IMG/VR virus record: IMGVR_UViG_3300021085_002857
Span: 1-64,000 of that record
DNA from: a virus
Lineage: Duplodnaviria; Caudoviricetes
Length of the DNA: 64,000 bases
Reading direction: 5' to 3' (one strand)
Part shown: positions 1 to 64,000 of the stretch, in pieces
Numbering within the stretch: position 1 is the stretch's first letter
Layout of the letters: every line of letters starts with the position of its first letter
Position numbers and translations under genes: made by a program
The notes under the pieces: model-generated
The model's database searches: none
What the model saw: the letters and a program-made list of their open reading frames with translations, nothing else
Told to the model about the DNA's origin: nothing

Positions 1-2
1 TA

Positions 3-593
3 GTGAATAAAATGATGAATGTATACTCAGAACTTTACTTTATAATATTATTACTATTTGCATTAGGTTCAACAACCATATATGCACTAATAATATCTAG
101 AAGAAATTATTTAATGGTGTTTATACTGACACCATTATTGCTTGTTAGCACAATATATAGTTCTAATATTATCTTAGCACTACTAGGTTCGCCTATTAAA
201 GGATTTCCTGTAAATGAAACTGTAGAAATTAAATGGGTAGAAGTTGCAGACCCTGTAATTTATTTTGTTGCGTTAGATACTTCATTATCAGATACAAGAC
301 CAAAATATTATGTAGTACCTTATACTAAACAAAATCGAGATACTATGCAGGAACTTAAGAAAAGATTAGAAAATGGCAGGCAGACTCAGGGCGAATTTAA
401 AATTAAAAATAAAGGTGGTTCGAGTGAGAGTAAGCAGAAAGATTTATATGAATTCCATCCTACTGGGCTAGATGGACCAATGAAGACAGTCACAGTAAAA
501 AAAAAGCCTAACATTCATGCCACCCCCATGACATTTAGGGAACTACAAAGAAGAAGATTGCTATCAGGAAACACAGGTGTACATCCAGAATGA
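3..593 (+). CDS. hypothetical membrane protein (two N-terminal TM helices)
   Basis: 196-aa ORF with two hydrophobic stretches in the first 65 aa; start uncertain (window edge). Confidence 0.6.
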   Translation: MNKMMNVYSELYFIILLLFALGSTTIYALIISRRNYLMVFILTPLLLVSTIYSSNIILALLGSPIKGFPVNETVEIKWVEVADPVIYFVALDTSLSDTRPKYYVVPYTKQNRDTMQELKKRLENGRQTQGEFKIKNKGGSSESKQKDLYEFHPTGLDGPMKTVTVKKKPNIHATPMTFRELQRRRLLSGNTGVHPE

Positions 594-742
594 TTAGGAA
601 AATTATAAATTTTTTTAGCAAACCACATATACCCACAGTTTATAAAGATGGGTATAAAATAGAATTTTATTTGTCTACTATTGGTTCTGGTAGAGGAGGA
701 ATACCTTTGTTATACAAGGTACGTAGAAAAGATAAAGAGTAG
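590..742 (+). CDS. small hypothetical protein (50 aa, MIRKIINFFSKPH...)
   Basis: Hand-translated; ATGA overlap with the upstream stop, fills the gap before 750. Confidence 0.5.
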   Translation: MIRKIINFFSKPHIPTVYKDGYKIEFYLSTIGSGRGGIPLLYKVRRKDKE

Positions 743-749
743 AATATAA

Positions 750-998
750 ATGCTTTTAGAACCTATAATACAAATAAAAAGAGAGATAGATTATATCAAA
801 AGTAATGAAGCAGATAAAGTTTTGGACGGCTTTCAACGGAGCCAATACAAAATTCAGTTGCTGGATTTATATTGGCATTTGCAAGATATAATAGATCAAT
901 GTGATATATATGAAGGCGAAGATGAATGGTATGAGGCAAGGGAACAAGATATGTTTATTAACAAAATAAGTGGTAAAAATAGTTATAGGAAAACGTAA
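750..998 (+). CDS. hypothetical protein
   Basis: 82-aa ORF, TAATG coupling to next gene. Confidence 0.65.
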   Translation: MLLEPIIQIKREIDYIKSNEADKVLDGFQRSQYKIQLLDLYWHLQDIIDQCDIYEGEDEWYEAREQDMFINKISGKNSYRKT

Positions 999-1183
999 TG
1001 AGTGCATGGTTAGCATATGTAGAAGCCGCGGCTAAAGAGGCTCGTGAAAAAGATGAAGCTAATGGAATAGATTGGGAGCGAGATGGCTTGCCTAAAGGTG
1101 CTCCGTTTATGGTATGTGTAAGAAGAACACGTATTTTATTTAAAAAAATTAAAAAAAAGTTGAAAAAAATTACAACCTATTGA
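998..1183 (+). CDS. hypothetical protein
   Basis: 61-aa ORF coupled to upstream stop. Confidence 0.55.
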   Translation: MSAWLAYVEAAAKEAREKDEANGIDWERDGLPKGAPFMVCVRRTRILFKKIKKKLKKITTY

Positions 1184-1213
1184 AAACAAAGCGAATTTAG
1201 GTTCGCTTTTTTC

Positions 1214-1256
1214 TTGACAACCAATGCGTCTTACTTTAGAGTATAAGAGTAAGTTA
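1214..1256 (+). promoter_or_regulatory. sigma70-type early promoter with downstream GTAAGTTA box
   Basis: TTGACA 1214-1219, 17-nt spacer, TAGAGT 1237-1242, GTAAGTTA 1249-1256; same geometry at three other loci. Confidence 0.8.
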
Positions 1257-1273
1257 AGCAAAAGGAAGTAATT

Positions 1274-1594
1274 ATGCAAGTAGCAGTTATTCATAAAGCG
1301 TTCGAAGATACACCACGTACAGTAGCATTTGTTGATGTTGCTGATGATATGAAAGTAGAAGAAGCACTTGAGTATGCTTATCGTTGGACTAACAACGTAA
1401 TGGGTTCTTGGAGCCGTAAAGAACAAACATTTGATAATGGTGAAGCAAATGGAGACTACAATCCTAACGTAAAAGTGATGGCACCACTACATGAAGGTGG
1501 TATGGGATTGCGATCAACCTCAATGGGTGACCAGATGCTTGTTGGTACTACACTGTACGAAGTTGCAATGATGGGTTTTGAGGAGGTTGTATAA
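1274..1594 (+). CDS. hypothetical early phage protein
   Basis: 106 aa, AAGGA RBS, directly behind early promoter. Confidence 0.8.
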   Translation: MQVAVIHKAFEDTPRTVAFVDVADDMKVEEALEYAYRWTNNVMGSWSRKEQTFDNGEANGDYNPNVKVMAPLHEGGMGLRSTSMGDQMLVGTTLYEVAMMGFEEVV

Positions 1595-1728
1595 TGTTTA
1601 GTCAAACAATCGAATGGAACACAGGTGCAATTATTGGAACTGCAATTGCAGGTGCCTTTATAACATCACAGATTTGGTTTATAGGCAAGTATGTACTTGC
1701 ACTAGGACATTTGGGCATGTTGTTTTGA
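1594..1728 (+). CDS. small hydrophobic protein (44 aa, MFSQTIEWNTGAIIG...)
   Basis: Hand-translated; GAGGAGG RBS, TAATG coupling. Confidence 0.55.
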   Translation: MFSQTIEWNTGAIIGTAIAGAFITSQIWFIGKYVLALGHLGMLF

Positions 1729-1880
1729 TTAAATGTTGGAGAATTTATTGTGGTGATGTTTTTCTTGGTTATGAATATTCTGATGATAGCAATGGTGCTA
1801 TCCTCAGATCACTTGCAAAAGGTGGCGTTGCAAGTCAATATGGTGTAAAGGTCACTGAACTAGAAGCGAGATCTGTGTAA
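1725..1880 (+). CDS. small hypothetical protein (probable TTG start within ORF 1614-1880)
   Basis: TTGA overlap with upstream stop; TAATG coupling downstream. Confidence 0.45.
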   Translation: MIKCWRIYCGDVFLGYEYSDDSNGAILRSLAKGGVASQYGVKVTELEARSV

Positions 1881-2386
1881 TGAGTATACTAATAGATAGA
1901 GCAAAGTTTTTTGCAGAAGTGGCCCATGCAGGTCAGACTCGCAAATACTCTAATGACCCATACATAACACATCCTATTCGTGTTAGTGAAATAGTTGCTC
2001 ATAATGGTGGAACTGATGACATGGTTGCGGCTGCTCTACTACATGATGTGGTAGAGGATACTCCTGTAACTCATGATGAGATACGTATAAAGTTTGGTAC
2101 TGTTGTGGGTGATCTAGTATTTGGATTAACTGATGTGGATTTATCCAAAGGAAATCGTAAAACTCGTAAAGCCTTGGATAGAGACAGGATAGCAAATGCT
2201 AGTGCTGACGTACAGCTAATAAAACTAGCTGACTTTATAGACAACACTGGTAGTATAGTACGTAATGATCCAAATTTTGCCCAGCTATATTTGCAGGAAA
2301 AGTCGCAAATGCTCGAGGTAATGGATAAAGTCAAGGATCATCCATTATTTAGAATAGCAAGTATTCCTATTGCAGAGGCGGCATGA
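1880..2386 (+). CDS. HD-domain protein, (p)ppGpp hydrolase-like (small alarmone hydrolase/Mesh1 type)
   Basis: HAGQTRK, PYITHP, AALLHDVVEDT, IKLADxxDN motifs of the RelA/SpoT HD domain. Confidence 0.85.
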   Translation: MSILIDRAKFFAEVAHAGQTRKYSNDPYITHPIRVSEIVAHNGGTDDMVAAALLHDVVEDTPVTHDEIRIKFGTVVGDLVFGLTDVDLSKGNRKTRKALDRDRIANASADVQLIKLADFIDNTGSIVRNDPNFAQLYLQEKSQMLEVMDKVKDHPLFRIASIPIAEAA

Positions 2387-2631
2387 AAAGTATTAGCAAA
2401 CAAGTAGGTTTGGATATTGCTGACAAACTTTTGGATAGAGAAGAGAATGGAAGTCCCTATGATAGAGGCGGTGCAGACAGTTACTATCGTAGGGACTTTG
2501 ATCCTCACTGGTATCCTTTGGGAACATATATTGGGGATAGAGTTGAACTACATGATATGACACAATATGAGATAGATTCATATACTGCTGGATTTAAAGA
2601 TAATGAAGATGCAGGTTTTTTTAAATATTGA
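2383..2631 (+). CDS. hypothetical phage protein
   Basis: 82 aa, ATGA overlap. Confidence 0.7.
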   Translation: MKSISKQVGLDIADKLLDREENGSPYDRGGADSYYRRDFDPHWYPLGTYIGDRVELHDMTQYEIDSYTAGFKDNEDAGFFKY

Positions 2632-2633
2632 TA

Positions 2634-2662
2634 TTGACTAAATCCAAGAATTGCTGTATTAT
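2634..2662 (+). promoter_or_regulatory. sigma70-type promoter, probably giving a leaderless transcript
   Basis: TTGACT-N17-TATTAT, ATG 5 nt after the -10 box. Confidence 0.5.
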
Positions 2663-2667
2663 AAGTT

Positions 2668-3021
2668 ATGCTGTATAAATTTTCAAATGAAAACCGAACT
2701 ATTGAAATAGATGAGGACGATCTAAAAAATATAGATGTTATCGTCTGCTATCTGGTCTTAGTGCTGGTGTATAAAACTAAAAACAGGTCTACTCCTCCAA
2801 TAATGGATCTAAATGATGCACCTAGTGATATTACAGATGATAAAAAACGTTGGTTTTATATCTTGGCTGAAATCGAATGGACATGTAATCACATTTGCTA
2901 TCAAGCCAATGAGAATAATCTTATAATTAAAGACAATGTGTTGGATCTTATGAAATACGAAGACAGAATACAAAATGGCCTAAGATTAGTTTCGAGATAT
3001 TTAAGGGAGATGAGTTTATGA
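2668..3021 (+). CDS. hypothetical protein
   Basis: 117-aa ORF. Confidence 0.65.
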   Translation: MLYKFSNENRTIEIDEDDLKNIDVIVCYLVLVLVYKTKNRSTPPIMDLNDAPSDITDDKKRWFYILAEIEWTCNHICYQANENNLIIKDNVLDLMKYEDRIQNGLRLVSRYLREMSL

Positions 3022-3389
3022 AAGTTACTATAGGTCCATATAAAGATGATGCAGATGACAGACAAATAGATGTGCATATTGACAATTGGGATAGTTATAG
3101 TTTAGATGAAACTTTATCTCATATCATATATCCATGTCTTGTTCAATTAAAAGAAGTAAACACAGGATACCCTGAAAGTCTTACAGAAGAAAAATGGAAC
3201 GAAATATTAGATAAAATGATTTGTGCATTTGAAATAAAATCTAAACATTTTGATAGTTTTGATGCATGCCAATCACAGTGTGATGATTTGTACTCAGAAC
3301 CATGTAAGAAGTGTATGGATGAAACAGAAGAAAAAATGAAAGAAGGGTTCGAGCTCTTTGGAAAATATTACGGAGATTTATGGTGGTGA
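3018..3389 (+). CDS. hypothetical phage protein
   Basis: 123 aa, ATGA overlap, ends ...LFGKYYGDLWW. Confidence 0.7.
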   Translation: MKVTIGPYKDDADDRQIDVHIDNWDSYSLDETLSHIIYPCLVQLKEVNTGYPESLTEEKWNEILDKMICAFEIKSKHFDSFDACQSQCDDLYSEPCKKCMDETEEKMKEGFELFGKYYGDLWW

Positions 3390-3580
3390 TACACGACACA
3401 AAAAGAGTAAATGATAAAAAATGGATTTTAACTGTACAAGAAAATGGAAAAACAAAAGAACTCTATATTGAGTTCCCCCAAGATGTACTTGATCAAGTTG
3501 GTTGGTCTGAAGGAGATGATCTTGAATGGATAGAAAACAAGGATGGTAGCTGGGCTATAACCAAAAAAGAAAATAAATAA
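3380..3580 (+). CDS. AbrB/MazE-like small DNA-binding protein
   Basis: IEFPQDVLDQVGWSEGDDLEW swapped-hairpin pattern. Confidence 0.6.
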   Translation: MVVIHDTKRVNDKKWILTVQENGKTKELYIEFPQDVLDQVGWSEGDDLEWIENKDGSWAITKKENK

Positions 3581-3584
3581 TCGT

Positions 3585-4136
3585 ATGAATATATGGTTAA
3601 TCAGTGACACTCATTTCAATCATGAACAGATGATGTATTTTCGTGACTGGGCGGGCAATTTAACTAGGCCTGGATTTGAAAATGTTGATGAAATGAACGA
3701 ATATATGATAGATAACTGGAATAGTGTAGTTAAGCCTGGAGATAAGGTATATCATTTAGGAGATGTGGTGTTTGGATTAAACAAAGTTAGTTGGATGGAA
3801 AATAATTGGAAAAGGTTAAATGGATTTAAGTATTTAATTGCAGGTAACCATGATAATATTCCAATGATATGTGCTTACCAGTGGTTTCAATCAGTAGAGA
3901 TATGGCATCATTTCAAAGACTTTAATATTTTAGCCACACACGTACCTTTACACAAAGGAGGATTGTCAAGACCAATAAATGCAGATGGAAAAACAAGTGC
4001 TGAAAATTTAATTTGGCAAGATGCAATAAATGTACATGGTCATATACACAGTAATCCTAGTCCAGATGGTCCATATCGTAATGTTAGCGTGGAACAAATC
4101 AATTACACCCCTATTAATATTGAGGATATAAAATGA
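3585..4136 (+). CDS. calcineurin-like metallophosphoesterase
   Basis: SDTHF, HLGD, GNHD, HGHIH motifs. Confidence 0.9.
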   Translation: MNIWLISDTHFNHEQMMYFRDWAGNLTRPGFENVDEMNEYMIDNWNSVVKPGDKVYHLGDVVFGLNKVSWMENNWKRLNGFKYLIAGNHDNIPMICAYQWFQSVEIWHHFKDFNILATHVPLHKGGLSRPINADGKTSAENLIWQDAINVHGHIHSNPSPDGPYRNVSVEQINYTPINIEDIK

Positions 4137-4441
4137 ACATAGGCGTTGATATTGTGTCTATTAACAGAATTAAAAATTTATTTGAAAAATATGGTACTAA
4201 GTTTACCAATAAGTTTTTAACAGAATCAGAGAAGCAAAAAGAGTTAACACCAGAGTATATATCCAAATGCTGGGCAGTTAAAGAAGCTTCAATCAAAGCA
4301 AGCGGCATTACAAATGCTAAAAAGTTTGCATACGGAAAAAAAGGTAAACAACCTATTGTTATTACAGATATAGAAGGTATATGGAACCTAAGTGTATCAG
4401 ACGAAAAAGAATATGCAGTAGCAATGGTAGTTAAACATTAG
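4133..4441 (+). CDS. acpS: holo-ACP synthase (4'-phosphopantetheinyl transferase, AcpS type)
   Basis: IGVDIV, WAVKEAxIKA, LSVSDExxYAVA motifs. Confidence 0.85.
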   Translation: MNIGVDIVSINRIKNLFEKYGTKFTNKFLTESEKQKELTPEYISKCWAVKEASIKASGITNAKKFAYGKKGKQPIVITDIEGIWNLSVSDEKEYAVAMVVKH

Positions 4442-4453
4442 TAAGGAAATAAA

Positions 4454-4684
4454 ATGGCATTTGAATGGAATAAAATACACAAGTTTGAAGAATCTTTTGA
4501 GCGTGAGATTATTGACTCTGTAGAAGACTATATTATGGACTATTATGATATAATAGAATTACACGAACTTACTGAAGAACAAGTAAATGAAATTAAAACA
4601 TTTACAGAAGAATTAAACGAGTACAGTGTTATGCAGGTTGGCTTAAATAATATCTTAATGAGATGGGACGATATGAATGAATAA
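4454..4684 (+). CDS. acidic hypothetical protein
   Basis: 76 aa, AAGGA RBS. Confidence 0.7.
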   Translation: MAFEWNKIHKFEESFEREIIDSVEDYIMDYYDIIELHELTEEQVNEIKTFTEELNEYSVMQVGLNNILMRWDDMNE

Positions 4685-4958
4685 AATTATTAATTTTTTT
4701 AAAACAAGTTATAGGAATGATCCAACTGCGACAGTTGTAGAAGCATTTGAAACTGTAATTCTAGTAGCGGCAAGTGCTACACTTAGTTTTACTGTATTAG
4801 ATCCTGCCACACATATCTTTATACCATTGTATTTTGTAGGCAGTATCTGTGCAATGTTTAGCACATGGAGAAGAAAAAGCACAGCATTCCTGCTATGTTG
4901 TTGGTTTACAGCCATGAATTCATTTGCCCTAGTAACATTGATTTGGAATGCCTTATGA
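4677..4958 (+). CDS. hypothetical membrane protein
   Basis: 93 aa, three hydrophobic segments. Confidence 0.7.
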   Translation: MNKIINFFKTSYRNDPTATVVEAFETVILVAASATLSFTVLDPATHIFIPLYFVGSICAMFSTWRRKSTAFLLCCWFTAMNSFALVTLIWNAL

Positions 4959-5686
4959 TATACTTATTTGACGTTGATGGAACCCTAACACCAAGCAGAA
5001 AAGGCATTGATAAAAAATTTGCTGTTTGGTTTAGCAAGTTCTGTGAACGTGAAAAAGTGTATATTGTTACTGGCAGTGACAGGCCCAAGACAATAGAACA
5101 AATTGGACATGTAATATACAACAGATGTAGAGGTGTTTATCAATGTAGTGGTAGTCAATACTGGATTAAAGAAGCATTAATGCGGTCAAGCAATTGGGTG
5201 TTGCCAGATATTGCTAGACAATTTTTATTACAGTGTTTATATGAAGAAAATTTTCATATAAGGACTGGATTGCACATTGAAACTCGTCCTGGAATGGTGA
5301 ACTATAGTGTACTAGGACGCAATGGTACTCCAGAGCAACGAGCAAAATTTATAGAATACGATAAAAAGACAAATAGTAGGAAAAAAACTGCAGACGCATT
5401 TAATACTCTCTTTCCAGATTTACAGGCAACTATTGGAGGCGAAACTGGATTAGATATCGCACCAAAAGGAGCAGATAAAGGTCAAATTATTAAAGACTTT
5501 GCAAAGACAAGTGAAATAACCTTCTTTGGTGATGCGATGTTTGAGGGTGGCAATGATTATGCACTAAAAGTAGCATTAGAGAATGGTAATTTTAGTAAAG
5601 TGAAATGTATTGAGGTAAATACATGGCAAGAAACATGGGAACACCTTAAGGAAGAACAAAGTGATAAATTTAATTATAGCGTGTGA
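4955..5686 (+). CDS. HAD-IIB hydrolase, phosphomannomutase-like
   Basis: LFDVDGTLTP, VTGSD, RxGMxNxSxxGR, GGxxxxDIxPxGxDK, FFGDxxxxGGND; start reassigned to ATG 4955. Confidence 0.8.
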   Translation: MIYLFDVDGTLTPSRKGIDKKFAVWFSKFCEREKVYIVTGSDRPKTIEQIGHVIYNRCRGVYQCSGSQYWIKEALMRSSNWVLPDIARQFLLQCLYEENFHIRTGLHIETRPGMVNYSVLGRNGTPEQRAKFIEYDKKTNSRKKTADAFNTLFPDLQATIGGETGLDIAPKGADKGQIIKDFAKTSEITFFGDAMFEGGNDYALKVALENGNFSKVKCIEVNTWQETWEHLKEEQSDKFNYSV

Positions 5687-6167
5687 TGCAAAAGGCGGCA
5701 TTGCAAGCAACGGAACATTGCCATGGCCTAAAAATTCTAAGGATTTGGCCTGGTTTAAAAGACATACTAGTCAGTGTACAGTAATAATGGGAAGCAAGAC
5801 ATGGCAAGATCCATTTATGCCTAGTCCTTTGCCTTCTAGATATAATGTAGTAGTGACAACACGTCCAGAAGACAACGAGGGTGCAGATGAATATATTTCT
5901 GGTGACATACTGAAAGAATTATTACGTATTGAACAAGAAAGGGCTGACGAAAATAGACCTATTTGGGTTATAGGAGGTGCTGATATTGTAAAGCAAGTGA
6001 TTCCTCACATAGATAGAATTTACTTAACTATTATGGACAAAGAATACAAATGTGATACGTTTATACCTTTGAAGGATATATTACGGACGCATACAGAACT
6101 AGCAAGTGAGTCAGCAGAGGGCATGACAGTAAAAATACTAGAAAAATTTAGTACAGGATTAAAATGA
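5661..6167 (+). CDS. folA: dihydrofolate reductase
   Basis: GGIAxNGTLPW, DLAWFK, VIMGxKTW, PLPxRxN, VIGGA, CDTF. Confidence 0.95.
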   Translation: MINLIIACDAKGGIASNGTLPWPKNSKDLAWFKRHTSQCTVIMGSKTWQDPFMPSPLPSRYNVVVTTRPEDNEGADEYISGDILKELLRIEQERADENRPIWVIGGADIVKQVIPHIDRIYLTIMDKEYKCDTFIPLKDILRTHTELASESAEGMTVKILEKFSTGLK

Positions 6168-7060
6168 AACAATATTTAGATGCATTACAATATATTTTAG
6201 ATAGTGGAGAAGATGTCTCAGATAGAACAGGAGTAGGTACTAAAAGTGTATTTGGTTATCAAATGCGTTTTAATCTACAACAAGGTTTTCCAGCGGTAAC
6301 AACTAAAAAACTAGCCTGGCGTAGCGTAGTGGGAGAACTACTATGGTTTTTAGAGGGCAGCACTGATGAGAGACGATTAGCAGAGATCACGTTTGAGAAA
6401 GATCGAGAAGAACTGTCGGATAAGAATACCATCTGGACTGCCAATGCCAACAAACAAGCAAAAGACTTGGGTTATGTAAAAAATGACGATGATGATTACA
6501 AACGTCTTGGACCAGTATACGGACATCAATGGCGCAACTTTGACGGAGAGTATTGGGTTGGTACACCGCATCTCCAAGGTACAGACCAGATTAGCTGGAT
6601 TATTAATGAGATTAAAACTAATCCAGATAGTCGACGTATTATACTAAGTGCTTGGAACCCTAATCAACTTGATAAAATGGCATTGCCTCCTTGTCATACA
6701 CTAGCACAGTTTAGGGTAATGAACGGCACACTGAGCTGTCAGCTCTATCAGAGAAGCGCAGACATGTTTCTAGGCGTGCCTTTTAACATTGCAAGCTATA
6801 GCCTGTTAACACACATGCTTGCACAAATATGCAATCTAAAAGTAGGAAATTTTATATGGACTGGAGGAGATTGTCATATATATCAAAATCATATGTCACA
6901 AGTTACTCAGCAATTACAACGTCAACCACACGAAAAAATACCCTTCCTCGTAATGCCCAGATTTGACAGTTTGGAAGAAGTGTTAAATACAAGTACAAGC
7001 AATTATGAGCTGTTAGGGTATAACCCTATGCCAAGCATTAAAGCGGAAATGGCAGTATAG
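6164..7060 (+). CDS. thyA: thymidylate synthase
   Basis: DRTGVGT, LGPVYG, ALPPCH, YQRSADMFLGVPFNIASY. Confidence 0.97.
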   Translation: MKQYLDALQYILDSGEDVSDRTGVGTKSVFGYQMRFNLQQGFPAVTTKKLAWRSVVGELLWFLEGSTDERRLAEITFEKDREELSDKNTIWTANANKQAKDLGYVKNDDDDYKRLGPVYGHQWRNFDGEYWVGTPHLQGTDQISWIINEIKTNPDSRRIILSAWNPNQLDKMALPPCHTLAQFRVMNGTLSCQLYQRSADMFLGVPFNIASYSLLTHMLAQICNLKVGNFIWTGGDCHIYQNHMSQVTQQLQRQPHEKIPFLVMPRFDSLEEVLNTSTSNYELLGYNPMPSIKAEMAV

Positions 7061-7069
7061 GAGATAATA

Positions 7070-7786
7070 ATGATTAGAATAAATGCTAAAATCTTACCTG
7101 ATTTAGCAAAATTTATTGAAATGCGTTATGGAATAAATGTATTAGAAAAAAAACAAGAATATCCAATTATGATGGACGCTCTATTACGTATGAGTTACTG
7201 GATAGATGAGTGTGTTTTGTCAGAATACTTTAGTGGTGGCGAGGGTTTTTGGTCTAATGAAGAAACCTTTGAAACTCGACGCACAGGAAAACGTTTAATA
7301 GATGAACTAAAAGAAATGGACGAAGCAAAAATCCTAGATATAGGTTGTGGTAATAACGATGTAAAAAAACTAGTTGGAGATAATGTATTTGGTATTGATC
7401 CTTTTAATCCAAATGCAGATGCAGCAGTAAGTGTAGAAAATTTAAAGAAAGATATTGGACAATGGGACGTAGTTTTGTGTTTGGGCAGTATTAACTTTGG
7501 AGATGAAAATACAATAACAGGACAAATACAAAAAGTTGTAAAAATGGTAAAACCAGGAGGTAAAATTTATTGGAGATGTAATCCTGGACTTATGCATAAT
7601 AATGAACATGCCAGATGGGTAGACTTTTTTCCTTGGACTCAAGACTTACTGGATGTATGGGCAGAGAAACTACATTGTGACATTCTAGAACAAGGATGGG
7701 ATCATGATGAAGATATGGACTTGCCTAACGGAAATAGAATTTATAATATTTGGCAAAAAAGAGTAGAATTGAGATCAATAGACTAA
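7070..7786 (+). CDS. class I SAM-dependent methyltransferase
   Basis: KILDIGCG, GIDPF, WDVVLCLGS, KPGG motifs. Confidence 0.8.
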   Translation: MIRINAKILPDLAKFIEMRYGINVLEKKQEYPIMMDALLRMSYWIDECVLSEYFSGGEGFWSNEETFETRRTGKRLIDELKEMDEAKILDIGCGNNDVKKLVGDNVFGIDPFNPNADAAVSVENLKKDIGQWDVVLCLGSINFGDENTITGQIQKVVKMVKPGGKIYWRCNPGLMHNNEHARWVDFFPWTQDLLDVWAEKLHCDILEQGWDHDEDMDLPNGNRIYNIWQKRVELRSID

Positions 7787-8784
7787 TGGATTGGTTGGGC
7801 AATACACATAATATTAAAGTTGAAATTACAAGTTATTGTAATGCGGCATGCCCTGGGTGCCAACGCAATCATATGGGTGGTAAAACTATAGATGAGCTAG
7901 ATTTAAAACATATGGATCTAGATCTATGGAAAAAAATACTTGTTGATACGAAAATTTTAGACTTACAAGAAATATTATTTGATGGTGCGGTGGGCGACAT
8001 GATAATGCATCCCAAGGCATTAGACTTTGTTAAAGAAGCAATGTTAGCACATCCAAAAACAGAGATATTAATTAACTCCAACGGTGGAGCAAGAAATGAA
8101 AAGTTCTGGTCAGAACTTGGATCTATGTTAAGCAAAAGAAATCATAGAATTAACTTTGCAATTGATGGTTTAGAAGATACACATCATCTACATAGAAGAA
8201 ATACAAAATTTGAATTAGTTATACGAAATATAAAAGCCTTTATAAAAGCTGGCGGCAGAGCTAGTTGGACTTTTACAGCATTTGACCATAACCTACACCA
8301 AATAGAAATAGCTAGAAAAAAAGCAATAGAGCTAGGCTTCTCATATTGGGAATTACGTGGCAGTTGTATTCCAGGTGAAGATATGGAAGTTTTAACAGAC
8401 AAAGAAGCGTATGAAATAGGAACAGACAATATTGATGAGATTAGAGAAGAGCTTGTTAAAATTGTTGAAGAGAAATATCCTATTGTAAACGACTTTGGTT
8501 GGATCGACCATAAATGTACTGCATATAGAGAAAGACAGATTCAAATTGATTGGGAAGGTAACCTTTGGCCATGTAGTTATATCTACTCAACTGAAGTTAA
8601 AACTGTACCAGAAAGAATCAGCCCATTTGGGGAAGGCAAACTAGATCATCCTAAAGACAAAATAAACTTAAAAGATAGAAGCTTTAAGGAGATCATGGAA
8701 GATATATTTTATAAAGAAATACTGCCTGATAATATAGACAGAGAATGTCTTGCTGTATGTCAGGAGCGTTGTGGGCTTGGTTAA
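7786..8784 (+). CDS. radical SAM protein with C-terminal twitch (GD-x2-MHP type)
   Basis: CNAACPGC, GDMIMHP, NSNGG, FAIDGL, IDWEGNLWPC...CxxxC; start at ATG 7786. Confidence 0.9.
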   Translation: MDWLGNTHNIKVEITSYCNAACPGCQRNHMGGKTIDELDLKHMDLDLWKKILVDTKILDLQEILFDGAVGDMIMHPKALDFVKEAMLAHPKTEILINSNGGARNEKFWSELGSMLSKRNHRINFAIDGLEDTHHLHRRNTKFELVIRNIKAFIKAGGRASWTFTAFDHNLHQIEIARKKAIELGFSYWELRGSCIPGEDMEVLTDKEAYEIGTDNIDEIREELVKIVEEKYPIVNDFGWIDHKCTAYRERQIQIDWEGNLWPCSYIYSTEVKTVPERISPFGEGKLDHPKDKINLKDRSFKEIMEDIFYKEILPDNIDRECLAVCQERCGLG

Positions 8785-8792
8785 TATGCCAT

Positions 8793-8824
8793 TTCTCCAA
8801 CTAAATACTAGTGAATTTGGAGAA
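8793..8824 (+). promoter_or_regulatory. RBS-sequestering hairpin enclosing a late-promoter-like TAAATA
   Basis: TTCTCCAA 8793-8800 / TTGGAGAA 8817-8824 inverted repeat; TAAATA 8802-8807 in the loop; GGAG is the htrA RBS. Confidence 0.6.
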
Positions 8825-8829
8825 GAACT

Positions 8830-10068
8830 ATGCGTAAAATTACCAAGGTAATACTTGCTTTTTTATTTTTTATTATAACTGTTATGAGCAGTATTGTTGC
8901 AGCAAGTTATATGAGAAATATACAAGAATATGTTAGTGGACACCTTGTCACACTATATGGAAGTAATCCTGATCTTGCAGATAAAATATACGCATGGAAC
9001 AAGACAATTTTTAACGTAGCTGGTTTTGATAAAGAAGCACGTATTAAACATGTAATAAATGAAAACTTTAAAAGTGTTGTATTGGTAAATGTAGCACCAA
9101 AGACAGGCCAGCAAACAATGGGCGGGCGAGGCACAGGTTTTTTCGTGTCTGAAACAGAAACTGATGCAACAATTATTACAAATTATCATGTAATAGAATC
9201 TTATGTTAACAATCCAACAGGATACAATTTACAAGTACAAGCCCCCTTGGAAAGGTGGCCGTATGATGTTGAAATTATAGGATACGATCCTGTAGCAGAT
9301 ATTGCATTATTACGTATTGTAAAACTAGAAGATGAAAAATTTACGCCTTTAGAATTTGCTGATCCAAAAGATATACGAGAAGGCGATCCTGTGGTTGTTA
9401 TTGGACACGGAATGGGATTAGCATGGAGTAGTACTGCTGGACAAGTTGTATATGATGGTCGCAGTGGACGCCCTTATAATCTTATGATACAAGTAGATGC
9501 AGTAATTAACCAAGGCAATAGTGGCGGCCCAGTATTTTCGATGGATGGAAAAGTAATTGGTGTTGCACAAAGTATTTACAGCCCTGGTAGAAGTGTTCCA
9601 GGTTGGGACGGTGTAGGATTAGCAGTACACGCTAGACATGCAGAATTAGTAATGAAATATTTTTATACTGATGCTTATCAAGAAGAGGGATATGTGCCTT
9701 ACAGTGAGTACCCATTTCCTGTTAACAGTTTTACGTTTGAAGATATTAAAGATATACCGAGAGAAGATCGCTACTATGTTTACGCAGACTATACAATTGG
9801 CCAGGAATTAATAGATTATGCAGGTATTGAAGCGGGCATAATGCAAGGCGATATTATCATGGAAATTAATGAGGAACGTGTTTACAGTTCGTTCTCTTTA
9901 CTAAAGGCAGTAATTTATAGCAGACCTGGAGATGTTATGAAAGTAAAAGTGTTGCGTAATAATCCAGCAGAGTTTGAAAAGCATGAAGTAATTGTAGATG
10001 TAATACTTGGCGAAATAGATTATAATACCTTAATGAGCTATGTGAATAGATCACAAGGTGGACGATAA
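8830..10068 (+). CDS. htrA: HtrA/DegP-family serine protease with PDZ domain and N-terminal anchor
   Basis: GTGF, TNYHV (His), DIALL (Asp), GNSGGP (Ser), C-terminal AGIxxGDIIxEIN PDZ pattern. Confidence 0.9.
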   Translation: MRKITKVILAFLFFIITVMSSIVAASYMRNIQEYVSGHLVTLYGSNPDLADKIYAWNKTIFNVAGFDKEARIKHVINENFKSVVLVNVAPKTGQQTMGGRGTGFFVSETETDATIITNYHVIESYVNNPTGYNLQVQAPLERWPYDVEIIGYDPVADIALLRIVKLEDEKFTPLEFADPKDIREGDPVVVIGHGMGLAWSSTAGQVVYDGRSGRPYNLMIQVDAVINQGNSGGPVFSMDGKVIGVAQSIYSPGRSVPGWDGVGLAVHARHAELVMKYFYTDAYQEEGYVPYSEYPFPVNSFTFEDIKDIPREDRYYVYADYTIGQELIDYAGIEAGIMQGDIIMEINEERVYSSFSLLKAVIYSRPGDVMKVKVLRNNPAEFEKHEVIVDVILGEIDYNTLMSYVNRSQGGR

Positions 10069-10082
10069 CACTAAATATAATT

Positions 10083-10730
10083 ATGATATACAAACATAGT
10101 TTAGATTTTGCAATCACAACCTATTGCCAGGCCAAATGTAGATCCTGTATGCGAACAAACGAGCGTACTGGTGCAACTGCAAGTTGGCTTAAGCCTGCAC
10201 ATATGACTTACGAAGATTTCGATCTCATGTTGAATAATAGTAGAGACGTAACCCTCCATAAATTAGAGTTTTGTGGAGAATTGGGAGATCCTATGATGCA
10301 TCCTGATATTTCGAGGTTTGTAGACAGAGGGTTCAAGCAAGCAACAAAAATTAATATTAATACTAATGGAGGTTTGAGACAACCCAAATGGTATAAGATA
10401 CATGCACGTGTATATGATGATCTAAATATAGAGTGGGCAATAGACGGTACAGACCATAATACAAACTGGATGTATCGTGAAGGGGTTGACTTTGAACGTG
10501 CATTTACAAATATGCAAACCTGGTTTGAAAATGGCGGTCACGGAAATTGGCATTTTTTAATATTTGAATGGAATGTTGGTCATATAGCATATGCAGCTAA
10601 GATGGCAAAAGAGAACGGCATTCCCATTTGTTTTAAAATTAATCACAGAGAGTTTGGTAAAATTAGAGATGACCAAATAAAAGAAGTCCAGGAAGCATTA
10701 GAAGAGGCTAATCAATATGTCGAAATGTAA
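10083..10730 (+). CDS. radical SAM core domain only (split gene, GD-x2-MHP type)
   Basis: CQAKCRSC, GDPMMHP, NTNGG, AIDG; no C-terminal twitch. Confidence 0.85.
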   Translation: MIYKHSLDFAITTYCQAKCRSCMRTNERTGATASWLKPAHMTYEDFDLMLNNSRDVTLHKLEFCGELGDPMMHPDISRFVDRGFKQATKININTNGGLRQPKWYKIHARVYDDLNIEWAIDGTDHNTNWMYREGVDFERAFTNMQTWFENGGHGNWHFLIFEWNVGHIAYAAKMAKENGIPICFKINHREFGKIRDDQIKEVQEALEEANQYVEM

Positions 10731-11130
10731 AATCATTTGTATGGCGATGAGAAAAGATGAACTAGGCCCTAATAAAGATACAAGGGAATGGGAAGTTGAT
10801 AATCAAGGAAGAGTTTGGCCTTGCTGTTACTATGCAAATAGTGTATTGGGTACTCCAGATATGAAAGAATTTTCAAAAAAAGAAGATCCAAGATTTTGGG
10901 AAATGTGGGCTGCAGAACCAGACTTTAACGATCTCAAAAAATACTCACTGGAAGAGATTATTGAGCATCCCATATATGATGAGTTTATTGCGCCTAGAGG
11001 ATGGGAAAGCGACAATCCACCAGAACTTTGTGTTTTAGAATGTAGTGCAGTTATAGATGAAGTAACTGGCGTTGAACAGTCTGCAGCAAAAATTAATGTG
11101 GAAATGAAAAATGAAACAGTGGAGAAATAG
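10717..11130 (+). CDS. stand-alone twitch/SPASM Fe-S domain protein
   Basis: C...VDNQGRVWPCC...LCVLEC; GAGG RBS upstream. Confidence 0.8.
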   Translation: MSKCKIICMAMRKDELGPNKDTREWEVDNQGRVWPCCYYANSVLGTPDMKEFSKKEDPRFWEMWAAEPDFNDLKKYSLEEIIEHPIYDEFIAPRGWESDNPPELCVLECSAVIDEVTGVEQSAAKINVEMKNETVEK

Positions 11131-11788
11131 CAAAATAGAGTTTGCTATAACAAACCACTGTAACGCAAAATGTCCACTTTGTATACATACACACATGTAT
11201 AATGATGGCACCCTAAATTTACAACATGCAGATTTTAATTCATTTGAAAATGTTGTAAAAAAATATACCAATAAAACACAACTAGTAGCATTATGTGGAG
11301 ACTTTGGAGACCCACTTATGCATCCTCGTATACAAGATTATATTGATTGTACAGAAAGATATAATATACAACTTATAATACACACTAATGGAGGATTAAG
11401 AACTGCAAAGTTTTTTGAGCATAATGCAAAAAATGAAAATCTAGAAATTTGTTTTAGTATAGATGGTACAAGCCAACAAACTAACGAAAAATATAGAGTA
11501 AATGTTGATTATAATAAAGCAATGAATAACATGCTTGCATTTAAAACAAATGGAGGAAATGCATCGTGGGATTTTATAATTTTTGATTATAACATAGATG
11601 ACTTTTATGAGGCTTCACAAATAGCAAAAAACTATGATATAAAGTTTCAACCTATTATTAATAATAGGGAATGGGAACATAAAATAAAAGATAGAAATTT
11701 AATAGAAGAACTTAAACTAGTCCTAAAACAACACAAGCATGGTAACTTTTTACAATCATTAGAAACGTTAAAGGTCCAACAAAGATGA
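11111..11788 (+). CDS. radical SAM core domain only (split gene, GD-x2-MHP type)
   Basis: CNAKCPLC, GDPLMHP, HTNGG, FSIDG. Confidence 0.85.
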   Translation: MKQWRNSKIEFAITNHCNAKCPLCIHTHMYNDGTLNLQHADFNSFENVVKKYTNKTQLVALCGDFGDPLMHPRIQDYIDCTERYNIQLIIHTNGGLRTAKFFEHNAKNENLEICFSIDGTSQQTNEKYRVNVDYNKAMNNMLAFKTNGGNASWDFIIFDYNIDDFYEASQIAKNYDIKFQPIINNREWEHKIKDRNLIEELKLVLKQHKHGNFLQSLETLKVQQR

Positions 11789-12048
11789 TTTTTTGTAAAA
11801 CAAGAACAGTACAAGTAGATTTCAACAATAGATTATGGCCTTGTTGTTGGGTTTTACAACAATGGGAAGATTCGGAATACTTGTCACAGTTGAATAAAAT
11901 TGATCCAGACTGGAATAATTTAGAAAAACATGATATAGAGGTAATTTTCAAACACAATGCCTTTACTACACATTTTAATGATGAACATTGGAATAATGAT
12001 AAATGCGATACAATATGTAAGAAAGAATGTAGTATAAAAGATGAGTAA
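11785..12048 (+). CDS. stand-alone twitch/SPASM Fe-S domain protein
   Basis: FC...VDFNNRLWPCC...ICKKEC; ATGA overlap. Confidence 0.8.
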   Translation: MIFCKTRTVQVDFNNRLWPCCWVLQQWEDSEYLSQLNKIDPDWNNLEKHDIEVIFKHNAFTTHFNDEHWNNDKCDTICKKECSIKDE

Positions 12049-13252
12049 TACCTATTGCACATTTCCATTTACGCACCTAAACCTAAAACAAAAAGGTAAA
12101 GTAAGTGCTTGCTGGCGTTATCCTGGCGCTATAGGAGAATATGGCGAGCAGTCATTACATGGCATATGGAACGATGAAAAAATAAGAGAATTACGTAAAG
12201 CATTTCTTAATAACGAACGCCCAAAGGGATGTAAAAGTTGTTGGGATCTTGAGGATAGTGGAAGTACAAGTACACGTGAAGTTGCAAAAAAAATGGCGTG
12301 GGCTATAACAGAAGACGAAGCAAGAGCTATAACAAGAAAAGATTATACAATTGATCCAATCCACGTAAAATGTATTGAGACAAGATTTGACAATGCATGT
12401 AATTTAATGTGTAGACATTGTAGTCCTGAGTATAGCAGCCAATGGGAAAATGCGGTTAAGAAAAATGCTGAGTTATTAGAAGAAACAAAGCACAATATAG
12501 GTAGCCGTAGTTTTGATACTTTGAGACTTACAGACAATGTTATAAGGGAAATACCTCTTTTTAAAGGCATAACACACTTAATGATAGCTGGCGGCGAACC
12601 GTTATACCATAATAAACATTACAAGTTTTTGGAAAATTTACTACCTAATGCACATAACCTTACACTAGATTATAATACTAATATGACCTTAATAGAATAC
12701 AAAGGCAAAAGTATTATTGATTTATGGAAGAATTTTAAAAAAGTGGATATAAGAGTAAGTGTTGATGGAGATAGACATTGCTACAGTTATGTTAGAGCAA
12801 AAGGTGATATTAATGTTGTAGAAAAAAACCTTAAAACTGTTATGGAAAATTTGGACAACCTTTTTATTACTATGACATGCACAGTGAACAATTACAATAT
12901 TACTAGACTAGATAAAATATTTGAATATTTTTTACAATTGGGAACCACAGTACATACTAGTTTGGTGCAATATCCAGACGAACTCAATGTAAAAGTATTA
13001 CCCAAAGAAATGAAAGCTAAAATTACACAAGACTTTGATGATTATGTTAAGTTAAAAACTAGCCAGAATATAAGTCCACAAAAACTAGAACGTATACATC
13101 GTTATGGGTATAATGTAATTACCTATATGAACAGTGAGGATAGATACGATCAGTATTGGGATAAATTTGTTGCCTATACAAAGGCGCAAGACAAATATCA
13201 TAATACAAATGTACTAGATGTATATCCAGAATTTAAACCATACTGGTACTAG
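12041..13252 (+). CDS. N-terminal-twitch radical SAM protein
   Basis: YCTFPF..SAC..GCKSC then CNLMCRHC, GGEP, YNTN, VSVDG. Confidence 0.9.
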   Translation: MSNTYCTFPFTHLNLKQKGKVSACWRYPGAIGEYGEQSLHGIWNDEKIRELRKAFLNNERPKGCKSCWDLEDSGSTSTREVAKKMAWAITEDEARAITRKDYTIDPIHVKCIETRFDNACNLMCRHCSPEYSSQWENAVKKNAELLEETKHNIGSRSFDTLRLTDNVIREIPLFKGITHLMIAGGEPLYHNKHYKFLENLLPNAHNLTLDYNTNMTLIEYKGKSIIDLWKNFKKVDIRVSVDGDRHCYSYVRAKGDINVVEKNLKTVMENLDNLFITMTCTVNNYNITRLDKIFEYFLQLGTTVHTSLVQYPDELNVKVLPKEMKAKITQDFDDYVKLKTSQNISPQKLERIHRYGYNVITYMNSEDRYDQYWDKFVAYTKAQDKYHNTNVLDVYPEFKPYWY

Positions 13253-13473
13253 TCTGTTAACTTTTTAACAAAGTATTCCCATTCTGTATAAATCTTTTCA
13301 TTACGCCAACGATGCTTTGGCTCTACATTTGTATATATTATTTCATGATAGTAATAGGTAAACCAAAGTAATTTTCCACTGGTGCTTTTAAATGGCAACC
13401 ATGCAAAATGTTTATTAATTTCTGGTTGCTCACTATGTCGCATATCCGTTAAACCCCAATTCCGTCTATTCAT
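13249..13473 (-). CDS. small hypothetical phage protein
   Basis: 74 aa, ATGA overlap, FAWLP motif. Confidence 0.6.
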   Translation of the reverse strand: MNRRNWGLTDMRHSEQPEINKHFAWLPFKSTSGKLLWFTYYYHEIIYTNVEPKHRWRNEKIYTEWEYFVKKLTD

Positions 13474-14636
13474 TTGTAAGTTTTATCTCCAGGAAATAAA
13501 GGCATTTTGGTTCCAGGTGCTCTTTTGGGTATTTTACTATCAGCACTACTTACACAACTATTTGTACTGCATGGCATAGGAGCATCAAATAACTTAAATC
13601 CTGTTTCAATATTACCTAAAGGTTGGTCATGACAGGAATAACTACGTTTGATACTTCCGTCAGGCTCTCGAATAATAATTGAACGATATCCTGAGCTACA
13701 TTCCCATCCATTAAATTTATTGAAGTTAAACGCATTAAATCTCTCTGCTTGGTCCATGTAAAATGGATCACCTTTACTATCTCTAAATTCTATTTGCATA
13801 TGCCAAGGTACATCAGCTTGCTGTTTTCTATAATTGTCATCTTTATCAATTAAGAATGTAGGCTTTGGACGTTCTACCATTTGTGCTTCTTTTGCTTTTT
13901 CTTCTGTATAAGCACGTTGTGGCATTCCGTTCCATAACCTTTGCTTCATATCATCTGTATACCCATCAACAACTCTACTAGCAGTAGGATCACTTTGTGG
14001 TTTTAGCGTAACATTGATTCCTTGTTCATGGAAAAACAAGGCGTTCTCCCAATCTCTCTCAAACCATTCTGGAACCATAACTTGATTAATTGTAACCTGT
14101 ACATCATGCTGTTGACAAAAGATTAATTTGTCTGCAAACTCTTGCATTTTTTCAGGAGAATTTACATGCTCTGTGTGTAGACTTGCTGTAATGCTTGCTC
14201 TGTGAAACTTTGCTGCATGTTTTACATATGTTTCTTGCCACTTCATAGGACGGCTCATATTAGTAGTCATATGCACACTAGTATAATTTGTATTATCTAC
14301 ATCTCCGGCAAGATGTCCCATGATATCCAAGTATCCAGGATGGAAAGTAGGTTCTCCTCCTGACAAGGAGAAGTGAAAAGAATTGAAATTTCGCTCTCTG
14401 GCTTGACGTTTGATTTCATCCACTGTACGCAAGCAGAGCTCGGTAGGACGGTGGTCCTTACGGTCGGAACGTGCATAAGGCCAACAGTAGGAGCATCTGT
14501 AGTTGCAGAATCTCCCAAGTAACCAACTAACTGAAAACATATCACGATACAGCATGGTACGCTGACCCACACGTACAATGTCTTCATAAGGTGTTTTAGT
14601 AAAATCGTATTCACTCCATTTTAAGTCTTTATTCAT
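13470..14636 (-). CDS. radical SAM protein with C-terminal twitch
   Basis: CNYRCSYC, SGGEPT, TTN, C-terminal ECSSG..PDG..SC..PC..C. Confidence 0.9.
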   Translation of the reverse strand: MNKDLKWSEYDFTKTPYEDIVRVGQRTMLYRDMFSVSWLLGRFCNYRCSYCWPYARSDRKDHRPTELCLRTVDEIKRQARERNFNSFHFSLSGGEPTFHPGYLDIMGHLAGDVDNTNYTSVHMTTNMSRPMKWQETYVKHAAKFHRASITASLHTEHVNSPEKMQEFADKLIFCQQHDVQVTINQVMVPEWFERDWENALFFHEQGINVTLKPQSDPTASRVVDGYTDDMKQRLWNGMPQRAYTEEKAKEAQMVERPKPTFLIDKDDNYRKQQADVPWHMQIEFRDSKGDPFYMDQAERFNAFNFNKFNGWECSSGYRSIIIREPDGSIKRSYSCHDQPLGNIETGFKLFDAPMPCSTNSCVSSADSKIPKRAPGTKMPLFPGDKTYK

Positions 14637-14659
14637 TATAGATCCTTGTAATTATTACC

Positions 14660-14687
14660 ATAGTAACATAAATTTTTGCTAAGTCAA
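14660..14687 (-). promoter_or_regulatory. sigma70-type promoter candidate
   Basis: TTGACT-N16-TACTAT with TG upstream of -10, AAGGA RBS before 14636. Confidence 0.5.
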
Positions 14688-14786
14688 GCACAAGATCTGC
14701 TTTAGTTACAGCCTTCTATCTAAAATCTAAGACTACATCTAGTAGCTATTTTTTATTATGCTATCCTATTACACAAAATAGTGTAT

Positions 14787-16013
14787 TCAGGCAGTTAAAT
14801 GCCCTTTAAATTCAGGACATGCATCTAATAGCTGACCTTTTTGTAAATCATCAGTTTTGACGTTAAAGTCTACAAACTCTTGCCATCTTTGTGCATGCCA
14901 ATCTTCTGCCCACATGTATTTTATAGTGTCCTCTACCTTTGGCACATGCAACCAAGGTTGTAATTTTTCTTCTGCTAACTCTTTTAGTTGTTTTGGTAGA
15001 ACTCTAATATTCATACACTCAGGATGGTTTAAAATATTTAAATATACTTGCTCTTTTTTTATACCTTTTCCTTTTAACCATTCAAATAGTTCTGTCATTG
15101 CTACCATATTTAATGCCTGTACTGTACAATGTATTTGTATGTTAACATTTGGTAACCCATTTAGTTTATCAAAATTTTCTTCGATTTTACTCCAGTTACT
15201 AGGATACCTAATATACCTATCTCTAGAACCAGTTGCATCAATACTGCAATTTAATTGCACACGCTTAAAATGTTTCCAATACTCTAGCATTTTTGCTGGA
15301 ACATTTGTAAGGTTAGTATTATATTTTAGTCGTATATTGTTTGCAAGGTCATTTTCAATGCAATAGTCGAATAGCGCATACTGAGAAGTTGCTAATGTGG
15401 GTTCACCTCCAGTTAAATAAATTTCTTCTATAGTATGCGCTAACTCGACAAAAGTAGTTGCAGTTTGTTTCCTATCAGGCCATTGCTGCATTACTTCTAA
15501 GTGGTCAAATTCTTCTTTTGTTAACGGACTACTTGGCATTAGTTCAGCAGTCTCTACTACACTATTCCAGTCCTTAACCCACATACTGCTACTCCATGGG
15601 TTACACATTCTACATTTTAGGTTACATAAATTACCTAAACGTAAATCAATATATCTTACATCAACAGGTATTTCTTCTTTAATTACTACATCTTCTTTAA
15701 ACCATTTTTCATTATAACCTGCTCTTGGACTTCTTATGCCCGCATCTTCTTCACGGAAGCAACGTTGGCATGTTTCTGGTCGCTCTCCATTAATAAATTG
15801 TTTACGAATCTCCTGGTAGTGTTTACTGTTCCAAACATCTTCAATGTTATCTTTATATATACGATAACTTTTACTAGGATCATCATCCTTCATAATTTTA
15901 TTATTCTTGGGATTGCTATTACAACATACTCTATAGCCCCCGCCTGGATTGACTGCTACATGCATAAAAGGTAATACACAAAAGGTATCACTTGGTAAAT
16001 CTTTACTCATCAA
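14787..16013 (-). CDS. N-terminal-twitch radical SAM protein
   Basis: FCVLPF, RVCC, CQRC, CNLKCRMC, GGEP, YNTN, CSID, RYIRYP. Confidence 0.92.
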   Translation of the reverse strand: MMSKDLPSDTFCVLPFMHVAVNPGGGYRVCCNSNPKNNKIMKDDDPSKSYRIYKDNIEDVWNSKHYQEIRKQFINGERPETCQRCFREEDAGIRSPRAGYNEKWFKEDVVIKEEIPVDVRYIDLRLGNLCNLKCRMCNPWSSSMWVKDWNSVVETAELMPSSPLTKEEFDHLEVMQQWPDRKQTATTFVELAHTIEEIYLTGGEPTLATSQYALFDYCIENDLANNIRLKYNTNLTNVPAKMLEYWKHFKRVQLNCSIDATGSRDRYIRYPSNWSKIEENFDKLNGLPNVNIQIHCTVQALNMVAMTELFEWLKGKGIKKEQVYLNILNHPECMNIRVLPKQLKELAEEKLQPWLHVPKVEDTIKYMWAEDWHAQRWQEFVDFNVKTDDLQKGQLLDACPEFKGHLTA

Positions 16014-17058
16014 ATAACTCCGGGCATTCTTGCTTCATATCTGTTCCATATATTTTATCTAATGCTGACATATAGTCAACTAATTTTTTAAAGTTCTTTT
16101 CTTTATATACAACGTCAGTTGTTATATTTAACTTTTTTCTTACACTAGGATTTAAACTACTGTAGTTCATGAACTCAGGTTCTTTTAGTTGCCAATATGC
16201 ATAGTTATGTATTTCAAGTCCATGATTGGCTGCCCATTTTTCTGTTTCATAAAATACAGCCGCATTTAGAGTTTGTGGCAAATATGTTATACACAGGTCT
16301 ATGTCTAAATCTCTCTTCTTAATATTATTTATAAAGTCCTCAATACTGCTCCATTTACTGCCTGGTCGTATATATTCATATCTGCTTCCAATACCATCAA
16401 CACTTACATCAATTTGGACATCTTTGTATTTGCTAAAAATTTCAAACCATTCGTCATCTAAAGTAACTTGCCCGTTTGTTATAAATTTTAATTCAGTTGA
16501 AGAACTTGCTCCTGATTCTACTGTGTACCTACATACATCTTTTGTATGCTTTACTAAAAAAGGCTCTCCTCCAGTAAACTTTAAATACTTAACTTTGTCA
16601 AGATTATTTTTAACTTCACTTAAAAATTTATTATGCCAGCCTCCTGACCCTTCTATTGGTCTGATAGCACTATAATGTTTTTTAAGATTTGCACTCTTGT
16701 TAGCCTTTACTACTTTGTCCCATGTACTACTTTGAGTTGGAGTACACATTCTACAACTTAAATTGCATGTGTTTGTAATTTTAAGATCAAATATTGTCTT
16801 TTGATTACCATCTATACCAAAGTGATCAAACCTTGTCCTAGGACTTTCCCCTTTTTTAGTTTCCTCTATTTTACAATATCTACACTCATCAGCCCATCCA
16901 TCTTCCATTATTGTTTTTAATTCAGGAAAACTATTATTCCAATCAAAGTCAGCATAGTCTTTATTACTAATATCAGTACGATCAATATGACAGCAAGGTC
17001 TTACTCCTCCGCCTGGGCCAATTGTAATCCCATTATCTATGTAGGCACACTTAGGCAT
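16003..17058 (-). CDS. N-terminal-twitch radical SAM protein
   Basis: KC, RPCC, CRYC, CNLSCRMC, GGEP, VSVDG, YEYIR. Confidence 0.9.
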   Translation of the reverse strand: MPKCAYIDNGITIGPGGGVRPCCHIDRTDISNKDYADFDWNNSFPELKTIMEDGWADECRYCKIEETKKGESPRTRFDHFGIDGNQKTIFDLKITNTCNLSCRMCTPTQSSTWDKVVKANKSANLKKHYSAIRPIEGSGGWHNKFLSEVKNNLDKVKYLKFTGGEPFLVKHTKDVCRYTVESGASSSTELKFITNGQVTLDDEWFEIFSKYKDVQIDVSVDGIGSRYEYIRPGSKWSSIEDFINNIKKRDLDIDLCITYLPQTLNAAVFYETEKWAANHGLEIHNYAYWQLKEPEFMNYSSLNPSVRKKLNITTDVVYKEKNFKKLVDYMSALDKIYGTDMKQECPELFDE

Positions 17059-18037
17059 TTATAAATTTCCTATAATCTGTACCATGAATTTTGTCTAGCT
17101 CTTTGAGTGTACTAATTAATTTAGTTTTTAAAGTTTGGTTTTCCAGTGCATCAGGACTGTAAATATCTGGATCCACACAGTCAACATCTACTTTGTGTTC
17201 TATACCTATACTATTTGCAAAATCAGTTATTTCTTTTAAATTATCTTTGTTTAAACACATACGTACTGTATCCAAGTTTAAAGTTACGTTTGTGCCTTTG
17301 GACTTTTTGGCTATTGCTTTAATATTTTTTTCAACATTACTCCAGCTAGATCCTTGTCTAATATATTCGTATCTTTCTCCCACTGCATCAACACTTATAT
17401 TAAATGTAACATGTTTAAAATGTTTATACAAGTCCCATTTATCTAGCATATCAAATGTACCGTTTGTTGTAAAACTTAGTGTTAGTGCAGGACTTATATC
17501 TTCTTGAATTACATAGTCAATAATTTTCCATACTTGTGGTATCATAAATGGTTCACCACCTGTGAACTTTAATTGTTTTGCAAAAATTAGATAAGGAAAA
17601 ATACTACTAATATCTTTGTGCCATCTTTGTGATATATTTTGCTGATAGATTTCTCTAAGGCTACTACTAATTTGAGGATTTTTATTTAATAGTCCTTCCC
17701 AAGAACTACTATTCCAACTGTCACACATTTTACAAGTTAAGTTACATGTATTATTTAATTTAAGATCCCAATGTACTATGCCTTGGCTATTACTAAATTT
17801 ACTATTGTACAACTCATTAAATGGTTGTTGTCCTCTATCTATTCGTGATTGACATTCTCTACACTCGTCAATATATGTATCTGTGCTTGCCATAAGTTTA
17901 CCAAGTTCTTGATGTTTTTCATACCATCCATCTTCGTAATACTTCCATGTTTCTTCTTGCTCGTAATGACAACAAGGGCGAACTGCTCCACCAGGATTAA
18001 TTACACAGCTATGATCAAACATGACACAATACGGCAC
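17051..18037 (-). CDS. N-terminal-twitch radical SAM protein
   Basis: YC, RPCC, CREC, CNLTCKMC, GGEP, ISVD, YEYIR. Confidence 0.9.
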   Translation of the reverse strand: MPYCVMFDHSCVINPGGAVRPCCHYEQEETWKYYEDGWYEKHQELGKLMASTDTYIDECRECQSRIDRGQQPFNELYNSKFSNSQGIVHWDLKLNNTCNLTCKMCDSWNSSSWEGLLNKNPQISSSLREIYQQNISQRWHKDISSIFPYLIFAKQLKFTGGEPFMIPQVWKIIDYVIQEDISPALTLSFTTNGTFDMLDKWDLYKHFKHVTFNISVDAVGERYEYIRQGSSWSNVEKNIKAIAKKSKGTNVTLNLDTVRMCLNKDNLKEITDFANSIGIEHKVDVDCVDPDIYSPDALENQTLKTKLISTLKELDKIHGTDYRKFINA

Positions 18038-18038
18038 A

Positions 18039-18794
18039 TTACTTTCCTGTCATAATTGCATAATTATCTCTTACTTTTTCTTTCAGTAAATCGCTTTGAT
18101 CTCCATCAAAAATCATATGTATGCGAGGCTCATCACTGTTGTTCCAAACAGCATGTTCATATCCTGTATTCATTTTAAAAGCACTGCCTGGTTCAAAAGG
18201 ACATTCTCCCCAACCGCCCATTACAAGTTGGCAACCGTCAGGATTATTGACAGCAACATTAGTAGCACCTACGCCTGTAATTCTGTCTCTATCAGTATGT
18301 ACTCCTAGCCAACCGCCTGGTAGTACTGCCATAAATCTTGCACGAGTATATCTTCTATAAAGTCCACTATCCATCATCCATTCTTTAGTACGTGGTGTAA
18401 ACTTTGATATGTCAGTCCAATCACTCATATTCATTTCAGCTTCGTCAGGTAGCCCATAGTCTTCTGGACAATTAGTATGCACACTACTCATACCATGCAC
18501 ACACAGGCTTAACCAACCACTGCTGTTTGGTCTATGTAAAGTATAACATGCACTGTACAAAAGATGATTTGCTTCCTCATAAATTTCTTTATGTGGCATA
18601 TCATCTAAGCCTAAACTTATCCAAGGCATTTTGGTATTATCTAAAATATGGTCTAAGTCGTCTTGTGCTTCTTCCCATATGCTATCATCATCAACACCTG
18701 TATACACTGGCTTGATATCTCTATTTGCTAGAAAAAAGTTTCTAGTTTCTTCACTTATCTCTTGAAATTCTTGTACATGACCTTCATACCACAT
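18039..18794 (-). CDS. aspartyl/asparaginyl beta-hydroxylase-like Fe(II)/2OG oxygenase
   Basis: RARFMxVxPGG, HTD, NTGYEHAVWNNSDEPRIHMIFD. Confidence 0.8.
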   Translation of the reverse strand: MWYEGHVQEFQEISEETRNFFLANRDIKPVYTGVDDDSIWEEAQDDLDHILDNTKMPWISLGLDDMPHKEIYEEANHLLYSACYTLHRPNSSGWLSLCVHGMSSVHTNCPEDYGLPDEAEMNMSDWTDISKFTPRTKEWMMDSGLYRRYTRARFMAVLPGGWLGVHTDRDRITGVGATNVAVNNPDGCQLVMGGWGECPFEPGSAFKMNTGYEHAVWNNSDEPRIHMIFDGDQSDLLKEKVRDNYAIMTGK

Positions 18795-20224
18795 TATAAT
18801 ATTCCTGACATTTGTTTTATATTTACATAACTGTGATAAAAACCTGTTGGAGTATCTCCAGTAAAGTAAAGATTTTTATTAGTTACCATTAAATCGTTAA
18901 TCAAGTTTAAAAATGATGTCTGAGCAGTGAACCCTTTTGTGTTCATATAATTAATCTCATAACTCCAAATGTTACTTGTTTGTAAAAATACATTTTTATC
19001 TGTACCTATACTATTTATTAGCCCTTTATTATCTCTAACGATATCAATATTAAGTATTACATGTTCTAATTTTTTAATTTTATCCCAATATTCTAACCAT
19101 TGTTCTTCATTATCCCAACTATCCTCAAATTCTTGTACACTTTCTTCTTCATATATAATACATTCATCATTATGAAAACCCCACTCTACAATTTTATGTC
19201 TATTTTTACTTACAAAGTCTCTAAAGTTTTTACCATCCCAATGATTTAAGACATATCGCATCCACTTGTTAGAGTACTCATTAAAATCAAACCATACAAC
19301 TTTTTCAAGTGTATCTATTGCATTTGTCATATGTTTAAATTGACTTAATCCACTGCAAGGCACAGCCATAACTTCTATGGGTATATTCATTTCTCTTTCG
19401 TCAGGTACGTTTTCAGTATTAGTAATATACATTATATCGCTACCCATCATTTTAAATCCATATAGCTCTCTTTTATCTTCATGTATTTCTGAAAAATAAA
19501 ATTCTCTTGCGTCAGGTCTTTTTCCCCAATCAGGATCAAGTAACCATTTTTTAGTATGTTCGATATCATCTTCTGGATAACAGCAATATTTGTTGTTACG
19601 TACTGCATATGGAAGATTGTGTACATATAAGTTATTGTTTAGTGCGATAGGAATAAGTGCATCAAATTCGTCTCCATAAAAATCCAAAGTATCATAAGTT
19701 TTTTCTACTGGCTGTAAATATAAAGGAGTATAATTATCATGTATACATTCTTCACTAGGAATAAAACCTGGAAAGTGATCTTGGTTCCAAGAAAGTTCAG
19801 TTAATTCAAGTTCAATTAATCTTTTAAGATTGATCACAATACATTGCTTATGCCATTTAGGTGCTTTTGCACTTTCAAGTCTGTCTATAATATGTCCTGC
19901 ACAAAGCCAATTGTCTCCCCATTCTTCCATACATTTTAAAAGCTCTGTATCAAATTCATTTTGGCTGGCCCATGAACCATCAAACCATATTACAGCAGCT
20001 TTAAAATTCATTGCATGTAGATGCTTAAATAACTTGCCTTTGTCAATATCCCATCCGTTCGATTTGACAAAACACTCTCTACTATTATTAATAAAATTAA
20101 TTTGTGCAATCTTTTTAAGTTTGCTTACAAGCTCATGCTCATTTTTCAATTCTTCAATTAAAATATCTTCAAAAGTACAATGAGCTATATTTGTATACTC
20201 ACCAATCTTCATATATAAGTTCAT
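18794..20224 (-). CDS. hypothetical protein, paralog of 20221-21675
   Basis: AVIWFDGSW, WLCAGHI, YITNTE, VVWFDF, SNIWSY shared with neighbour. Confidence 0.75.
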   Translation of the reverse strand: MNLYMKIGEYTNIAHCTFEDILIEELKNEHELVSKLKKIAQINFINNSRECFVKSNGWDIDKGKLFKHLHAMNFKAAVIWFDGSWASQNEFDTELLKCMEEWGDNWLCAGHIIDRLESAKAPKWHKQCIVINLKRLIELELTELSWNQDHFPGFIPSEECIHDNYTPLYLQPVEKTYDTLDFYGDEFDALIPIALNNNLYVHNLPYAVRNNKYCCYPEDDIEHTKKWLLDPDWGKRPDAREFYFSEIHEDKRELYGFKMMGSDIMYITNTENVPDEREMNIPIEVMAVPCSGLSQFKHMTNAIDTLEKVVWFDFNEYSNKWMRYVLNHWDGKNFRDFVSKNRHKIVEWGFHNDECIIYEEESVQEFEDSWDNEEQWLEYWDKIKKLEHVILNIDIVRDNKGLINSIGTDKNVFLQTSNIWSYEINYMNTKGFTAQTSFLNLINDLMVTNKNLYFTGDTPTGFYHSYVNIKQMSGIL

Positions 20225-21675
20225 TCTTCTAATCCTGCTATTAAATTATTGGTGGCACTTCCTATTACACGAGCTGGACACATTAAATCTGCATCATTTA
20301 CATCTGTACCACTGTACCAGCTGTCATTATTTGTTTTTTGTATTCGTTCTATTAAATTCATAAAGCTACGTTCCAATACAAAGGGTTTTGATAATATTTT
20401 TGGAATTATGTAACTATAAATGTTACTTCCCCAAAAAAATGTCCTTAAATTTTGCAATTTAGCAAAAAGTTGTTCTTGATCCTGTATTAAATCAGCCTGT
20501 ACAACAGTATGATCACAAAAACTAACTTGTGTCCAGAAATTCTGCCAACTTTGTTGCCCTCCAAATTGATCAACTATACTTGGCCAACGCTCTTTAGTTA
20601 AATCAAGTAAATCTTTGTTAACATCAGGATTATTTTCACACCATTGCTCTACCCATGCAGGATAATCCTCACCATCCCACATTTTTAGTGTATCTCTTTT
20701 AAATTGCACACTGTCTTTATCAAAATCGAACCAGACAAAGCGAGTAAATCCTGGATTGACTCCATACTTGTAAGCATAATACAATAGTTTGAAGCCTGCG
20801 GTTGGTCCTACGTACTGATCAAACACAGTATTTTCCAATAACCTACTAGTTGTGGGCGCACTTGGCTCTGTGTTACAAAAATATATTGGGCTACTTGGTA
20901 TATTCATACTATCCAAGAGCTTTTTACCTTGAAAACTTACCTCGTTAGGGTCATGAAACTCTCCACTAAGTCCTCTCTCAAGTTCATCTGCACCTAGCCA
21001 AGGCTTAATTAAAGTAACAGTGTCCATTAATGCATCACTAATACCCCATACTTTTAGATTACGCAACAGGCTATATTGTATCCAACTAGTTGCCCATACG
21101 TCTTGATTGATATATTGGTATTCTTCTTCTTTTTTCCATTTACCATCCGCAGGTGCAAGATAGTATGCACTATCCTCCCATGTTCTGCCACTTTCGTCAG
21201 GCATAAAGTTTGGATGTCTTGCTGGTTCCCATAATGGACCTACCTGATGTTCTACCCATTTGGCTAAGTTTACAATAACAAAACTACGATTAAAGTAAGG
21301 ATATATTCCTTTTCTATCTACTTGTATTTGTCCTGCTACCATCCATTCAGGGTCTTGTTCATTATAGCTATCTATTTCATCTGCTAATAATAAATTAAAA
21401 TCTTCAGTAGCTGGCCATGCACCATCAAACCAAACCACTGCATATCTATAATCAGCACTGTGCATTGATATCATCCAACTTGTGTCAAACATATTATATA
21501 AGTTTACAATACCTCCTCGTAGATGATTATTACATTCTACATTTTGAATTGTTTGTAATTTTTGTTTAAGAACTGCATGTGTGTTTAAATGTGGATCTCT
21601 GTCTATAAAAGCATGCACAATAGGCCATGCATGTTCTGTATGGGAGTAACTCCAGTTTTGTTGGCCTTGTATCAT
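20221..21675 (-). CDS. hypothetical protein, paralog of 18794-20224
   Basis: AVVWFDGAW, WMVAGQI, YFCNTE, FVWFDF, SNIYSY. Confidence 0.75.
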   Translation of the reverse strand: MIQGQQNWSYSHTEHAWPIVHAFIDRDPHLNTHAVLKQKLQTIQNVECNNHLRGGIVNLYNMFDTSWMISMHSADYRYAVVWFDGAWPATEDFNLLLADEIDSYNEQDPEWMVAGQIQVDRKGIYPYFNRSFVIVNLAKWVEHQVGPLWEPARHPNFMPDESGRTWEDSAYYLAPADGKWKKEEEYQYINQDVWATSWIQYSLLRNLKVWGISDALMDTVTLIKPWLGADELERGLSGEFHDPNEVSFQGKKLLDSMNIPSSPIYFCNTEPSAPTTSRLLENTVFDQYVGPTAGFKLLYYAYKYGVNPGFTRFVWFDFDKDSVQFKRDTLKMWDGEDYPAWVEQWCENNPDVNKDLLDLTKERWPSIVDQFGGQQSWQNFWTQVSFCDHTVVQADLIQDQEQLFAKLQNLRTFFWGSNIYSYIIPKILSKPFVLERSFMNLIERIQKTNNDSWYSGTDVNDADLMCPARVIGSATNNLIAGLEE

Positions 21676-22895
21676 TTATTATTCTCCGCTACTATATCCA
21701 TACCTTCTAATTTAATTCCAAGATAATTTTTAACCATACTTTTTAGCGTGGCTTCATTTGGATATCTGTTTTCTATGTCTCTTGTATATTTTCTCATGCG
21801 GGCATATATCATATACCGCTGTGTATTATTTTCCATATACGTTGCAAACCTATCCATTTCAGGATGTCTCGATTCTGCTTCTCTTAATGTACTTATTATA
21901 CTTTCTCTGTACTCTCCGTGCCATACTGCTGGGCTTAGATAGTTGGGTGTTTGTAATATGTTTGCAGTAATAAATTTTAAGTCTACTGGACTTTCTTTCC
22001 AGAAGTCATAAAATTCAGGCATTTGATATACATTGTGTGCCTGTACTGTAATTCCTGCTGCAAGATCGATCCCGTCAATATCATTCAATATACACATATT
22101 TTCATATACTGTATCCCAATCGCCATCCTGTCTAATGTAGTTGTATACATCTCCGATTCCATCCATACTTACTTTTATGTTAACATGTTTAAACTGTGAC
22201 CATATTTTTACTAAGTCATATTTTTTAAATTTTATATAACTTAGATTACTTGCATATCGTAGTCTAATTTTTGACTTAACTTCTGCAGGAATACCTTCCA
22301 ACAGGTCGTAATGCTCTTTGTTAATAATAGGTTCACCACCTGTAAATTGTAGAGTATGTACATGATCCCAAAGATCAGGCCATTCATTTAAACTTGCAAA
22401 CAAATCTGTTGGACGCAATAGACGTGTTTCATATCCATCCTTGGTGTACTTGCTTATAATGTCTAAGTCTGCTACACGCTTATAAGAGCTGTGTGTACTA
22501 CACATAATACACTTTAGGTTACAGAAGTTACTTACTTTAAGTTCTACCCAAATAGGATCGTTGTTTACACTAAAGTCATCATTAACACTAATAAGATCAC
22601 TAAATTCTTCCCAATTGTCATTCTCCCATTGCAGTCTATTACTCACAATACCACTGTCTTCATTGTGCCAACATACATTGCATCTTTCAGGTCTTTCACT
22701 ATTAGCTAATGCTCTGCGTAATTCTTTATAGTTCTCATTATTCCATGACTCTAATGCAGTCTCTCCAGGATTGTTCAAAGCTGTCTCTTGCGCTTCACAG
22801 CAAGGAACCATATTTCCTCCTGCACTACCATAAATGTGCATAAAAGGAAGCATACAAAATGTACTACTACTTTTTAATTTACTTTTATCTATCAC
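21672..22895 (-). CDS. N-terminal-twitch radical SAM protein
   Basis: FCMLPF, VPCC, CNVC, CNLKCIMC, GGEP, VSMDG, YNYIR. Confidence 0.92.
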   Translation of the reverse strand: MIDKSKLKSSSTFCMLPFMHIYGSAGGNMVPCCEAQETALNNPGETALESWNNENYKELRRALANSERPERCNVCWHNEDSGIVSNRLQWENDNWEEFSDLISVNDDFSVNNDPIWVELKVSNFCNLKCIMCSTHSSYKRVADLDIISKYTKDGYETRLLRPTDLFASLNEWPDLWDHVHTLQFTGGEPIINKEHYDLLEGIPAEVKSKIRLRYASNLSYIKFKKYDLVKIWSQFKHVNIKVSMDGIGDVYNYIRQDGDWDTVYENMCILNDIDGIDLAAGITVQAHNVYQMPEFYDFWKESPVDLKFITANILQTPNYLSPAVWHGEYRESIISTLREAESRHPEMDRFATYMENNTQRYMIYARMRKYTRDIENRYPNEATLKSMVKNYLGIKLEGMDIVAENNK

Positions 22896-24106
22896 AGCTG
22901 ATTATCTTCTTTCCAAATAATTTCTTTACCTTGTTCCCAATTTACTCCAGGACTTTTAAATTCCAACAGTTGTTTAAATTTTGGCAAGTCGTTAATTGTT
23001 AATCCTCTTAACCTTAATACTCTTTTAATTTTATCAATATGCTCCATTGCTTTATCTTCCATACCATTATGCTTTGTTAGTTGCTGTAATAGTTTTTGAG
23101 CAGGTCGTATTTTTCCTGGCTTTATAGTTTCATTAAATTGCATATTAATAGTATATCTTAAGTTGTCTTTAAACCAATCAGGATAATGTAGTATGCTCAT
23201 GTAATTGGGCTCGTACACAGTTTGTAGTATTACATCAATATCTTTCACAACTTTAGCCCAATACATAAACTCATACATATAAGGAGCATTGATTGCTCCT
23301 ACTGTTGTTGCAGTTGCAATGCTTACTTTTTCTGGATATTTTGTTCTCATATCTATCCATTGGTCCAAAACACCTTCTACTTTATCCCATTTACTTGGAA
23401 ATCTTAATACATCATTACATTGTCCAATGCTGTCAATACTTGGTCGTATACGTAATTCTTTAAATTGCAGTAGTGCATCATAATCTGCTTTCTTTGGCCA
23501 CCAAGTACAATTAGTAAATATTTCCAAATGTATTTGTGGTGCAATGCCAGCTTCAGCTAAACGTACTACGAAACTTAAAAATTGTCGATGTAAAAAAGGC
23601 TCACCGCCTGTAACTTTTATATGTCTTAGACCCTGGAGCATATCAACATTAATATTATCAAGGTCCAATTCTTGAACCTCTTTTAATTTTTTAATATAGT
23701 CAGGTGTTTCCATTTTAAGTTTTAAAATGTCCTCGTCCCAAGTATGACTAAATTCAGGACCACAACTCATACATTTGAGGTTACATAATCTACCCACAGT
23801 AATTTCTAGATACTGTAATTCAGTACTATCAGTAAAGTCATCAAAGAACTCATCTGCTTCAGTTCGCATACTACTACCTTTGGTTTCCTCGTCTGCTTTA
23901 CATTTGTAGCAACCAGGATGCCATTCATTTTTTAACATAGTTTCTCTAATATCAGCAAATGTTGCACCAAAGGCTTCCACAGACTCTGTGTCGCTGTCAT
24001 CTAAAAATCTATGATGAAAACGACAACAAGGTGTTGCAGGTAAGCCATGCATAAGCATAGCACCTTTAAATGGGTAAACACATGCGTTTTTAGGTAAATT
24101 AGTCAT
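22892..24106 (-). CDS. N-terminal-twitch radical SAM protein
   Basis: ACVYPF, TPCC, CYKC, CNLKCMSC, GGEP, PSID; start reassigned to MTNLPK. Confidence 0.9.
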   Translation of the reverse strand: MTNLPKNACVYPFKGAMLMHGLPATPCCRFHHRFLDDSDTESVEAFGATFADIRETMLKNEWHPGCYKCKADEETKGSSMRTEADEFFDDFTDSTELQYLEITVGRLCNLKCMSCGPEFSHTWDEDILKLKMETPDYIKKLKEVQELDLDNINVDMLQGLRHIKVTGGEPFLHRQFLSFVVRLAEAGIAPQIHLEIFTNCTWWPKKADYDALLQFKELRIRPSIDSIGQCNDVLRFPSKWDKVEGVLDQWIDMRTKYPEKVSIATATTVGAINAPYMYEFMYWAKVVKDIDVILQTVYEPNYMSILHYPDWFKDNLRYTINMQFNETIKPGKIRPAQKLLQQLTKHNGMEDKAMEHIDKIKRVLRLRGLTINDLPKFKQLLEFKSPGVNWEQGKEIIWKEDNQL

Positions 24107-25034
24107 TAAATGTACCTGATTTTTTATAACGTTTAACTGCATCTCTGATATTAACTCTATGGTATTGTCTATCTCGTTGGAACATTTCCCACTCTTTTGT
24201 CATAGGTGCTGTTGCAATATGTACTGTATTACTTGGAGTCAGCCCATAATGTTCACAAACTGCATTGTGTGCATCTTTATATTTTTTAGGTACTGCGTCT
24301 GGGGTAAAATGCTCAAACAAGAAATTAGCTATACTTGTATGTAAATGTATGCCGTGATTCCATTCTGTTTGTACACTTAATGCACCTTCGTCTATCCTAC
24401 TAAAAACAATACCACTGCGCCAATTGCCACAGCTAAGTCCCTTGGTTGTACTAAATGCAGCCATTGTAATACATGGTTGATCCAAATCTACTTCAAGTCC
24501 ATGACATGTTCCAAACCATGCACAGTCTACAAATACAGGAATATTTAAACTATTGCAGGTTTCCATCATGTTATCCCACTCATCATGCTTGCCGCCTGTA
24601 CCACTAAATGGCAAACTAATAATAAGAGCATCTCCCTTTTGTAATGGATTATCATCTACATATCTTTTATTACGCCATTCTTCTTCCAGTAGTACATCTC
24701 TATTATAAGGATATTCTCCTCTATACATACGCAAATTGAGACCATTTGCCATACAGTAATAATGCCACCAATCCAGGCCTTGTGTTGTACCTAAGCTAAC
24801 AAATTTGTAAGGAAACTTTTCCATTCCTGTAAATTTATTCATCTTACTGCTACTAATCCACTCTGGATAGACATTTAAAAATTTCTGACTTGCATCGCTG
24901 ATCTCAGAAATATCTATATTACGAAAAAATCCTTCTTCTAATTTATCAAAGAAAGGTTGGTTCCAAATACTGTTGCCGTGATTTGCAAAATCACTGTTTT
25001 TAATTGTTTGATTTTTAGGCGGTTTCTTTGCCAT
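24099..25034 (-). CDS. PLP-dependent aminotransferase-like enzyme (fold type I)
   Basis: VFVDCAW (PLP Asp) and FSTTKGLSCGNWRSG (Schiff-base Lys, S-x-T-K...G-x-R-x-G). Confidence 0.75.
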   Translation of the reverse strand: MAKKPPKNQTIKNSDFANHGNSIWNQPFFDKLEEGFFRNIDISEISDASQKFLNVYPEWISSSKMNKFTGMEKFPYKFVSLGTTQGLDWWHYYCMANGLNLRMYRGEYPYNRDVLLEEEWRNKRYVDDNPLQKGDALIISLPFSGTGGKHDEWDNMMETCNSLNIPVFVDCAWFGTCHGLEVDLDQPCITMAAFSTTKGLSCGNWRSGIVFSRIDEGALSVQTEWNHGIHLHTSIANFLFEHFTPDAVPKKYKDAHNAVCEHYGLTPSNTVHIATAPMTKEWEMFQRDRQYHRVNIRDAVKRYKKSGTFND

Positions 25035-26310
25035 CTATTAACTCCCTATATGGTGATAATTCCTCTACTAGGCTAAATGTATCTGTGCCATTTAGTCTAT
25101 CAAGGTCAGCTGTATACTGTAAGTAACGCTGCCACCAACGTTTTTGTTCTTTTTCTTCTACTTCTCGTTGTAGACCTTTTCTTATATCCGCTATACCTGT
25201 TTGATATTCAAATACATCTGAATGCACACTATTAAGCGGCCAAATTGTACTTGTAGGTATATCTTTAATTTTTTCTATTGCTATTTGTTTTAGCTCGTCA
25301 GGTAAATGTGCAATATTAAGATAAGCAGGCGATACAACTACGTTTGTCATCGCTATACTTGCCTTTTTCCTATGATATTTCGCAAACCATTCCCAAATCT
25401 TATCTAAGTTAAACACATTTGTAGTCATTACTGTAACAGCAAAAACAACTTCTACATTGTCTAGTGCATAAAACTGGTCTACGTTTTTATTTAAATCTTC
25501 CCAAGTAAAATTCTTGCCGCCTCTTATTACACTGTATAATTCATCAGTTGCTTCGATGCTTATTAATAATTCTACATGCTTAAACTCTGCAAAAATATCT
25601 AAAAACTTTTGCTCTACTACTGTAGCATTAGTACTAATATCCAAACTTACCTTGCTTGCAATGTCATTATCTACAAACCATTTAAGAACATTATAACAAT
25701 GTTCATCATAAAGAGGCTCCCCGCCTCTCAATGCTACAGTTTCTAAGTTACGGAAATATTCTGGATTAGCAAATAAGTTATCCATAAAAGTAAAATCATC
25801 AACACCATTGTATCCAATTTGTTGCTCAGTCCAATATTCAGGCATTTCTTTATTAAGTTTTTTGCCTAGTTTACTCCAACCTGTTGACACAAATGGCCCA
25901 CAGTGGATACATGCTAGATTGCATTTGTTACTGAGCGTAAAGTCTAGATATCTAATATCTGGTTCCATATCCCAATCATGCCATTCGCTTTCTATACGTA
26001 AATCATAATCCATTTTATCCCAGAAGAACATACGTCTACTGCGTCCACTTTGTTCTTTCTTTTGACATCCAATGCAATACTCTGGAACGTCTCTGGACCT
26101 ATGCATCTTACGAAGTTCTTTTGCTTTTTTTCCGTACCAAATTTCTTTTAAAGTTTGGTCGTTTATATTACCTAGCTTTTGTTTATAAATGATATCAGGC
26201 ACAACTGCACCTCCCCATTTAATTGTAATCGCATGCCATGGTGCTAAACATGTTGGATACTTTGTATCATCTAAGAACTTATTTCTGTATTCTTTTTTTG
26301 CTTTACTCAT
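25015..26310 (-). CDS. N-terminal-twitch radical SAM protein (second twitch Cys pair replaced by VPD)
   Basis: TCLAPW, VVPD, CIGC, CNLACIHC, GGEP, STN, ISIE. Confidence 0.88.
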   Translation of the reverse strand: MSKAKKEYRNKFLDDTKYPTCLAPWHAITIKWGGAVVPDIIYKQKLGNINDQTLKEIWYGKKAKELRKMHRSRDVPEYCIGCQKKEQSGRSRRMFFWDKMDYDLRIESEWHDWDMEPDIRYLDFTLSNKCNLACIHCGPFVSTGWSKLGKKLNKEMPEYWTEQQIGYNGVDDFTFMDNLFANPEYFRNLETVALRGGEPLYDEHCYNVLKWFVDNDIASKVSLDISTNATVVEQKFLDIFAEFKHVELLISIEATDELYSVIRGGKNFTWEDLNKNVDQFYALDNVEVVFAVTVMTTNVFNLDKIWEWFAKYHRKKASIAMTNVVVSPAYLNIAHLPDELKQIAIEKIKDIPTSTIWPLNSVHSDVFEYQTGIADIRKGLQREVEEKEQKRWWQRYLQYTADLDRLNGTDTFSLVEELSPYRELIDGKETA

Positions 26311-27374
26311 TTACATATTCCACATATATCTCTGCATTGTTTCCACTCTGCATGTTCAATAGCATCATTTAAATCTGATCGCCACCATCCGCCAGCTAGT
26401 AAATCTGGCAAACTTTGATTTTTAAGACTATTATCATTTCTTGCTCTCATAAAACTATCTTCATTAACCATTAGATCTAAATCATGGTTAACAACATCTA
26501 TTCCATACAAACTTGTATGGCAACAAGGCCAAACAGTAGCCCAAGGATCAATTTGGATTTTTCTATCAGTATACCAAGGACATTTATGATCTACTTTGTT
26601 TTCTAATTTGTCATCAATCACATCCGTATAATCATGATAATCTCGCAAATCACTTAAAGGTTTGTCATTTCTATCTTCCCATAAAACATCATATTCATCT
26701 ATGTCATAATGTCCATGTATTTTATAATCTCCGTCTACAGTCTTAATTTCTAAATTGTCACCATGTGTATGTCTTAAATTAAATCCTATACACCCTGAGT
26801 CAAATGCTATTTTCTCTACATCTTTTACTTGGTGTTTGTTGTGTTCAAAACAAGTCATTACAACTTTAGCTCTACCACCACCACTTACAAATGCATTTAT
26901 GTTTTCTATTATTTTATTAAAATCTGTTTTGCGTCTATATATACTATGTGTGTCTTCTAATCCGTCAACAGCAAATACTACTGCGTGGTTACTAAACATT
27001 CTACAAACTTGTCCTAGTTTATTCCAAAACTTCTTGGTACGCATACTGCCATTTGTGTGTATATAAAGTGCAGTTTCTGGATGATAGCGGCAATATGTTT
27101 GTAACATTTCAACTAAATTAGGATGCATCATTGGATCTCCCCAATTACCATTTAATGTAAGTTCAATAATAAACCATCCTCGAGTATCATCTATTACAAG
27201 TCTATTCCATACATCCATGTCAAAATGTTCCATTGGTATTTCTGGCTTAACCATATCACCATCAACATTACGTACACATGCTCCACATCTTGCATTACAG
27301 AAGCTAGTAATATCAACTTGTAAATTGTTAACTACCCTAGCCCAATCCATCCATTCAAAAGTCGACATCAGCAT
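26307..27374 (-). CDS. radical SAM protein with C-terminal twitch (GD-x2-MHP type)
   Basis: CNARCGAC, NGNWGDPMMHP, HTNGS, FAVDGLEDTH, IDPWxxVWPCC, CRDIC. Confidence 0.9.
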   Translation of the reverse strand: MLMSTFEWMDWARVVNNLQVDITSFCNARCGACVRNVDGDMVKPEIPMEHFDMDVWNRLVIDDTRGWFIIELTLNGNWGDPMMHPNLVEMLQTYCRYHPETALYIHTNGSMRTKKFWNKLGQVCRMFSNHAVVFAVDGLEDTHSIYRRKTDFNKIIENINAFVSGGGRAKVVMTCFEHNKHQVKDVEKIAFDSGCIGFNLRHTHGDNLEIKTVDGDYKIHGHYDIDEYDVLWEDRNDKPLSDLRDYHDYTDVIDDKLENKVDHKCPWYTDRKIQIDPWATVWPCCHTSLYGIDVVNHDLDLMVNEDSFMRARNDNSLKNQSLPDLLAGGWWRSDLNDAIEHAEWKQCRDICGICK

Positions 27375-28398
27375 TTTCCTTTCTTTCGTGTGGGCCTATG
27401 CATTGTTCATTACATAAACTCCAAGTCTTATTTTTTATTCCTCCTGCAAGTTCTTTGTTATACCAAGGATCCTGTAGGATTTCTTTCATTGATCTGTGCT
27501 GTAGATTGAGTCTGTCTCTCAGCGTTGTATCTCTTAATTGTATTGTTTCGTTAGGTTTGCCCAATTTGTCATGACCAAATGAATTTAAACTTACCCAACA
27601 ACAAGGCCACAATGTTCCAAAAGGATCAATTTGCACAGAAGCTTCTCTATAGAATACACATGGTGTTGTCTTTCTCTCTTCGTCAAAGCCTCTAATAATA
27701 TCGTTATCAACTGCATACCAAATTTCTTTAAACTTTTTACGTTTTTTGTGTTGTTCAGGTATAGGCAAATCAGCAGTAATAATTTCACCCTTGCTGTTTT
27801 CCATATCGTTACTATTACTTTTTCTTGCTCTAAACACGGCACATCCGTATTCTTCTGCAAGTTTTGCAGCTTCATCTATTTGGTGTATATTATGGTCAAA
27901 CACAGTAAACATCCAGATGCCATATCCACCTGCATCGTTAAATGCTCGCATGTTTTCAACTACTTTATTATAATTTGTTTTTAATCTATATAGTTTATGT
28001 GTATCCTCTAAACCGTCAATACAAAAAACAACATTGCATCTCCAGTTTAAAACTTCTGCCAAAGCAGTCCACCATTTTTTAGTTCTCAGGCTTCCATTAG
28101 TACTAATTTTGATACACATTTCAGGATTGTGTTCTAAACAATATTCTATCATAGGTACTAGATCTGGGTGCATACATGCATCGCCCCAATTACCATTAAA
28201 AAATAATGTTTTTACTCCTATTTCTTTGAAGTCTTTTTCACATAATCTGTTCCAAAGTTGTCTATCAAAATGTTGTAGCTGTAGACCTTTGTGTAATTCT
28301 CCAGTAACACTATCATGTCTCGCACACGCTAAACATGCCGCATTACAATATGTGGTCATGTCTATCTGTATTTCTAAGATTACTTCATCCCATTGCAT
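27355..28398 (-). CDS. radical SAM protein with C-terminal twitch (GD-x2-MHP type)
   Basis: CNAACLAC, NGNWGDACMHP, STNGS, FCIDGLEDTH, IDPFGTLWPCC, CNEQC. Confidence 0.9.
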   Translation of the reverse strand: MQWDEVILEIQIDMTTYCNAACLACARHDSVTGELHKGLQLQHFDRQLWNRLCEKDFKEIGVKTLFFNGNWGDACMHPDLVPMIEYCLEHNPEMCIKISTNGSLRTKKWWTALAEVLNWRCNVVFCIDGLEDTHKLYRLKTNYNKVVENMRAFNDAGGYGIWMFTVFDHNIHQIDEAAKLAEEYGCAVFRARKSNSNDMENSKGEIITADLPIPEQHKKRKKFKEIWYAVDNDIIRGFDEERKTTPCVFYREASVQIDPFGTLWPCCWVSLNSFGHDKLGKPNETIQLRDTTLRDRLNLQHRSMKEILQDPWYNKELAGGIKNKTWSLCNEQCIGPHERKENADVDF

Positions 28399-28400
28399 GG

Positions 28401-29465
28401 TTAATCAATGTACCTTTCACAATCACCTTCTCGTTGAATGTCACTTGTTAAACAGTGAATACCACCATCCCAAAAATACTGATGACGGAATCTCCACACA
28501 ATAGGCTCAATACCATGTGCTTCCATTCTGCGGAAAGCTTCATCATTACGTCCAGTACAGATAACTGTATTCTCGTCTAGTGATAACACGTTAACATCAA
28601 ATACACTTTCATCTGCGTAGCCTACCCAATGCCCTAGCCATTTTTCAACATATTCTTTATAAAAACGGCGCTTGCGAGTATTAAGAAAATCTTCTGGCAT
28701 CTCGTGGTCATCATCTACTTCAATAATATCCCAATGCTTCATTTCTTCTGGAACCCATTTTTTGTTCCAAGTCATTAATACGCCAGGACGTAGTAATGCA
28801 ATTTTTCCATCTACATGTCCACCTACTGGAACATTAAGAAATTTAGTACCAGGATATCTTTGGCTGATTTGTCTTTTCATCCACTCTTTACCTAGTAATG
28901 TGCCTTTACCTTTTTTATTATCTTCTTCCCATGTCTGGCTAAACAATACAGTATCTCCGCATTTAATCATATTAGCCGCATGATACAACACACGCTGATT
29001 AGCACTGTACTGTTCATATGTACTATTGTCTACCATTGCACCTGGCATACTTACCCAATCTGCACCTTGTTTAAACCACTCTACACAATGATCATAATAG
29101 GCAAGATTTTCAAAGTATCTATTATCGCCTCCTGTAAAACATTCAAAGATTGTATGTCCATAAGGCATAAGTGTATCACGTGGCATTAATGGATGGTTAG
29201 GAAAACCACAACTCATCCAAGGTAATTGGATCTGTTCTTGTCCTGTAATTGTAAAAATATTTTTTGGACGTACTACTTCAATGCCTCTATCTTCCAATAG
29301 CTTTGCTAAGATGTCAATATCTTCTGCTGTCTCTTCGAAGATTTGACGCATTACGTCTCTTGTCTCTTGATCTTTATGCCAGTCAAAAGTTTCTGGCGGA
29401 AATGGAGCACCAAGCACAACCCGTTTTAACGGTTGAAACTCGCTCCATGCGTTTACTGATTTCAT
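28401..29465 (-). CDS. amidinotransferase (glycine / inosamine-phosphate amidinotransferase family)
   Basis: NAWSEFQPLKRVVLG, PRD, HVDG, FDVNVL, GGIHC (catalytic Cys); start at ATG 29465 with GAGG RBS. Confidence 0.88.
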   Translation of the reverse strand: MKSVNAWSEFQPLKRVVLGAPFPPETFDWHKDQETRDVMRQIFEETAEDIDILAKLLEDRGIEVVRPKNIFTITGQEQIQLPWMSCGFPNHPLMPRDTLMPYGHTIFECFTGGDNRYFENLAYYDHCVEWFKQGADWVSMPGAMVDNSTYEQYSANQRVLYHAANMIKCGDTVLFSQTWEEDNKKGKGTLLGKEWMKRQISQRYPGTKFLNVPVGGHVDGKIALLRPGVLMTWNKKWVPEEMKHWDIIEVDDDHEMPEDFLNTRKRRFYKEYVEKWLGHWVGYADESVFDVNVLSLDENTVICTGRNDEAFRRMEAHGIEPIVWRFRHQYFWDGGIHCLTSDIQREGDCERYID

Positions 29466-29487
29466 GAAATACCTCAATTTTATTGTC

Positions 29488-29503
29488 GATAAATATATTT
29501 ATA
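29488..29503. promoter_or_regulatory. back-to-back T4-type late-promoter-like sites between divergent operons
   Basis: 14-bp palindrome ATAAATATATTTAT 29489-29502; TATAAATA on minus (29496-29503), GATAAATA on plus (29488-29495). Confidence 0.6.
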
Positions 29504-29522
29504 CATATTTAATGGAGCAGAA

Positions 29523-30359
29523 ATGACTAGAATTGCACTAGACACCAATGCCGCTCAAGAATTTACTGTACATGTTTTTGATGCAAATGATATCAATAGT
29601 ATAACACAATCTGATGAAATATACAAGTGTTTTGAGAGCGGATGGCCAGTAGTTATTAAAAATTTAACTATACCTAATTTAGACTATGATTATTACGACA
29701 ATTTACCAGACTGGACTATTAAGGATAATAAATGGATTATGCCTTGGTACAATAGCCATATTAAAAAACGTGATAGGCTACGTGAGGAACGTGGCTGGAG
29801 TGAAGATAAAATAGACAAATTTCATAAAAAACATAAACAGTCTAATAATGGCTGGAACGAAATATTCGATATGATATTCCCCAAATATAATACAAGTGAA
29901 CGTATGCTTAGTCATAGATACAATACATTGGTAGAAAACAAACTACATTTGGATGAACTAGACGAACAACACACTGGCGCAGAACAACAAATACGTATGT
30001 TTGTTAATTTGGATAAAAAACGCCCACGTGTATTAACATTTGGTCCAGACTTAGAACAAATGTGGTACAAGTATAAGGACGAGTTTAATCTACAAGAACT
30101 TGATAAAAATAACATACATACATTTATTACTGAAATGAGAAATCGTTGTGTATGGAATGATAAAATGTGGGATCAGTTTCACCATCCATTACACTATATT
30201 ACTTTTGATCCAGGTGACATTTGGTTTTTCAATGCACAGTGGATAACACATCAGATTGTTTTTGGTACAAAATTACAATGCTTTGAAGCAGACATAATGG
30301 ATAGTAGTTTAATATATCCAGACCTATGTATGAAAGAAAGAATTGCAAATTTAAAATGA
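29523..30359 (+). CDS. Kdo-hydroxylase (KdoO)-like Fe(II)-dependent oxygenase
   Basis: LHLD...IRMFVNL...PRV...FxPGDIWF...TH pattern resembles the KdoO family. Confidence 0.6.
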   Translation: MTRIALDTNAAQEFTVHVFDANDINSITQSDEIYKCFESGWPVVIKNLTIPNLDYDYYDNLPDWTIKDNKWIMPWYNSHIKKRDRLREERGWSEDKIDKFHKKHKQSNNGWNEIFDMIFPKYNTSERMLSHRYNTLVENKLHLDELDEQHTGAEQQIRMFVNLDKKRPRVLTFGPDLEQMWYKYKDEFNLQELDKNNIHTFITEMRNRCVWNDKMWDQFHHPLHYITFDPGDIWFFNAQWITHQIVFGTKLQCFEADIMDSSLIYPDLCMKERIANLK

Positions 30360-31402
30360 AGTTAACTACAGAGCCTTTTGAGTATCGATTACAGGAAAAT
30401 AAACTTCCAGATAATTTTTCCGATCAATATATTAATGACTATCCTGGAGAATATATTAAAGAATATTGTAGTAATCCTGAATGTAGTGAATATGAAGCGG
30501 CATTAGATGGTACGTTTAGTGCGCCTTTGGATCAAGGAAAAGATCCAATTCTTACAGAATATGTTGAGCAAAATATTATTCCTGAAATTATAAATGCAGC
30601 ATTTGGCGAAGATAAAAAATACGATCACTTTTATGTAAACTGCCATTACGATATGCCAGGTAGTAGTTTGGGCATACATAACGATTTAAAAGACTTTCGT
30701 TGGTTAATAACAAATCAAATCTATATGGACGAAAGTGATCAAGGTGTAAGATTGCTTAACAGAGATGCAAGTCCAAACAAAAGGGTACCATGCAATCCTA
30801 ATTTATTTTACAGCCTTGAAGCTACACCTTATAGCTGGCATGATGTGCCAGATCTGCATAGTGAAAAGCGTAGTATTTTATTTAGAGTAGGTAAGCGCAA
30901 ACATAAGACAGTAGCTCAGCCTAGTTCTAAGAGCGATACAGCGTATGTTATTTTCAATGGACATCACAGGGATAGTCATTATGCAAAGCTAGGATTGCGT
31001 ATGGGTAATTTGACTGAAAGTTGGATTGCAAATATGGGAGCAAAAAATATATATCATATTAGGTGGAGAGATCCTAGTACCATAAGACCAGTTCTCAACT
31101 TTGCCGTACAAAATCATAGTCGTGTGGTTGTAATGTTAAGTGGATATTTTCCTGCAGATTTAGATGACAGAAATGATGTGTGCCAAGATTATACTGGACA
31201 ATATACATTAGAACCAAATAAAAATGTAGAGCATTATCATTTAATTACAGATGATAATATAAAAGATGTAGCTGATGCAGTGTTTTGCAAAGATACATAT
31301 TCTGCTATTACAGAAGCAGAATCTGTTTTGTGGGATTATACACAAAACAAAAACTACTTAAATTACAAAAATATTAGATTACGTTGGAACCCTGAAGATT
31401 AA
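30356..31402 (+). CDS. 2OG-Fe(II) oxygenase domain fused to an unknown C-terminal domain
   Basis: LGIHND...SWHxV...KRSI facial triad plus Arg; about 160-aa tail unassigned; start at ATG 30356. Confidence 0.7.
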   Translation: MKLTTEPFEYRLQENKLPDNFSDQYINDYPGEYIKEYCSNPECSEYEAALDGTFSAPLDQGKDPILTEYVEQNIIPEIINAAFGEDKKYDHFYVNCHYDMPGSSLGIHNDLKDFRWLITNQIYMDESDQGVRLLNRDASPNKRVPCNPNLFYSLEATPYSWHDVPDLHSEKRSILFRVGKRKHKTVAQPSSKSDTAYVIFNGHHRDSHYAKLGLRMGNLTESWIANMGAKNIYHIRWRDPSTIRPVLNFAVQNHSRVVVMLSGYFPADLDDRNDVCQDYTGQYTLEPNKNVEHYHLITDDNIKDVADAVFCKDTYSAITEAESVLWDYTQNKNYLNYKNIRLRWNPED

Positions 31403-32652
31403 AGTTCATCTTTTATGCGTTTAAATTCTGGTGCCACTGTCATTACATCATGCATACGAAACTTATCATAGTTTTCAGTTATATCTACATATTGTTTCAT
31501 TATTGCTGGATTATATTGGTGTTCTGGATCTTTACCAAAATTAATAATTTCCATTAAAGGTTCCTCATAGTCTTCAAAATGTGGACTATTGCCTATACTG
31601 GATAAAAATTCTAGTATTTGTTTTTCCTGTTCATCTTTAAGCCATTGTGGTGCATGTGCCATACTATAATAGTGTGGCTCAATAAGTTGGTTACTACTCA
31701 TACCAATACCTCTATCGCTAGTCATTTGGTAGTCATGCATAAAGCGCCAAAAGTCTGCAATATGCAATGCATTTGTCATTTGATTGACTGTGGTAACTCG
31801 TACTTTAATACGTTTACCTTCTTTAGTATTGCTATATTTGACTAGTTTATCAAAGTTTTTCCAGACAGAAGGCCACTTGGAAGGTGGACGCAAATAGTCG
31901 TTCATATCGCCCATACCTTCCAAGGAGCAGTTTACAATCACTTTTTCGAACTTCCCTAATTGTTCTAACCATCTGTCTTGCATATTAGTAATATTGGTAT
32001 AGAAACTAAGTTCGATATGACTGGCGTGTCCGGATTCTACTGCGAGGTCTAGCAAGGTAAACATGTCCTTGGCAACCGTAGGTTCCCCGCCTATTAGTTT
32101 GATTTTACGAGCTTTCCCAATCATTTCCTCAAAGCTCGCCCAGTCTATTCCAGGTTGAAGAAGAGCCTGCTTCTTGTTTGCAATCATGCCATGCCAATCG
32201 GGATGGTCTGCCCCGAGTCCGCTTTCAACCATTTGTGCTCGCTCGACACTTACTAAGTGTGAAGCCTCTTTATTGCACATCTGACATTGTAAATTGCATA
32301 AATTACCAAGCCTGAAATCAAATTGTAAAGGTTGTTCTACCTCCCAATCGTTGACGGAAGCGTCAGCAACCACTTCGTCAATTACGTCTTCCCACACCTC
32401 ATTTTCCCATTGGCGTGAGCTAACTATATTATTTCTTTCTAGATGTTCACATTCTACACATTCAGGAAGCCACTCCCCTTCTGCCATGCGTCTACGTACA
32501 TCTTTTATGTAGTCGTGATTCCATGTACCCTGGATCCCAAGTTTTTCTTGATCCACAAGTTCTTCTGGCTCCTTTGCCATACAGCAAAGCCTATATCGAC
32601 CTCCATTATATGTACTATATTGTACAAATGGTAAAGCACAAAATCCGCTCAT
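31399..32652 (-). CDS. N-terminal-twitch radical SAM protein
   Basis: FCALPF, RLCC, CVEC, CNLQCQMC, GGEP, YTN, CSLEG, DYLRPP. Confidence 0.92.
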   Translation of the reverse strand: MSGFCALPFVQYSTYNGGRYRLCCMAKEPEELVDQEKLGIQGTWNHDYIKDVRRRMAEGEWLPECVECEHLERNNIVSSRQWENEVWEDVIDEVVADASVNDWEVEQPLQFDFRLGNLCNLQCQMCNKEASHLVSVERAQMVESGLGADHPDWHGMIANKKQALLQPGIDWASFEEMIGKARKIKLIGGEPTVAKDMFTLLDLAVESGHASHIELSFYTNITNMQDRWLEQLGKFEKVIVNCSLEGMGDMNDYLRPPSKWPSVWKNFDKLVKYSNTKEGKRIKVRVTTVNQMTNALHIADFWRFMHDYQMTSDRGIGMSSNQLIEPHYYSMAHAPQWLKDEQEKQILEFLSSIGNSPHFEDYEEPLMEIINFGKDPEHQYNPAIMKQYVDITENYDKFRMHDVMTVAPEFKRIKDEL

Positions 32653-33764
32653 AATAGTTCTCTTATATCTTGATTAAAGTAATTGTCTATTACTTTTTCT
32701 TTGTTTATAATTTGTTCATCAGTATATGTTTTCTCTGATTCCTGTTCTAATGTATTTAACAATCTTTTTCTAAACGTTTCATATATATCTAAGTTCTTAA
32801 TATATTCTTTAGCCAGTTCTTTATCTTTTGGATCCATATTTGCAATACACATATGAAAAGGACGTCTGGCAATATCCATACTATACCCAGTACCTTTGCT
32901 TTCAATATAGTCTAATAAAGGCTGTAAATTAAAAATGTTAAATCTACTTACAACAAAATGTACACGCATTGTTATGGGGAAACCTGTATCTTTTAAGTTT
33001 AAATAAAAATTAAAAGTGTTATCTATGTCTTTCCATTTATACGGTCCAGGTCTTAGTGTTTCGTTTAATTTACCATACCCATCTATACTTAATACTATTG
33101 TAAGTGCTTTAAGTTTTTTCCACGTTTCTAGTACCTTTTTGCTAGGCAATATAGTTGCATTTGTATGATAGTCAATTTGTACTTTATTAATATTACTACT
33201 CTGGCTTGCTAATTTTTTAATAAACTCGTCGTGTTGTTTTGCAAGTAAAGGTTCCCCTCCTACTAATTTTACACGTTCAATACTAGATAAATCTGTATCA
33301 AACCAGTCTATACTAAAGTCTAGATCCTCTGTAACATCTTCTGTAAGGGGGGTGTTGGTGTGTCTTTTTATAGCAAGCCATTTGCTACTATAGCCTTCAT
33401 TACACATTCTACAAGCAAGATTACAATGATGGCTAAATGCCATCTCTAAAAATTTTAGTTTAGGGGGTTTTGTAAATGTGTTATCTTTTAGATAGGTGTT
33501 ATTAGCATCAGTACGCATACTCTTTCCTGATGTTTGTTCATCCTTAAAGCATCTAGAACAACCAGATGGTTGTTCATTATTTAAAAACTGCTGTCTAAGT
33601 TTACTATAATAATCGCCATGCGACCAGCCTTGTTTTAAGCCTTGTGCAACAGTGGGTAATTCGTTTGGTTTATTACTAAATCTACAACAGGGTTTTAGCT
33701 CTCCTGCTATATCAACAGCGGTATGCACCCAAGGAAATATACATAAATTCTTAGGTGCATCCAT
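32649..33764 (-). CDS. N-terminal-twitch radical SAM protein
   Basis: LCIFPW, KPCC, CSRC, CNLACRMC, GGEP, HTN, LSIDG. Confidence 0.92.
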   Translation of the reverse strand: MDAPKNLCIFPWVHTAVDIAGELKPCCRFSNKPNELPTVAQGLKQGWSHGDYYSKLRQQFLNNEQPSGCSRCFKDEQTSGKSMRTDANNTYLKDNTFTKPPKLKFLEMAFSHHCNLACRMCNEGYSSKWLAIKRHTNTPLTEDVTEDLDFSIDWFDTDLSSIERVKLVGGEPLLAKQHDEFIKKLASQSSNINKVQIDYHTNATILPSKKVLETWKKLKALTIVLSIDGYGKLNETLRPGPYKWKDIDNTFNFYLNLKDTGFPITMRVHFVVSRFNIFNLQPLLDYIESKGTGYSMDIARRPFHMCIANMDPKDKELAKEYIKNLDIYETFRKRLLNTLEQESEKTYTDEQIINKEKVIDNYFNQDIRELL

Positions 33765-33765
33765 A

Positions 33766-34314
33766 TTACATGTCTTTAAATAATTCTAAAAACAGATCAG
33801 CACCCTTGGCCTGATTTGCTTCCCATTCTTCTGCAGCATTTTCATCTGCAAAATCACTTGCATATTTTACAATACGAACTTTTTTATTAAAAACAGCAGC
33901 AACTTTTGCAATAGCATAACCTTCCATGTCAACTATATGACTATTTAATTCTGGTGGTGACATTACAAAATTATCTCCTGTAGATAACACCATATTATTT
34001 TCAGCAATTCGTAATGAAGCTTCAAATCCAGTATTCTCAAAAGGAGTTGTGCCAAGTTCTGCTTGTGGACGAGCATCCATATCTCTCTGTCGTACAATGC
34101 CTACATCATATATTTTACCCGCAAGCTCAGGTACAAGTGTACCTGCTGTACCATAATTAACAATTAATGAACAATCGTCCTGTGCTGCCGCTAGAGTTGC
34201 CATCATAGCTGCATTGACTTTGCCAACACCAGTATACCATACTTTAAATTTTTCAGGATTTAAACTACTGTGATCAGGTAGTTCGCCTTCCAATGCAACT
34301 AAGATATATATCAT
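33766..34314 (-). CDS. mtnN: 5'-methylthioadenosine/S-adenosylhomocysteine nucleosidase-like
   Basis: ALxxE, TGVGKVNAA, NYGTAG, TGDNF, VDMEG, SDFAD motifs. Confidence 0.85.
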   Translation of the reverse strand: MIYILVALEGELPDHSSLNPEKFKVWYTGVGKVNAAMMATLAAAQDDCSLIVNYGTAGTLVPELAGKIYDVGIVRQRDMDARPQAELGTTPFENTGFEASLRIAENNMVLSTGDNFVMSPPELNSHIVDMEGYAIAKVAAVFNKKVRIVKYASDFADENAAEEWEANQAKGADLFLELFKDM

Positions 34315-34730
34315 TATAGATCCTTTAACAATGCTTTTAGTTTTTTCTTTGACTTGCCTTTTACTTTGGCTTTTGAAATATCGTTATCTCCATCGCCCAC
34401 AACCACAATAGCAATCATGCCCATTGTTTTATGTGGTGAACACTGATACAAATATACGCCTGGTGTATCAAATGTCATTTCAACTTCTTTACCCAGTTTT
34501 GATTTACGTGGTGCATCCCATCCATCTGGTCCTGCAATAAATTCTACATTGTGACCTTTTGATGTTGGCAACCATGTGATTGTATCGCCTACATCAATAC
34601 GTGCAATATCTTCACTATATACCATCTTAGCACCATCATCACGCTTGTTTAGCATGTCAATAGTTAGATCTTCTGCATTTGCACTTGTTGCAAATAAAGC
34701 AAGTAAACTTGCGGTAATAATATTTTTCAT
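34314..34730 (-). CDS. pseudoazurin (type-1 blue copper protein) with signal peptide
   Basis: MLNK...GDTITW.PT.KGHNV, YQCSPHKTMGM (His, Cys, His, Met ligands); ANA signal cleavage site. Confidence 0.9.
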   Translation of the reverse strand: MKNIITASLLALFATSANAEDLTIDMLNKRDDGAKMVYSEDIARIDVGDTITWLPTSKGHNVEFIAGPDGWDAPRKSKLGKEVEMTFDTPGVYLYQCSPHKTMGMIAIVVVGDGDNDISKAKVKGKSKKKLKALLKDL

Positions 34731-36158
34731 TTATTCATCCTCTGGTTCATCTAATAAATAGGCCATCTCTGGAAAAGTGGCTCTAAAGTCAGTGCCTCTC
34801 TGGGCATCTAATTTCGTCAAATATTCTCTAAATTCAGGTAGTCTGCGTGTCCAGTCTTCGCTACGTGCAAAGCTAATCATTCCACGCAATCTTTTAATAC
34901 CATAGCTTGCATTTTCCCATTCGTCATATGTTACTTTGCCCTTGTGCCAACTAGGAACACCTAGTTCCCAATTTTCTTTCCACCACTCAATAAATTCTTC
35001 GTATTTGGCTTCACATTTGTCCATAAATTCATCTGGTAGTACTTTAACATTTAAGTGTCCTGGCCAATATACAAAGTGATAGTTGATACCACCTGCACCA
35101 AATGGCCACATATTTGTTTTGTGTAATCCACTCTCTGTTAGTTTCCATTTAAGGAAATCTGGAATATAGTAAATGTTAAGAGCGTTCACTGCACATGCAA
35201 TTGTAACTTCTACATTATTACTTGTTTGTGTATCTAGGCGTTTAAACATTTCCAATTGGTGATCCCATTGACTAGGGTATCTAATATAATCATTCATTGC
35301 ACCAATACTGTCAATACTGTAGTGGAAGCGTACCTTTTTAAAATGTTTCCATTGCTCTAACAATCTATCAGGTAACTCGATACCATTACTATTATATCGT
35401 ACTTCGATTTGATCTGCATATCCCATTTCAATAACTTTATCTAGGATTTCATAATGCTCGTCAATAACAGTTGATTCGCCACCAGCAAAATATAGTTGTT
35501 TAATGAATGGAATTTGTGCATAAAACTGTTCCCAAAACACTGGGTTATCTTTATGCCAGTTGTAACTTGCGCCAAATGTTTTGCCTTTATTTGCCCAAAC
35601 CATAGTTTCTTTAAGGCTCTCGTTAGAGATTTTAGGATATAATCCTTGCCAATCTTTTACCCAACCACTTGAATCGTGAGGAGAACACATTACGCATCCT
35701 AACTGACATTTTGTACCCATACGGATATCAATATATCTTAGTTTACTATTTGTGCTACCATCCTCATATGTTTCTTTTACAAGTTCATCAATATCAATAC
35801 CATCACGCATCCAATAGGCAGTTTCCCATTGGCGTTTACTCATGTGTCCTGCATCTTCTTCTTTATAACACTTTAGACAACTTGCTGGCTTTTGTCCTGC
35901 AAGCATCATTTTCCTTACACCTCGCATATATGTATTATTCCATGCGGTGCTTAAATCTGTAGTATTTAAATTGGCTGGCTTTCCGTCTTCTGTTTTAACG
36001 ATTCCAATTCTGCCGCCATGTTTCTTATCGTTGGTTGCTCCTACACTACTAGCATTTGCTGTACAGCATACTCGCATACTTCCGTCTGGTCTTGTGCTTA
36101 AATGTATCCAAGGCAAAATACAAAAGGTGTCACTGGGTAATTTTTGATCTTCTGACAT
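34731..36158 (-). CDS. N-terminal-twitch radical SAM protein
   Basis: FCILPW, RVCC, CLKC, CQLGCVMC, GGES, YNSN, YSID, DYIRYP. Confidence 0.92.
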   Translation of the reverse strand: MSEDQKLPSDTFCILPWIHLSTRPDGSMRVCCTANASSVGATNDKKHGGRIGIVKTEDGKPANLNTTDLSTAWNNTYMRGVRKMMLAGQKPASCLKCYKEEDAGHMSKRQWETAYWMRDGIDIDELVKETYEDGSTNSKLRYIDIRMGTKCQLGCVMCSPHDSSGWVKDWQGLYPKISNESLKETMVWANKGKTFGASYNWHKDNPVFWEQFYAQIPFIKQLYFAGGESTVIDEHYEILDKVIEMGYADQIEVRYNSNGIELPDRLLEQWKHFKKVRFHYSIDSIGAMNDYIRYPSQWDHQLEMFKRLDTQTSNNVEVTIACAVNALNIYYIPDFLKWKLTESGLHKTNMWPFGAGGINYHFVYWPGHLNVKVLPDEFMDKCEAKYEEFIEWWKENWELGVPSWHKGKVTYDEWENASYGIKRLRGMISFARSEDWTRRLPEFREYLTKLDAQRGTDFRATFPEMAYLLDEPEDE

Positions 36159-36166
36159 TAATTTTC

Positions 36167-36856
36167 CTATGTTTGATGTTTGACAAACTCATATGTAGTA
36201 TTAGATTCTCCAGGAATTTTTACTACGGATGTATATACATCTGGTTGTCTATTGTCAACGTATTTAGCCGCTTTTTTATCAAAGCCTGGTAAAGTACTAA
36301 AAGAAGTTTTAGGATCATACTTTTGCCAATCCATATTTTTACGCATTGCAAAGTCTGTTATTTTAGAACTTTCCTGCCATAGTAGTTCCCACATTCTATC
36401 GTAGTTTTTATAGCCTGGTCTGTAATCAGGATAGTGTAGTTCATCAAAACACATAACTTCGCTCCACCAAGCAAAACTTTTTTGTGGTTCCCTATATACT
36501 AGGAATATATAATCACCAGGAAAGTGATTATAGATATAGTCTAGATTAAAATTACGGGCAAAGAAATGACTTTTAATAATACGATATCCATCACCTGAGA
36601 ATACATTGTTGATGTCATCAGTTAATTTATGAGGTTCAACAAAGTTAAAATCTGTCCAATCCTCACCACAGCCCATACCAGGTCCCCAATAACTTCCTCG
36701 ATGACCGTTGTTGTCATCCTCTTTAGTTCTTGGTCTATGATATTGTGTTCTGTTTGGAGTTTCGTCTGAGCGGTCTGCTGGAAGTAGATGTCGCATTACA
36801 ATATCTATGCCGCTCCATTTACTTCCAGGAATTCCGCAAAACCATATGTTGTTCAT
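36167..36856 (-). CDS. sulfotransferase-like P-loop protein
   Basis: N-terminal GIPGSKWS loop, IIKSH, LVYREP resemble PAPS-binding motifs. Confidence 0.5.
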   Translation of the reverse strand: MNNIWFCGIPGSKWSGIDIVMRHLLPADRSDETPNRTQYHRPRTKEDDNNGHRGSYWGPGMGCGEDWTDFNFVEPHKLTDDINNVFSGDGYRIIKSHFFARNFNLDYIYNHFPGDYIFLVYREPQKSFAWWSEVMCFDELHYPDYRPGYKNYDRMWELLWQESSKITDFAMRKNMDWQKYDPKTSFSTLPGFDKKAAKYVDNRQPDVYTSVVKIPGESNTTYEFVKHQT

Positions 36857-36862
36857 ATTTTC

Positions 36863-37150
36863 CTACTTAAAATATTTTCCAAGGTAGTCGCCTACACCTG
36901 ATATTACGTCTTCTTTAATTGATTCAAAGTCAAGTTTGACTGAAACGTCAATCATATCTTCTCGATGCAATCCACCAAGCGCATCATGTTGTCCTCCGTC
37001 TATCATCATTAGATCATCTCTATAGAGTGTCATTTGTGTGTTGTCGGCTAACGTGATAGTGACCTCTATGATATAATCAGCAGGTATGGTATCCATACTT
37101 ACCTGATCAAAGATAAGATCAAAAGAACGGTCCTTGCGCTCAATAGGCAT
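36863..37150 (-). CDS. hypothetical protein
   Basis: 95 aa, AAGGA RBS, TAAATA at 37177-37182 upstream. Confidence 0.7.
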   Translation of the reverse strand: MPIERKDRSFDLIFDQVSMDTIPADYIIEVTITLADNTQMTLYRDDLMMIDGGQHDALGGLHREDMIDVSVKLDFESIKEDVISGVGDYLGKYFK

Positions 37151-37188
37151 TATAAAATTTCCTTGTACTGTGTTACTATTTACTATTT

Positions 37189-38031
37189 TTAGGTACCCGG
37201 TAAGTACCCAGTTAAACTGAGAGAAACTTTTACACTCATGCCAGCATTTGTACTACAATGATATACATGCTCAGGTAACTCATAAACATCACCACTTTTC
37301 CACCTAGGATAAAATGTGTTTGCCATTTGTAACATATGTCCCCAATGCCAATCTGTAATAAACACTAAGTATCTAACGATCTTACCGCCATCACATCTAC
37401 GTGTTTCTGCATTTGGATTCAAATGTTCATTTAGTCTGTACCAGTTTCCCATAAAGTCAAAGTGAAAAGGTAATGTCTGTCCAGGCAAATATGCCAATAA
37501 GCGTGGTAAGCATGTTTCCATATCCATACCCAATTCATCAAACATTTCTTGACCAATCATTTGCTTAATCTGGTTACTTGTGTCTCCATACAGACCCCAA
37601 TTATATTCACAATTGTTAGCCCAATTATATCCACATTTCATTGGCAAGTTTAATGTAAGCTCGTTAACGCCTGCATGATATGGTCTTTTTTCAGTAAATT
37701 TCTTCTGACATGTTGCTTCATTATCCAACATATACTGAATCCATTTATCTTTATTGTCCGATACCTGGCTGAAGTTTCCAATGTAATCTTGTGCAGGGTC
37801 ACGTTCTGTAGTTAAATCAGCACCCGTTTCTTCACAAAATTTAATCCATTCTTTGTCAGGTCTATCACGAAGAAAGTCAAATAGCGTTACTTCTGGGTAT
37901 CTCGCCATCTCACTATTCTTCATGTAATAGTTAATATCTTCTGGAACAGTTCCGTAATCACCCAATACTACTTTAAATTCTGTATTACCTGATTCCGACC
38001 ATTCTTCTCCTTTATTATTTTCTTCTGTCAT
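37189..38031 (-). CDS. cupin / Fe(II)-2OG oxygenase-like protein
   Basis: YLPGQTLPFHFD ... WKSGDVY ... HCSTNAG (HxD...H). Confidence 0.6.
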   Translation of the reverse strand: MTEENNKGEEWSESGNTEFKVVLGDYGTVPEDINYYMKNSEMARYPEVTLFDFLRDRPDKEWIKFCEETGADLTTERDPAQDYIGNFSQVSDNKDKWIQYMLDNEATCQKKFTEKRPYHAGVNELTLNLPMKCGYNWANNCEYNWGLYGDTSNQIKQMIGQEMFDELGMDMETCLPRLLAYLPGQTLPFHFDFMGNWYRLNEHLNPNAETRRCDGGKIVRYLVFITDWHWGHMLQMANTFYPRWKSGDVYELPEHVYHCSTNAGMSVKVSLSLTGYLPGT

Positions 38032-38049
38032 TTTAAATTGCTTCCAATA

Positions 38050-38724
38050 TTATGCGGTTACCTTTGCAACCGCCGCGGCTGCTGCCGCTTCAGCTTCAAG
38101 CTGAGCTTTTGATTTTCTGCCCCTCTTGGGCTTTAAATCAGGATTCAATTCATATGCTTGTTGGCGTAATCTTTCTGCTTCGGCTGCAAATTGATCTGCT
38201 TGTGCAATCAAAGTTTGTGCCATATCAACATCATCGATTTCAACTGGGCCTGGATCTGGATTAGCTACACTAGGCATTTCTGGTGCAGTTGATTCAGTTA
38301 GAGTTTCAGACTCTTGGCCTGCCATTCCCAATTGATCTTCTGGAGGAGATACCACTGGCTCACCATCTGTTTGCTCTCTAATAATACTGTTAAGTTCATC
38401 TAAAGATATTTGAACTGTATTATTAGGAGTCATTACAACATTACTTGTTTTTTGGTGTTGCAAACGATTAGTTTGGTGTAGAGTTTGTAGCATATTAGTA
38501 CCGTCTGTAAAAACAGTTCTTTCTGCATACTCATAGAAATTTGCACATGCTTGAGCACCTGGTGATTCAACTGCTGTAATAATGTTATCATGCATCCAGT
38601 CTGGAAGTGCATCTGTATCTACTACTAAGCAATGATCGGCATCATCTGGTAGTTCGCGGAATACCACGACTACTTTTTTTTGTGTATTGACTAATTGTCC
38701 TACATGTTTTATATTTCTACTCAT
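38050..38724 (-). CDS. conserved-type phage hypothetical protein with low-complexity tail
   Basis: IKHVG..VVVFRELP N-terminus, KPKRGRK and Ala-rich end. Confidence 0.75.
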   Translation of the reverse strand: MSRNIKHVGQLVNTQKKVVVVFRELPDDADHCLVVDTDALPDWMHDNIITAVESPGAQACANFYEYAERTVFTDGTNMLQTLHQTNRLQHQKTSNVVMTPNNTVQISLDELNSIIREQTDGEPVVSPPEDQLGMAGQESETLTESTAPEMPSVANPDPGPVEIDDVDMAQTLIAQADQFAAEAERLRQQAYELNPDLKPKRGRKSKAQLEAEAAAAAAVAKVTA

Positions 38725-38935
38725 TATTTTCACTCTCCTCTACAGGTTCTGTAGAGCCTTCCGTTGGTTCAGTTGCTGGTGTATTTGCTTTTACAAAAGT
38801 TACCAGTTTGGTAAAGCAATCTCCTACTTGAGTTGCTTCTGCCGCCTTAAATGCGCCACGCTGTGTCGCCAAATCGATTATATTTGCCGCTAAGACTAGA
38901 TCAGAAATGGCAATCTGTGTTTGCTCTTCGCTCAT
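38717..38935 (-). CDS. small hypothetical phage protein
   Basis: 72 aa, AAGGAG RBS, CATAAATA at 38970-38977. Confidence 0.75.
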   Translation of the reverse strand: MSEEQTQIAISDLVLAANIIDLATQRGAFKAAEATQVGDCFTKLVTFVKANTPATEPTEGSTEPVEESENNE

Positions 38936-38980
38936 TTTATTCTCCTTTTGAATAATTAAATACTATGTTTATTTATGGTA

Positions 38981-39262
38981 TTAGTTTCTTGCTAATTTAC
39001 TTACCATTAAATCTTTTTCAAATTGTAGTAAATCTTCACTTAATTCAAACCAAATTTGATATACACTATCACTTTTGTCTAAACTTCTAATATGATACAA
39101 ACCTGTTGTGTTTCTTATTAGTTCTTCCCATTCAACCTTTTCTTTGGTTTGGACAACTATAAGGACACGGTTACGCATCATCTCTAAAAGTAACTCAGTA
39201 CCACTTATTAATGCCAAGTCCGATTCGCTCAAACTGCCACCATTTTTAATTAACCTAATCAT
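38981..39262 (-). CDS. hypothetical protein
   Basis: Start reassigned to MIRLIK, overlapping the vWA stop. Confidence 0.6.
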   Translation of the reverse strand: MIRLIKNGGSLSESDLALISGTELLLEMMRNRVLIVVQTKEKVEWEELIRNTTGLYHIRSLDKSDSVYQIWFELSEDLLQFEKDLMVSKLARN

Positions 39263-40430
39263 AATGAATTGTAACCCCAAACGGAGACTGAATGCTATGC
39301 TTTGGATCACCATGTACAACAAATAGTGTATCACAGTAATCTGGGTTTCCCCAGGATCCCCAAGGTAAGCCGTCAGTGAACATGACTAATTGGTCAGGTT
39401 CTATGTTCTGTTCACTCAAATAGTTGAACACAACGTCAAAATCAGTGCCACCTCCACCAATAACTTCATATTCACTTAGGTTACGGCCATCGTCGCTTGT
39501 AAAGCAATCATCGCCATATACTCCTGTATCGAATTGGAAGATATGGATCTTGTAGCTCTGGTATTGGTCCATAATGCCTTGTACTTCACTAAGGAAGACA
39601 CGCAACATGTCTGCACTAATACTGCCAGATGTGTCTAGCGCCACACATATATTTAGCTCTTCGTCTCTATTCATGCCTGGAAATATAACTTGTCCGCTAC
39701 GTTTACTAGGACGCATAAATGTAAAGTCTGATTTTATTGAGCTTTCTAATTGTGTTCTAAGCACATCACGCCAATCCATTCTAGGCGCAATTAATTCATT
39801 AATCATACGTTTAACAGCCTCAGGTGCTTCTCCACCTGCAGCTTGTGTTGCTTGAATTACAGCTTGTTTAATTTCGTCTTGCAATGCTTTACGCTCTTCT
39901 GCAGACATAGGCTTAAACCCACCTTTGCCTTCGCCCTCACCTTCACCATCTCCTGATCCATCTAGATCTAAGTGAAAGTCCATGCCCATTGCTTCTGGCA
40001 TAGTTTGAAGTAGGTCATCATATATTTCATACGAGTTCCAACCTGTATACTTCCAATCTAAGCAAGGCTTGCCGCCATCTAGTTTATCTTCTCCAATTAT
40101 TTTACCTACATTTTGTTCAATAAGAGTCATGTTAATATTATAATCTGCCGCGGCATTATATAGTCTATGTAGTCGATCTCCACGTGCTTCCATGTGATCA
40201 AATACACAGTGTAGAACTTCATGTCCTACTAAAAAGTCAAGTTCGTCATCGTCTAGTCTATCAATAAACTGTCGATTAAACAAAAACTGACGACCATCTG
40301 TTGCCGCTGTAGGGCACCATTCACTCGCATCTTTTAATTTAAGACGGATGGCAAGTTGGCCAAACCAAGGGCGAGTGAGTAGCAGTCTTACTCTACTCTG
40401 TGTAATGCGTTCTTCAGCTGTTTTCTGCAT
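39255..40430 (-). CDS. metallopeptidase-vWA domain protein (MoxR partner type)
   Basis: TAATDG, HEVLH, LDTSGS MIDAS, GGGGTDF, FTDG. Confidence 0.88.
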   Translation of the reverse strand: MQKTAEERITQSRVRLLLTRPWFGQLAIRLKLKDASEWCPTAATDGRQFLFNRQFIDRLDDDELDFLVGHEVLHCVFDHMEARGDRLHRLYNAAADYNINMTLIEQNVGKIIGEDKLDGGKPCLDWKYTGWNSYEIYDDLLQTMPEAMGMDFHLDLDGSGDGEGEGEGKGGFKPMSAEERKALQDEIKQAVIQATQAAGGEAPEAVKRMINELIAPRMDWRDVLRTQLESSIKSDFTFMRPSKRSGQVIFPGMNRDEELNICVALDTSGSISADMLRVFLSEVQGIMDQYQSYKIHIFQFDTGVYGDDCFTSDDGRNLSEYEVIGGGGTDFDVVFNYLSEQNIEPDQLVMFTDGLPWGSWGNPDYCDTLFVVHGDPKHSIQSPFGVTIHYD

Positions 40431-40445
40431 GTGATGATCCTTCAT

Positions 40446-40488
40446 TAACTTACTCGTAGACTATACATGGTATTTGAGACGTTGTCAA
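40446..40488 (-). promoter_or_regulatory. early promoter with GTAAGTTA box
   Basis: TTGACA 40488-40483, N17, TATAGT 40465-40460, GTAAGTTA 40453-40446. Confidence 0.8.
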
Positions 40489-40491
40489 GCA

Positions 40492-40851
40492 TTAAATTGA
40501 AAGTTTAAAAAGCATAGCTTCTTCTGGGTTTTTAAAGTAGACCGCATGTGAATCATCTGGGTTTGCATATTTTTGTATTTCAAAATCTTGATGAAAGCAA
40601 TGTGTTTTACACCATTTTTGAGCTTCTGTATACTTACCTCTGATGTCTACTTTTGTTGCAGTGGACTTCCATTTAGTCTTATATTCAAATATATCTACTG
40701 GAAGTACGTCTTTAAAATCTAATCCATATAAACGGATATTAGTTCTTTGTCGAGGGGAGTAGAGGGAGAGGTCTACCTGCTCTCCCTCCTTTAGTTTAGG
40801 CGTCAAGTACGAGTCGACCATAACGGTTAAAATACTCCTCAAATCGTTCAA
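40492..40851 (-). CDS. hypothetical protein (start uncertain)
   Basis: ORF between MoxR and vWA genes. Confidence 0.6.
   Translation of the reverse strand: MNDLRSILTVMVDSYLTPKLKEGEQVDLSLYSPRQRTNIRLYGLDFKDVLPVDIFEYKTKWKSTATKVDIRGKYTEAQKWCKTHCFHQDFEIQKYANPDDSHAVYFKNPEEAMLFKLSI
40762..40788. other. 9-bp stem hairpin just downstream of the MoxR stop
   Basis: GAGGGAGAG / CTCTCCCTC with 9-nt loop; no U-tract on the coding strand. Confidence 0.4.
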
Positions 40852-41911
40852 TTTTATCTTGTTTTGGCATCAACTTATATTGTTGCATTGCGATACGGCT
40901 TGCCATAATAACCATTTCAGTCTCAAAATTATCCATCATAAATCCGATAAAGTTTGAAAAACTTTTGTGGAAGTTATCCATCTTGCCTGATTTTTCGCCG
41001 TTAATATTACGATCACGCAACTCATAACATAGGCTAGTAGCAAGTGCATACGCCGCACTAATTTCTGATGTCTCAAGTTTCTTAACTTTACCATCCAATA
41101 CATCTTCTGGCATTGGCAAGTCACTAGCAATTTGACGATGTGACATAAACTTTACGGCAATGCCTTCTCCAATACATCCTGCAACTAAATCTGTTTGCAA
41201 TCCTGCACTCAAGTCTTCACTATCTTCTAGCAATTCTGAAACAAATGTCCATGATCGCGGTGTGGAAAAACCACGTGAGCTAGATTGCGGATCGAAGTTA
41301 TATAAGTCGCCTTTTGCAAAACTAATATAACCAACAACATCTGCATCGATATTGTTTTCTGGAGCAACAGCCCAGTTCAACCAATCTTGGAAATCAACAC
41401 GTAGTTCAAAGTGAACAAAACGATTCTCAAGTGGCTTAGGCATACGATATGTAACGCCTTTGTCAGTTTCGCGGTTACCAGCGGCAATAATTACCACATT
41501 GTCTGGCAATACATATTGACCAATTCGACGATTTAGAATAAGCTGGTATGCGGCAGCCTGTACACTAGGTGCAGCACTATTAAGTTCATCTAGGAACAAA
41601 ATAACAGTATCATACATAGCTGCCATTTCAGCAGTTGGTAGATCTGCGGCTGGAAGCCAAATCATTTGTTTAGTTTCCATGTCTGGTGCTGGATAACCAC
41701 GCAAATCTGTAGGCTCAAATAATGCAAGACGCAAATCAATTACATGAGTGTTACCCATGACACCACTTGCACCGATTCCTTCAACAAGCTCTGATTTGCC
41801 AATACCTGGAGGTCCCCAAAGGAATACAGGGCGTTTTTTCTTAAACGCTCGTGTAATAAGTATTTTTGCTTCTGAAATCTTTACAGTACGTGTTTCTGTA
41901 ATAGTAGACAT
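40796..41911 (-). CDS. MoxR-like AAA+ ATPase
   Basis: GPPGIGKS, LFLDELN, AAGN, LENRF; start MSTITE behind AAGGA RBS. Confidence 0.9.
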   Translation of the reverse strand: MSTITETRTVKISEAKILITRAFKKKRPVFLWGPPGIGKSELVEGIGASGVMGNTHVIDLRLALFEPTDLRGYPAPDMETKQMIWLPAADLPTAEMAAMYDTVILFLDELNSAAPSVQAAAYQLILNRRIGQYVLPDNVVIIAAGNRETDKGVTYRMPKPLENRFVHFELRVDFQDWLNWAVAPENNIDADVVGYISFAKGDLYNFDPQSSSRGFSTPRSWTFVSELLEDSEDLSAGLQTDLVAGCIGEGIAVKFMSHRQIASDLPMPEDVLDGKVKKLETSEISAAYALATSLCYELRDRNINGEKSGKMDNFHKSFSNFIGFMMDNFETEMVIMASRIAMQQYKLMPKQDKIERFEEYFNRYGRLVLDA

Positions 41912-41932
41912 TCGACATTCCTTTTTGTTAAC

Positions 41933-41982
41933 TAACTTACTCTTACACATTACAGTAAGACGCATTGGTTGTCAAGAAAAAA
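41933..41982 (-). promoter_or_regulatory. early promoter with GTAAGTTA box; 29-bp exact copy of 1207-1235
   Basis: TTGACA 41975-41970, N17, TAATGT, N6, GTAAGTTA 41940-41933. Confidence 0.8.
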
Positions 41983-41999
41983 AAGACAATAAAATTAAA

Positions 42000-42308
42000 T
42001 TAATTTCTGTTATATCTCACGTATAGTTCTTTTATACTGAGAGACGTATCAGGTCTTCTGTCTTTCTTTTTCGTATGTTTGGATTTTTTAATTTGTACAG
42101 TATAAGCACCAGTATTTGGATCTAGCCTACTGCATCCTGTTGCATATTCGCTATTATGCGTCCATGCTATAATTTCGTTTGATATTTGTCCATGTCCAGT
42201 AACTATTATAGTACTTTTGATACCATTATAAAAGCAATTAGAAAGATGTGTATTAAATATATTCCAAGCGTTATGTACTGTATATCCATGCAAATCCAAG
42301 GATGTCAT
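42000..42308 (-). CDS. stand-alone Smr-domain protein
   Basis: LDLHG, IIVTGHG, NxGA motifs. Confidence 0.8.
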   Translation of the reverse strand: MTSLDLHGYTVHNAWNIFNTHLSNCFYNGIKSTIIVTGHGQISNEIIAWTHNSEYATGCSRLDPNTGAYTVQIKKSKHTKKKDRRPDTSLSIKELYVRYNRN

Positions 42309-42601
42309 TTGCTTACTATCCATGCATCTACTCCTCCTAGCTTGGCCATAAATGCATCACGTTCACTGAATAACATTACTTTTTTTGTGTCAAAATAATA
42401 GGGCATCTTCATTTTGCGTTGTAAATGAATTATTTGTCCTGTAGTTATTCTATTATCTAAAAGAAATGTCCAATGGTCAAAGTTTTCACAGAAAACCTTG
42501 CATCCGAGTTTAGTAAGTCTTAGTGAGTCTTTACTCTGAAATAACTTCTCTTCTCCTGTGTTACCAAGAGAGCTAATCAGTTTATTTTTTATCTCCATCA
42601 C
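42305..42601 (-). CDS. hypothetical phage protein
   Basis: 98 aa, overlaps neighbours. Confidence 0.7.
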   Translation of the reverse strand: MMEIKNKLISSLGNTGEEKLFQSKDSLRLTKLGCKVFCENFDHWTFLLDNRITTGQIIHLQRKMKMPYYFDTKKVMLFSERDAFMAKLGGVDAWIVSK

Positions 42602-42881
42602 GTGTAACTACTTCTCCTTCAAGTAGTCTTACTACTGTAAAATCGTCAGTGTTAAACTGTTTATTTAATCTTGCAGCCAAATTAAAAGCATGTCCACTGT
42701 TACTGAAACTTATCTTTTTGTATTTGGGTCCTGGATAGTTTACTAAAGTACTTAATGTTCTTAAATTAATTGGTTGTCCTTTGTAAAAAACAGCGTAAAT
42801 TGCACTTGCCTCTAAGATTTGCTCTGAGTTATAGTTCTTATCTACGTGTTCCAGTAATATAGTTGGTTTTGGTCTAGCCAT
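42582..42881 (-). CDS. hypothetical phage protein (MARPKP..., PGPKYKK)
   Basis: 99 aa, AAGGA RBS. Confidence 0.75.
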   Translation of the reverse strand: MARPKPTILLEHVDKNYNSEQILEASAIYAVFYKGQPINLRTLSTLVNYPGPKYKKISFSNSGHAFNLAARLNKQFNTDDFTVVRLLEGEVVTRDGDKK

Positions 42882-42924
42882 GTTTTAATTCTTATCCTTA
42901 CTACGTATTGTCCCCCGACATACT

Positions 42925-42932
42925 TATTTATA
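42925..42932 (-). promoter_or_regulatory. T4-type late promoter consensus TATAAATA
   Basis: Exact TATAAATA in an intergenic gap upstream of 42881. Confidence 0.5.
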
Positions 42933-42954
42933 AGAATTTTAATTAAAACATGTT

Positions 42955-43359
42955 TTATTGATTGTCTGGGCTTATTAATCTAAGTCCAGTACCTTGATGA
43001 ACAATACAAGTCGTATTAAACTGTGGAGCAATGAATATAAAACTATATTCTCCAGTAATTGCATTAATTAGTAATGCGGTGTATTGAAAAATACCTGGAT
43101 CTTGTGGATACTTTTCTCCAGTTACAAAAACTTGTTTACCTGTGGATATCATCATGTCTCTTATAACTTGGCTATTACCACATAACATACCTGTTTCATA
43201 ATTTTGTAATGGCGCCTCTTGTGGTGTCAGATCAGGTTCTGACAGATCAGGTTCTGGTAACGTTTCTATATCAGGTACATCAGGAAGAATATCTACGCCT
43301 AATCCTTGAGCGTTTACTTGTGTTGCTAATAAAAGCAATATAGCTATATATCTAATCAT
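42955..43359 (-). CDS. secreted hypothetical protein
   Basis: Signal peptide (VNA), Pro/Asp-rich linker. Confidence 0.65.
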   Translation of the reverse strand: MIRYIAILLLLATQVNAQGLGVDILPDVPDIETLPEPDLSEPDLTPQEAPLQNYETGMLCGNSQVIRDMMISTGKQVFVTGEKYPQDPGIFQYTALLINAITGEYSFIFIAPQFNTTCIVHQGTGLRLISPDNQ

Positions 43360-43786
43360 ATTTTTTAGTCCTTTTAAGTTGTAAGTTCATGTCCCATTCT
43401 GTTAAAAAAGGACCATTGTACTCATAGTTCTGTAACGTAGATAGTCTAGGACAGAAACTAGGTAACCATTTCTTAAACTTTATTATATAATAGCCTGCAG
43501 CATGTGGTTGCTTCATACTTGGCTTTTTATAAAATATAGGCAATTTTTCATGCTCGCCATTATATACTATACTACTATTAGTAGGATAACCTTGACATGT
43601 TTTGAGATCTGTTTCTTGCTTTTCTATGCTACCAAAGTCATTAAGATTATCTATATTTGTAGTTGTTTTATCTAATTGATTAAAGAACTCATAGCCAGTA
43701 GATACTTTTCTAATAGTACCCACTTTACCAATTCTGGATTCTACAATCCAAAATTTATCTTCTATAAGCTCAATAGTATTATACAT
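43352..43786 (-). CDS. hypothetical phage protein
   Basis: 144 aa, AGYYIIKF..W..SFCP motif. Confidence 0.7.
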   Translation of the reverse strand: MYNTIELIEDKFWIVESRIGKVGTIRKVSTGYEFFNQLDKTTTNIDNLNDFGSIEKQETDLKTCQGYPTNSSIVYNGEHEKLPIFYKKPSMKQPHAAGYYIIKFKKWLPSFCPRLSTLQNYEYNGPFLTEWDMNLQLKRTKKYD

Positions 43787-44109
43787 TATACGTTACTATG
43801 TGATCCATCACAAGTTTTAACTGCACTTTGTGTTTTGCCACAAGTACATGCCGCACCCAAACGTTTAAAATCTGTAACATTTTGTACTCTAAATGCACGC
43901 CAACCTTCTGCCTTGACATCCCATACACTTACTACTTCCTCGTTTAGTTCACGAATCTTTTTTTGTGTCATTGTGTCTTCTTTTATAGCTTTAGGCAAAA
44001 CACGTGGATGCAAAGTACAATTCATTATCCTTTGCTCTCCACTAATTTTATTAAATGTGACTTCAAAAACTCCACGTTTAAGTTTATCAATATATTCGTT
44101 ATGTGTCAT
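43786..44109 (-). CDS. WYL_2/Sm-like phage domain fused to a CDGSH-type Fe-S motif
   Basis: FxKxxGExRxMxCTL...WDxxxxGWRAFR then CTCGKTQSAVKTCDGSH. Confidence 0.7.
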   Translation of the reverse strand: MTHNEYIDKLKRGVFEVTFNKISGEQRIMNCTLHPRVLPKAIKEDTMTQKKIRELNEEVVSVWDVKAEGWRAFRVQNVTDFKRLGAACTCGKTQSAVKTCDGSHSNV

Positions 44110-44284
44110 AATATCCAATTCTCCATTTTTCATAAATTTTCCATCCTTCCCACAATAAAGCTAAAATAATTGCTGTAATGATTCCTCCACCAAATAGTGT
44201 CGCAAACAAAAATGTATGAAATAAATTGGAAAATACTAATATTGCAATCCAATCATACCATTTAAAAAGATGCAGATCAGTCAT
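44099..44284 (-). CDS. small membrane protein
   Basis: 61 aa, two TM segments. Confidence 0.6.
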   Translation of the reverse strand: MTDLHLFKWYDWIAILVFSNLFHTFLFATLFGGGIITAIILALLWEGWKIYEKWRIGYYDT

Positions 44285-45269
44285 TGTATGCCTTATTCAA
44301 GTATACTGCATGATCATTCACTCTTTCAGCCAATCTAGCTAAGTCATGTTTGCCGCATAAACGCATAAGGTGTATACCTACTTGCGACTTACGTTCTTTC
44401 TGTACTTGCTCTACGATAGCTTTATCTAACTGTTCCTTTACATTATCGGGCTGTGCAGTAAGATCAATAATATGCACATTGCGTTGATAGTCTTCCAACA
44501 CACGATGCTCATCATTGTTATGATCTACCCAACGCTGTAACATAAAATTATTCCAATTGTAGCCTTTTGTGTTGCGATCCTCAAATGCTTCCATCATACC
44601 TACTTTATTTTTAGTGCCTTTCTTACGAGCACCTGGACATGCACTAAACACATTATCAGCAGTATCACCACGTATGCACTTTTCAAACAATAACCATTCA
44701 GGATCGCCTATCAGTTTAGGCTCTTTAGTTTTCTTATCAATAACTGGCTTACCACGGTCATCAAAGATACCTTTGGTTGTAATAAGTTGTCCAGTAATAC
44801 CATTGTATTGTGTTACGTTCTCATTAAGCAATTGATAAAAGTCACTGTCACTACTTACGATGCAATGTTTGTCGTTAGGATGATTTTGTATCCAACGTGC
44901 AATAAAGTCATCTGCTTCACAAATACTATCCTGTAATACTGTTACATTTGTTTTGTCACGCATAAATGTTTGGAACTCATCAAAAGCATCCCAAAACTGC
45001 TGATCTTCCTGTTGCTCACGATCTGTTTTGGCGGCAATAGCTTCCTTACGATTTCGCTTGTAAGGCTCATAAAAGTCCTTGCGCCAGCTTCGTCCCTCAA
45101 GACACATTACAACATGTGAGCCATCTTGATCACGCCATACTTTATTAATACTATTAAACATAATATGATATGCCATACCAATTTTAGTACTCATGTCATC
45201 GCCACGTACAACATGTCGAGCTCGCATAAACATATTAGCCGCATCTACCAGTATATAGGTATTACTCAT
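44277..45269 (-). CDS. 5'-3' exonuclease / T4 RNase H-like flap nuclease
   Basis: LVDxxN, WRKxxYxxYKxNR, EADD, SSDSDFYQL, GDxxDN. Confidence 0.9.
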   Translation of the reverse strand: MSNTYILVDAANMFMRARHVVRGDDMSTKIGMAYHIMFNSINKVWRDQDGSHVVMCLEGRSWRKDFYEPYKRNRKEAIAAKTDREQQEDQQFWDAFDEFQTFMRDKTNVTVLQDSICEADDFIARWIQNHPNDKHCIVSSDSDFYQLLNENVTQYNGITGQLITTKGIFDDRGKPVIDKKTKEPKLIGDPEWLLFEKCIRGDTADNVFSACPGARKKGTKNKVGMMEAFEDRNTKGYNWNNFMLQRWVDHNNDEHRVLEDYQRNVHIIDLTAQPDNVKEQLDKAIVEQVQKERKSQVGIHLMRLCGKHDLARLAERVNDHAVYLNKAYND

Positions 45270-45461
45270 TTAAACCTCATTTAGTTCGTTTGTTAATTTT
45301 GCGATTTCTTGTTTGATATGTAGTTTTTTGGTTTTAAGTTCTTTTACTTTAAATTCACTTACACTTATTGGTAATGATAAAATTTCATTATCTAAACTAC
45401 GGTGTTTTTTCTTAAGACTTTCGATATATCGAAATTTACTATTCACTGTTCCTGTTCCCAT
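45270..45461 (-). CDS. DUF465/YdcH-like coiled-coil protein
   Basis: HxxLDxEI...LKxKKLxIKxEI. Confidence 0.6.
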   Translation of the reverse strand: MGTGTVNSKFRYIESLKKKHRSLDNEILSLPISVSEFKVKELKTKKLHIKQEIAKLTNELNEV

Positions 45462-45483
45462 AATAGTCTCCTGTTATAGTATT

Positions 45484-45512
45484 ATTATACAATAAAGAGT
45501 AAAGGACGTCAA
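45484..45512 (-). promoter_or_regulatory. sigma70-type promoter
   Basis: TTGACG-N17-TATAAT, AGGAG RBS before 45461. Confidence 0.75.
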
Positions 45513-45799
45513 GCATTATTGACGTCCTCTGCAATACCCCTACATAAATTGGTAAACCAAGAATCAATTATTTCTTCTTCGTCTTTTCCACTATATCCAG
45601 CTTCTAAAAGTTGTGCAACAAATAGTTGATTCCAGTCTAATTCAAAATATCCTTGTCCTGGGTTTTCAGGATCAATATTGACTTCTACGACTTTTACAAA
45701 TGGTTCCCCACGTGCTGTTGCTTTTTCTTTTTCAGTAAGAATACTTTGTTCTTTTTTAGTTGTTTTTAATTTTTGAGTTAGCTTATTCCACCATCCCAT
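45509..45799 (-). CDS. hypothetical phage protein
   Basis: 96 aa, GYFELDWN motif. Confidence 0.75.
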   Translation of the reverse strand: MGWWNKLTQKLKTTKKEQSILTEKEKATARGEPFVKVVEVNIDPENPGQGYFELDWNQLFVAQLLEAGYSGKDEEEIIDSWFTNLCRGIAEDVNNA

Positions 45800-45802
45800 A
45801 AT

Positions 45803-46906
45803 TTACCATCCGATCTGTTCCCAAGGAACGTTTTTATTACCAAAGTGACCATAAACACAGTTTTCACTATATCCATAATAGTTGTACATGTCAAATCTGT
45901 CAATGATTCCTTTTGGTGTTAAATCAATATTATCTTCAATGAACTTTTGAATTGTTCTATTGTGTCCATTTGAATCTACATAGATACTTGTTGGTTCCTT
46001 AACACCAATAGCATATGACAATTGAATTTGACACCAATCAGCCATGTTGTCTGCTACTACATTCTTTGCTAACCATCGTGCCATATATGCCGCACTACGG
46101 TCTACTTTGGTAGGATCTTTACCACTAAAAGCACCACCGCCATGAGGAGCAAAGCCGCCATAGGTATCAACAATAATTTTGCGTCCGGTAAGTCCGGTAT
46201 CGCCGTCAGGACCGCCAATAACAAAGTTACCAGTAGGATTAATATGCCATATTGTATTTTTATCAATTAGATCTCCTAATATTTCTTCTGCCGCATCACG
46301 TGCAGGTGCCACAGTACTGTGAACAAAACCTTCTTTATGTTGATGTGACACAACAATTTGATCAATACGCTTTGGTTTACCGCCCTCGTATTGGACACTC
46401 ACTTGTGACTTTGCATCAGGTAATAAAAAATCATATCCATCATTACGATACTCTTTTAGCTTTTTTAGTATTTCATGCGAATAATGAATTGGCGATGGCA
46501 AAAATGCGTCATTTTCGTTACTTGCGTAACCAAACATTAGTCCTTGGTCACCTGCACCAAAGTCATCAGTACCCAAACCAATGTCTGCACTCTGACTATG
46601 TAATTTATTGTTGATGGTTTTATTATCAATTGTTAATTTTTCCCAATGGAAACCATCTTGTTCGTATCCAATCTCTTTAACTTTGTCTCTAACAATTTGT
46701 TCAACTTCATCGTTAGTAACGTTAAAGTTTTTTACTTCGCCCGCCAATGTTACATAATTGGTGGTTACAAGTGTTTCAACCGCGACACGAGTAGTTTCGT
46801 CGCCTGCTTTAAGTCCTGCGTCAACTAGTGCATCACTAATTTGGTCTGCTACTTTATCTGGGTGTCCATCACTGACACTTTCGCTTGTAAAAATATAGTC
46901 GTTCAT
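45803..46906 (-). CDS. metK: S-adenosylmethionine synthetase
   Basis: FTSESVxxGHPDK, GAGDQG, GGGAFSGKDPTKVDRS. Confidence 0.97.
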   Translation of the reverse strand: MNDYIFTSESVSDGHPDKVADQISDALVDAGLKAGDETTRVAVETLVTTNYVTLAGEVKNFNVTNDEVEQIVRDKVKEIGYEQDGFHWEKLTIDNKTINNKLHSQSADIGLGTDDFGAGDQGLMFGYASNENDAFLPSPIHYSHEILKKLKEYRNDGYDFLLPDAKSQVSVQYEGGKPKRIDQIVVSHQHKEGFVHSTVAPARDAAEEILGDLIDKNTIWHINPTGNFVIGGPDGDTGLTGRKIIVDTYGGFAPHGGGAFSGKDPTKVDRSAAYMARWLAKNVVADNMADWCQIQLSYAIGVKEPTSIYVDSNGHNRTIQKFIEDNIDLTPKGIIDRFDMYNYYGYSENCVYGHFGNKNVPWEQIGW

Positions 46907-46920
46907 ATTATATTATTTTC

Positions 46921-47319
46921 CTATAATGTTTTTATTTTTGTAGAAATTGTTTGTATGAGACTTCCTAGCCCATTTCTACGTTGTACTGAAAGAAGTTCTT
47001 TGATTCCCAACTTCTCAAAATCTTGTTTAGTTAATTGCTTTGCTTCATCCAATGGGATATCGCTAAAACAATCAGCAACTACACTAGTGATACCTTTTGT
47101 AATCATAGCATCGCTATCATAGTAAACTTGTACTAAATCCTCTTGTACTCCGACATCGATCCAAATTTGGCTCATACATCCGTGTACTAGTCTATCATCT
47201 GTACGCAATTCAACTGGTAGATTGGTTGGTTTTTTTGCCAAGTCTATCAGATGAACTAATCTATCATCATCATCCAAGAAACTAAATTCCTCAGTCCATT
47301 CATTTATTTTTGTATTCAT
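46921..47319 (-). CDS. sufE: SufE-family Fe-S assembly sulfur acceptor
   Basis: VxGCxSQIW, DSDAxITKG, LSxxRxNGL. Confidence 0.9.
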   Translation of the reverse strand: MNTKINEWTEEFSFLDDDDRLVHLIDLAKKPTNLPVELRTDDRLVHGCMSQIWIDVGVQEDLVQVYYDSDAMITKGITSVVADCFSDIPLDEAKQLTKQDFEKLGIKELLSVQRRNGLGSLIQTISTKIKTL

Positions 47320-48428
47320 TTCTTTTTAAAGACGTATACGCCTTCCCATTTTTCTCGACCTTCTAGTTTGTCGTTGCCAACACCTGGTCGTGTGTTTAGC
47401 ATCATCTTAATCGTTTTTGTATGCTCGAAGCCCACCTTGCCAGCCGTCGAAATCCAGTCTTCCACAACATTGAATTCCTTGTTTCCATAGCTTTTATAGT
47501 CAGCAATGTTCGTAGCAAATATTCCTTCATCATTTAGTCCTTTGTGTATGTTCTTCATTGTTGGAGCAACATACCCTTCAAACCATTCGTCTAATGTAGT
47601 ATAGTTAACCATGCATTGTGTAGGTTCATCACTATACTTTTCTAAGTTAAAATAAGGAGGACTACTAAATGCAAGATCAATATCTTCGCTTTGATAATTT
47701 TCACTTACGTCTTTTATAATTTCACTATCACTGTTTAAAAAAGTGTTCAAATAATTTAGATAATTAAATGTTTCGGTATTGGGGTCGGTGCCCACATAGG
47801 TGTATCCCATGTTACTACTACTTATACCTAATAATCTACCACCATATCCACAACTGTAGTCATAAACTCTTCCCCACATAACAGGACACAAATGCTCTAC
47901 AATAGCACGAGCGTTCTGTGCTTTAAAGTTTGTTACATTCTCACCAGTAACTAGTTCTAATGCTCTACGCATCGCTGTAGGATATACTAACTTGTTACCT
48001 TCTCTGAACTCAAAACAAATACGAATAGCACGTTTAAGTTTTTTCTCATCATTGAATCTGTCTCTTAATGAGTTGGATCCTCTTCCTTTGGGCTCGGCAG
48101 TCTGCATATTAGTAAAAATAAATCTATTAAGGGTTTGTCCTGCGTTATTACCCAATCCGAGCCTTCCATTCTGCACACCATTATAGGACTTAGTTCTAAA
48201 GGATTTAATTTTTTGACTTATTCCTTGCTCAGTGAAATATGTAATAGGAACAAGATTTCGATTACGATATAACTCAAAAACCCTGTCAATAGTGTCACTA
48301 GGATTAGCATCATACACCTCTTTAGTAAATGTGTCAAATTGGGGATAAAGGTCTTCATACCCTGTAAATTCATCACTGAAAATATGTTCATCTTTTATTC
48401 CCCAAAAATCGTATATACTATCTATCAT
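47316..48428 (-). CDS. amino-methyltransferase (N4-C/N6-A DNA methyltransferase-like)
   Basis: DYSCGYGGR motif I, SPPY motif IV. Confidence 0.8.
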   Translation of the reverse strand: MIDSIYDFWGIKDEHIFSDEFTGYEDLYPQFDTFTKEVYDANPSDTIDRVFELYRNRNLVPITYFTEQGISQKIKSFRTKSYNGVQNGRLGLGNNAGQTLNRFIFTNMQTAEPKGRGSNSLRDRFNDEKKLKRAIRICFEFREGNKLVYPTAMRRALELVTGENVTNFKAQNARAIVEHLCPVMWGRVYDYSCGYGGRLLGISSSNMGYTYVGTDPNTETFNYLNYLNTFLNSDSEIIKDVSENYQSEDIDLAFSSPPYFNLEKYSDEPTQCMVNYTTLDEWFEGYVAPTMKNIHKGLNDEGIFATNIADYKSYGNKEFNVVEDWISTAGKVGFEHTKTIKMMLNTRPGVGNDKLEGREKWEGVYVFKKK

Positions 48429-49090
48429 ATATTGCTTCCGCTAAACTTACAAATAGGTGTCATGTCTTCACTATACATAATTAGATTATAAGATTTATCT
48501 TGTCCAATAAATATCTTCTCACCTGGATTAATATTTCCAAAATAATAGATATCACTTAATCTTTTAAAGAAATTGTGTTTATCCATATATCGATATGCAA
48601 ACGTAATATAATTAGCACAATATAAAATGCCTGCGCTATTAAAGTCTACCAAGTAACTTGTCTCATATTGTTGTAAAGAATCTGCTGTTGTAATACCTAA
48701 CTTTTCTGTTCTGTGTTTATCCCAAAAGTTGTCACGGCGCACACCAGTTTTATCTACACGTAATACTTTATGATCTTGTACATGTATACCAACTGTATAC
48801 ATCTTAATTGTATTATTATTAAATTTATGTGTGCTACAATAGATATAATCATCTAATTGTTTGCCAGTTGTTTCCATCGTAAACTTATCATCTTCACAAA
48901 ATTGTTCTGTGATATTGATATCAGTATACAAGAAACTATTATATACTCGCTTGCCATTTGTATATAGTTGGCTAGGATTGTCAACTTGTACTCTCCAGTG
49001 TGCATCACCAGTTAATTTAACAAAATGGTTTAAGTTTAGTTCGCCATTAGCAAGAAGATGTGGCATACCTATAACAACATCAGTTTTCAT
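48425..49090 (-). CDS. double hot-dog protein, LnmK/Pnap_2097-like
   Basis: GMPHL...GDxHW at N-terminus and DFNSAGILYxANY in the second domain. Confidence 0.55.
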   Translation of the reverse strand: MKTDVVIGMPHLLANGELNLNHFVKLTGDAHWRVQVDNPSQLYTNGKRVYNSFLYTDINITEQFCEDDKFTMETTGKQLDDYIYCSTHKFNNNTIKMYTVGIHVQDHKVLRVDKTGVRRDNFWDKHRTEKLGITTADSLQQYETSYLVDFNSAGILYCANYITFAYRYMDKHNFFKRLSDIYYFGNINPGEKIFIGQDKSYNLIMYSEDMTPICKFSGSNI

Positions 49091-49177
49091 TATAAACCTG
49101 CTTTACGTATTTTGTCTTGGTCAATAGGTGCTTTCATTGCCTTTTCAAGTTGAGTTTTTTGTTTGGTATTAAGTTTA

Positions 49178-50071
49178 TCAAGTCCCCCAGGCATTTCCGA
49201 ATAAGCTGATGTGGAGTCTGGGGGTAAATCTCCATCCTCTTTCCATGCATGCTTCTGCGACTTCTTTGACGTTAAGGTTGTATTCTTCTGATCGTCCTCC
49301 CAACGGCATGAGGTATACAGGGCATCTAATTCCCGCTCGCTCATACGCACTGACAGCTCTGCCGACTTCTTCAAAATCGTCTTCACTAGCCACAACAAAC
49401 TTAAAATAAATGTCGCTACCGTCAACAAGGCTATACTCACGAGCAACGTCAGGTTTAATAGCAGTTTCCCAAGGTTCTCCGCTGACAGATAGCTTTGGGG
49501 AACAACTCCAAGTGACTTCAAATCTATCTTGATCTGTGAGATATGTGTAGAAATCGTTGTGTAAAGGTTGTGTAGTGTTTGTTTCAAATGTAACATTTTT
49601 TAGATCTTTCATACGTGGGTGCTCAAATAGTTCTACGTACAATCGTTGCCACGCCAACAAAGGTTCGCCGCCAGTAAGTATTAAGTGTACGTCCTGGCCG
49701 TTATTCATTGTCCATTTACCTTCTGGTGTAAGCGACAATAGATGCTCAACAACTTCATCAATAGTTGCTTCGCGATTAAAATGTTTAAATTCAGGATAGA
49801 TACTTGCATAGGTATCACAGCCCGTATGGACAATTGGTAATTCTTCAAATGTTTTTGTATCTTCATGTACTCCTGCATCAATAAGCTCTTTTACTTCTGC
49901 ATTATAACGTTGGCCTTCTTTATGCTGTTGCCAACGATCTTTTGTTTCATTTGTACCAAAATTCATACAACGAAAGTTACAACCAAATGTACGTAAAAAC
50001 ACACTAGGTACTCCTACAAACTTGCCTTCGCCTTGCACTGAATAAAATGCTTCACTATATCTTAGTTTCAT
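49178..50071 (-). CDS. queE: 7-carboxy-7-deazaguanine synthase (radical SAM)
   Basis: ExFxSVQGEGxxxGxPSVFLR, GCNFRC...GCDT, TGGEP, FETN, SPK, RLH. Confidence 0.92.
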   Translation of the reverse strand: MKLRYSEAFYSVQGEGKFVGVPSVFLRTFGCNFRCMNFGTNETKDRWQQHKEGQRYNAEVKELIDAGVHEDTKTFEELPIVHTGCDTYASIYPEFKHFNREATIDEVVEHLLSLTPEGKWTMNNGQDVHLILTGGEPLLAWQRLYVELFEHPRMKDLKNVTFETNTTQPLHNDFYTYLTDQDRFEVTWSCSPKLSVSGEPWETAIKPDVAREYSLVDGSDIYFKFVVASEDDFEEVGRAVSAYERAGIRCPVYLMPLGGRSEEYNLNVKEVAEACMERGWRFTPRLHISLFGNAWGT

Positions 50072-50100
50072 TAGTAACTAAACTCCTGTTAATTTTAACC

Positions 50101-50129
50101 ATTATATTATAAAAATAGTTAAAAGTCAA
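50101..50129 (-). promoter_or_regulatory. sigma70-type promoter for queE
   Basis: TTGACT-N17-TATAAT, AGGAG RBS. Confidence 0.75.
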
Positions 50130-50142
50130 ACAAATAACTTGT

Positions 50143-50511
50143 TTATGTATTATCAATCAATTTGCTCCACTTTTTTAATTTTTCTTCTTTAGCACTACTA
50201 CGTGCATAGATGTGCTTCCAATCTAGGACACCGTGTTCTGTCATTAGATTAATCATACAGTAAACATCACCAACTTCTTCTAATAGTTTCTCACGTTGTT
50301 GTTCTGTAATTTCATCCACTGTATTAAATTTACGGACAATCTTTGAACAACGCTGTGTAAGCTCTCCACATTCTTCTGCTGTAATAATCATTAATTGTTG
50401 TAATGTATTAAGCGGATCCTGTTTATGTGCTTCAGAGTTAACCAAGTCTACTGGATATTCTTCTTTTAGTCTACGGGCCATGTAATCATAGTATCCTTCT
50501 CTTGACATCAA
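50143..50511 (-). CDS. MazG-like all-alpha NTP pyrophosphatase
   Basis: EECGEL ... EEVGDV. Confidence 0.75.
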   Translation of the reverse strand: MMSREGYYDYMARRLKEEYPVDLVNSEAHKQDPLNTLQQLMIITAEECGELTQRCSKIVRKFNTVDEITEQQREKLLEEVGDVYCMINLMTEHGVLDWKHIYARSSAKEEKLKKWSKLIDNT

Positions 50512-50983
50512 TTGCTTCTCCTAGTTGTATTTTATACCATTTATCTTCATGTACTTTTTTCATAGCTAATTCTCCATCTACACAACCCAATGTTATATGT
50601 TCTGAAATTGTAATATTGGTAGATGTGACGATTCCTTCTTCAAAATTTCCTCGCATAATATGAGGTGTCTCTTTACTCCCAGGTATATCCATACCTAATC
50701 CTATTCTAAATTCAGGACCTTGTTTTGTTCTTATGGCTTGCCACCTGACTAATACAGTAGGATCAGGATCTAACTTAGTATATTGATAGCTTTGTGTTAA
50801 ACTTAAACCTATTTCATATTGTGGTATTTCACTGGTATCATCTATTAAATTTTGCCAAATAACATCTTCGCAGTTTTGTTCTCCTATATTAGGAAATGTA
50901 TAATTTAATGATAGTGGATAGGTATCATTTAAATGACTGCTAACAATCACTGGCTTATTTATTTTTAGATCCGGTTTTCTCAT
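50486..50983 (-). CDS. hypothetical protein
   Basis: 165-aa ORF. Confidence 0.65.
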   Translation of the reverse strand: MRKPDLKINKPVIVSSHLNDTYPLSLNYTFPNIGEQNCEDVIWQNLIDDTSEIPQYEIGLSLTQSYQYTKLDPDPTVLVRWQAIRTKQGPEFRIGLGMDIPGSKETPHIMRGNFEEGIVTSTNITISEHITLGCVDGELAMKKVHEDKWYKIQLGEAIDVKRRIL

Positions 50984-50984
50984 T

Positions 50985-51161
50985 TTAATGTATCGTTTTG
51001 TTTTCGCTACCTAGGATATCATCGTCATAAACTAGTTTGATCATCATGCGTATTTCTACTGGTACTTTTCCTAAGTCAAGTTCTCCTTCGGGCATAAGTA
51101 CACCTTTTAAACTACCGTCAGGACTTACTACAACAGCCCAATCTTCGTCACCTAATTTCAT
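50985..51161 (-). CDS. small hypothetical protein (58 aa, MKLGDEDWAVVVSPDG...)
   Basis: Hand-translated; TAATG coupling to tdk, fills the gap. Confidence 0.6.
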   Translation of the reverse strand: MKLGDEDWAVVVSPDGSLKGVLMPEGELDLGKVPVEIRMMIKLVYDDDILGSENKTIH

Positions 51162-51733
51162 TATTTACTTTCCCAATGTTTAGCGCATCGCGGTTCATAG
51201 GTTTCTGTGCCTCCTACTGCAATGCGTCCACCTGCTTTTTTAAGTCTTTGCGTTTTAGATGCAGTTTGGCCACATATGGCACAAAATGCAGTAATTTTAT
51301 GAATATCATCTGCTAATGCAAGCATACGTGCCGTTGTATCAAAGGGTACTCCTCTACTATCCTGGTCTAGGCCAGCACATACAAAATTAACACCTGTTCT
51401 CAATCCCTCTTCTACAAACCATAATGTTTCTTTAGGATCAAAAAATTGCACTTCATCAATAAAAATTGTATGAAAATTATATGGTTTAATTGTATAATTA
51501 TCTTTAACTAATTCCAAATCAATAACAGGCACTGCACTATGCTTTAATTGATTGTGTGTTACGATCATATTATCATCATACCTGTCATCTATGACTGGTT
51601 TTAAAACTAATACTTTCTTACCACTGTGTTCTATAAAAAGTAATCTTTTTAAAAGTTCGCTGCTTTTACCTGCAAACATGGGGCCGGCTATAACTTCTAG
51701 CCGCCCCCTTGTATATTGATAGTTGGTTGACAT
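51161..51733 (-). CDS. tdk: thymidine kinase
   Basis: GPMFAGKS, IDEVQF, AGLD, CxxC, YEPRC. Confidence 0.95.
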   Translation of the reverse strand: MSTNYQYTRGRLEVIAGPMFAGKSSELLKRLLFIEHSGKKVLVLKPVIDDRYDDNMIVTHNQLKHSAVPVIDLELVKDNYTIKPYNFHTIFIDEVQFFDPKETLWFVEEGLRTGVNFVCAGLDQDSRGVPFDTTARMLALADDIHKITAFCAICGQTASKTQRLKKAGGRIAVGGTETYEPRCAKHWESK

Positions 51734-54468
51734 TAAAATGTAACTTTCAAGTTAAATCCAGCTTCTGCTGTATCATTATTTGTACCAGCATAATTAGTGC
51801 GTACTTCCAAGAAAGTATCGAAGCTGATATTATCATTTAAGGAAGTATTATAAAACACACCAAAGTCTACTTCTTGACTAGTTGTTGCTAGTGAGCTATT
51901 GTATGTTGCCATTTCAATATCTCCTGTAGAACTTACACTACTTGGCATTGCAAACTGTGCATTACCTTGTGCAATTGTAACTGGTATACTTGTAACAAAT
52001 CCAACTGTTGACTTGCCTATAGTTTGTTTAATACCTGCGGTTGCACTATAGCTCATTAGCGTATCTGCTTGTTTAAGGAAACTGTTAGAATCTACATCTA
52101 AACTAGTTGCACCAATCTGTGCGCCACCAAATAGGTTTCCATTATCAAAGTTATAACCAGCATATGCAGTTGTTGCACCATTTACCCGCATAATATCACT
52201 ATCTGCAATATTACCTAAAAAAGTATCTGATTCATTAGTAATTCCAAAGCTGATACCATCAAACTGTTGAACTAATGCAAAATCATTACTATCATCACTT
52301 AGTGTAATTGCGCCATTACCAATTGGGACAATTTGTCCACTTGCATAGCCCAAGTAATAATCTGACGAATATCCTGCCTGAGCATTACGAGTTGCACTAG
52401 TAGTACGTGTGTCTACTGCAAAGTCATTATTAGCATTCATATAAAAGTCACGATCGTAATCATCTACAACCATTACATTGTTTAATGCACTAATGCTACC
52501 ACCGCTAACTGCAATTGTACCATTTACGGCAACTTTACTACCATTTACACGACCAGTTGTTGGAATTCCAACAACACCCTGTGGGCTTGTAGCTTCTGCA
52601 AGGTCAAGTAAACCCTGTCCGTGTAAATTTACATTGTAGTTGGCTATATCCTTATTACCAGTATCAAGTAGCAATTTACTTACATTTGCACCTGTCATAT
52701 GTGGCCACATCTGATGTACTACTGCTACAGCACCACTAACCATTGGAGCCGCCATTGACGTACCACTGTTTGTACGATATTCTCCATTATTATCGGCACT
52801 CATTACAAACTGTCCTGGAGCAAGTAGAAAGCGATCGCTTACACGTTTTTGGTTATTACATGAATTGGTAGTACTATTATAATCTAAGCAAAGGGTACCT
52901 GCTGTATTACTTGAACTTGCTAGTCCATCTTTTCTTGCATCGTAGTTTCCTACTACAATTACACGATCTCCTACATCAGGGTCAATTGCAATTAAACTTG
53001 GTAGTCCTGCAATATTAAGACGCTGATTACCTGCTGACATTACTAATACAGTTTCGTGACCCTTCATGGCCTCTACTATATTTCCATACAACGCATCATC
53101 GCCATAAACGTTACTATATCCTAGTTTATCATACGTCCGTCCGTTTCTACCACGTGTATCATCTGATACCCAAATACCTGGGTTAACCTCTGTAAGTGAT
53201 AGTTTATATGTACGATCTACATTATAGTTGGCACTCATGTTAACTACGTCAGCACCATTTTGTACTGACCATGCAATTGCTTCGTCTACAGTACTAAAGT
53301 CAAAAAATCCACCATCATATGCTGTTTTAGCAATAAGCAAATCTGCATCATATGCTACACCAGTATTACCATTACCATCTAGATTACCTGCCGCAATTCC
53401 TGCAACATGTGTACCATGTGAGTAACGGTTTTTATCTTGTACAGTTTCATTACCTACTGAACATGCTCTAGTAAAGCATTTTGTGCCTTTAATTTTGCCT
53501 TCAAACTCATTATGATCCATATCAATACCAGTATCAAGGATAGCAATTGTACTACCTTTACCAGTCCATCCACGAGCCCATGCATCTGGTGCATTAATTA
53601 TACCTAAGCTATTAGCATACTTACTGAGTCCACTTTCACGTGTAATATAATCTACATTAGTATTAGAGTTTACATTATGTACAGCATCAGTATATGCATC
53701 AGATCCACTAAGTAATACATCATCACGTGAATTATATTCATTCACAGATAATACATTTGTAGTAGCAATGCCATTTTCTGTAGTAACAACCTCTACTGGC
53801 TCTTCTACAATAACTTCTTCTTCAACAACTACAATAACTTCTTCCACTGGCTCTTCTATCAGAATTGCAGTTTCTGTAATTAGTTGTTTATCTACAGTAG
53901 TTTTTACATCATTAGTAACAGTTTTACTAACTACTTTTGTTTGGTTATCTGTAGCACGAGTGCCATCACTATAAAATTTAGTTGTTACAGTTGTTTCAGC
54001 AACATGTTTATGTTTTGGGGTTGTTGTTGTAACTGTTGTAATTGCATACTCACGTATAAATTTACCGTCATTTTCAGTTTCATTTACAGTAGTAGATGAT
54101 GTTGTAACTTTTCCGTCAAATTCACGCACAAAAGTATCTACTCTTACTTTAGTATCAACAATTGTAACTACTTGGCTGGCATTATCAATAAGATCTTGAT
54201 ACTTTTTAATCTCTGCCAATTGGAATTCATATACACCTACAAAGCGTTGGAACCACGAATAGTGTCCAAAGCGTGTACCAAAACGATCAATTAAATTTTT
54301 ATATGATTTGTTAGAATTTGTATAGTTACGAATCATGGCTTGGCTATAATTTAGCTGGTGGCTAGTATTAAGGCCTAGTGCATATTCATAGTAACTTTTG
54401 GGTGCTGCATTTGCAGTACCAGCCATTAGCGTGGTAGCAACTACAATTGATATAAGAAGTTTTTTCAT
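51733..54468 (-). CDS. secreted S8 subtilase with C-terminal beta-barrel-like region
   Basis: Signal peptide; ILDTG, HGTHVAG, SAGN, GTSMAAP; amphipathic strands ending in Phe. Confidence 0.88.
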   Translation of the reverse strand: MKKLLISIVVATTLMAGTANAAPKSYYEYALGLNTSHQLNYSQAMIRNYTNSNKSYKNLIDRFGTRFGHYSWFQRFVGVYEFQLAEIKKYQDLIDNASQVVTIVDTKVRVDTFVREFDGKVTTSSTTVNETENDGKFIREYAITTVTTTTPKHKHVAETTVTTKFYSDGTRATDNQTKVVSKTVTNDVKTTVDKQLITETAILIEEPVEEVIVVVEEEVIVEEPVEVVTTENGIATTNVLSVNEYNSRDDVLLSGSDAYTDAVHNVNSNTNVDYITRESGLSKYANSLGIINAPDAWARGWTGKGSTIAILDTGIDMDHNEFEGKIKGTKCFTRACSVGNETVQDKNRYSHGTHVAGIAAGNLDGNGNTGVAYDADLLIAKTAYDGGFFDFSTVDEAIAWSVQNGADVVNMSANYNVDRTYKLSLTEVNPGIWVSDDTRGRNGRTYDKLGYSNVYGDDALYGNIVEAMKGHETVLVMSAGNQRLNIAGLPSLIAIDPDVGDRVIVVGNYDARKDGLASSSNTAGTLCLDYNSTTNSCNNQKRVSDRFLLAPGQFVMSADNNGEYRTNSGTSMAAPMVSGAVAVVHQMWPHMTGANVSKLLLDTGNKDIANYNVNLHGQGLLDLAEATSPQGVVGIPTTGRVNGSKVAVNGTIAVSGGSISALNNVMVVDDYDRDFYMNANNDFAVDTRTTSATRNAQAGYSSDYYLGYASGQIVPIGNGAITLSDDSNDFALVQQFDGISFGITNESDTFLGNIADSDIMRVNGATTAYAGYNFDNGNLFGGAQIGATSLDVDSNSFLKQADTLMSYSATAGIKQTIGKSTVGFVTSIPVTIAQGNAQFAMPSSVSSTGDIEMATYNSSLATTSQEVDFGVFYNTSLNDNISFDTFLEVRTNYAGTNNDTAEAGFNLKVTF

Positions 54469-54484
54469 GTCTTTCCTCTATGAT

Positions 54485-54527
54485 TAACTTACCCTATTAC
54501 TATAACACCAATATGCTTTGGTGTCAA
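54485..54527 (-). promoter_or_regulatory. early promoter with GTAAGTTA box
   Basis: TTGACA 54527-54522, N17, TATAGT 54504-54499, GTAAGTTA 54492-54485. Confidence 0.8.
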
Positions 54528-55108
54528 GTGTTTTTTATAAATTTATATTGTCTATTATCCTCATTGGGGTGTCTCTGGCTATGATCTTGTGTTTTACGCA
54601 TTTTGCCTTCGTACAACACCCTGTCTATAACTTCAATACCTTCAACTAACTTAGTATGTAATTTTAGTTTTTTAGGATTAAATTCTTCTGTATCTAGAGT
54701 TATATCTACAAATGTACCTTTTTTATCAAAGCGTGTTCTCAAAAAATAACCAGAGCCAAGTTCATCATCATTTATCTCTCTTGCGTATACTGGCTCTATA
54801 GTATCCGTAGACCAAACTAAATTATCTTGTTCATCAAAAACTTTGCAATGAAAGTAATCTATAAATGCATTACACACACTACAAGTATCATTATGATGTC
54901 TCCACATTCCAATATCTTTAGGATCATCACTATCTAAATTTTCTACATAATTCTCGTCTTTTATACCGTTCTTGTCAAATGCAGGAAACAACCTGGAGTC
55001 CAATTCATTAGGATCTCCCACAGTTGTCCAATATTCATAGAAGTGTTCGGGTATGGTGCCTATATTAATTTGGCAACCATATCCCGCAATAATAAGTTTA
55101 TATTTCAT
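54524..55108 (-). CDS. hypothetical protein, paralog of 55117-55686
   Basis: GYG, YEYW, DDP..G.W, KGxF, EFxPxKLK, VIDxVxY shared. Confidence 0.7.
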   Translation of the reverse strand: MKYKLIIAGYGCQINIGTIPEHFYEYWTTVGDPNELDSRLFPAFDKNGIKDENYVENLDSDDPKDIGMWRHHNDTCSVCNAFIDYFHCKVFDEQDNLVWSTDTIEPVYAREINDDELGSGYFLRTRFDKKGTFVDITLDTEEFNPKKLKLHTKLVEGIEVIDRVLYEGKMRKTQDHSQRHPNEDNRQYKFIKNT

Positions 55109-55116
55109 AAGTGTAT

Positions 55117-55686
55117 TTACAAGTTTTCGTAAAATTCCCAACCAGTGGCTTTGCTGTTAGTATCGCCACCGATGTTATCTAAATCTTCTCCATCGTATGT
55201 AACACTATCAATAACTACATCACAATCAATATTAGTAGCACCAAATTTTAATTTGGCAGGATCAAACTCATCTAAATCAATATCACAACAGAAGAAGTTT
55301 CCTTTTTCTGTACTCCATCCTTTAAAATAATAACCCTCTGGTTGATCATCTGGGTCTGAAATCTGTGTTGATTCTACTTCTGGATCATCGTTTTGATAAA
55401 CAGTCTCACCATCTTCGTTTGTTACTACAACCCAACATTGGTCGTAAAATGCTCCATGAGTGTGATCAATGTCATCAATCTCATGCCAGTTTCCAAGGAA
55501 ACGTGGATCTTCATCGTCAGTAATTTCATTACCATCTGATTCTTCATATGGATCCCAAAACAAGTGACTATGCAATCCCTCGTCATCTTCTCCTTTTACT
55601 CCCCAATACTCATATGCTTCCTTAGATACAGAACCGAGAACCATCTCGCCACCATATCCATTTATTTCAATCGTAAATGTTGCCAT
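55117..55686 (-). CDS. acidic hypothetical protein
   Basis: 189 aa, GGAG RBS. Confidence 0.75.
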   Translation of the reverse strand: MATFTIEINGYGGEMVLGSVSKEAYEYWGVKGEDDEGLHSHLFWDPYEESDGNEITDDEDPRFLGNWHEIDDIDHTHGAFYDQCWVVVTNEDGETVYQNDDPEVESTQISDPDDQPEGYYFKGWSTEKGNFFCCDIDLDEFDPAKLKFGATNIDCDVVIDSVTYDGEDLDNIGGDTNSKATGWEFYENL

Positions 55687-56069
55687 TATTTTTCTCCAAG
55701 TCTATTTAGAAATCTTTGCTTTTCAATACGCTCTTGTACATTCCATTGCAAATTAAAATCGCTTTGTTCTACCATCTCTTGAATCATATCAGTTAAAACT
55801 TGTATTTGTAACTTTTGTTCATGAATGATTTCAGTTATATTAATACTTCCATCTGGTGTCTCCTGGATAATATCTCCTGAAACTGTTAAGTCAGAAGGTT
55901 CATCTCCAGTAATGGTTATGTTATTCCAATCTATATTATATCCACTATCATCAGTATCAATATAGTCCACAACAGAAATAACATTAGGAGCGTCAGTATC
56001 AACGTACATTGTATCCATACCAGGTGTAGTTACATCTATTGTATATTTTTCATTATTAGAAGTTTCCAT
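55686..56069 (-). CDS. hypothetical protein
   Basis: Start reassigned to METSNN; C-terminal coiled coil. Confidence 0.6.
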   Translation of the reverse strand: METSNNEKYTIDVTTPGMDTMYVDTDAPNVISVVDYIDTDDSGYNIDWNNITITGDEPSDLTVSGDIIQETPDGSINITEIIHEQKLQIQVLTDMIQEMVEQSDFNLQWNVQERIEKQRFLNRLGEK

Positions 56070-56607
56070 AATCACGCTCGCCTTCCCAAGGATACACAAT
56101 CCAAACTGGATCTTCCTCTTTATTAATTTCTAGAGCAGTATAATCTACTTCTCCAAAATTGCTTGCACCATTATCAATTAGACATGCAAATCTAACGTTA
56201 TTGTGCCAAACATTATCCCAACCTTTATGATTGGGTAAACATCCAGCAGACCAATCATTTCTAATCCAGTTTAGTGTTTTGCCACTGTCATTTATATCAT
56301 CAATGATTAAGATATTTTTCTTATGATTATCATGTGTTAGACCGTCACCTTTATATCCAAGTGCATCCTCTGCCATCCAACAATTACTTTCAGGACCGCT
56401 GTAATTTTCATCTGTATCTCTAAATCTTACATCTAGTGTATGGCATAAGATACCTGTCATGTTTGACATGATAACAGCTGGCACAAGCCCCCCACGTGTT
56501 AAACCCACAATGTAATCTGGGCGCCAATTGTCTGTATACATAAGATTATTAATACTCATAACCATATGCTCGACGTCTTTCCATGTATAATGAATTTTTT
56601 TAACCAT
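56056..56607 (-). CDS. type I phosphoribosyltransferase (Gpt-like purine PRT)
   Basis: VGLTRGGLVPA, ILIIDDINDSGKT (PRPP loop), WIVYPWE. Confidence 0.88.
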   Translation of the reverse strand: MVKKIHYTWKDVEHMVMSINNLMYTDNWRPDYIVGLTRGGLVPAVIMSNMTGILCHTLDVRFRDTDENYSGPESNCWMAEDALGYKGDGLTHDNHKKNILIIDDINDSGKTLNWIRNDWSAGCLPNHKGWDNVWHNNVRFACLIDNGASNFGEVDYTALEINKEEDPVWIVYPWEGERDYGNF

Positions 56608-56616
56608 TTTTTTCTC

Positions 56617-57318
56617 CTATTTGGGTGCAAACTGTTGCTGTAATTTAATATTATCCATAAACTCTATTTTACAATGCGGATCATTATGGAAGCTACCTTT
56701 AAGTACAGTAGTCTGTGTTAAACTACTATGCGCTCTTATACCGCGGTTTTCACAGCAACCATGTGTTGCTTGAATATAAACACCAACATCTTGTGACCCT
56801 GTTGCAGACATTATTTGACGTGATATCTCCATAGCAAGTTCTTCTTGTAAGGTACCACGCATTGCACACCATTGAGCAATACGAGTATACTTGCTTAATC
56901 CAATAAGTTTATCTGCGGCAATAATGCCAATGTATGCTACACCACTAACTGGTTGATGATGATGTGAACACATGCTTGTTAATTCACTACGCACAACTAA
57001 CATGCCTTCATACTTTTCATTAGTAATATTATCTGGCTCATTTGGAAATGCTGTTGCAGCAGGCGCAGGATCGTAGCGGCCGCTCATAATTTCATTAAAA
57101 TACATTTTAGCTAGGCGGCGGCCTGTGTCCATACTATTTGGATCATTTTCTCTATCAATAAGTAATGTATCTAGCACTTGTTCAAAAGCTACTGTGGCTT
57201 CATCAATTAATGCTTCTTTATCGCCTGGTTGCAATACTGAAGAAATATTATCTCCTGCCCAGAATCTTGCGCCTGTATCTTTTAGGCGTGCTCGAATATT
57301 TTCGGAAGTCTTTTTCAT
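56617..57318 (-). CDS. folE: GTP cyclohydrolase I
   Basis: SMCSHH, IGLSK, LQE, HGCxxxRG. Confidence 0.93.
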   Translation of the reverse strand: MKKTSENIRARLKDTGARFWAGDNISSVLQPGDKEALIDEATVAFEQVLDTLLIDRENDPNSMDTGRRLAKMYFNEIMSGRYDPAPAATAFPNEPDNITNEKYEGMLVVRSELTSMCSHHHQPVSGVAYIGIIAADKLIGLSKYTRIAQWCAMRGTLQEELAMEISRQIMSATGSQDVGVYIQATHGCCENRGIRAHSSLTQTTVLKGSFHNDPHCKIEFMDNIKLQQQFAPK

Positions 57319-57339
57319 TTATACTATGTTCCTCTTTTT

Positions 57340-58404
57340 TTATAGTTCTAGTATTCTGTCTATCATGACAGAACTATTTAGATAATTGTTCATTAAAATT
57401 TGTTGCTGTTTGGCAACTAATGGTAACAAACTTTCATAATTGTTTAGTTTATCTTGGATAAACGACTCTAAATCTTTTCTATGGAAATTAAATAATTCCT
57501 CATTTTCTGTCCATTGTGTAGGGTATTTAAATTCAGGTAAATACATTTCTTTATAACTACATCTATCAGGGACAATTGGAATAGCACCTGTAAGCACTGC
57601 TTCCATTACACTTATTCCTAAATTTTCATGCAAAGCGCAACTAAAGACAATTTTACTTGTTGCCATTTTATCATAATATGCATCTTTATCTAAATTCATT
57701 TTTTGTGTAATGCACATGTCAAATTTATCACCCAATGCTTCAGCAATAAACGGTTGCTTATCATCATTATAACGATGCGGCCACATAACTGTATTAGTTT
57801 TAGGTGTACTTTGCCTTAGCATTAGAGGCTCGATAATAAGCTCATGTGGCTGTCCACTCCTAATTGCACGATCCTGATATTTTTCTGGAATGTCTAAATT
57901 TTTAACAAACATATCCTTGTGACTATCAGTTGCAAAATAGTTATAATCACTTGACATAAACCACGCTTGCTCTTGTAGCCAAGGCCATGGTTTACTCATT
58001 GTATATCCAAGTATGTCACTAGGATCATATGCACCCGCATGCCAAATACTATGTATTTCTACATTAATACCTAATAGCTCGCTCATATACTTGATTGGAG
58101 TAATAATAAAATTCCAAGCATCTGTAATTAAAAACTTATCGCCATCTTTAATAATACCATTACTAAACATACGACTTACTTCTGCCGCTTGTGTAGATTT
58201 ATATACATTTGTTGCACCAAAGTCTAAAAACGCACCTTCAGTACGTTGTTCAGGAGAAAAGTCTTCTCCATCAATAGTAACAATATTATATGCTAAACTT
58301 TCTACCCTAACCCGCTTTTCAATAATTTTAGGAATATTGTCATACCATTGTTTGGTGTATCTCTGATCGATAGGTTCGATTGGTATAATATAAATTGTAT
58401 TCAT
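57340..58404 (-). CDS. GT-B (GT4-like) glycosyltransferase
   Basis: WPHR..DK, ENLGISVME (E-x7-E) nucleotide-sugar motif. Confidence 0.75.
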   Translation of the reverse strand: MNTIYIIPIEPIDQRYTKQWYDNIPKIIEKRVRVESLAYNIVTIDGEDFSPEQRTEGAFLDFGATNVYKSTQAAEVSRMFSNGIIKDGDKFLITDAWNFIITPIKYMSELLGINVEIHSIWHAGAYDPSDILGYTMSKPWPWLQEQAWFMSSDYNYFATDSHKDMFVKNLDIPEKYQDRAIRSGQPHELIIEPLMLRQSTPKTNTVMWPHRYNDDKQPFIAEALGDKFDMCITQKMNLDKDAYYDKMATSKIVFSCALHENLGISVMEAVLTGAIPIVPDRCSYKEMYLPEFKYPTQWTENEELFNFHRKDLESFIQDKLNNYESLLPLVAKQQQILMNNYLNSSVMIDRILEL

Positions 58405-59390
58405 TCACTTGCCTTTGTTATCATTTTAATATTTTGTTCCAATTTAGCATTAAACTCGTTATCTGTCAATGAATAATCCAATCCTTCGCTTAATGCTCTC
58501 GAAAAACTAGCAGTTACATCTGCATTCGCACTCAGTCTGCGGCATGCTTCCATAGTAGGATATCCACCACTTAGGAATACAACTTTTTCTACATTAGGAA
58601 ACGCTGTAAGGTTATGATATAAGTTGGGTACTTCTGGCGGTGTTAGTTTAAGAATGCATTTACCTGGAAACTCATCCAGAAACTCTTGTAAGTGATACAT
58701 AAGAGCTGATTCAACTTTAGCTTTAATAGGATTGTCGATAGGTATTTCAGGCTCAATGATTGGTACAAGACCGTAGTCACAAATAGTACGAGCAAGTGTA
58801 AACTGTTGTTTGAGTACAGGATGTACCATGCCTACACCTTTAACAATGCTACGCATCTTTGTACCATAAATCTTAGGACCAATACCGTTTGTAGCAAACT
58901 CTAACATCTGCTTTACTGGAAACTGTTTGAGTGTTCCATCTTCGTCACATCCACTGTCAATCTTTAGGAATGTATCAATACCTTTTTCATCCAACACATT
59001 AACCATACCACGTGTAACTGTGTCTTGGTAGAGGATCGCCGCCCAAATATTTTCATCGCTAAAAGCTGGTGCGTTTACCATACGCATACGCATTTCATGC
59101 ACACGATCCATTTTATTATCTTCTGTATACTCACGCCCGTAGCGTTCTAGTACGCCGCCTGTTGAACCACCGCTGTGATCCATTGCTGCTATAAATCTAC
59201 AATCCATTTTTTGTCTCCATGCTTCTTCAAAACCTTCTTCATAATCAGATAATGGTGCTCCATTACTACCAGCAATCCATAACCTTTTAAAATAACTATC
59301 TACTGATGATAATACTGTAGCATCTGTAGTTCTGATATGTCCTTTGACCAGCCAAAACAACCTGTATGCTTCTTTTTTAGATACATCCAC
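58401..59390 (-). CDS. class I fructose-bisphosphate aldolase with a 61-aa N-terminal extension
   Basis: FIAAMDHSGGST, FLKIDxG, GTKMRS, VPIIEPE, LSGGY, ASFSRAL; internal ATG 59207 with GGAGA RBS. Confidence 0.88.
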   Translation of the reverse strand: MDVSKKEAYRLFWLVKGHIRTTDATVLSSVDSYFKRLWIAGSNGAPLSDYEEGFEEAWRQKMDCRFIAAMDHSGGSTGGVLERYGREYTEDNKMDRVHEMRMRMVNAPAFSDENIWAAILYQDTVTRGMVNVLDEKGIDTFLKIDSGCDEDGTLKQFPVKQMLEFATNGIGPKIYGTKMRSIVKGVGMVHPVLKQQFTLARTICDYGLVPIIEPEIPIDNPIKAKVESALMYHLQEFLDEFPGKCILKLTPPEVPNLYHNLTAFPNVEKVVFLSGGYPTMEACRRLSANADVTASFSRALSEGLDYSLTDNEFNAKLEQNIKMITKASE

Positions 59391-59408
59391 GGGCTGTCCT
59401 TTTCATTT

Positions 59409-59570
59409 CTAGTCACCCAAACCTAAACAAGGAATAAGAATAGATTGTTTACAGTTGTCTGGATAAGCAATTGCTGACCCAAGGATGGGCATACCTACCA
59501 TCCCAATAATAATAATTAAAAAAGCCCATCCTAGACCTTTTGTTGTACAATAGTTTGTTTGTTCACTCAT
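59409..59570 (-). CDS. small membrane protein
   Basis: 53 aa from MSEQTNY, AGGAG RBS, one TM helix. Confidence 0.65.
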   Translation of the reverse strand: MSEQTNYCTTKGLGWAFLIIIIGMVGMPILGSAIAYPDNCKQSILIPCLGLGD

Positions 59571-59901
59571 ATGACTCTCCTGTATCTCTAAAGAAGTTTT
59601 CACTCCAAAATGCTTTGTCGTCAATCCAAATATCGTAGTTCTCTTTTTGACCTACACTTAGTTCATGATATTTGCAACCCCAACTGTCTAGCTGATCCTG
59701 TGTTAATCCGCCATAATCGATACCACTTACGCAACCACGAGCAGTCATATATTTGATTGTGTGTCCTGCATCGTACAATGCATTTACTTTTGCAATCCTA
59801 TCGTACATAGGAATATGATTAGCATAATCTTTTTTGCCACCACTGTCAGGTATAATTACTTCTTTACAGATAGTGCCGTCGATATCAATTACATATTTCA
59901 T
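59563..59901 (-). CDS. small HAD-family phosphatase (capsule-locus type)
   Basis: DIDGT, TARG, IDDK. Confidence 0.8.
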   Translation of the reverse strand: MKYVIDIDGTICKEVIIPDSGGKKDYANHIPMYDRIAKVNALYDAGHTIKYMTARGCVSGIDYGGLTQDQLDSWGCKYHELSVGQKENYDIWIDDKAFWSENFFRDTGESYE

Positions 59902-60164
59902 TTGTCTTTCCTTTTTTTATTCCATTTATACAGTCCGTATATACTGATAGCCGCCCAAAATATTTCAAGGGTAATATTGGCTAGTACTGGTTTAAAATAT
60001 AGATTTACAAATAACAATAATGCTACCATTAGGTTTGCAAAACTATAAAAGAAACCTTTAGCATCAATTTTATCTGCTTGTAATAGCAAATAGGTTGATA
60101 CTAAGAGTAATACTCCCATATTTCCAAATATGTCGCTCCAGTGTAATGCATAATAATCAGTCAT
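59898..60164 (-). CDS. small membrane protein (3 TM)
   Basis: 88 aa, hydrophobic. Confidence 0.7.
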   Translation of the reverse strand: MTDYYALHWSDIFGNMGVLLLVSTYLLLQADKIDAKGFFYSFANLMVALLLFVNLYFKPVLANITLEIFWAAISIYGLYKWNKKRKDK

Positions 60165-60925
60165 TAGTCTCTCCTTTCAATATCGTCCTCAGACAGTTTC
60201 TCACCCATCCAGACTTCAATTACTTTGGCAGTCCTACTTCCTACATTATATGCTTTGTGCCATGTTAGTACTGGAATGTCAATACTTTCACCTGGACCAT
60301 ATCTTTTGCTTTCCTTATCGCCATTAGGAAATTCTAAATCCATACGGATTGTTCCTTCAATGACATGCCAGTGTTCACTACGAATAAAGTGTCGCTGATC
60401 ACTAAGTGGTGTATCCGTGCCAAATGCTAACTCTTTAACAGCCCAACCTGGACCATTATGTAATACTGTATAACTTCCCCAAGCACGTTGTGTTGTAGGT
60501 TGGCTCCACTCTTTAAGTATCCAACTGCTACTATTCTTTTTATCATTTCCCCCAACACCAAACTCAAACGTTAGGCGTGGATCTTGTACTGACATTTCTG
60601 GAATATTATCTTTTCCACGATCACCACCATTTGCAAATAAAACTGGATTACCTTTCCATTCTGCTAGTGTATCAGTAAGTGCCGCGCATGCTGTGTTATC
60701 GCTATCGTCAAATTCAATGACTTGGTCTACGACTGCCAATTCTTTAATAATTGACATGCGTTCTTTCCAAGGCATAAATGGTTGTCCTTTTTTGCGTGTT
60801 AGCCAATCATCACTATTAAGTGCGACAACCAAGACGTCTCCCAACGCCTTGGCTGCTTTAAACATGGCAATATGACCGCTGTGGACTGGATCAAATCCTC
60901 CACTAACTACCACTACCCTTTTCAT
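60164..60925 (-). CDS. cytidylyl/adenylyltransferase (RfaE/TagD-like) fused to a mannose-6-P-isomerase-type cupin
   Basis: SGGFDPVHSGH, LNSD, NGGDR, SSS; RxWG, QxHxxRSEHW, IPxxxxH. Confidence 0.88.
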   Translation of the reverse strand: MKRVVVVSGGFDPVHSGHIAMFKAAKALGDVLVVALNSDDWLTRKKGQPFMPWKERMSIIKELAVVDQVIEFDDSDNTACAALTDTLAEWKGNPVLFANGGDRGKDNIPEMSVQDPRLTFEFGVGGNDKKNSSSWILKEWSQPTTQRAWGSYTVLHNGPGWAVKELAFGTDTPLSDQRHFIRSEHWHVIEGTIRMDLEFPNGDKESKRYGPGESIDIPVLTWHKAYNVGSRTAKVIEVWMGEKLSEDDIERRD

Positions 60926-61248
60926 TAGGCTGCCTTCGATGTATATAAAAGGCGTCCTACATGAATTTTAAGTTTTTTAGGACTACGATCCTTGTGAATA
61001 CGTATTTCTAAATCATATGTAATTGCGTTATCCTTTTCAGTATCACGAATTACAAATTCACGGATCTTGTATGCTTTACGAAGATCACCTAGAAAAGATT
61101 CAAACAAAGAACGTACTTTATCTGTATCCTTGCGATTATACATATACCCATCATGTGGTGCAATAATTTTAAGTAAATCATACTTAATATCTTGCAAAGT
61201 ATATATACCTCCAATATTAAATTGGTTAGGATTTTTTGTATTAGACAT
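60925..61248 (-). CDS. hypothetical protein
   Basis: Start MSNTK with AAGGA RBS. Confidence 0.7.
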   Translation of the reverse strand: MSNTKNPNQFNIGGIYTLQDIKYDLLKIIAPHDGYMYNRKDTDKVRSLFESFLGDLRKAYKIREFVIRDTEKDNAITYDLEIRIHKDRSPKKLKIHVGRLLYTSKAA

Positions 61249-61258
61249 TATTTTTCCT

Positions 61259-61648
61259 TTATGTTGCATTAAATGTCATTGTTGCTCCGTTTTCATTATC
61301 TTCAGCTACGCTGATTGTAATGTTACGGCCCGGATATTTTTGATTGATAGATTCTGCTAATTCCTCAGCAATCATCTCACAACTACGATGATTCAACTCC
61401 AGCGTTCCTACTGAATACAGTGATTCTAGCCACCGCTTGAATTGGATAAATTCAATATCTCTGTCATTGTGTTGTACATCAATCGCTACACGAAAATGGA
61501 AAATATGACGATGTGCGTATCCTAAAAAAGATACATCGTCCCACTTTCCTGTAGCAAGAGCTGGGTCATCAATAGCGGCAGGATACAAGTGTATCCCTTC
61601 ACGTTGGAATGTAACCCAAATCTGTCTCGTGTTGACTTTCAAAGCCAT
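61259..61648 (-). CDS. T-fold QueD paralog with LxxxHRHxF motif (DpdL-type)
   Basis: EGIH, LGYAHRHIF in place of QueD CxxxHGH, RDIEF, SCEMIA, EDNENG. Confidence 0.7.
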   Translation of the reverse strand: MALKVNTRQIWVTFQREGIHLYPAAIDDPALATGKWDDVSFLGYAHRHIFHFRVAIDVQHNDRDIEFIQFKRWLESLYSVGTLELNHRSCEMIAEELAESINQKYPGRNITISVAEDNENGATMTFNAT

Positions 61649-61649
61649 T

Positions 61650-61841
61650 TTACTTTCCTTCAGTTTGTGTACGAAGGATCTTTAGGATTTCCCAAAGTTT
61701 CCAGTCAATTGCCTCAGCATATTTCATAAGCTGGGCCGCTTGCTCAGGAGAGAATACTTCTCCTGATACTGGTACTGATGGATCGATTGCTGCATTTTCT
61801 TCTACAGGTTCGCCATCTACAAGTCTAATCTTCTTTGCCAT
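61650..61841 (-). CDS. small hypothetical protein
   Basis: 63 aa, AGGAG RBS. Confidence 0.7.
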   Translation of the reverse strand: MAKKIRLVDGEPVEENAAIDPSVPVSGEVFSPEQAAQLMKYAEAIDWKLWEILKILRTQTEGK

Positions 61842-61867
61842 TATTGTCTCCTATCATGGTTATATTT

Positions 61868-61896
61868 AAAATAACAGAAAAATTTATTTCTGTCAA
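61868..61896 (-). promoter_or_regulatory. sigma70-type promoter with internal inverted repeat
   Basis: TTGACA-N17-TATTTT; ACAGAAA-N6-TTTCTGT at 61874-61893. Confidence 0.55.
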
Positions 61897-63398
61897 GCAC
61901 TTAATGTTTCCAGGAATTCGCTTGCTTCTTCCTGCTCTTCTTCACTATACTCTCCACTAACTGTAGCTTTTTGTTCTTCAACATCGAAAAGATTACTAAA
62001 ACTATTGTTAGTATTGGTTAGTGTTTTTTGCCCATTAAAATTAGCAAGCATTGGCGCAGCCTCATCAAGCATTGTCATAGGCGTTTCACTTTTAAATAGT
62101 TCTTCAATAAAGTTAACCATATAAAGTGTATTACGTGGTACCCATGCATCAAACTGTTGGTCACGGTTACCATTTTTAACTTTTCTCCAAGTCTTGTGGC
62201 TTGTATCAAATCTTGTTTTTGCTGTGTCAACAAGTACGTTTGCACGTTGGACACTTTCAATATGCTGATATACATTATGTGCCATTAGCAAGAAGTAGGA
62301 TAAACTATCCCAACTTGTTTTACCTTCTTTGCCAATCTTGTTAAGCATGCCTGGAGCATACCAACAGACATCACCCATTGTAAGTCTGTCACCTACAGGA
62401 CTACCCCAAGGAAAAGGAATATTACTATTTGCTAGTTTTTTATCATCTACTGCACTTTCCATTACATAACCAAACTTATCATTTTGATGTCTGTGTTGTG
62501 TGTAGATTTGACCTTTAGCAGTTGCAATAAAAGGAGATGCACAATCAAACATTACTTCTATATCACTGTTTACTGTTTCACGTAAACTACGTTTAATTTG
62601 TGTATATGCCGCTGCCCATTCTAGTTTACTAATACCTAGATAATGTAATAGGTCACGCTTACCTTTTTCAAGCTGTTTATCGTCACGCATTTTTAATAGT
62701 GTACGTAAAATGATATTAATATCATTCTTAGCACTACCACCAAATGCAAATCCTTCGAGATCATGATGTTTCATTTTCTCATACCAGTGTTCTGCTTCGG
62801 CCCAATTACGACCCTGCATAACATTAAGATACTTTGTTTGATACTTACGATTTTTCTTAAACCAATTTACATTAAAATCTGTATAGTCTAAGCACTCATT
62901 GAAGCTACTAATTCCTGTTCGTTCACGGAATGTAGGTTCTGCAGCTAGTGTAGGAATATCTAAAATCATACTATAGTCTGATGTATGTTCTAACCAGTTT
63001 AGAATAGTATGCCTCAAACTATCATCAGTTTTAAAGTTTGGCCAGTCACATTGGATAACACCTTTAATAATCTGGAACCCACCTGAGTCACCAAGTATAA
63101 AAGTATTTTTTCTGTCACGTGCTTGCACCATATTATCATGTGCATTAGCTTTAGAAAGATCTAGTTGGGCATGTCCTGCTGAATATAACCCCCACTTATA
63201 ATTGTAATAAGCATCAGGTTTTAAAAAGTCACATCCGTCAATACCATTCTCAAACGCATCAGGTATACGTTCATCAGGAAAGAAATCTGATCCTAGTTCT
63301 CTATACTTACTAATAGTACGATCATAAAAACTACTAATACTTGGCAAAAATACACTGTAGTCTTTATTACTGTCAGTTAGATTAACTTTGTTAGCCAT
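61893..63398 (-). CDS. TGT-fold guanine transglycosylase, DpdA-like
   Basis: DSGGFQ, MILDIP, VMQG, FGG, HYLG, MFDCASP, HN motifs; no CxCxxC zinc site. Confidence 0.8.
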   Translation of the reverse strand: MANKVNLTDSNKDYSVFLPSISSFYDRTISKYRELGSDFFPDERIPDAFENGIDGCDFLKPDAYYNYKWGLYSAGHAQLDLSKANAHDNMVQARDRKNTFILGDSGGFQIIKGVIQCDWPNFKTDDSLRHTILNWLEHTSDYSMILDIPTLAAEPTFRERTGISSFNECLDYTDFNVNWFKKNRKYQTKYLNVMQGRNWAEAEHWYEKMKHHDLEGFAFGGSAKNDINIILRTLLKMRDDKQLEKGKRDLLHYLGISKLEWAAAYTQIKRSLRETVNSDIEVMFDCASPFIATAKGQIYTQHRHQNDKFGYVMESAVDDKKLANSNIPFPWGSPVGDRLTMGDVCWYAPGMLNKIGKEGKTSWDSLSYFLLMAHNVYQHIESVQRANVLVDTAKTRFDTSHKTWRKVKNGNRDQQFDAWVPRNTLYMVNFIEELFKSETPMTMLDEAAPMLANFNGQKTLTNTNNSFSNLFDVEEQKATVSGEYSEEEQEEASEFLETLSA

Positions 63399-63403
63399 TT
63401 ATA

Positions 63404-64000
63404 TTATACCGTTAATGCTGGAAGAATATAGTTATATTGTCCAATACCACTATCTACACTAATTTGTAGTGCGCCTCGTTTACTAATTTGCATTACGCAT
63501 GCTCCGCTCATTCCTAGTTTTAGGATTGATAGTACTTGTGCCAATGGCCATGCATAGCCTTCATTAAGTTCCCCATCTACATTTTGTGCAAATGTACGCT
63601 TACCTGTAAAGCTACCATCAGCGGCACCCACAGTAACAATCAAGTTACCATTTTCAGTCTTTACAGTAAAGTTAGGTTCAATGCCACCATAGATACCAGC
63701 AACTTGTGTAAGTTCACTTACTTTTGCTTTTGTTGGTTCAAATGTAACATCCCATTCAACACCTTTAAACTTAACAGTTTGTAGTGTTTGTTCAACAATC
63801 TCTTTGCTCATAAAACGATACTGGTCAGTATTACCTTCAACGTCTTTAAATAAGATTGCATCTGGAATTGTTTGTCCGTTACGTTCACGACTTACAATTT
63901 CAATAGACGCATCTTCAGCTTGGTAACTTGTTAGCCCAGTAATACCATTTAGGAAACCAAGGTTACCCAAACCAAACTCACCAAAAAATTCTGGTACATT
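63404..64000 (-). CDS. putative DNA polymerase sliding-clamp-like protein (N-terminus outside window)
   Basis: Frame open to the window end; beta-rich, ends YNYILPA; clamp call is tentative. Confidence 0.45.
   Translation of the reverse strand, partial: NVPEFFGEFGLGNLGFLNGITGLTSYQAEDASIEIVSRERNGQTIPDAILFKDVEGNTDQYRFMSKEIVEQTLQTVKFKGVEWDVTFEPTKAKVSELTQVAGIYGGIEPNFTVKTENGNLIVTVGAADGSFTGKRTFAQNVDGELNEGYAWPLAQVLSILKLGMSGACVMQISKRGALQISVDSGIGQYNYILPALTV

What the first reader, a model, noticed from the sequence alone, without database searches (positions are those of the whole stretch)
7070..38031. A 31-kb viral radical-SAM biosynthetic island with 16 rSAM enzymes and a full tailoring kit
Seen: 16 ORFs with intact CxxxCxxC motifs lie between 7786 and 36158. 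Interleaved are a methyltransferase, four HxD...H oxygenases, a PLP enzyme, an amidinotransferase, a sulfotransferase-like protein, two large orphan paralogs, HtrA, a nucleosidase and pseudoazurin, mostly translationally coupled. Known: twitch/SPASM rSAMs carry auxiliary Fe-S clusters and act on peptides, proteins (anaerobic sulfatase maturases) or sugars/cyclitols (BtrN). Inference: this is a phage-encoded multi-step pathway of unknown product. With no precursor peptide nearby and late-type promoters, the likely target is virion protein or glycan, or the host surface; DNA hypermodification is the alternative. I know of no characterised pathway with this composition.
Basis: partly seen in the sequence, partly recalled or inferred. 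Interest (0 to 1): 0.92.

Follow-up and report, generated by a model that had tools for sequence, protein, structure and literature searches.

The report
Radical-SAM-rich tailoring island in marine jumbo phage
A large marine phage carries 16 radical-SAM enzyme genes in 31 kb, together with genes that add amino, guanidino, hydroxyl and methyl groups; the set most likely decorates a sugar-based molecule, and nobody has yet identified the chemistry.

Summary
Sixteen ORFs between 7750 and 36158 carry CxxxCxxC and all 16 match the radical SAM profile PF04055. Ten belong to one uncharacterised family, NF033640, whose auxiliary-cluster 'twitch' domain lies at the N-terminus. Five are rSAM/SPASM-like, two of them split into separate core and Cys-rich ORFs. 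One stands alone.

The window is the first 64 kb of a 91-kb IMG/VR phage contig (CheckV 25% complete) with at least 21 rSAM genes. Sixty-six related viral loci show a conserved backbone under purifying selection, interleaved with variable cassettes. Five large relatives carry 10-17 NF033640 genes each, and two of them encode a T4-type capsid protein.

The amidinotransferase is real (HsvA, StrB1 and SxtG relatives). The four HxD...H oxygenases and the PLP enzyme have motif-level support. The sulfotransferase call is not confirmed.

Context points to a sugar or glycan substrate. In Campylobacter phage CP220 and cyanophage S-SCSM2R the same amidinotransferase-rSAM module sits among glycosyltransferases. 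In one bacterium an NF033640 gene shares an open frame with an O-antigen ABC-transporter ATPase.

Multi-rSAM plus amidinotransferase modules in T4-like phages were reported in 2010, 2017 and 2020 without a function. I rate this a new variant of a known but unexplained kind.

The parts
7070..7786 (+). Putative class I SAM methyltransferase; variable cassette
   Evidence: Only sub-threshold Pfam methyltransferase hits, E 0.003-0.01. An orthologue at >=45% identity is found in 1 of 66 loci.
7750..8784 (+). rSAM, family A (N-terminal core plus C-terminal Cys-rich SPASM-like part)
   Evidence: PF04055 38.5 bits; SPASM 19.8 bits, below the 21.5 cut-off. It is 31-34% identical to 26307 and 27355. Cys at 256, 275, 333, 337 and 341.
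8830..10068 (+). HtrA-like serine protease with PDZ domain; variable
   Evidence: Trypsin_2 97.1 bits and PDZ_2 28.4 bits. Orthologues in 3 of 66 loci.
10083..10730 (+). rSAM core only: split form of family A
   Evidence: CxxxCxxC at residue 15. PF04055 22.2 bits, below cut-off. It is 43% identical to the core-only ORF at contig 81717. A short homologue is also present in L068.
10717..11130 (+). Stand-alone SPASM-like Cys-rich protein, overlapping the rSAM core gene by 14 nt
   Evidence: PF13186 24 bits, over cut-off. Its Cys pattern (4, 8, 36/37, 105, 109) mirrors the C-terminal parts of full-length family A.
11111..11788 (+). rSAM core only: second split form
   Evidence: PF04055 37 bits. 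It is 35% identical to 10083.
11785..12048 (+). Stand-alone 87-aa Cys-rich piece; ATGA overlap with 11111
   Evidence: Six Cys. blastp to 10717 gives 1.8e-10. No Pfam hit.
12041..13252 (+). N-terminal-twitch rSAM (NF033640)
   Evidence: 330.1 bits against a cut-off of 170. SPASM profile on residues 6-68 and rSAM on 118-295.
13249..13473 (-). 74-aa aromatic-rich ORF coupled to 13470; candidate partner or substrate
   Evidence: Found by the ORF listing. Conserved after the 13470 orthologue in 6 loci at 36-61% identity, while the rSAM itself is 79-87% identical.
13470..14636 (-). Stand-alone rSAM with four conserved C-terminal Cys; the best-conserved rSAM of the island
   Evidence: PF04055 49.7 bits. 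No NCBIfam family over cut-off. Sixteen of 66 loci have orthologues, up to 87% identical. C313, C335, C356 and C361 are invariant. Omega 0.05-0.12.
14787..16013 (-). N-terminal-twitch rSAM (NF033640); backbone
   Evidence: 386.9 bits. Orthologues in 22 of 66 loci. Median omega 0.09.
16003..17058 (-). N-terminal-twitch rSAM; variable
   Evidence: 206 bits. An orthologue only in L053.
17051..18037 (-). N-terminal-twitch rSAM; variable
   Evidence: 182.2 bits.
18039..18794 (-). Fe(II)/2OG oxygenase of the Asp/Asn beta-hydroxylase family; backbone
   Evidence: PF05118 38.5 bits. H166-x-D168...H214 is conserved in 14 distinct sequences.
18794..20224 (-). Paralogue of 20221; a family seen only in viruses
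   Evidence: 24% identity to 20221, 6e-28. The nearest Atlas clusters are 92-100% viral with no common Pfam family.
20221..21675 (-). Two-domain protein: GT-A-like N-terminal half plus class I methyltransferase-like C-terminal half (predicted)
   Evidence: AF2 pLDDT 91, pTM 0.86. Foldseek against PDB: LH3 3.6e-4, majastridin prob 0.99, B3GNT2, AviRa, NNMT. Foldseek against BFVD: GT25, GT-A and FkbM-type hits. No DxD motif is conserved in the GT-A-like half.
21672..22895 (-). N-terminal-twitch rSAM; backbone
   Evidence: 305.8 bits. Orthologues in 17 of 66 loci.
22892..24142 (-). N-terminal-twitch rSAM; backbone
   Evidence: 220.9 bits. PF04055 27.3 bits, below cut-off. Orthologues in 19 of 66 loci.
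24099..25034 (-). Probable fold-type-I PLP enzyme (aminotransferase-like); backbone
   Evidence: Aminotran_1_2 E 0.0023, below cut-off. D170, S195, K198 and R206 are invariant in 14 sequences. The profile finds nothing below E 0.1 in the PDB. Orthologues in 23 of 66 loci.
25015..26310 (-). N-terminal-twitch rSAM; backbone
   Evidence: 250.9 bits. Orthologues in 25 of 66 loci.
26307..27374 (-). rSAM family A
   Evidence: PF04055 33.3 bits. Thirteen Cys. It is 24% identical to the S-SCSM2R rSAM ORF306 region.
27355..28398 (-). rSAM family A
   Evidence: PF04055 30.5 bits. Fifteen Cys. It is 25% identical to a CP220 rSAM.
28401..29477 (-). Amidinotransferase; backbone
   Evidence: phmmer against the PDB: HsvA 4.3e-26, StrB1 2.9e-23, SxtG 5.2e-19, AGAT 8e-15. 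GGIHC with Cys342 near the C-terminus. Orthologues in 21 of 66 loci. Omega 0.04-0.12.
29496..29503 (-). TATAAATA (T4 late-promoter consensus) about 20 nt upstream of the 28401 start
   Evidence: One of only 3 matches in the window, against 12.5 expected by chance.
29523..30359 (+). Fe(II)/2OG oxygenase, Kdo-hydroxylase-like (a lead only); backbone
   Evidence: Atlas features score 0.96 to clusters in which 49-60% of members carry PF11004 Kdo_hydroxy. No Pfam hit at E <= 5. H142-x-D144...H243 is conserved in 18 sequences.
30326..31402 (+). HxD...H protein, putative oxygenase
   Evidence: No Pfam or PHROG hit. H118-x-D120...H172 is conserved in 9 sequences.
31399..32652 (-). N-terminal-twitch rSAM; backbone
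   Evidence: 294.4 bits. Orthologues in 19 of 66 loci, up to 88-89% identical.
32649..33764 (-). N-terminal-twitch rSAM; variable
   Evidence: 253.3 bits. No orthologue in any of 66 loci.
33766..34314 (-). PNP_UDP_1-family nucleosidase; inferred to remove 5'-deoxyadenosine/MTA
   Evidence: PF01048 53.6 bits. Orthologues in 19 of 66 loci.
34314..34730 (-). Secreted cupredoxin (plastocyanin/azurin family); probably an unrelated cassette
   Evidence: PF00127 60.4 bits. Signal-peptide-like N-terminus. Found in 0 of 66 loci. RNA-library contigs break at its borders.
34731..36158 (-). N-terminal-twitch rSAM; most widespread backbone gene
   Evidence: 417 bits. Fifty related IMG/VR loci. Orthologues at >=45% identity in 44 of 66 loci.
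36167..36856 (-). Conserved 229-aa protein of unknown fold class; not a confirmed sulfotransferase
   Evidence: 145 homologues, none with a Pfam domain. pLDDT 89. Best PDB hit E 0.14; P-loop kinases and TPST2 appear only faintly.
36863..37150 (-). Conserved 95-aa acidic protein, function unknown
   Evidence: No Pfam or PHROG hit. Orthologues in 16 of 66 loci.
37189..38031 (-). HxD...H protein, 2OG-oxygenase-like; variable
   Evidence: 28% identical (1.8e-7) to the '2OG-Fe(II) oxygenase family protein' next to the S-SCSM2R amidinotransferase. An orthologue only in L003.
45803..46906 (-).
   Evidence: 46-49% identical over 98-100% of its length to annotated metK genes. phrog_1569 E 3e-115.

Best explanation
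The island is the main radical-SAM block of a hypervariable tailoring region in a marine T4-related jumbo phage. I think its enzymes act on a carbohydrate-type substrate (an amino sugar, cyclitol or ulosonic acid) and build a heavily edited glycoconjugate during infection. The acceptor is most likely the infected cell's envelope polysaccharide, less likely the virion.

Proposed mechanism:
1. The twitch-type rSAMs cleave SAM to a 5'-deoxyadenosyl radical and abstract hydrogen from sugar C-H bonds. This could give oxidation, epimerisation, deoxygenation or C-C/C-methyl chemistry, with the N-terminal auxiliary cluster as electron conduit, as in BtrN.
2. The keto groups so formed are transaminated by the PLP-like enzyme 24099.
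3. The new amine is guanidinylated by the amidinotransferase 28401.
4. Fe/2OG oxygenases hydroxylate, methyltransferases methylate, and the GT-A-like/MTase two-domain proteins transfer or cap sugars.
5. The phage supplies the cofactor economy itself: MetK makes SAM, the nucleosidase removes inhibitory 5'-deoxyadenosine, and an FNR-like reductase coupled to an rSAM gene (contig 66976-68705) could provide electrons.

Shown here: gene identities, family membership, conservation, purifying selection, presence in RNA libraries, and genomic and fusion context. Inferred: every chemical step, the order of steps, and the acceptor.
For: 1. The amidinotransferase's solved relatives (HsvA, StrB1, SxtG, AGAT) all act on small-molecule amines. 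StrB1 acts on an inosamine phosphate.

2. Residues 4-72 of the NF033640 profile match the BtrN twitch domain at 4e-8. From recall, BtrN is a cyclitol dehydrogenase.

3. tblastn of the amidinotransferase against phages hit 6 records. I opened the annotation of two, and in both isolated phages the gene sits among rSAM genes and glycosyltransferases:
- CP220 gp080-gp092: four rSAM genes, the amidinotransferase, a fifth rSAM, two nucleotide-diphospho-sugar transferases and a PAP2 phosphatase.
- S-SCSM2R ORF301-310: 2OG oxygenases, three GTs, a PLP enzyme, an rSAM, a GT, the amidinotransferase and a GT2.

4. In bacterial genome G107, four tandem NF033640 genes lie in a polysaccharide-export context:
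- One shares an 854-aa open frame with a Wzt/TagH-type O-antigen ABC ATPase (8dku, 1.6e-69).
- The neighbouring ORF is a TylF/MycF/NovP-type sugar O-methyltransferase (1e-84).

5. Among 71 longer proteins containing an NF033640 module, the non-rSAM fusion partners are:
- sulfotransferase plus methyltransferase plus TPR: 3
- methyltransferase plus TPR: 2
- EryCIII-like glycosyltransferase: 2
- class III aminotransferase: 1
- B12-binding: 3
- NRPS: 1
- TPR alone: 1
- PF16484, which I cannot name: 1
None carries a PqqD/RRE-type domain.

6. The 20221 model resembles GT-A glycosyltransferases plus a methyltransferase. 29523 looks Kdo-hydroxylase-like.

7. The support genes are MetK, the nucleosidase and the FNR-like reductase overlapping the rSAM gene at contig 67743.

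8. The backbone is conserved in 16-44 of 66 loci, with omega 0.04-0.37.

9. Passages in the pelagimyophage paper place rSAM cassettes inside a hypervariable host-recognition island rich in LPS glycosyltransferases.
Against: - No ORF of the island hits a glycosyltransferase Pfam family: 0 of 33.
- The GT-A similarity of 20221 is weak (E 3.6e-4 to 1e-2, rmsd 7-16 A). No DxD motif is conserved. 20221 and 18794 are variable cassettes, found in 3 and 1 of 66 loci.
- The Kdo-hydroxylase call rests on language-model features only. Pfam PF11004 was not hit at E <= 5.
- The bacterial context is one genome. The second genome with the family (G178) gave no annotated neighbours.
- No sugar-nucleotide or cyclitol-forming enzyme was found in the island.
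- HtrA, an M42 peptidase and the Asp/Asn-hydroxylase family often act on proteins.
- A conserved small ORF follows the rSAM 13470.
- The rSAM cores score best against peptide-modifying SkfB (7.8e-13).
- One NRPS fusion exists.
Confidence: 0.45

Rival explanations
1. Peptide or protein modification (RiPP-like or virion-protein maturation). The rSAMs would install cross-links, epimerisations or methylations on a ribosomal peptide or on phage or host proteins, in the manner of multi-rSAM proteusin pathways. Oxygenases would act as protein hydroxylases and HtrA or the M42 peptidase as processing proteases.
For: - The rSAM cores score best against SkfB (7.8e-13). Many sub-threshold NCBIfam hits are to RiPP maturases.
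- A conserved, fast-evolving 74-aa aromatic-rich ORF is coupled to the rSAM 13470.
- The contig holds HtrA, an M42 peptidase, two Asp/Asn-hydroxylase-family genes and two B12-rSAM methyltransferases.
- One NRPS fusion was found among 71 longer homologues.
Against: - No PqqD/RRE or leader-peptide family was hit in the 33 ORFs, and none appears among the fusion partners.
- The amidinotransferase's solved relatives use small molecules.
- HtrA is a variable cassette, in 3 of 66 loci.
- In CP220, S-SCSM2R and G107 the neighbours are glycan enzymes, not peptide enzymes.
- From recall, LpxO, a lipid A hydroxylase, belongs to the same Pfam family as the 'protein' hydroxylases.
Confidence: 0.2
2. A free secondary metabolite. 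The island would make a diffusible guanidino-aminocyclitol or aminoglycoside-like compound, or a polyamine derivative, that acts on competitors, on the host's physiology or on rival phages, rather than a surface glycan.
For: - The combination of StrB1/HsvA/SxtG-type amidinotransferase, twitch rSAM and aminotransferase-like enzyme follows aminocyclitol logic.
- KedN5-type B12-rSAM genes lie on the contig.
- The authors of the S-SCSM2R paper read their trio as 'antibiotic synthesis genes' (passages).
Against: - No cyclitol synthase, exporter or resistance gene was identified in the island.
- In the two isolates the module is embedded among LPS-type glycosyltransferases.
- In G107 one NF033640 gene shares an open frame with a polysaccharide exporter ATPase.
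- A lytic phage has little time to profit from a diffusible product (inference).
Confidence: 0.15
3. Nucleic-acid or nucleotide chemistry. The rSAMs and tailoring enzymes would hypermodify phage DNA bases or DNA-linked sugars, or make modified nucleotides, to evade host defence.
For: - The island abuts thyA and DHFR.
- The contig has QueE-like and GTP-cyclohydrolase genes typical of 7-deazaguanine DNA.
- There are weak hits to MoaA and viperin, which use nucleotides.
- From recall, rSAM plus PLP enzymes occur in thymidine hypermodification.
Against: - thyA is paired with DHFR, as expected for an ordinary thymidylate cycle (inference).
- The deazaguanine genes lie 11-19 kb away, outside the island.
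- No DNA transferase, kinase or glycosylase family was hit in the island.
- The viperin and MoaA scores are 20-48 bits against cut-offs of 180-284.
- CP220 has the related module, and the one passage I read reports its DNA as carrying 7-amido-7-deazaguanine. I did not read the primary nucleoside study.
Confidence: 0.1

Closest known systems
Radical-SAM plus amidinotransferase module of Campylobacter phages CP220/CPt10 (Timms et al. 2010, PMC2853527; passages read)
   Same: - T4-related phages with 11-12 rSAM genes.
- A swappable cluster of 10-12 CDSs holds five rSAM genes and a putative amidinotransferase.
- No function is known.
- The CP220 amidinotransferase is 25% identical to 28401 over 95% of its length.
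- Its rSAMs resemble family A at 17-32% identity.
   Different: - The NF033640 query 34731 found no CP220 record at E <= 1e-5. In the CP220 locus the NF033640 queries gave only two weak partial matches (14787 and 25015, E about 5e-5 and 1e-5).
- The window has 16 rSAM genes in 31 kb, and the 91-kb fragment has at least 21.
- CP220 has recognisable GT-A genes next to the module. The window has none by Pfam.
Hypervariable 'host recognition cluster' of pelagimyophages and cyanomyophages, and the T4-like TARA viral genome with 12 rSAM genes (PMC7029224, PMC5332604; passages and one section read)
   Same: - Marine T4-like phages.
- Variable islands with LPS or glycosyltransferase genes, Asp/Asn hydroxylases, transport genes and rSAM cassettes.
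- The island differs between close relatives by the gain and loss of cassettes.
   Different: - Those genomes are about 140-190 kb. This lineage's fragments reach 243 kb at about 55% estimated completeness.
- I did not show that this island lies between the structural anchors that define the HRC.
- The supplementary tables listing their rSAM genes could not be seen.
Cyanophage S-SCSM2R cluster: PLP enzyme, rSAM, amidinotransferase and GTs (PMC12801897; passages read; record PQ898602.1)
   Same: - The same trio plus 2OG oxygenases in one operon-like block.
- 28401, 26307 and 37189 each have a homologue there at 24-28% identity.
   Different: - It has a single rSAM rather than 16.
- It has explicit GT2 and GT25 genes.
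- It has no NF033640 member in the stretch examined.
Aminocyclitol logic of butirosin/streptomycin biosynthesis: BtrN twitch rSAM dehydrogenase, aminotransferase, StrB1 amidinotransferase (pathway knowledge recalled)
   Same: - The twitch auxiliary-cluster domain is homologous to BtrN's.
- The amidinotransferase is homologous to StrB1.
- An aminotransferase-like enzyme sits between them in the operon.
   Different: - The twitch domain is N-terminal to the barrel, whereas SPASM and twitch domains are described as C-terminal (PMC9477430 passage).
- No cyclitol synthase or kinase was found.
- No NCBIfam equivalog for BtrN-type or other named enzymes is reached.
NCBIfam NF033640 'twitch domain-containing radical SAM protein'
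   Same: Ten island proteins score 182-417 bits against a cut-off of 170, mostly over nearly the full model. The two shortest (16003, 17051) cover about positions 4-337 of 398.
   Different: - The family has a name but no function. Searches for the name and for 'twitch domain' with phage found no paper on it.
- It is rare in the bacteria sampled: 2 of 401 and 1 of 133 genomes.
- It is expanded to 10-17 copies per phage record here.

Membership tests
Radical SAM superfamily (PF04055) | CxxxCxxC cluster motif near the start of the core | tested here: met
   All 16 candidate ORFs carry it.
Radical SAM superfamily (PF04055) | Profile match at or above the Pfam gathering score | tested here: met
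   Fourteen of 16 are above 29.5 bits. 10083 (22.2) and 22892 (27.3) are below, but 22892 scores 221 bits on NF033640 and 10083 is 43% identical to a paralogue.
Radical SAM superfamily (PF04055) | GGE SAM-binding motif | tested here: met
   G202, G203 and E204 are invariant in the alignment of the 11 NF033640 paralogues. The motif's role is recalled. It was not checked in family A.
NF033640 N-terminal-twitch rSAM | Whole-protein score over the curated cut-off (170 bits) | tested here: met
   Ten of 10 in the island score 182-417 bits. An eleventh, at contig 83893, scores 203 bits.
NF033640 N-terminal-twitch rSAM | Cys-rich auxiliary-cluster domain N-terminal to the barrel | tested here: met
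   C12, C82 and C85 are invariant and C30 is at least 90% conserved. The Pfam SPASM profile hits the N-terminal part of 7 of the 10. The profile's residues 4-72 match the BtrN twitch at 4e-8.
NF033640 N-terminal-twitch rSAM | The auxiliary [4Fe-4S] cluster is actually bound | not testable with these tools
   Needs metal analysis, EPR or a structure.
C-terminal SPASM/twitch rSAM (family A: 7750, 26307, 27355 and the split pairs) | SPASM profile (PF13186) over cut-off in the C-terminal part | tested here: inconclusive
   7750 scores 19.8 bits, below 21.5. 26307 and 27355 have no hit. The stand-alone 10717 scores 24 bits. A shared Cys pattern is present in all.
Amidinotransferase (GATM/StrB1 type) | Full-length homology to solved members | tested here: met
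   HsvA 4.3e-26 over residues 22-357, StrB1 2.9e-23, SxtG 5.2e-19. Pfam ADI is only E 0.018.
Amidinotransferase (GATM/StrB1 type) | Catalytic Cys near the C-terminus | tested here: inconclusive
   GGIHC with Cys342 of 358 residues is present. That this is the catalytic motif is recalled and was not aligned residue by residue.
RiPP biosynthetic cluster | Precursor peptide gene beside the maturase | tested here: inconclusive
   The 74-aa ORF coupled to 13470 is conserved in 6 loci. Nothing shows it is a substrate.
RiPP biosynthetic cluster | RiPP recognition element (PqqD-like) in or beside the rSAM | tested here: not met
   No such Pfam hit in the 33 ORFs or among the 71 fused homologues.
Aminoglycoside/aminocyclitol pathway | Cyclitol-forming enzyme (inosose or inositol-phosphate synthase) | tested here: not met
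   No Pfam hit of that kind in the 33 ORFs. Only 29 ORFs elsewhere on the contig went through a Pfam, PHROG or NCBIfam scan, each through one library or two.
Glycan biosynthesis locus | Recognisable glycosyltransferase | tested here: inconclusive
   No Pfam GT in the island. The 20221 model has a GT-A-like half at weak E-values and no conserved DxD. A weak GT1 hit lies at 57340-58404, outside the island.
Phage DNA hypermodification system | DNA-acting transferase, kinase or glycosylase beside the tailoring genes | tested here: not met
   None among the island ORFs. The deazaguanine genes lie elsewhere.
Sulfotransferase (claim for 36167) | Fold or profile match to sulfotransferases | tested here: not met
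   No Pfam hit. phmmer against the PDB finds nothing. The confident model's best PDB hit is E 0.14, and TPST2 is at rank 8 with E 0.46.

The most novel reading that the evidence does not exclude
These jumbo phages carry a radical-SAM 'glycan editing' system. A dozen or more paralogous N-terminal-twitch rSAMs would each perform a different C-H functionalisation on a sugar polymer or its precursors. Together with amination, guanidinylation, hydroxylation and methylation, this would yield a phage-specified surface coat not yet described in chemistry. The cassette-wise variability would reflect an arms race over adsorption and superinfection. It would be the carbohydrate counterpart of the multi-rSAM peptide editing seen in proteusins, run by a virus that brings its own SAM synthetase and by-product clearance.
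Probability: 0.15. Interest if true: 0.9.

Novelty: new variant of a known kind. Interest (0 to 1): 0.68.

Why it matters
- Radical SAM enzymes do chemically hard reactions, and most families have no known function.
- This is a viral lineage, common in marine metagenomes, that invests a large share of its genome in them. The 91-kb fragment has at least 21 rSAM genes. Relatives have 10-17 copies of one uncharacterised family per partial genome.
- The same phage carries the genes to feed and detoxify that chemistry.
- The related CP220 module has stood unexplained since 2010.
- The conserved trio of twitch rSAM, PLP-like enzyme and amidinotransferase gives a small, testable entry point.
- If the product is a modified envelope glycan, it would be a new way for phages to rewrite host surfaces in the ocean.
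- If it is a peptide or a nucleic-acid modification, the N-terminal-twitch family would still be new enzymology.

Tried and rejected
- **Nucleotide similarity.** Megablast of 7070-32000 and 39001-64000 against 50,697 phage records found nothing.
- **NF033640 in plasmids.** tblastn of 14787 against plasmids found nothing.
- **Bacterial genome scans.** An alignment of the 11 paralogues was too divergent to scan with. A scan with 14787 alone found no relative. The last scan, with the OpuAC-like protein, gave one 32% hit in a Rhizobiaceae MAG. That says nothing about the host, and I used it only to obtain a bacterial handle.
- **Host.** Not identified. No psbA was found in five large relatives, which are fragments.
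- **Orphans.** The Atlas search of 18794 gave only viral orphan clusters. PDB sequence searches of 24099, 29523, 36167 and 14787 as single proteins gave nothing significant.
- **PLP profile.** The profile of 24099 orthologues found nothing below E 0.1 in the PDB.
- **Neighbours in G178.** Two ORFs beside its NF033640 gene could not be annotated through the plasmid collection.
- **Reductants and Fe-S assembly.** Flavodoxin was not found in 5 records. An A-type Fe-S carrier was found in 2 of 5 records, but not in this contig.
- **Sigma-70 and terminator scans.** These were at or below the shuffle expectation (76 against 93.8; 9 against 7.6). I draw nothing from them.
- **Transcription.** Twenty of 24 listed runs hold part of 26001-36000, and 15 are labelled RNA. 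I laid 4 of them, from 4 studies, on 16001-36000. Their contigs cover 30, 30, 29 and 30 of 30 bins, with uneven depth. These are contigs from RNA libraries that may contain DNA, so transcription is suggested but not shown.
- **dN/dS.** dS is saturated (1.1-2.8 for all but one gene), so the omegas are rough. Thirteen of 33 genes had no orthologue at >=60% identity and were not tested.
- **Ortholog counts.** The counts 'of 66 loci' are lower bounds. Each locus spans only about 10 kb on either side of its anchor gene, and 8 of the 16 loci lie on contigs already sampled.
- **Rejected: the cupredoxin as rSAM reductant.** Its redox potential is far too high (recalled), it has a signal-peptide-like N-terminus, and it is absent from relatives.
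- **Rejected: thyA as a hydroxymethylase.** It is paired with DHFR.

Full report
**What is there.** The window is the first 64 kb of a single 91,045-bp IMG/VR virus record. A motif scan of the 33 ORFs between 7070 and 38733 finds CxxxCxxC in exactly 16. All 16 hit Pfam Radical_SAM. Fourteen are above the gathering score, and 10083 and 22892 are just below it. The motif alone is not proof. Over the whole contig 25 ORFs of at least 60 aa carry it, and four of those are short ORFs lying over longer genes on the other strand. The genes are tightly packed: of 30 same-strand junctions, 19 overlap and 6 have gaps of at most 10 nt.

**Three kinds of rSAM.** All-against-all blastp and NCBIfam split the 16 into groups.
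- Ten (12041, 14787, 16003, 17051, 21672, 22892, 25015, 31399, 32649, 34731) belong to NF033640, 'twitch domain-containing radical SAM protein'. They score 182-417 bits against a cut-off of 170. Their Cys-rich auxiliary domain lies before the barrel: C12, C82 and C85 are invariant, C30 is at least 90% conserved, and the rSAM cysteines follow at 130, 134 and 137.
- A profile of these paralogues matches the twitch domain of BtrN with its first 70 residues (4e-8). Its core matches SkfB, MoaA, SuiB, viperin and BlsE. A passage in PMC9477430 describes SPASM and twitch domains as C-terminal to the barrel, so this family is permuted relative to the usual arrangement.
- Five are 'family A', with an N-terminal core and a C-terminal Cys-rich part: 7750, 26307, 27355, and two split versions. 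In each split version a core-only ORF (10083, 11111) is followed, with overlap, by a small Cys-rich ORF (10717, 11785). The small ORFs carry the same Cys pattern as the C-termini of the full-length proteins.
- One (13470) stands alone. It has four invariant C-terminal Cys.
- The paralogues are old. Identities are 20.5-31.7% within NF033640 and 25.5-43.1% within family A, while orthologues in other phages reach 65-89%.

**The other genes.**
- Confirmed by Pfam: an HtrA-like protease, an Asp/Asn-hydroxylase-family oxygenase, a PNP_UDP_1 nucleosidase and a cupredoxin.
- 28401 is a true amidinotransferase. Its solved relatives are HsvA 4e-26, StrB1 3e-23, SxtG 5e-19 and AGAT.
- The four HxD...H proteins keep their triads in orthologues. 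29523 resembles Kdo hydroxylases by Atlas features only. 37189 is 28% identical to the 2OG oxygenase beside the amidinotransferase of cyanophage S-SCSM2R.
- 24099 has a weak aminotransferase hit and invariant D170, S195-x-x-K198 and R206. This fits the pattern of fold-type-I PLP enzymes as I recall it.
- 36167 gave a confident model with no significant fold match, so 'sulfotransferase-like' is not confirmed.
- 20221, and by paralogy 18794, gave a confident two-domain model. Its halves resemble GT-A glycosyltransferases and class I methyltransferases at modest E-values. No DxD motif is conserved.
It is conserved after the 13470 orthologue in six loci at 36-61% identity.

**It is a phage, and a big one.**
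- The contig has thyA, DHFR, an exonuclease, CobS/CobT-like genes, QueE-like and GTP-cyclohydrolase genes, a PAAR-lysin fusion and 12 tRNAs.
- CheckV rates it 25% complete.
- Scans of IMG/VR with 34731 and 14787 returned 50 and 16 related loci. Eight of the second set lie on contigs already found by the first.
- Five large relatives (110-243 kb, 32-56% complete) carry 17, 13, 13, 10 and 13 NF033640 genes over the cut-off.
- PF04055 was searched in four of those relatives and in the window's own contig. It gave 23, 20, 18 and 18 matches in the relatives and 20 in this contig.
- Two of the five relatives encode a Gp23-type capsid protein.
- The CobS-like ATPase is closest to jumbo phages: PA5oct 45%, Phosso 42%, Atu_ph07 34%.
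- Beyond the window the contig holds five more rSAM genes, two of them of the B12 type, plus an FNR-like reductase overlapping one of them.

**Backbone and cassettes.** tblastn of the island proteins against the 66 loci shows two classes of gene.
- Backbone genes: 13470, 14787, 18039, 21672, 22892, 24099, 25015, 28401, 29523, 31399, 33766, 34731, 36167, 36863 and 38050. Each is found in 16-44 loci.
- Rare or unique genes: 7070, 7750, 8830, 10083-12041, 16003, 17051, 18794, 20221, 27355, 30326, 32649, 34314 and 37189.
- Gene maps show cassette gain and loss, and different flanks in different relatives.
- Related loci longer than 20 kb hold 3-12 rSAM ORFs, median 7 (n = 37).
- Pairwise NG86 gives omega 0.04-0.37 for the 20 genes with orthologues. 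dS is saturated, so these values are rough.
- Contigs from four marine RNA libraries of four studies cover 29-30 of 30 bins of 16001-36000 with uneven depth. This suggests transcription but does not prove it.

**What it most likely does.** Several lines point to sugars rather than peptides or DNA.
1. The amidinotransferase's solved relatives act on small amines, one of them an inosamine phosphate.
2. The twitch domain is BtrN-like.
3. In the two isolated phages whose annotation I opened, out of six phage records with this amidinotransferase, it sits among rSAM genes and glycosyltransferases. These are CP220 gp080-092 and S-SCSM2R ORF301-310.
4. NF033640 is rare in the bacteria sampled: 2 of 401 Pseudomonadota genomes and 1 of 133 in one class. 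In genome G107, four tandem copies lie beside a TylF/MycF-type sugar O-methyltransferase (1e-84). One copy shares an 854-aa open frame with a Wzt/TagH-type O-antigen ABC ATPase (1.6e-69).
5. Most of the 71 longer homologues are double rSAMs. The other fusion partners are sulfotransferase-methyltransferase-TPR (3), methyltransferase-TPR (2), EryCIII-like glycosyltransferase (2), class III aminotransferase (1), B12-binding (3), NRPS (1), TPR alone (1) and PF16484, which I cannot name (1). None has a RiPP recognition domain.
6. The phage carries MetK, a nucleosidase in the backbone and an rSAM-coupled reductase. This fits heavy SAM turnover.

From these I infer a sequence of steps: rSAM oxidation or epimerisation of a sugar C-H, then transamination, then guanidinylation, with hydroxylation, methylation and glycosyl transfer around it. 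The product would be an edited glycoconjugate. I put this at 0.45.

**What argues against this reading.**
- The island has no Pfam glycosyltransferase.
- The GT-A and Kdo-hydroxylase calls are weak.
- The bacterial context rests on one genome.
- Proteases, protein-type hydroxylase families and the small coupled ORF keep the peptide reading alive (0.2).
- A free guanidino metabolite (0.15) and nucleic-acid chemistry (0.1) remain possible.

**Known or new.**
- Timms et al. 2010 reported 11-12 rSAM genes in CP220 and CPt10, with an interchangeable cluster of five rSAM genes plus an amidinotransferase (passages).
- Nishimura et al. 2017 noted a 183-kb T4-like marine genome with 12 rSAM genes (section read).
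- Zaragoza-Solas et al. 2020 noted rSAM cassettes in the hypervariable island of pelagimyophages (passages).
- The S-SCSM2R paper called its trio 'antibiotic synthesis genes' (passages).
- None of these assigns a function.
- My searches for the NF033640 family name, and for twitch domains in phages, found no study of it.

This lineage differs in scale and in being dominated by the permuted-twitch family. I rate it a new variant of a known but unexplained kind, with interest 0.68.

Noticed in passing
window 45803-46906 (-): A phage-encoded S-adenosylmethionine synthetase (MetK), 46-49% identical to annotated metK genes. It is likely the SAM supply for the rSAM arsenal.
   Followed up: partly
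window 49178-50071 (-) and 56617-57318 (-): A QueE-like rSAM (phrog_2076, 3.8e-52) and a GTP cyclohydrolase (phrog_2197). These suggest a separate 7-deazaguanine DNA modification pathway outside the island.
   Followed up: no
window 34314-34730 (-): A cupredoxin with a signal-peptide-like N-terminus, absent from all 66 related loci. RNA-library contigs show a depth peak here and loose ends at 34326-34405, as if the gene were a cassette shared with other abundant genomes.
   Followed up: partly
L001 2976-3758 (-) and 3743-4705 (-) (contig 66976-68705): An FNR-like reductase (FAD_binding_6 plus NAD_binding_1) overlaps a family A rSAM gene by 16 nt. It is a candidate dedicated electron supply.
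   Followed up: no
L001 7864-9737 (-) (contig 71864-73737): A phage-borne glycine-betaine-type ABC transporter pair: an OpuAC binding protein (132 bits) and a permease. The best bacterial hit is only 32% identical.
   Followed up: partly
L001 11610-13346 (-) and 15598-17484 (-): Two paralogous B12-binding rSAM proteins (34% identical). They score 169-199 bits on the KedN5 C-methyltransferase family, far below its cut-off of 700.
   Followed up: no
window 10083-12048 (+): Two successive rSAM genes are split into a core ORF and an overlapping small Cys-rich ORF, directly upstream of an N-terminal-twitch rSAM. This arrangement could be how the permuted (twitch-first) architecture arose by gene fusion.
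   Followed up: partly
L079 8579-11143 (-) (bacterial genome G107, contig 19): An 854-aa open frame joins a Wzt/TagH-type polysaccharide-export ATPase to an NF033640 rSAM. It lies in a tandem array of four such rSAM genes next to a TylF-type sugar O-methyltransferase.
   Followed up: partly
whole window: The T4 late-promoter consensus TATAAATA is depleted: 3 matches against 12.5 expected. Two of the three lie just upstream of gene starts, at 29496 and 42925.
   Followed up: no
L002 1590-8701 and 9647-10558 (-): A cluster of 12 tRNA genes and a PAAR-lysin fusion protein lie near the end of the contig.
   Followed up: no
window 14637-14786: The only long non-coding gap in the island holds a sigma-70-like TTGACT-16-TACTAT upstream of 13470. 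The best-conserved rSAM may therefore be transcribed separately from the rest.
   Followed up: no

Follow-up and report, generated by a model that had tools for sequence, protein, structure and literature searches.

A putative support kit for radical-SAM enzymes, with a short MTA/SAH-nucleosidase-like enzyme, in a T4-like marine jumbo phage

We have analyzed a stretch of 64,000 nucleotides (the window) from a linear 91-kb piece of a virus genome (IMG/VR virus record, 25% complete according to CheckV). The reading that we favor, with a probability of roughly 0.55, is that a loosely assembled, clade-wide kit of support genes serves an array of radical-SAM (rSAM) enzymes, rather than one co-acquired module, and that a short nucleosidase relieves product inhibition. 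Besides the nucleosidase, the kit would include MetK and SufE together with the FdxA ferredoxin of relatives, the Fpr-like reductase, Nfu-like protein and Apt, and the rSAM array would be the beneficiary. A support function shared by the clade is plausible because the nucleosidase is MTAN-like and sits in an rSAM block, because an MtnN gene lies by an rSAM gene in the complete relative G006, and because further helpers are found. The nucleosidase is the best-supported part of this reading.

The record represents a portion of the ~350-kb genome of a T4-like marine jumbo phage. Relatives that have genes in common with it code for a T4-type capsid protein gp23 (267-333 bits), and one of them, G006, is a complete genome of 342,607 bp with terminal repeats, in agreement with the phage nature assumed in the original prediction. 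The four ORFs on which that prediction was built (nucleosidase, cupredoxin, metK and sufE) are real and intact and lie exactly where they had been placed, all on the minus strand. PF04055 was found in 16 ORFs of the window at E ≤ 0.01, 14 of them above the Pfam cut-off, and with a QueE-like ORF (49178-50071) as the 17th we arrive at the 17 Fe-S/SAM enzymes of the original prediction. A six-frame search of the whole 91-kb record gave 20 PF04055 matches, and the numbers of rSAM matches in the clade were 17-23 per genome or large fragment.

The genome has a large array of rSAM enzymes with an N-terminal twitch (N-twitch), and three genes of this type on the minus strand surround the nucleosidase. 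The first gene of the block (34731..36158, 475 aa; NF033640 N_Twi_rSAM, 417 bits, cut-off 170) has a PF04055 and an N-terminal SPASM match. After it come the pseudoazurin gene (34314..34730), the nucleosidase gene (33766..34314) and two further N-twitch genes, of 371 aa (32649..33764, NF033640 253 bits) and 417 aa (31399..32652, NF033640 294 bits), with a terminator-like hairpin (31351-31322) located 3' of the last gene and of the block. The junctions of the nucleosidase, cupredoxin and rSAM genes range from a 1-nt overlap to a 1-nt gap, and with same-strand NF033640 genes on both sides the nucleosidase and the pseudoazurin do lie inside an rSAM operon, as had been proposed. The 417-aa gene is the conserved downstream partner of the nucleosidase, and the 371-aa gene is an extra paralog between them, missing there in most relatives.

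The nucleosidase (182 aa) is a short MTA/SAH-nucleosidase-like enzyme ("mini-MTAN") that matches PF01048 PNP_UDP_1 with 53.6 bits (cut-off 25.1). None of the NCBIfam MTAN models was above its cut-off; the top NCBIfam match was NF004168 "nucleosidase" (107.4 bits, cut-off 129), and NF004079 (57.7, cut-off 169) and TIGR01704 (34.6, cut-off 73.8) scored lower. The AlphaFold model has a pLDDT of 89.6, and all the matches listed among the top 50 Foldseek ranks were MTAN-family nucleosidases, with TM values by query length of 0.65-0.85. Residues E11, M130-E131 and D154 are invariant among 35 homologs and align with the positions of Glu12, Met173/Glu174 and Asp197 of the E. coli enzyme. The titles of PDB entries among the fold matches name Glu12Gln and Asp197Asn mutants. 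The phage protein therefore keeps the fold of bacterial MtnN/Pfs and the residues at these positions, but it is ~50 residues shorter than the canonical MTAN (182 vs ~230 aa), virus-encoded, embedded in an rSAM block and belongs to a large marine family of its own. This family has 912 homologs; the 120 of them that were listed are all 170-202 aa long and derived from metagenomes, in several cases from contigs of more than 300 kb. The 182-aa protein appears to be a shortened hydrolase of the MTAN fold and a constant member of the N-twitch array.

The same location was found in diverged relatives. In 10 of 17 related viral loci the nucleosidase lies between the orthologs of the ~475-aa N-twitch gene (upstream) and the ~420-aa one (downstream), with direct rSAM flanking on both sides in 8 of those 10 and protein identity of 58-67%. 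A third arrangement, in which the nucleosidase overlaps a 227-aa rSAM gene, appears in L012, and 6/17 loci lacked any N-twitch rSAM gene within 10 kb. The complete G006 lacks the short form and has a canonical MtnN (NF004079 196.9 bits, cut-off 169), non-orthologous to the mini-MTAN and located two genes from a different N-twitch rSAM, 27.5% identical to that of the window; this spacing is repeated in G033 and G036. The tight coupling to two particular rSAM orthologs would also fit a pathway enzyme cleaving a specific adenosine- or deazapurine-containing intermediate of the flanking rSAM enzymes, as two relatives of MTAN, futalosine hydrolase and aminodeoxyfutalosine nucleosidase, do in menaquinone synthesis. 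The N-terminal part of the protein is matched by futalosine hydrolase models (TIGR03664, E 3.6e-10), its fold matches include structures of aminodeoxyfutalosine nucleosidase, and in one of the six loci with no nearby N-twitch rSAM (L015) it adjoins a Vut_1/YhhQ-type transporter. However, every pathway-specific model stays far below its cut-off and in G006 a canonical, general-purpose MtnN holds the equivalent position by an N-twitch rSAM, pointing to a generic activity, and we consider a pathway-specific role unlikely.

As a member of the support kit, the nucleosidase most likely acts on 5'-deoxyadenosine, an inhibitory compound that every rSAM turnover releases, and probably also on SAH from phage methyltransferases and B12-rSAM methylases, giving adenine and a sugar. 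In classic E. coli biotin-synthase work, MTA/SAH nucleosidase is said to clear 5'-deoxyadenosine for radical-SAM enzymes. Product inhibition would be relieved in a host perhaps devoid of canonical MTAN; in five marine alphaproteobacterial genomes, chosen via the closest cellular relatives of the pseudoazurin, TIGR01704 was above cut-off in none. The proposed removal agrees with the abstracts of PMC8102628 and PMC10986504, where 5'-deoxyadenosine is a by-product and inhibitor of rSAM enzymes that is handled by MTA/SAH nucleosidase. The logic originally put forward for this gene is retained, given the MTAN fold, the catalytic residues and the seat in an rSAM block in diverged relatives. What we observe directly are gene identities, conserved residues, synteny and distribution, from which the substrates, the flux and any benefit to the rSAM enzymes are inferred. 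The released adenine could possibly be salvaged by the product of a purine phosphoribosyltransferase-like gene (56056..56607, minus strand, 183 aa; PF00156 46 bits), whose only NCBIfam match is a weak, xanthine-PRT-like one (41 bits, cut-off 138). Fragments with the nucleosidase had a higher rSAM density (median 1.37 vs 0.39 matches per 10 kb), as did those with metK (1.2 vs 0.26), with p about 1e-4 in statistics that ignore shared ancestry, largely because the genes share one genome region. Against the support-kit reading, neither metK nor a PNP_UDP_1 gene was found in G007 (300 kb, 86% complete, 8 rSAM) or G008 (243 kb, 55% complete, 23 rSAM).

MetK and SufE would be separate auxiliary genes in a unit headed by the QueE-like gene of a 7-deazaguanine/replication module. 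The S-adenosylmethionine synthetase gene metK (45803..46906, minus strand, 367 aa; TIGR01034 424.8 bits, cut-off 309.4) codes for all three MetK Pfam domains, matches phrog_1569 and its product is 78% identical to the G006 copy. The QueE-like rSAM gene (49178..50071, minus strand; phrog_2076 "QueE-like radical SAM" 178 bits, QueE models weak) follows a promoter-like site at 50129-50101 (11/12 matches), and the unit ends in sufE, metK and a small conserved ORF, orf96 (45509..45799, minus strand, 96 aa; phrog_13349), found downstream of metK in 11 of 12 loci with metK. There is a 12-pair terminator-like hairpin at 45530-45501, and promoter-like and terminator-like sites thus bracket the whole queE to orf96 unit. 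Between queE and sufE lies a methyltransferase-like ORF (47316..48428, minus strand, 370 aa) that matches phrog_12517 and phrog_498 "DNA methyltransferase" (E 4e-7) and nothing in Pfam or NCBIfam; it is upstream of sufE in 3/63 sufE loci. In G006 the QueE-like gene is directly upstream of metK. The conserved neighbours of metK are queE, folE and a 5'-3' exonuclease and not the N-twitch array, and metK is a member of a conserved queE-metK-exonuclease backbone. It would provide more SAM for all users in the infected cell, that is DNA modification, methyltransferases and rSAM enzymes.

A different explanation, which we regard as possible although doubtful, is that these are unrelated auxiliary genes, each with its own purpose, and that they lie near rSAM genes by chance, the jumbo genome being densely packed with genes. 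MetK would then act in DNA methylation or hypermodification, or in SAM buffering against host defences, the nucleosidase in purine salvage, and SufE in host Fe-S repair under stress or as a CsdE-like sulfur relay for tRNA modification. The company of metK (queE, folE, exonuclease and methyltransferase-like ORF, here and in G006) favors this explanation, and so do the six nucleosidase loci free of N-twitch neighbours. There are 137 GenBank phage records with metK, mostly 35-60-kb streptococcal phages; in the three examined metK was in a replication or methylase module and PF04055 was found in 0/3, so for metK the originally proposed tie to rSAM number breaks down. The MetK of temperate Streptococcus, Faecalibacterium and Microcystis phages (phrog_1569) resembles the one described here in being full-length (39-49% identity) and set in a replication or DNA-modification module, but our phage has at least 20 rSAM genes in its genome and a QueE-like gene before metK, versus no PF04055 in the three tested.

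The gene sufE (46921..47319, minus strand, 132 aa; PF02657 98.9 bits, cut-off 27) codes for a SufE/CsdE-family sulfur acceptor whose Cys48, in the alignment with E. coli SufE (1mzg, 3g0m), falls at the place of the persulfide cysteine. The SufE and CsdE models score alike (NF006792 60.6, cut-off 160; TIGR03391 52.5, cut-off 136.4), which together with the 12 tRNA genes of the record is again in line with unrelated functions. The start of sufE shares 4 nt with the methyltransferase-like ORF upstream, and 14 nt separate it from metK downstream, confirming that both genes are adjacent in the window. Such adjacency was seen in 12/63 sufE loci, and in G006 a distance of 247 kb on the record, or ~94 kb counted the shorter way, lies between the two. 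The surroundings of sufE are of at least ten kinds, with variable neighbours (metK, FdxA, AdoMet decarboxylase, pseudoazurin). There were rSAM genes within 10 kb in only 13/63 loci, and 16 of 30 sufE-bearing records of at least 30 kb had three or fewer rSAM matches, also as expected of genes with independent purposes. A stress-related auxiliary role of viral sufE, a further point for that explanation, has already been described in marine viromes (PMC8940887), and that paper reads viral sufE without sufS as a sign that host SufE is limiting for Fe-S assembly. Our case is similar in that no cysteine desulfurase was found in the 91-kb fragment or in the complete G006, and differs in that the gene can be assigned to one particular clade of jumbo phages with many Fe-S enzymes, some members of which do have IscS or SufS, and in that its neighbours vary. 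In the support-kit reading, SufE would take persulfide sulfur from a cysteine desulfurase, the host's for this fragment and possibly their own IscS or SufS in some relatives, allowing a faster supply of Fe-S clusters.

Other putative helpers are present in the clade. In this record an Fpr-like reductase gene overlaps an rSAM/SPASM gene (L001:3977-4759), and in 13/63 loci sufE has an FdxA-type ferredoxin gene no more than three genes away. G008 has a SufS-family desulfurase (466.9 bits) and FdxA (145.1, cut-off 135), and G009, with 21 rSAM matches, has IscS (721.9, cut-off 548), an Nfu-like protein and Apt (165.8, cut-off 125). This gathering of FdxA, reductase, desulfurases and Nfu-like protein in one clade argues against unrelated genes, as does the presence of two non-orthologous MTAN-family genes by N-twitch rSAM genes and of a third arrangement with overlap of a small rSAM gene, which is hardly due to chance. 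Pelagimyophages, also T4-like marine myoviruses, set a precedent in that rSAM cassettes come and go in their variable region (PMC7029224). Their genomes are smaller, and the portion of that work considered here names no support genes, in contrast to the 17-23 rSAM matches that each genome or large fragment has in our case, accompanied by nucleosidase, MetK and SufE.

The original prediction went further, considering the supply of SAM, the building of clusters and the removal of by-products as one joint acquisition of an active, high-flux island; with an electron carrier added, this amounts to a single dedicated logistics module. It is true that four intact genes on one strand fall within 14 kb among 17 rSAM-type genes, and that four RNA-labelled libraries, each from a different study, have contigs covering 29-30 of 30 region bins. 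But the genes have different places in the relatives, metK and sufE being mostly apart and the cupredoxin lying by the nucleosidase in 0/17 loci, and therefore the joint acquisition fails. Moreover, the two gene pairs are separated by a MoxR/VWA pair and by Smr, WYL_2 and exonuclease genes and have separate promoter-like and terminator-like sites, and the pseudoazurin is predicted to be exported. As for activity, flux cannot be read from gene content, and RNA-labelled libraries that hold the region may contain DNA and are no proof of transcription. The support genes establish neither co-acquisition nor high flux, and we find the single-module scheme very improbable.

The pseudoazurin precursor (34314..34730, minus strand, 138 aa) matches PF00127 Copper-bind with 60.4 bits and TIGR02375 with 98.4 (below the cut-off of 109.85). 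Residues 1-19 form a hydrophobic leader ending in Ala-x-Ala, a Sec-type signal peptide that predicts a periplasmic location, and residues 21-131 align with residues 2-111 of mature pseudoazurin 1bqk, keeping the His/Cys/His/Met ligand positions. We considered it as an electron carrier of the rSAM enzymes and rejected this role, since a protein with such a leader would be exported and could not serve cytoplasmic enzymes. The gene was beside the nucleosidase in 0/17 related nucleosidase loci, an insertion seen here alone, and it appears to be an unrelated periplasmic passenger inserted by chance. Its closest cellular relatives are in marine Rhodobacteraceae (67-79% identity). As an exported copper electron carrier it would most likely boost host respiratory electron transfer, much as cyanophage plastocyanin does in photosynthetic electron transfer. 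It has in common with plastocyanin PetE (phrog_515) that both are small type-1 copper proteins, have a leader peptide and are encoded by T4-like marine phages, but it is of the pseudoazurin type and closest to marine Rhodobacteraceae and other Alphaproteobacteria, an affinity that suggests a respiratory rather than photosynthetic role. In relatives the pseudoazurin gene adjoins DoxX, and Cox11 adjoins sufE in 4 loci.

The original prediction held that this phage had acquired SAM supply, sulfur transfer and by-product removal together in order to sustain 17 Fe-S/SAM enzymes. Our analysis confirms the underlying observation and supports the interpretation in part. The four genes are intact on the minus strand. 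MetK (45803-46906) scores 424.8 against the 309.4 cut-off of TIGR01034, with PF00438, PF02772 and PF02773 all above their cut-offs. SufE (46921-47319), the nucleosidase (33766-34314) and a copper protein, pseudoazurin (34314-34730, 138 aa), exceed the Pfam cut-offs (98.9 versus 27 for PF02657, 53.6 versus 25.1 bits for PF01048 and 60.4 versus 21.2 for PF00127). The 17 enzymes are there as well, as 16 ORFs matching PF04055 (E <= 0.01) plus a QueE-like radical-SAM (rSAM) protein.

The virus is a T4-like marine jumbo phage. The record, whose first 64 kb make up the window, is linear, 91,045 bp long and 25% complete by CheckV, which puts the genome at about 350 kb, and the genes of the window are densely packed, mostly on the minus strand. 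Through the window's proteins we reached a complete relative, G006, of 342,607 bp with direct terminal repeats; G006 and two other related records, G007 and G008, have a major capsid protein of the T4 type, gp23 (267-333 bits). Twelve tRNA genes are clustered in the tail of the record (L002:1591-8702); G006 encodes tRNAs and also a tmRNA (L097:1184-1530). Close to the record's end there is a PAAR/M15 peptidase gene, and a MoxR/VWA pair matches the phage families phrog_1297 and phrog_1314. The 7-deazaguanine pathway genes, FolE and QueE-like (window 49178-50071 and 56617-57318; G006 70523-72098), suggest modified phage DNA. The record also carries parts of a glycine-betaine-type ABC transporter, an OpuAC substrate-binding protein and a permease (L001:8865-10738). 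Among GenBank phages, a near-identity DNA search with window positions 33000-48500 gave no match. Protein searches there found sufE in only two records and the nucleosidase in only three, all at <=40% identity, so that named phages gave no close gene context.

The nucleosidase is best described as a member of a trimmed, virus-borne subfamily of the MTA/SAH nucleosidases (MTAN). Its length of 182 aa falls about 50 residues short of bacterial MTAN, and its scores stay under every NCBIfam MTAN cut-off (NF004168, 107.4 < 129; NF004079, 57.7 < 169; TIGR01704, 34.6 < 73.8). The 37 PDB chains found with phmmer were all MTA/SAH or aminodeoxyfutalosine nucleosidases or their relatives. Aligned to E. 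coli MTAN, the protein retains the ME and SDxAD motifs, on which E131 and D154 fall, and E11, M130-E131 and D154 are invariant among 35 aligned homologs. We take E11 to be Glu12 of the E. coli enzyme, matched by inspection of the N-terminus outside the phmmer alignment; the catalytic acid, base and ribose-binding residues of that enzyme are Glu12, Glu174 and Asp197. A structure model built from the 35-homolog alignment had a mean pLDDT of 89.6, and the Foldseek matches listed (top 50 ranks) were all MTAN-family nucleosidases, with TM scores by query length of 0.65-0.85. The family amounts to 912 proteins at E < 1e-5; among the 120 matches listed, all were 170-202 aa long and came from metagenomes (some from Tara), several of them on contigs of >300 kb.

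On the same strand, the nucleosidase and pseudoazurin genes are flanked by three N-twitch rSAM genes of family NF033640 (cut-off 170), located at 34731-36158 (minus strand, 475 aa, 417 bits), 32649-33764 (minus, 253.3 bits) and 31399-32652 (minus, 294.4 bits), with neighbouring genes overlapping or spaced apart by no more than 1 nt. We found the nucleosidase in 17 IMG/VR loci at 53-67% identity, two of which (L011 and L018) are apparent duplicates. In 10 of the 17 it lies between an N-twitch rSAM gene of ~475 aa and one of ~420 aa, both being direct neighbours in eight cases, and an eleventh locus ends at the contig edge directly after the 475-aa rSAM gene. Compared with this conserved block, the window has two insertions, pseudoazurin and one more N-twitch paralog. 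N-twitch rSAM genes are absent within 10 kb of the nucleosidase in the remaining six loci; in one of them it overlaps a 227-aa rSAM gene (L012:10537-11220, PF04055) and in another (L015) it adjoins a Vut_1/YhhQ-type transporter.

The short nucleosidase is absent from the complete relative G006. The order found there is a canonical MtnN (NF004079, 196.9 > 169), a HIT-family gene and an N-twitch rSAM only 27.5% identical to the 475-aa gene of the window, and in two more related records (G033 and G036) a full-length PNP_UDP_1 gene and a ~490-aa rSAM ORF are spaced as in G006. On at least two occasions, and from different homologs, a by-product nucleosidase has been recruited to a place beside rSAM genes. 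That two non-orthologous MTAN-family genes stand beside N-twitch rSAM genes is the strongest evidence of a functional tie between nucleosidase and rSAM. 5'-Deoxyadenosine is an established by-product and inhibitor of rSAM enzymes and is processed by MTA/SAH nucleosidase (PMC8102628, PMC10986504). The link between nucleosidase and rSAM genes is good, but the support logic does not extend to a dedication of MetK and SufE to the rSAM array.

The original prediction also placed the copper protein inside the rSAM operon, and for this protein the data point elsewhere. Residues 21-131 align to residues 2-111 of mature 1bqk (E 1.9e-23), with the His, Cys, His and Met ligand positions kept, and the alignment begins right after a Sec-type leader of 19 residues that starts basic, has a hydrophobic core and closes with Ala-x-Ala. 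From leader and mature-protein alignment, the pseudoazurin is predicted to be exported to the periplasm, where it would be unable to reduce the cytoplasmic rSAM clusters. It is under the cut-off of TIGR02375 (98.4 < 109.85), yet no other cupredoxin model comes within 50 bits of this one. Among cellular proteins, those of marine Rhodobacteraceae are the closest (67-79%), and Pelagibacterales and SAR116 come next. In G006 the gene is found at 37 kb, adjoining a DoxX gene, and in six sufE loci it is within three genes of sufE. The likeliest role would be that of a respiratory auxiliary, by analogy with cyanophage plastocyanin (phrog_515, which the pseudoazurin matches). Pseudoazurin was near the nucleosidase in none of the 17 related loci, and metK adjoins sufE in only 12 of 63 IMG/VR sufE loci, which argues against the genes having been acquired together. 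Neither do they form a single linked module, since in the complete G006 the four genes are located at 37, 72, 302 and 320 kb. Both the copper protein and the single acquired module, an attractive over-reading, fall outside the story.

In the window, a promoter-like site (50129-50101) and a 12-pair terminator-like hairpin (45530-45501), both consensus matches only, delimit a stretch with the QueE-like gene, two ORFs of unknown function, a methyltransferase-like ORF (47316-48428), sufE, metK and a 96-aa ORF (45509-45799). The order in G006 is folE, queE, metK, a homolog of the 96-aa ORF and a 5'-3' exonuclease, with metK directly after queE, which indicates that metK is one of the 7-deazaguanine and replication genes that form a conserved backbone. 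Between queE and metK of the window come sufE, the methyltransferase-like ORF and another ORF, and these may have been inserted here or lost in G006, where metK and sufE are 247 kb apart along the record (~94 kb the shorter way round). GenBank contains metK in 137 phage records, of which 90 are from Streptococcus phages; the three records examined have it in a replication or methylase module and lack any PF04055 match. As a host marker MetK had to be discarded, its best cellular relatives being only ~55% identical and scattered across taxa.

Cys48 of SufE aligns to the conserved persulfide-accepting cysteine of E. coli SufE chains, and the protein, a sulfur acceptor of the SufE/CsdE family, stays under the cut-offs of both curated subfamily models, SufE (NF006792, 60.6 < 160) and CsdE (TIGR03391, 52.5 < 136.4), so that neither subfamily is preferred. 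The immediate neighbourhood of sufE takes at least 10 forms across the 63 loci. There are rSAM genes within 10 kb in 13 of them, an FdxA-type 7Fe ferredoxin (Fer4 + DUF3470) within three genes in 13 and a directly adjoining S-adenosylmethionine decarboxylase gene in 11 (the loci with decarboxylase or ferredoxin neighbours include L058-L076 and L025-L077); other recurrent neighbours are pseudoazurin (6), DoxX (6) and Cox11 (4). G006 has its AdoMet decarboxylase and 7Fe-type ferredoxin genes elsewhere in the genome, away from sufE. The cysteine desulfurase family PF00266 had no match in the 91-kb record or in G000 to G006, the complete G006 included. Viral sufE is already on record as a marine auxiliary gene (PMC8940887). 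MetK and SufE are plausible general suppliers; they are neither dedicated to the rSAM array nor co-acquired with it.

In order to compare gene presence with rSAM density, we tabulated 37 viral records of at least 30 kb reached via the nucleosidase or sufE (G000-G010, G013 and G015-G039), leaving out G011, G012 and G014 (9.6-18 kb). Records with the short nucleosidase (n=17) had a median of 1.37 PF04055 matches per 10 kb, against 0.39 in those without it (n=20); for metK the medians were 1.2 (n=20) and 0.26 (n=17). The Mann-Whitney p was ~1e-4 for each contrast, a statistic that ignores shared ancestry, and both stayed significant with four likely duplicates removed. As most of these records are fragments, the contrasts largely show that the genes lie together in a single genome region of one clade. 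The six-frame counts are lower bounds, because the L012 rSAM ORF beside the nucleosidase, above the cut-off by hmmscan (38.3 bits), was missed in G011 by the six-frame PF04055 search. There are also counter-examples. G007 (300 kb, 86% complete, 8 rSAM) and G008 (243 kb, 55% complete, 23 rSAM) have neither the short nucleosidase nor metK, and sufE is found with few rSAM matches in G037 (136 kb, one match) and G025 (132 kb, three), as many as 16 of the 30 sufE-bearing records having three or fewer.

Further candidate helpers were found in the record and its relatives. An Fpr-like ferredoxin/flavodoxin-NADP reductase gene (L001:3977-4759, minus strand; record 66976-67758, beyond the window; 127 bits for NF008178, under its cut-off) overlaps an rSAM/SPASM gene (L001:4744-5706) and is a candidate for the reductant supply of the rSAM enzymes; its G006 homolog is 2 kb from sufE. 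The two records with the highest rSAM counts seen, G008 (23) and G009 (21), are relevant here. Near its sufE (L264:3165-14857) G008 has a SufS-family desulfurase (TIGR01979, 466.9, just under 475.1), FdxA (145.1 > 135) and a Cox11-like gene, and G009 (L265:729-3837) has a full-length IscS (721.9 > 548), an Nfu-like protein and an adenine phosphoribosyltransferase, Apt (165.8 > 125). In the window itself, the phosphoribosyltransferase gave only a weak xanthine-PRT-like match and was rejected as Apt. The same G008 stretch also encodes ClpX, IF-3 and the ribosomal proteins S21 and L7/L12. The Fpr-like reductase, SufS or IscS, FdxA, the Nfu-like protein and Apt plausibly belong to a clade-wide support kit, one that is put together differently in each lineage.

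Phage auxiliary genes are usually interpreted singly, and here some 20 rSAM enzymes coincide with genes that would supply and de-inhibit them. Tentatively, at a probability of roughly 0.3, we propose that these T4-like marine jumbo phages, as a clade, have a radical-SAM economy of their own which is close to autonomous and follows the rSAM array. In such an economy MetK would make the SAM, and the by-product would be cleaved by the virus-specific short MTAN or by the independently recruited canonical MtnN, with the adenine salvaged by Apt. SufE would mobilise sulfur with IscS or SufS and the Nfu-like protein, while reductant would pass from the Fpr-like reductase to the FdxA ferredoxin. The virus would thereby power at least 20 oxygen-sensitive Fe-S enzymes mostly from its own supply lines. 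In our literature search no paper connected the rSAM arrays of phages with metK, sufE or mtnN, and none described such a kit. The main text of a marine jumbo-phage survey (PMC9123017), whose supplements may list such genes, contains none of the terms adenosylmethionine, iron-sulfur, Fe-S, pseudoazurin or plastocyanin. If the biochemistry proves true, this would be a clear case of virus-encoded cofactor logistics for the virus's own enzyme array. Structural biology and enzymology would gain a compact MTAN of 182 aa, and the nucleosidase would be a practical additive for the in vitro reconstitution of the uncharacterised N-twitch rSAM family.

With regard to the host, the MTAN equivalog TIGR01704 was above cut-off in none of five marine alphaproteobacterial genomes (three Rhodobacteraceae, one Pelagibacter and one Levibacter) versus 7 of 14 control genomes. 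This model was used because PF01048, which matched 4 of the 5 genomes, also covers phosphorylases and is uninformative. SufE is present in four of the five. The candidate hosts were picked by pseudoazurin similarity only, a weak basis, so a phage that supplies an activity its host lacks is a lead and not a result. The rSAM-nucleosidase block appears in twenty sequencing runs, six of them labelled RNA. In four RNA-labelled runs from four studies, whose libraries may contain DNA, contigs covered 29-30 of the 30 bins of window 31000-50100; they give neither strand nor level, and we do not count the coverage as evidence of expression or of an active, high-flux island. In the contigs of all four runs the summed depth over pseudoazurin (window 34185-34821) was several-fold above its neighbours, depth being poor for ranking genes, and two of the runs had loose contig ends at 34326-34336. 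The pseudoazurin cassette thus seems to be present in other sequence contexts at >=95% identity.

The rSAM array has some features of its own. Over the whole record the six-frame search gave 20 PF04055 matches. At least 11 paralogous NF033640 genes are found between 12041 and 36158 of the window (for example 14787-16013, 21672-22895, 25015-26310 and 34731-36158), and in them the SPASM/twitch domain is N-terminal to the rSAM core, an inversion of the usual arrangement. Asp/Asn beta-hydroxylase-like genes and two ORFs of ~480 aa without a family match accompany them. Two genes for B12-binding radical-SAM proteins (578 and 628 aa; L001:12611-14347 and 16599-18485) have a peroxiredoxin-like gene between them (L001:16046-16615). 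B12-dependent rSAM methylases consume two SAM molecules in each turnover, and SAH as well as 5'-deoxyadenosine is released. Near the array there are also a 911-aa subtilase (51733-54468), an HtrA-like PDZ protease (8830-10068) and a phosphopantetheinyl transferase (4133-4441); these three would fit peptide or natural-product maturation.
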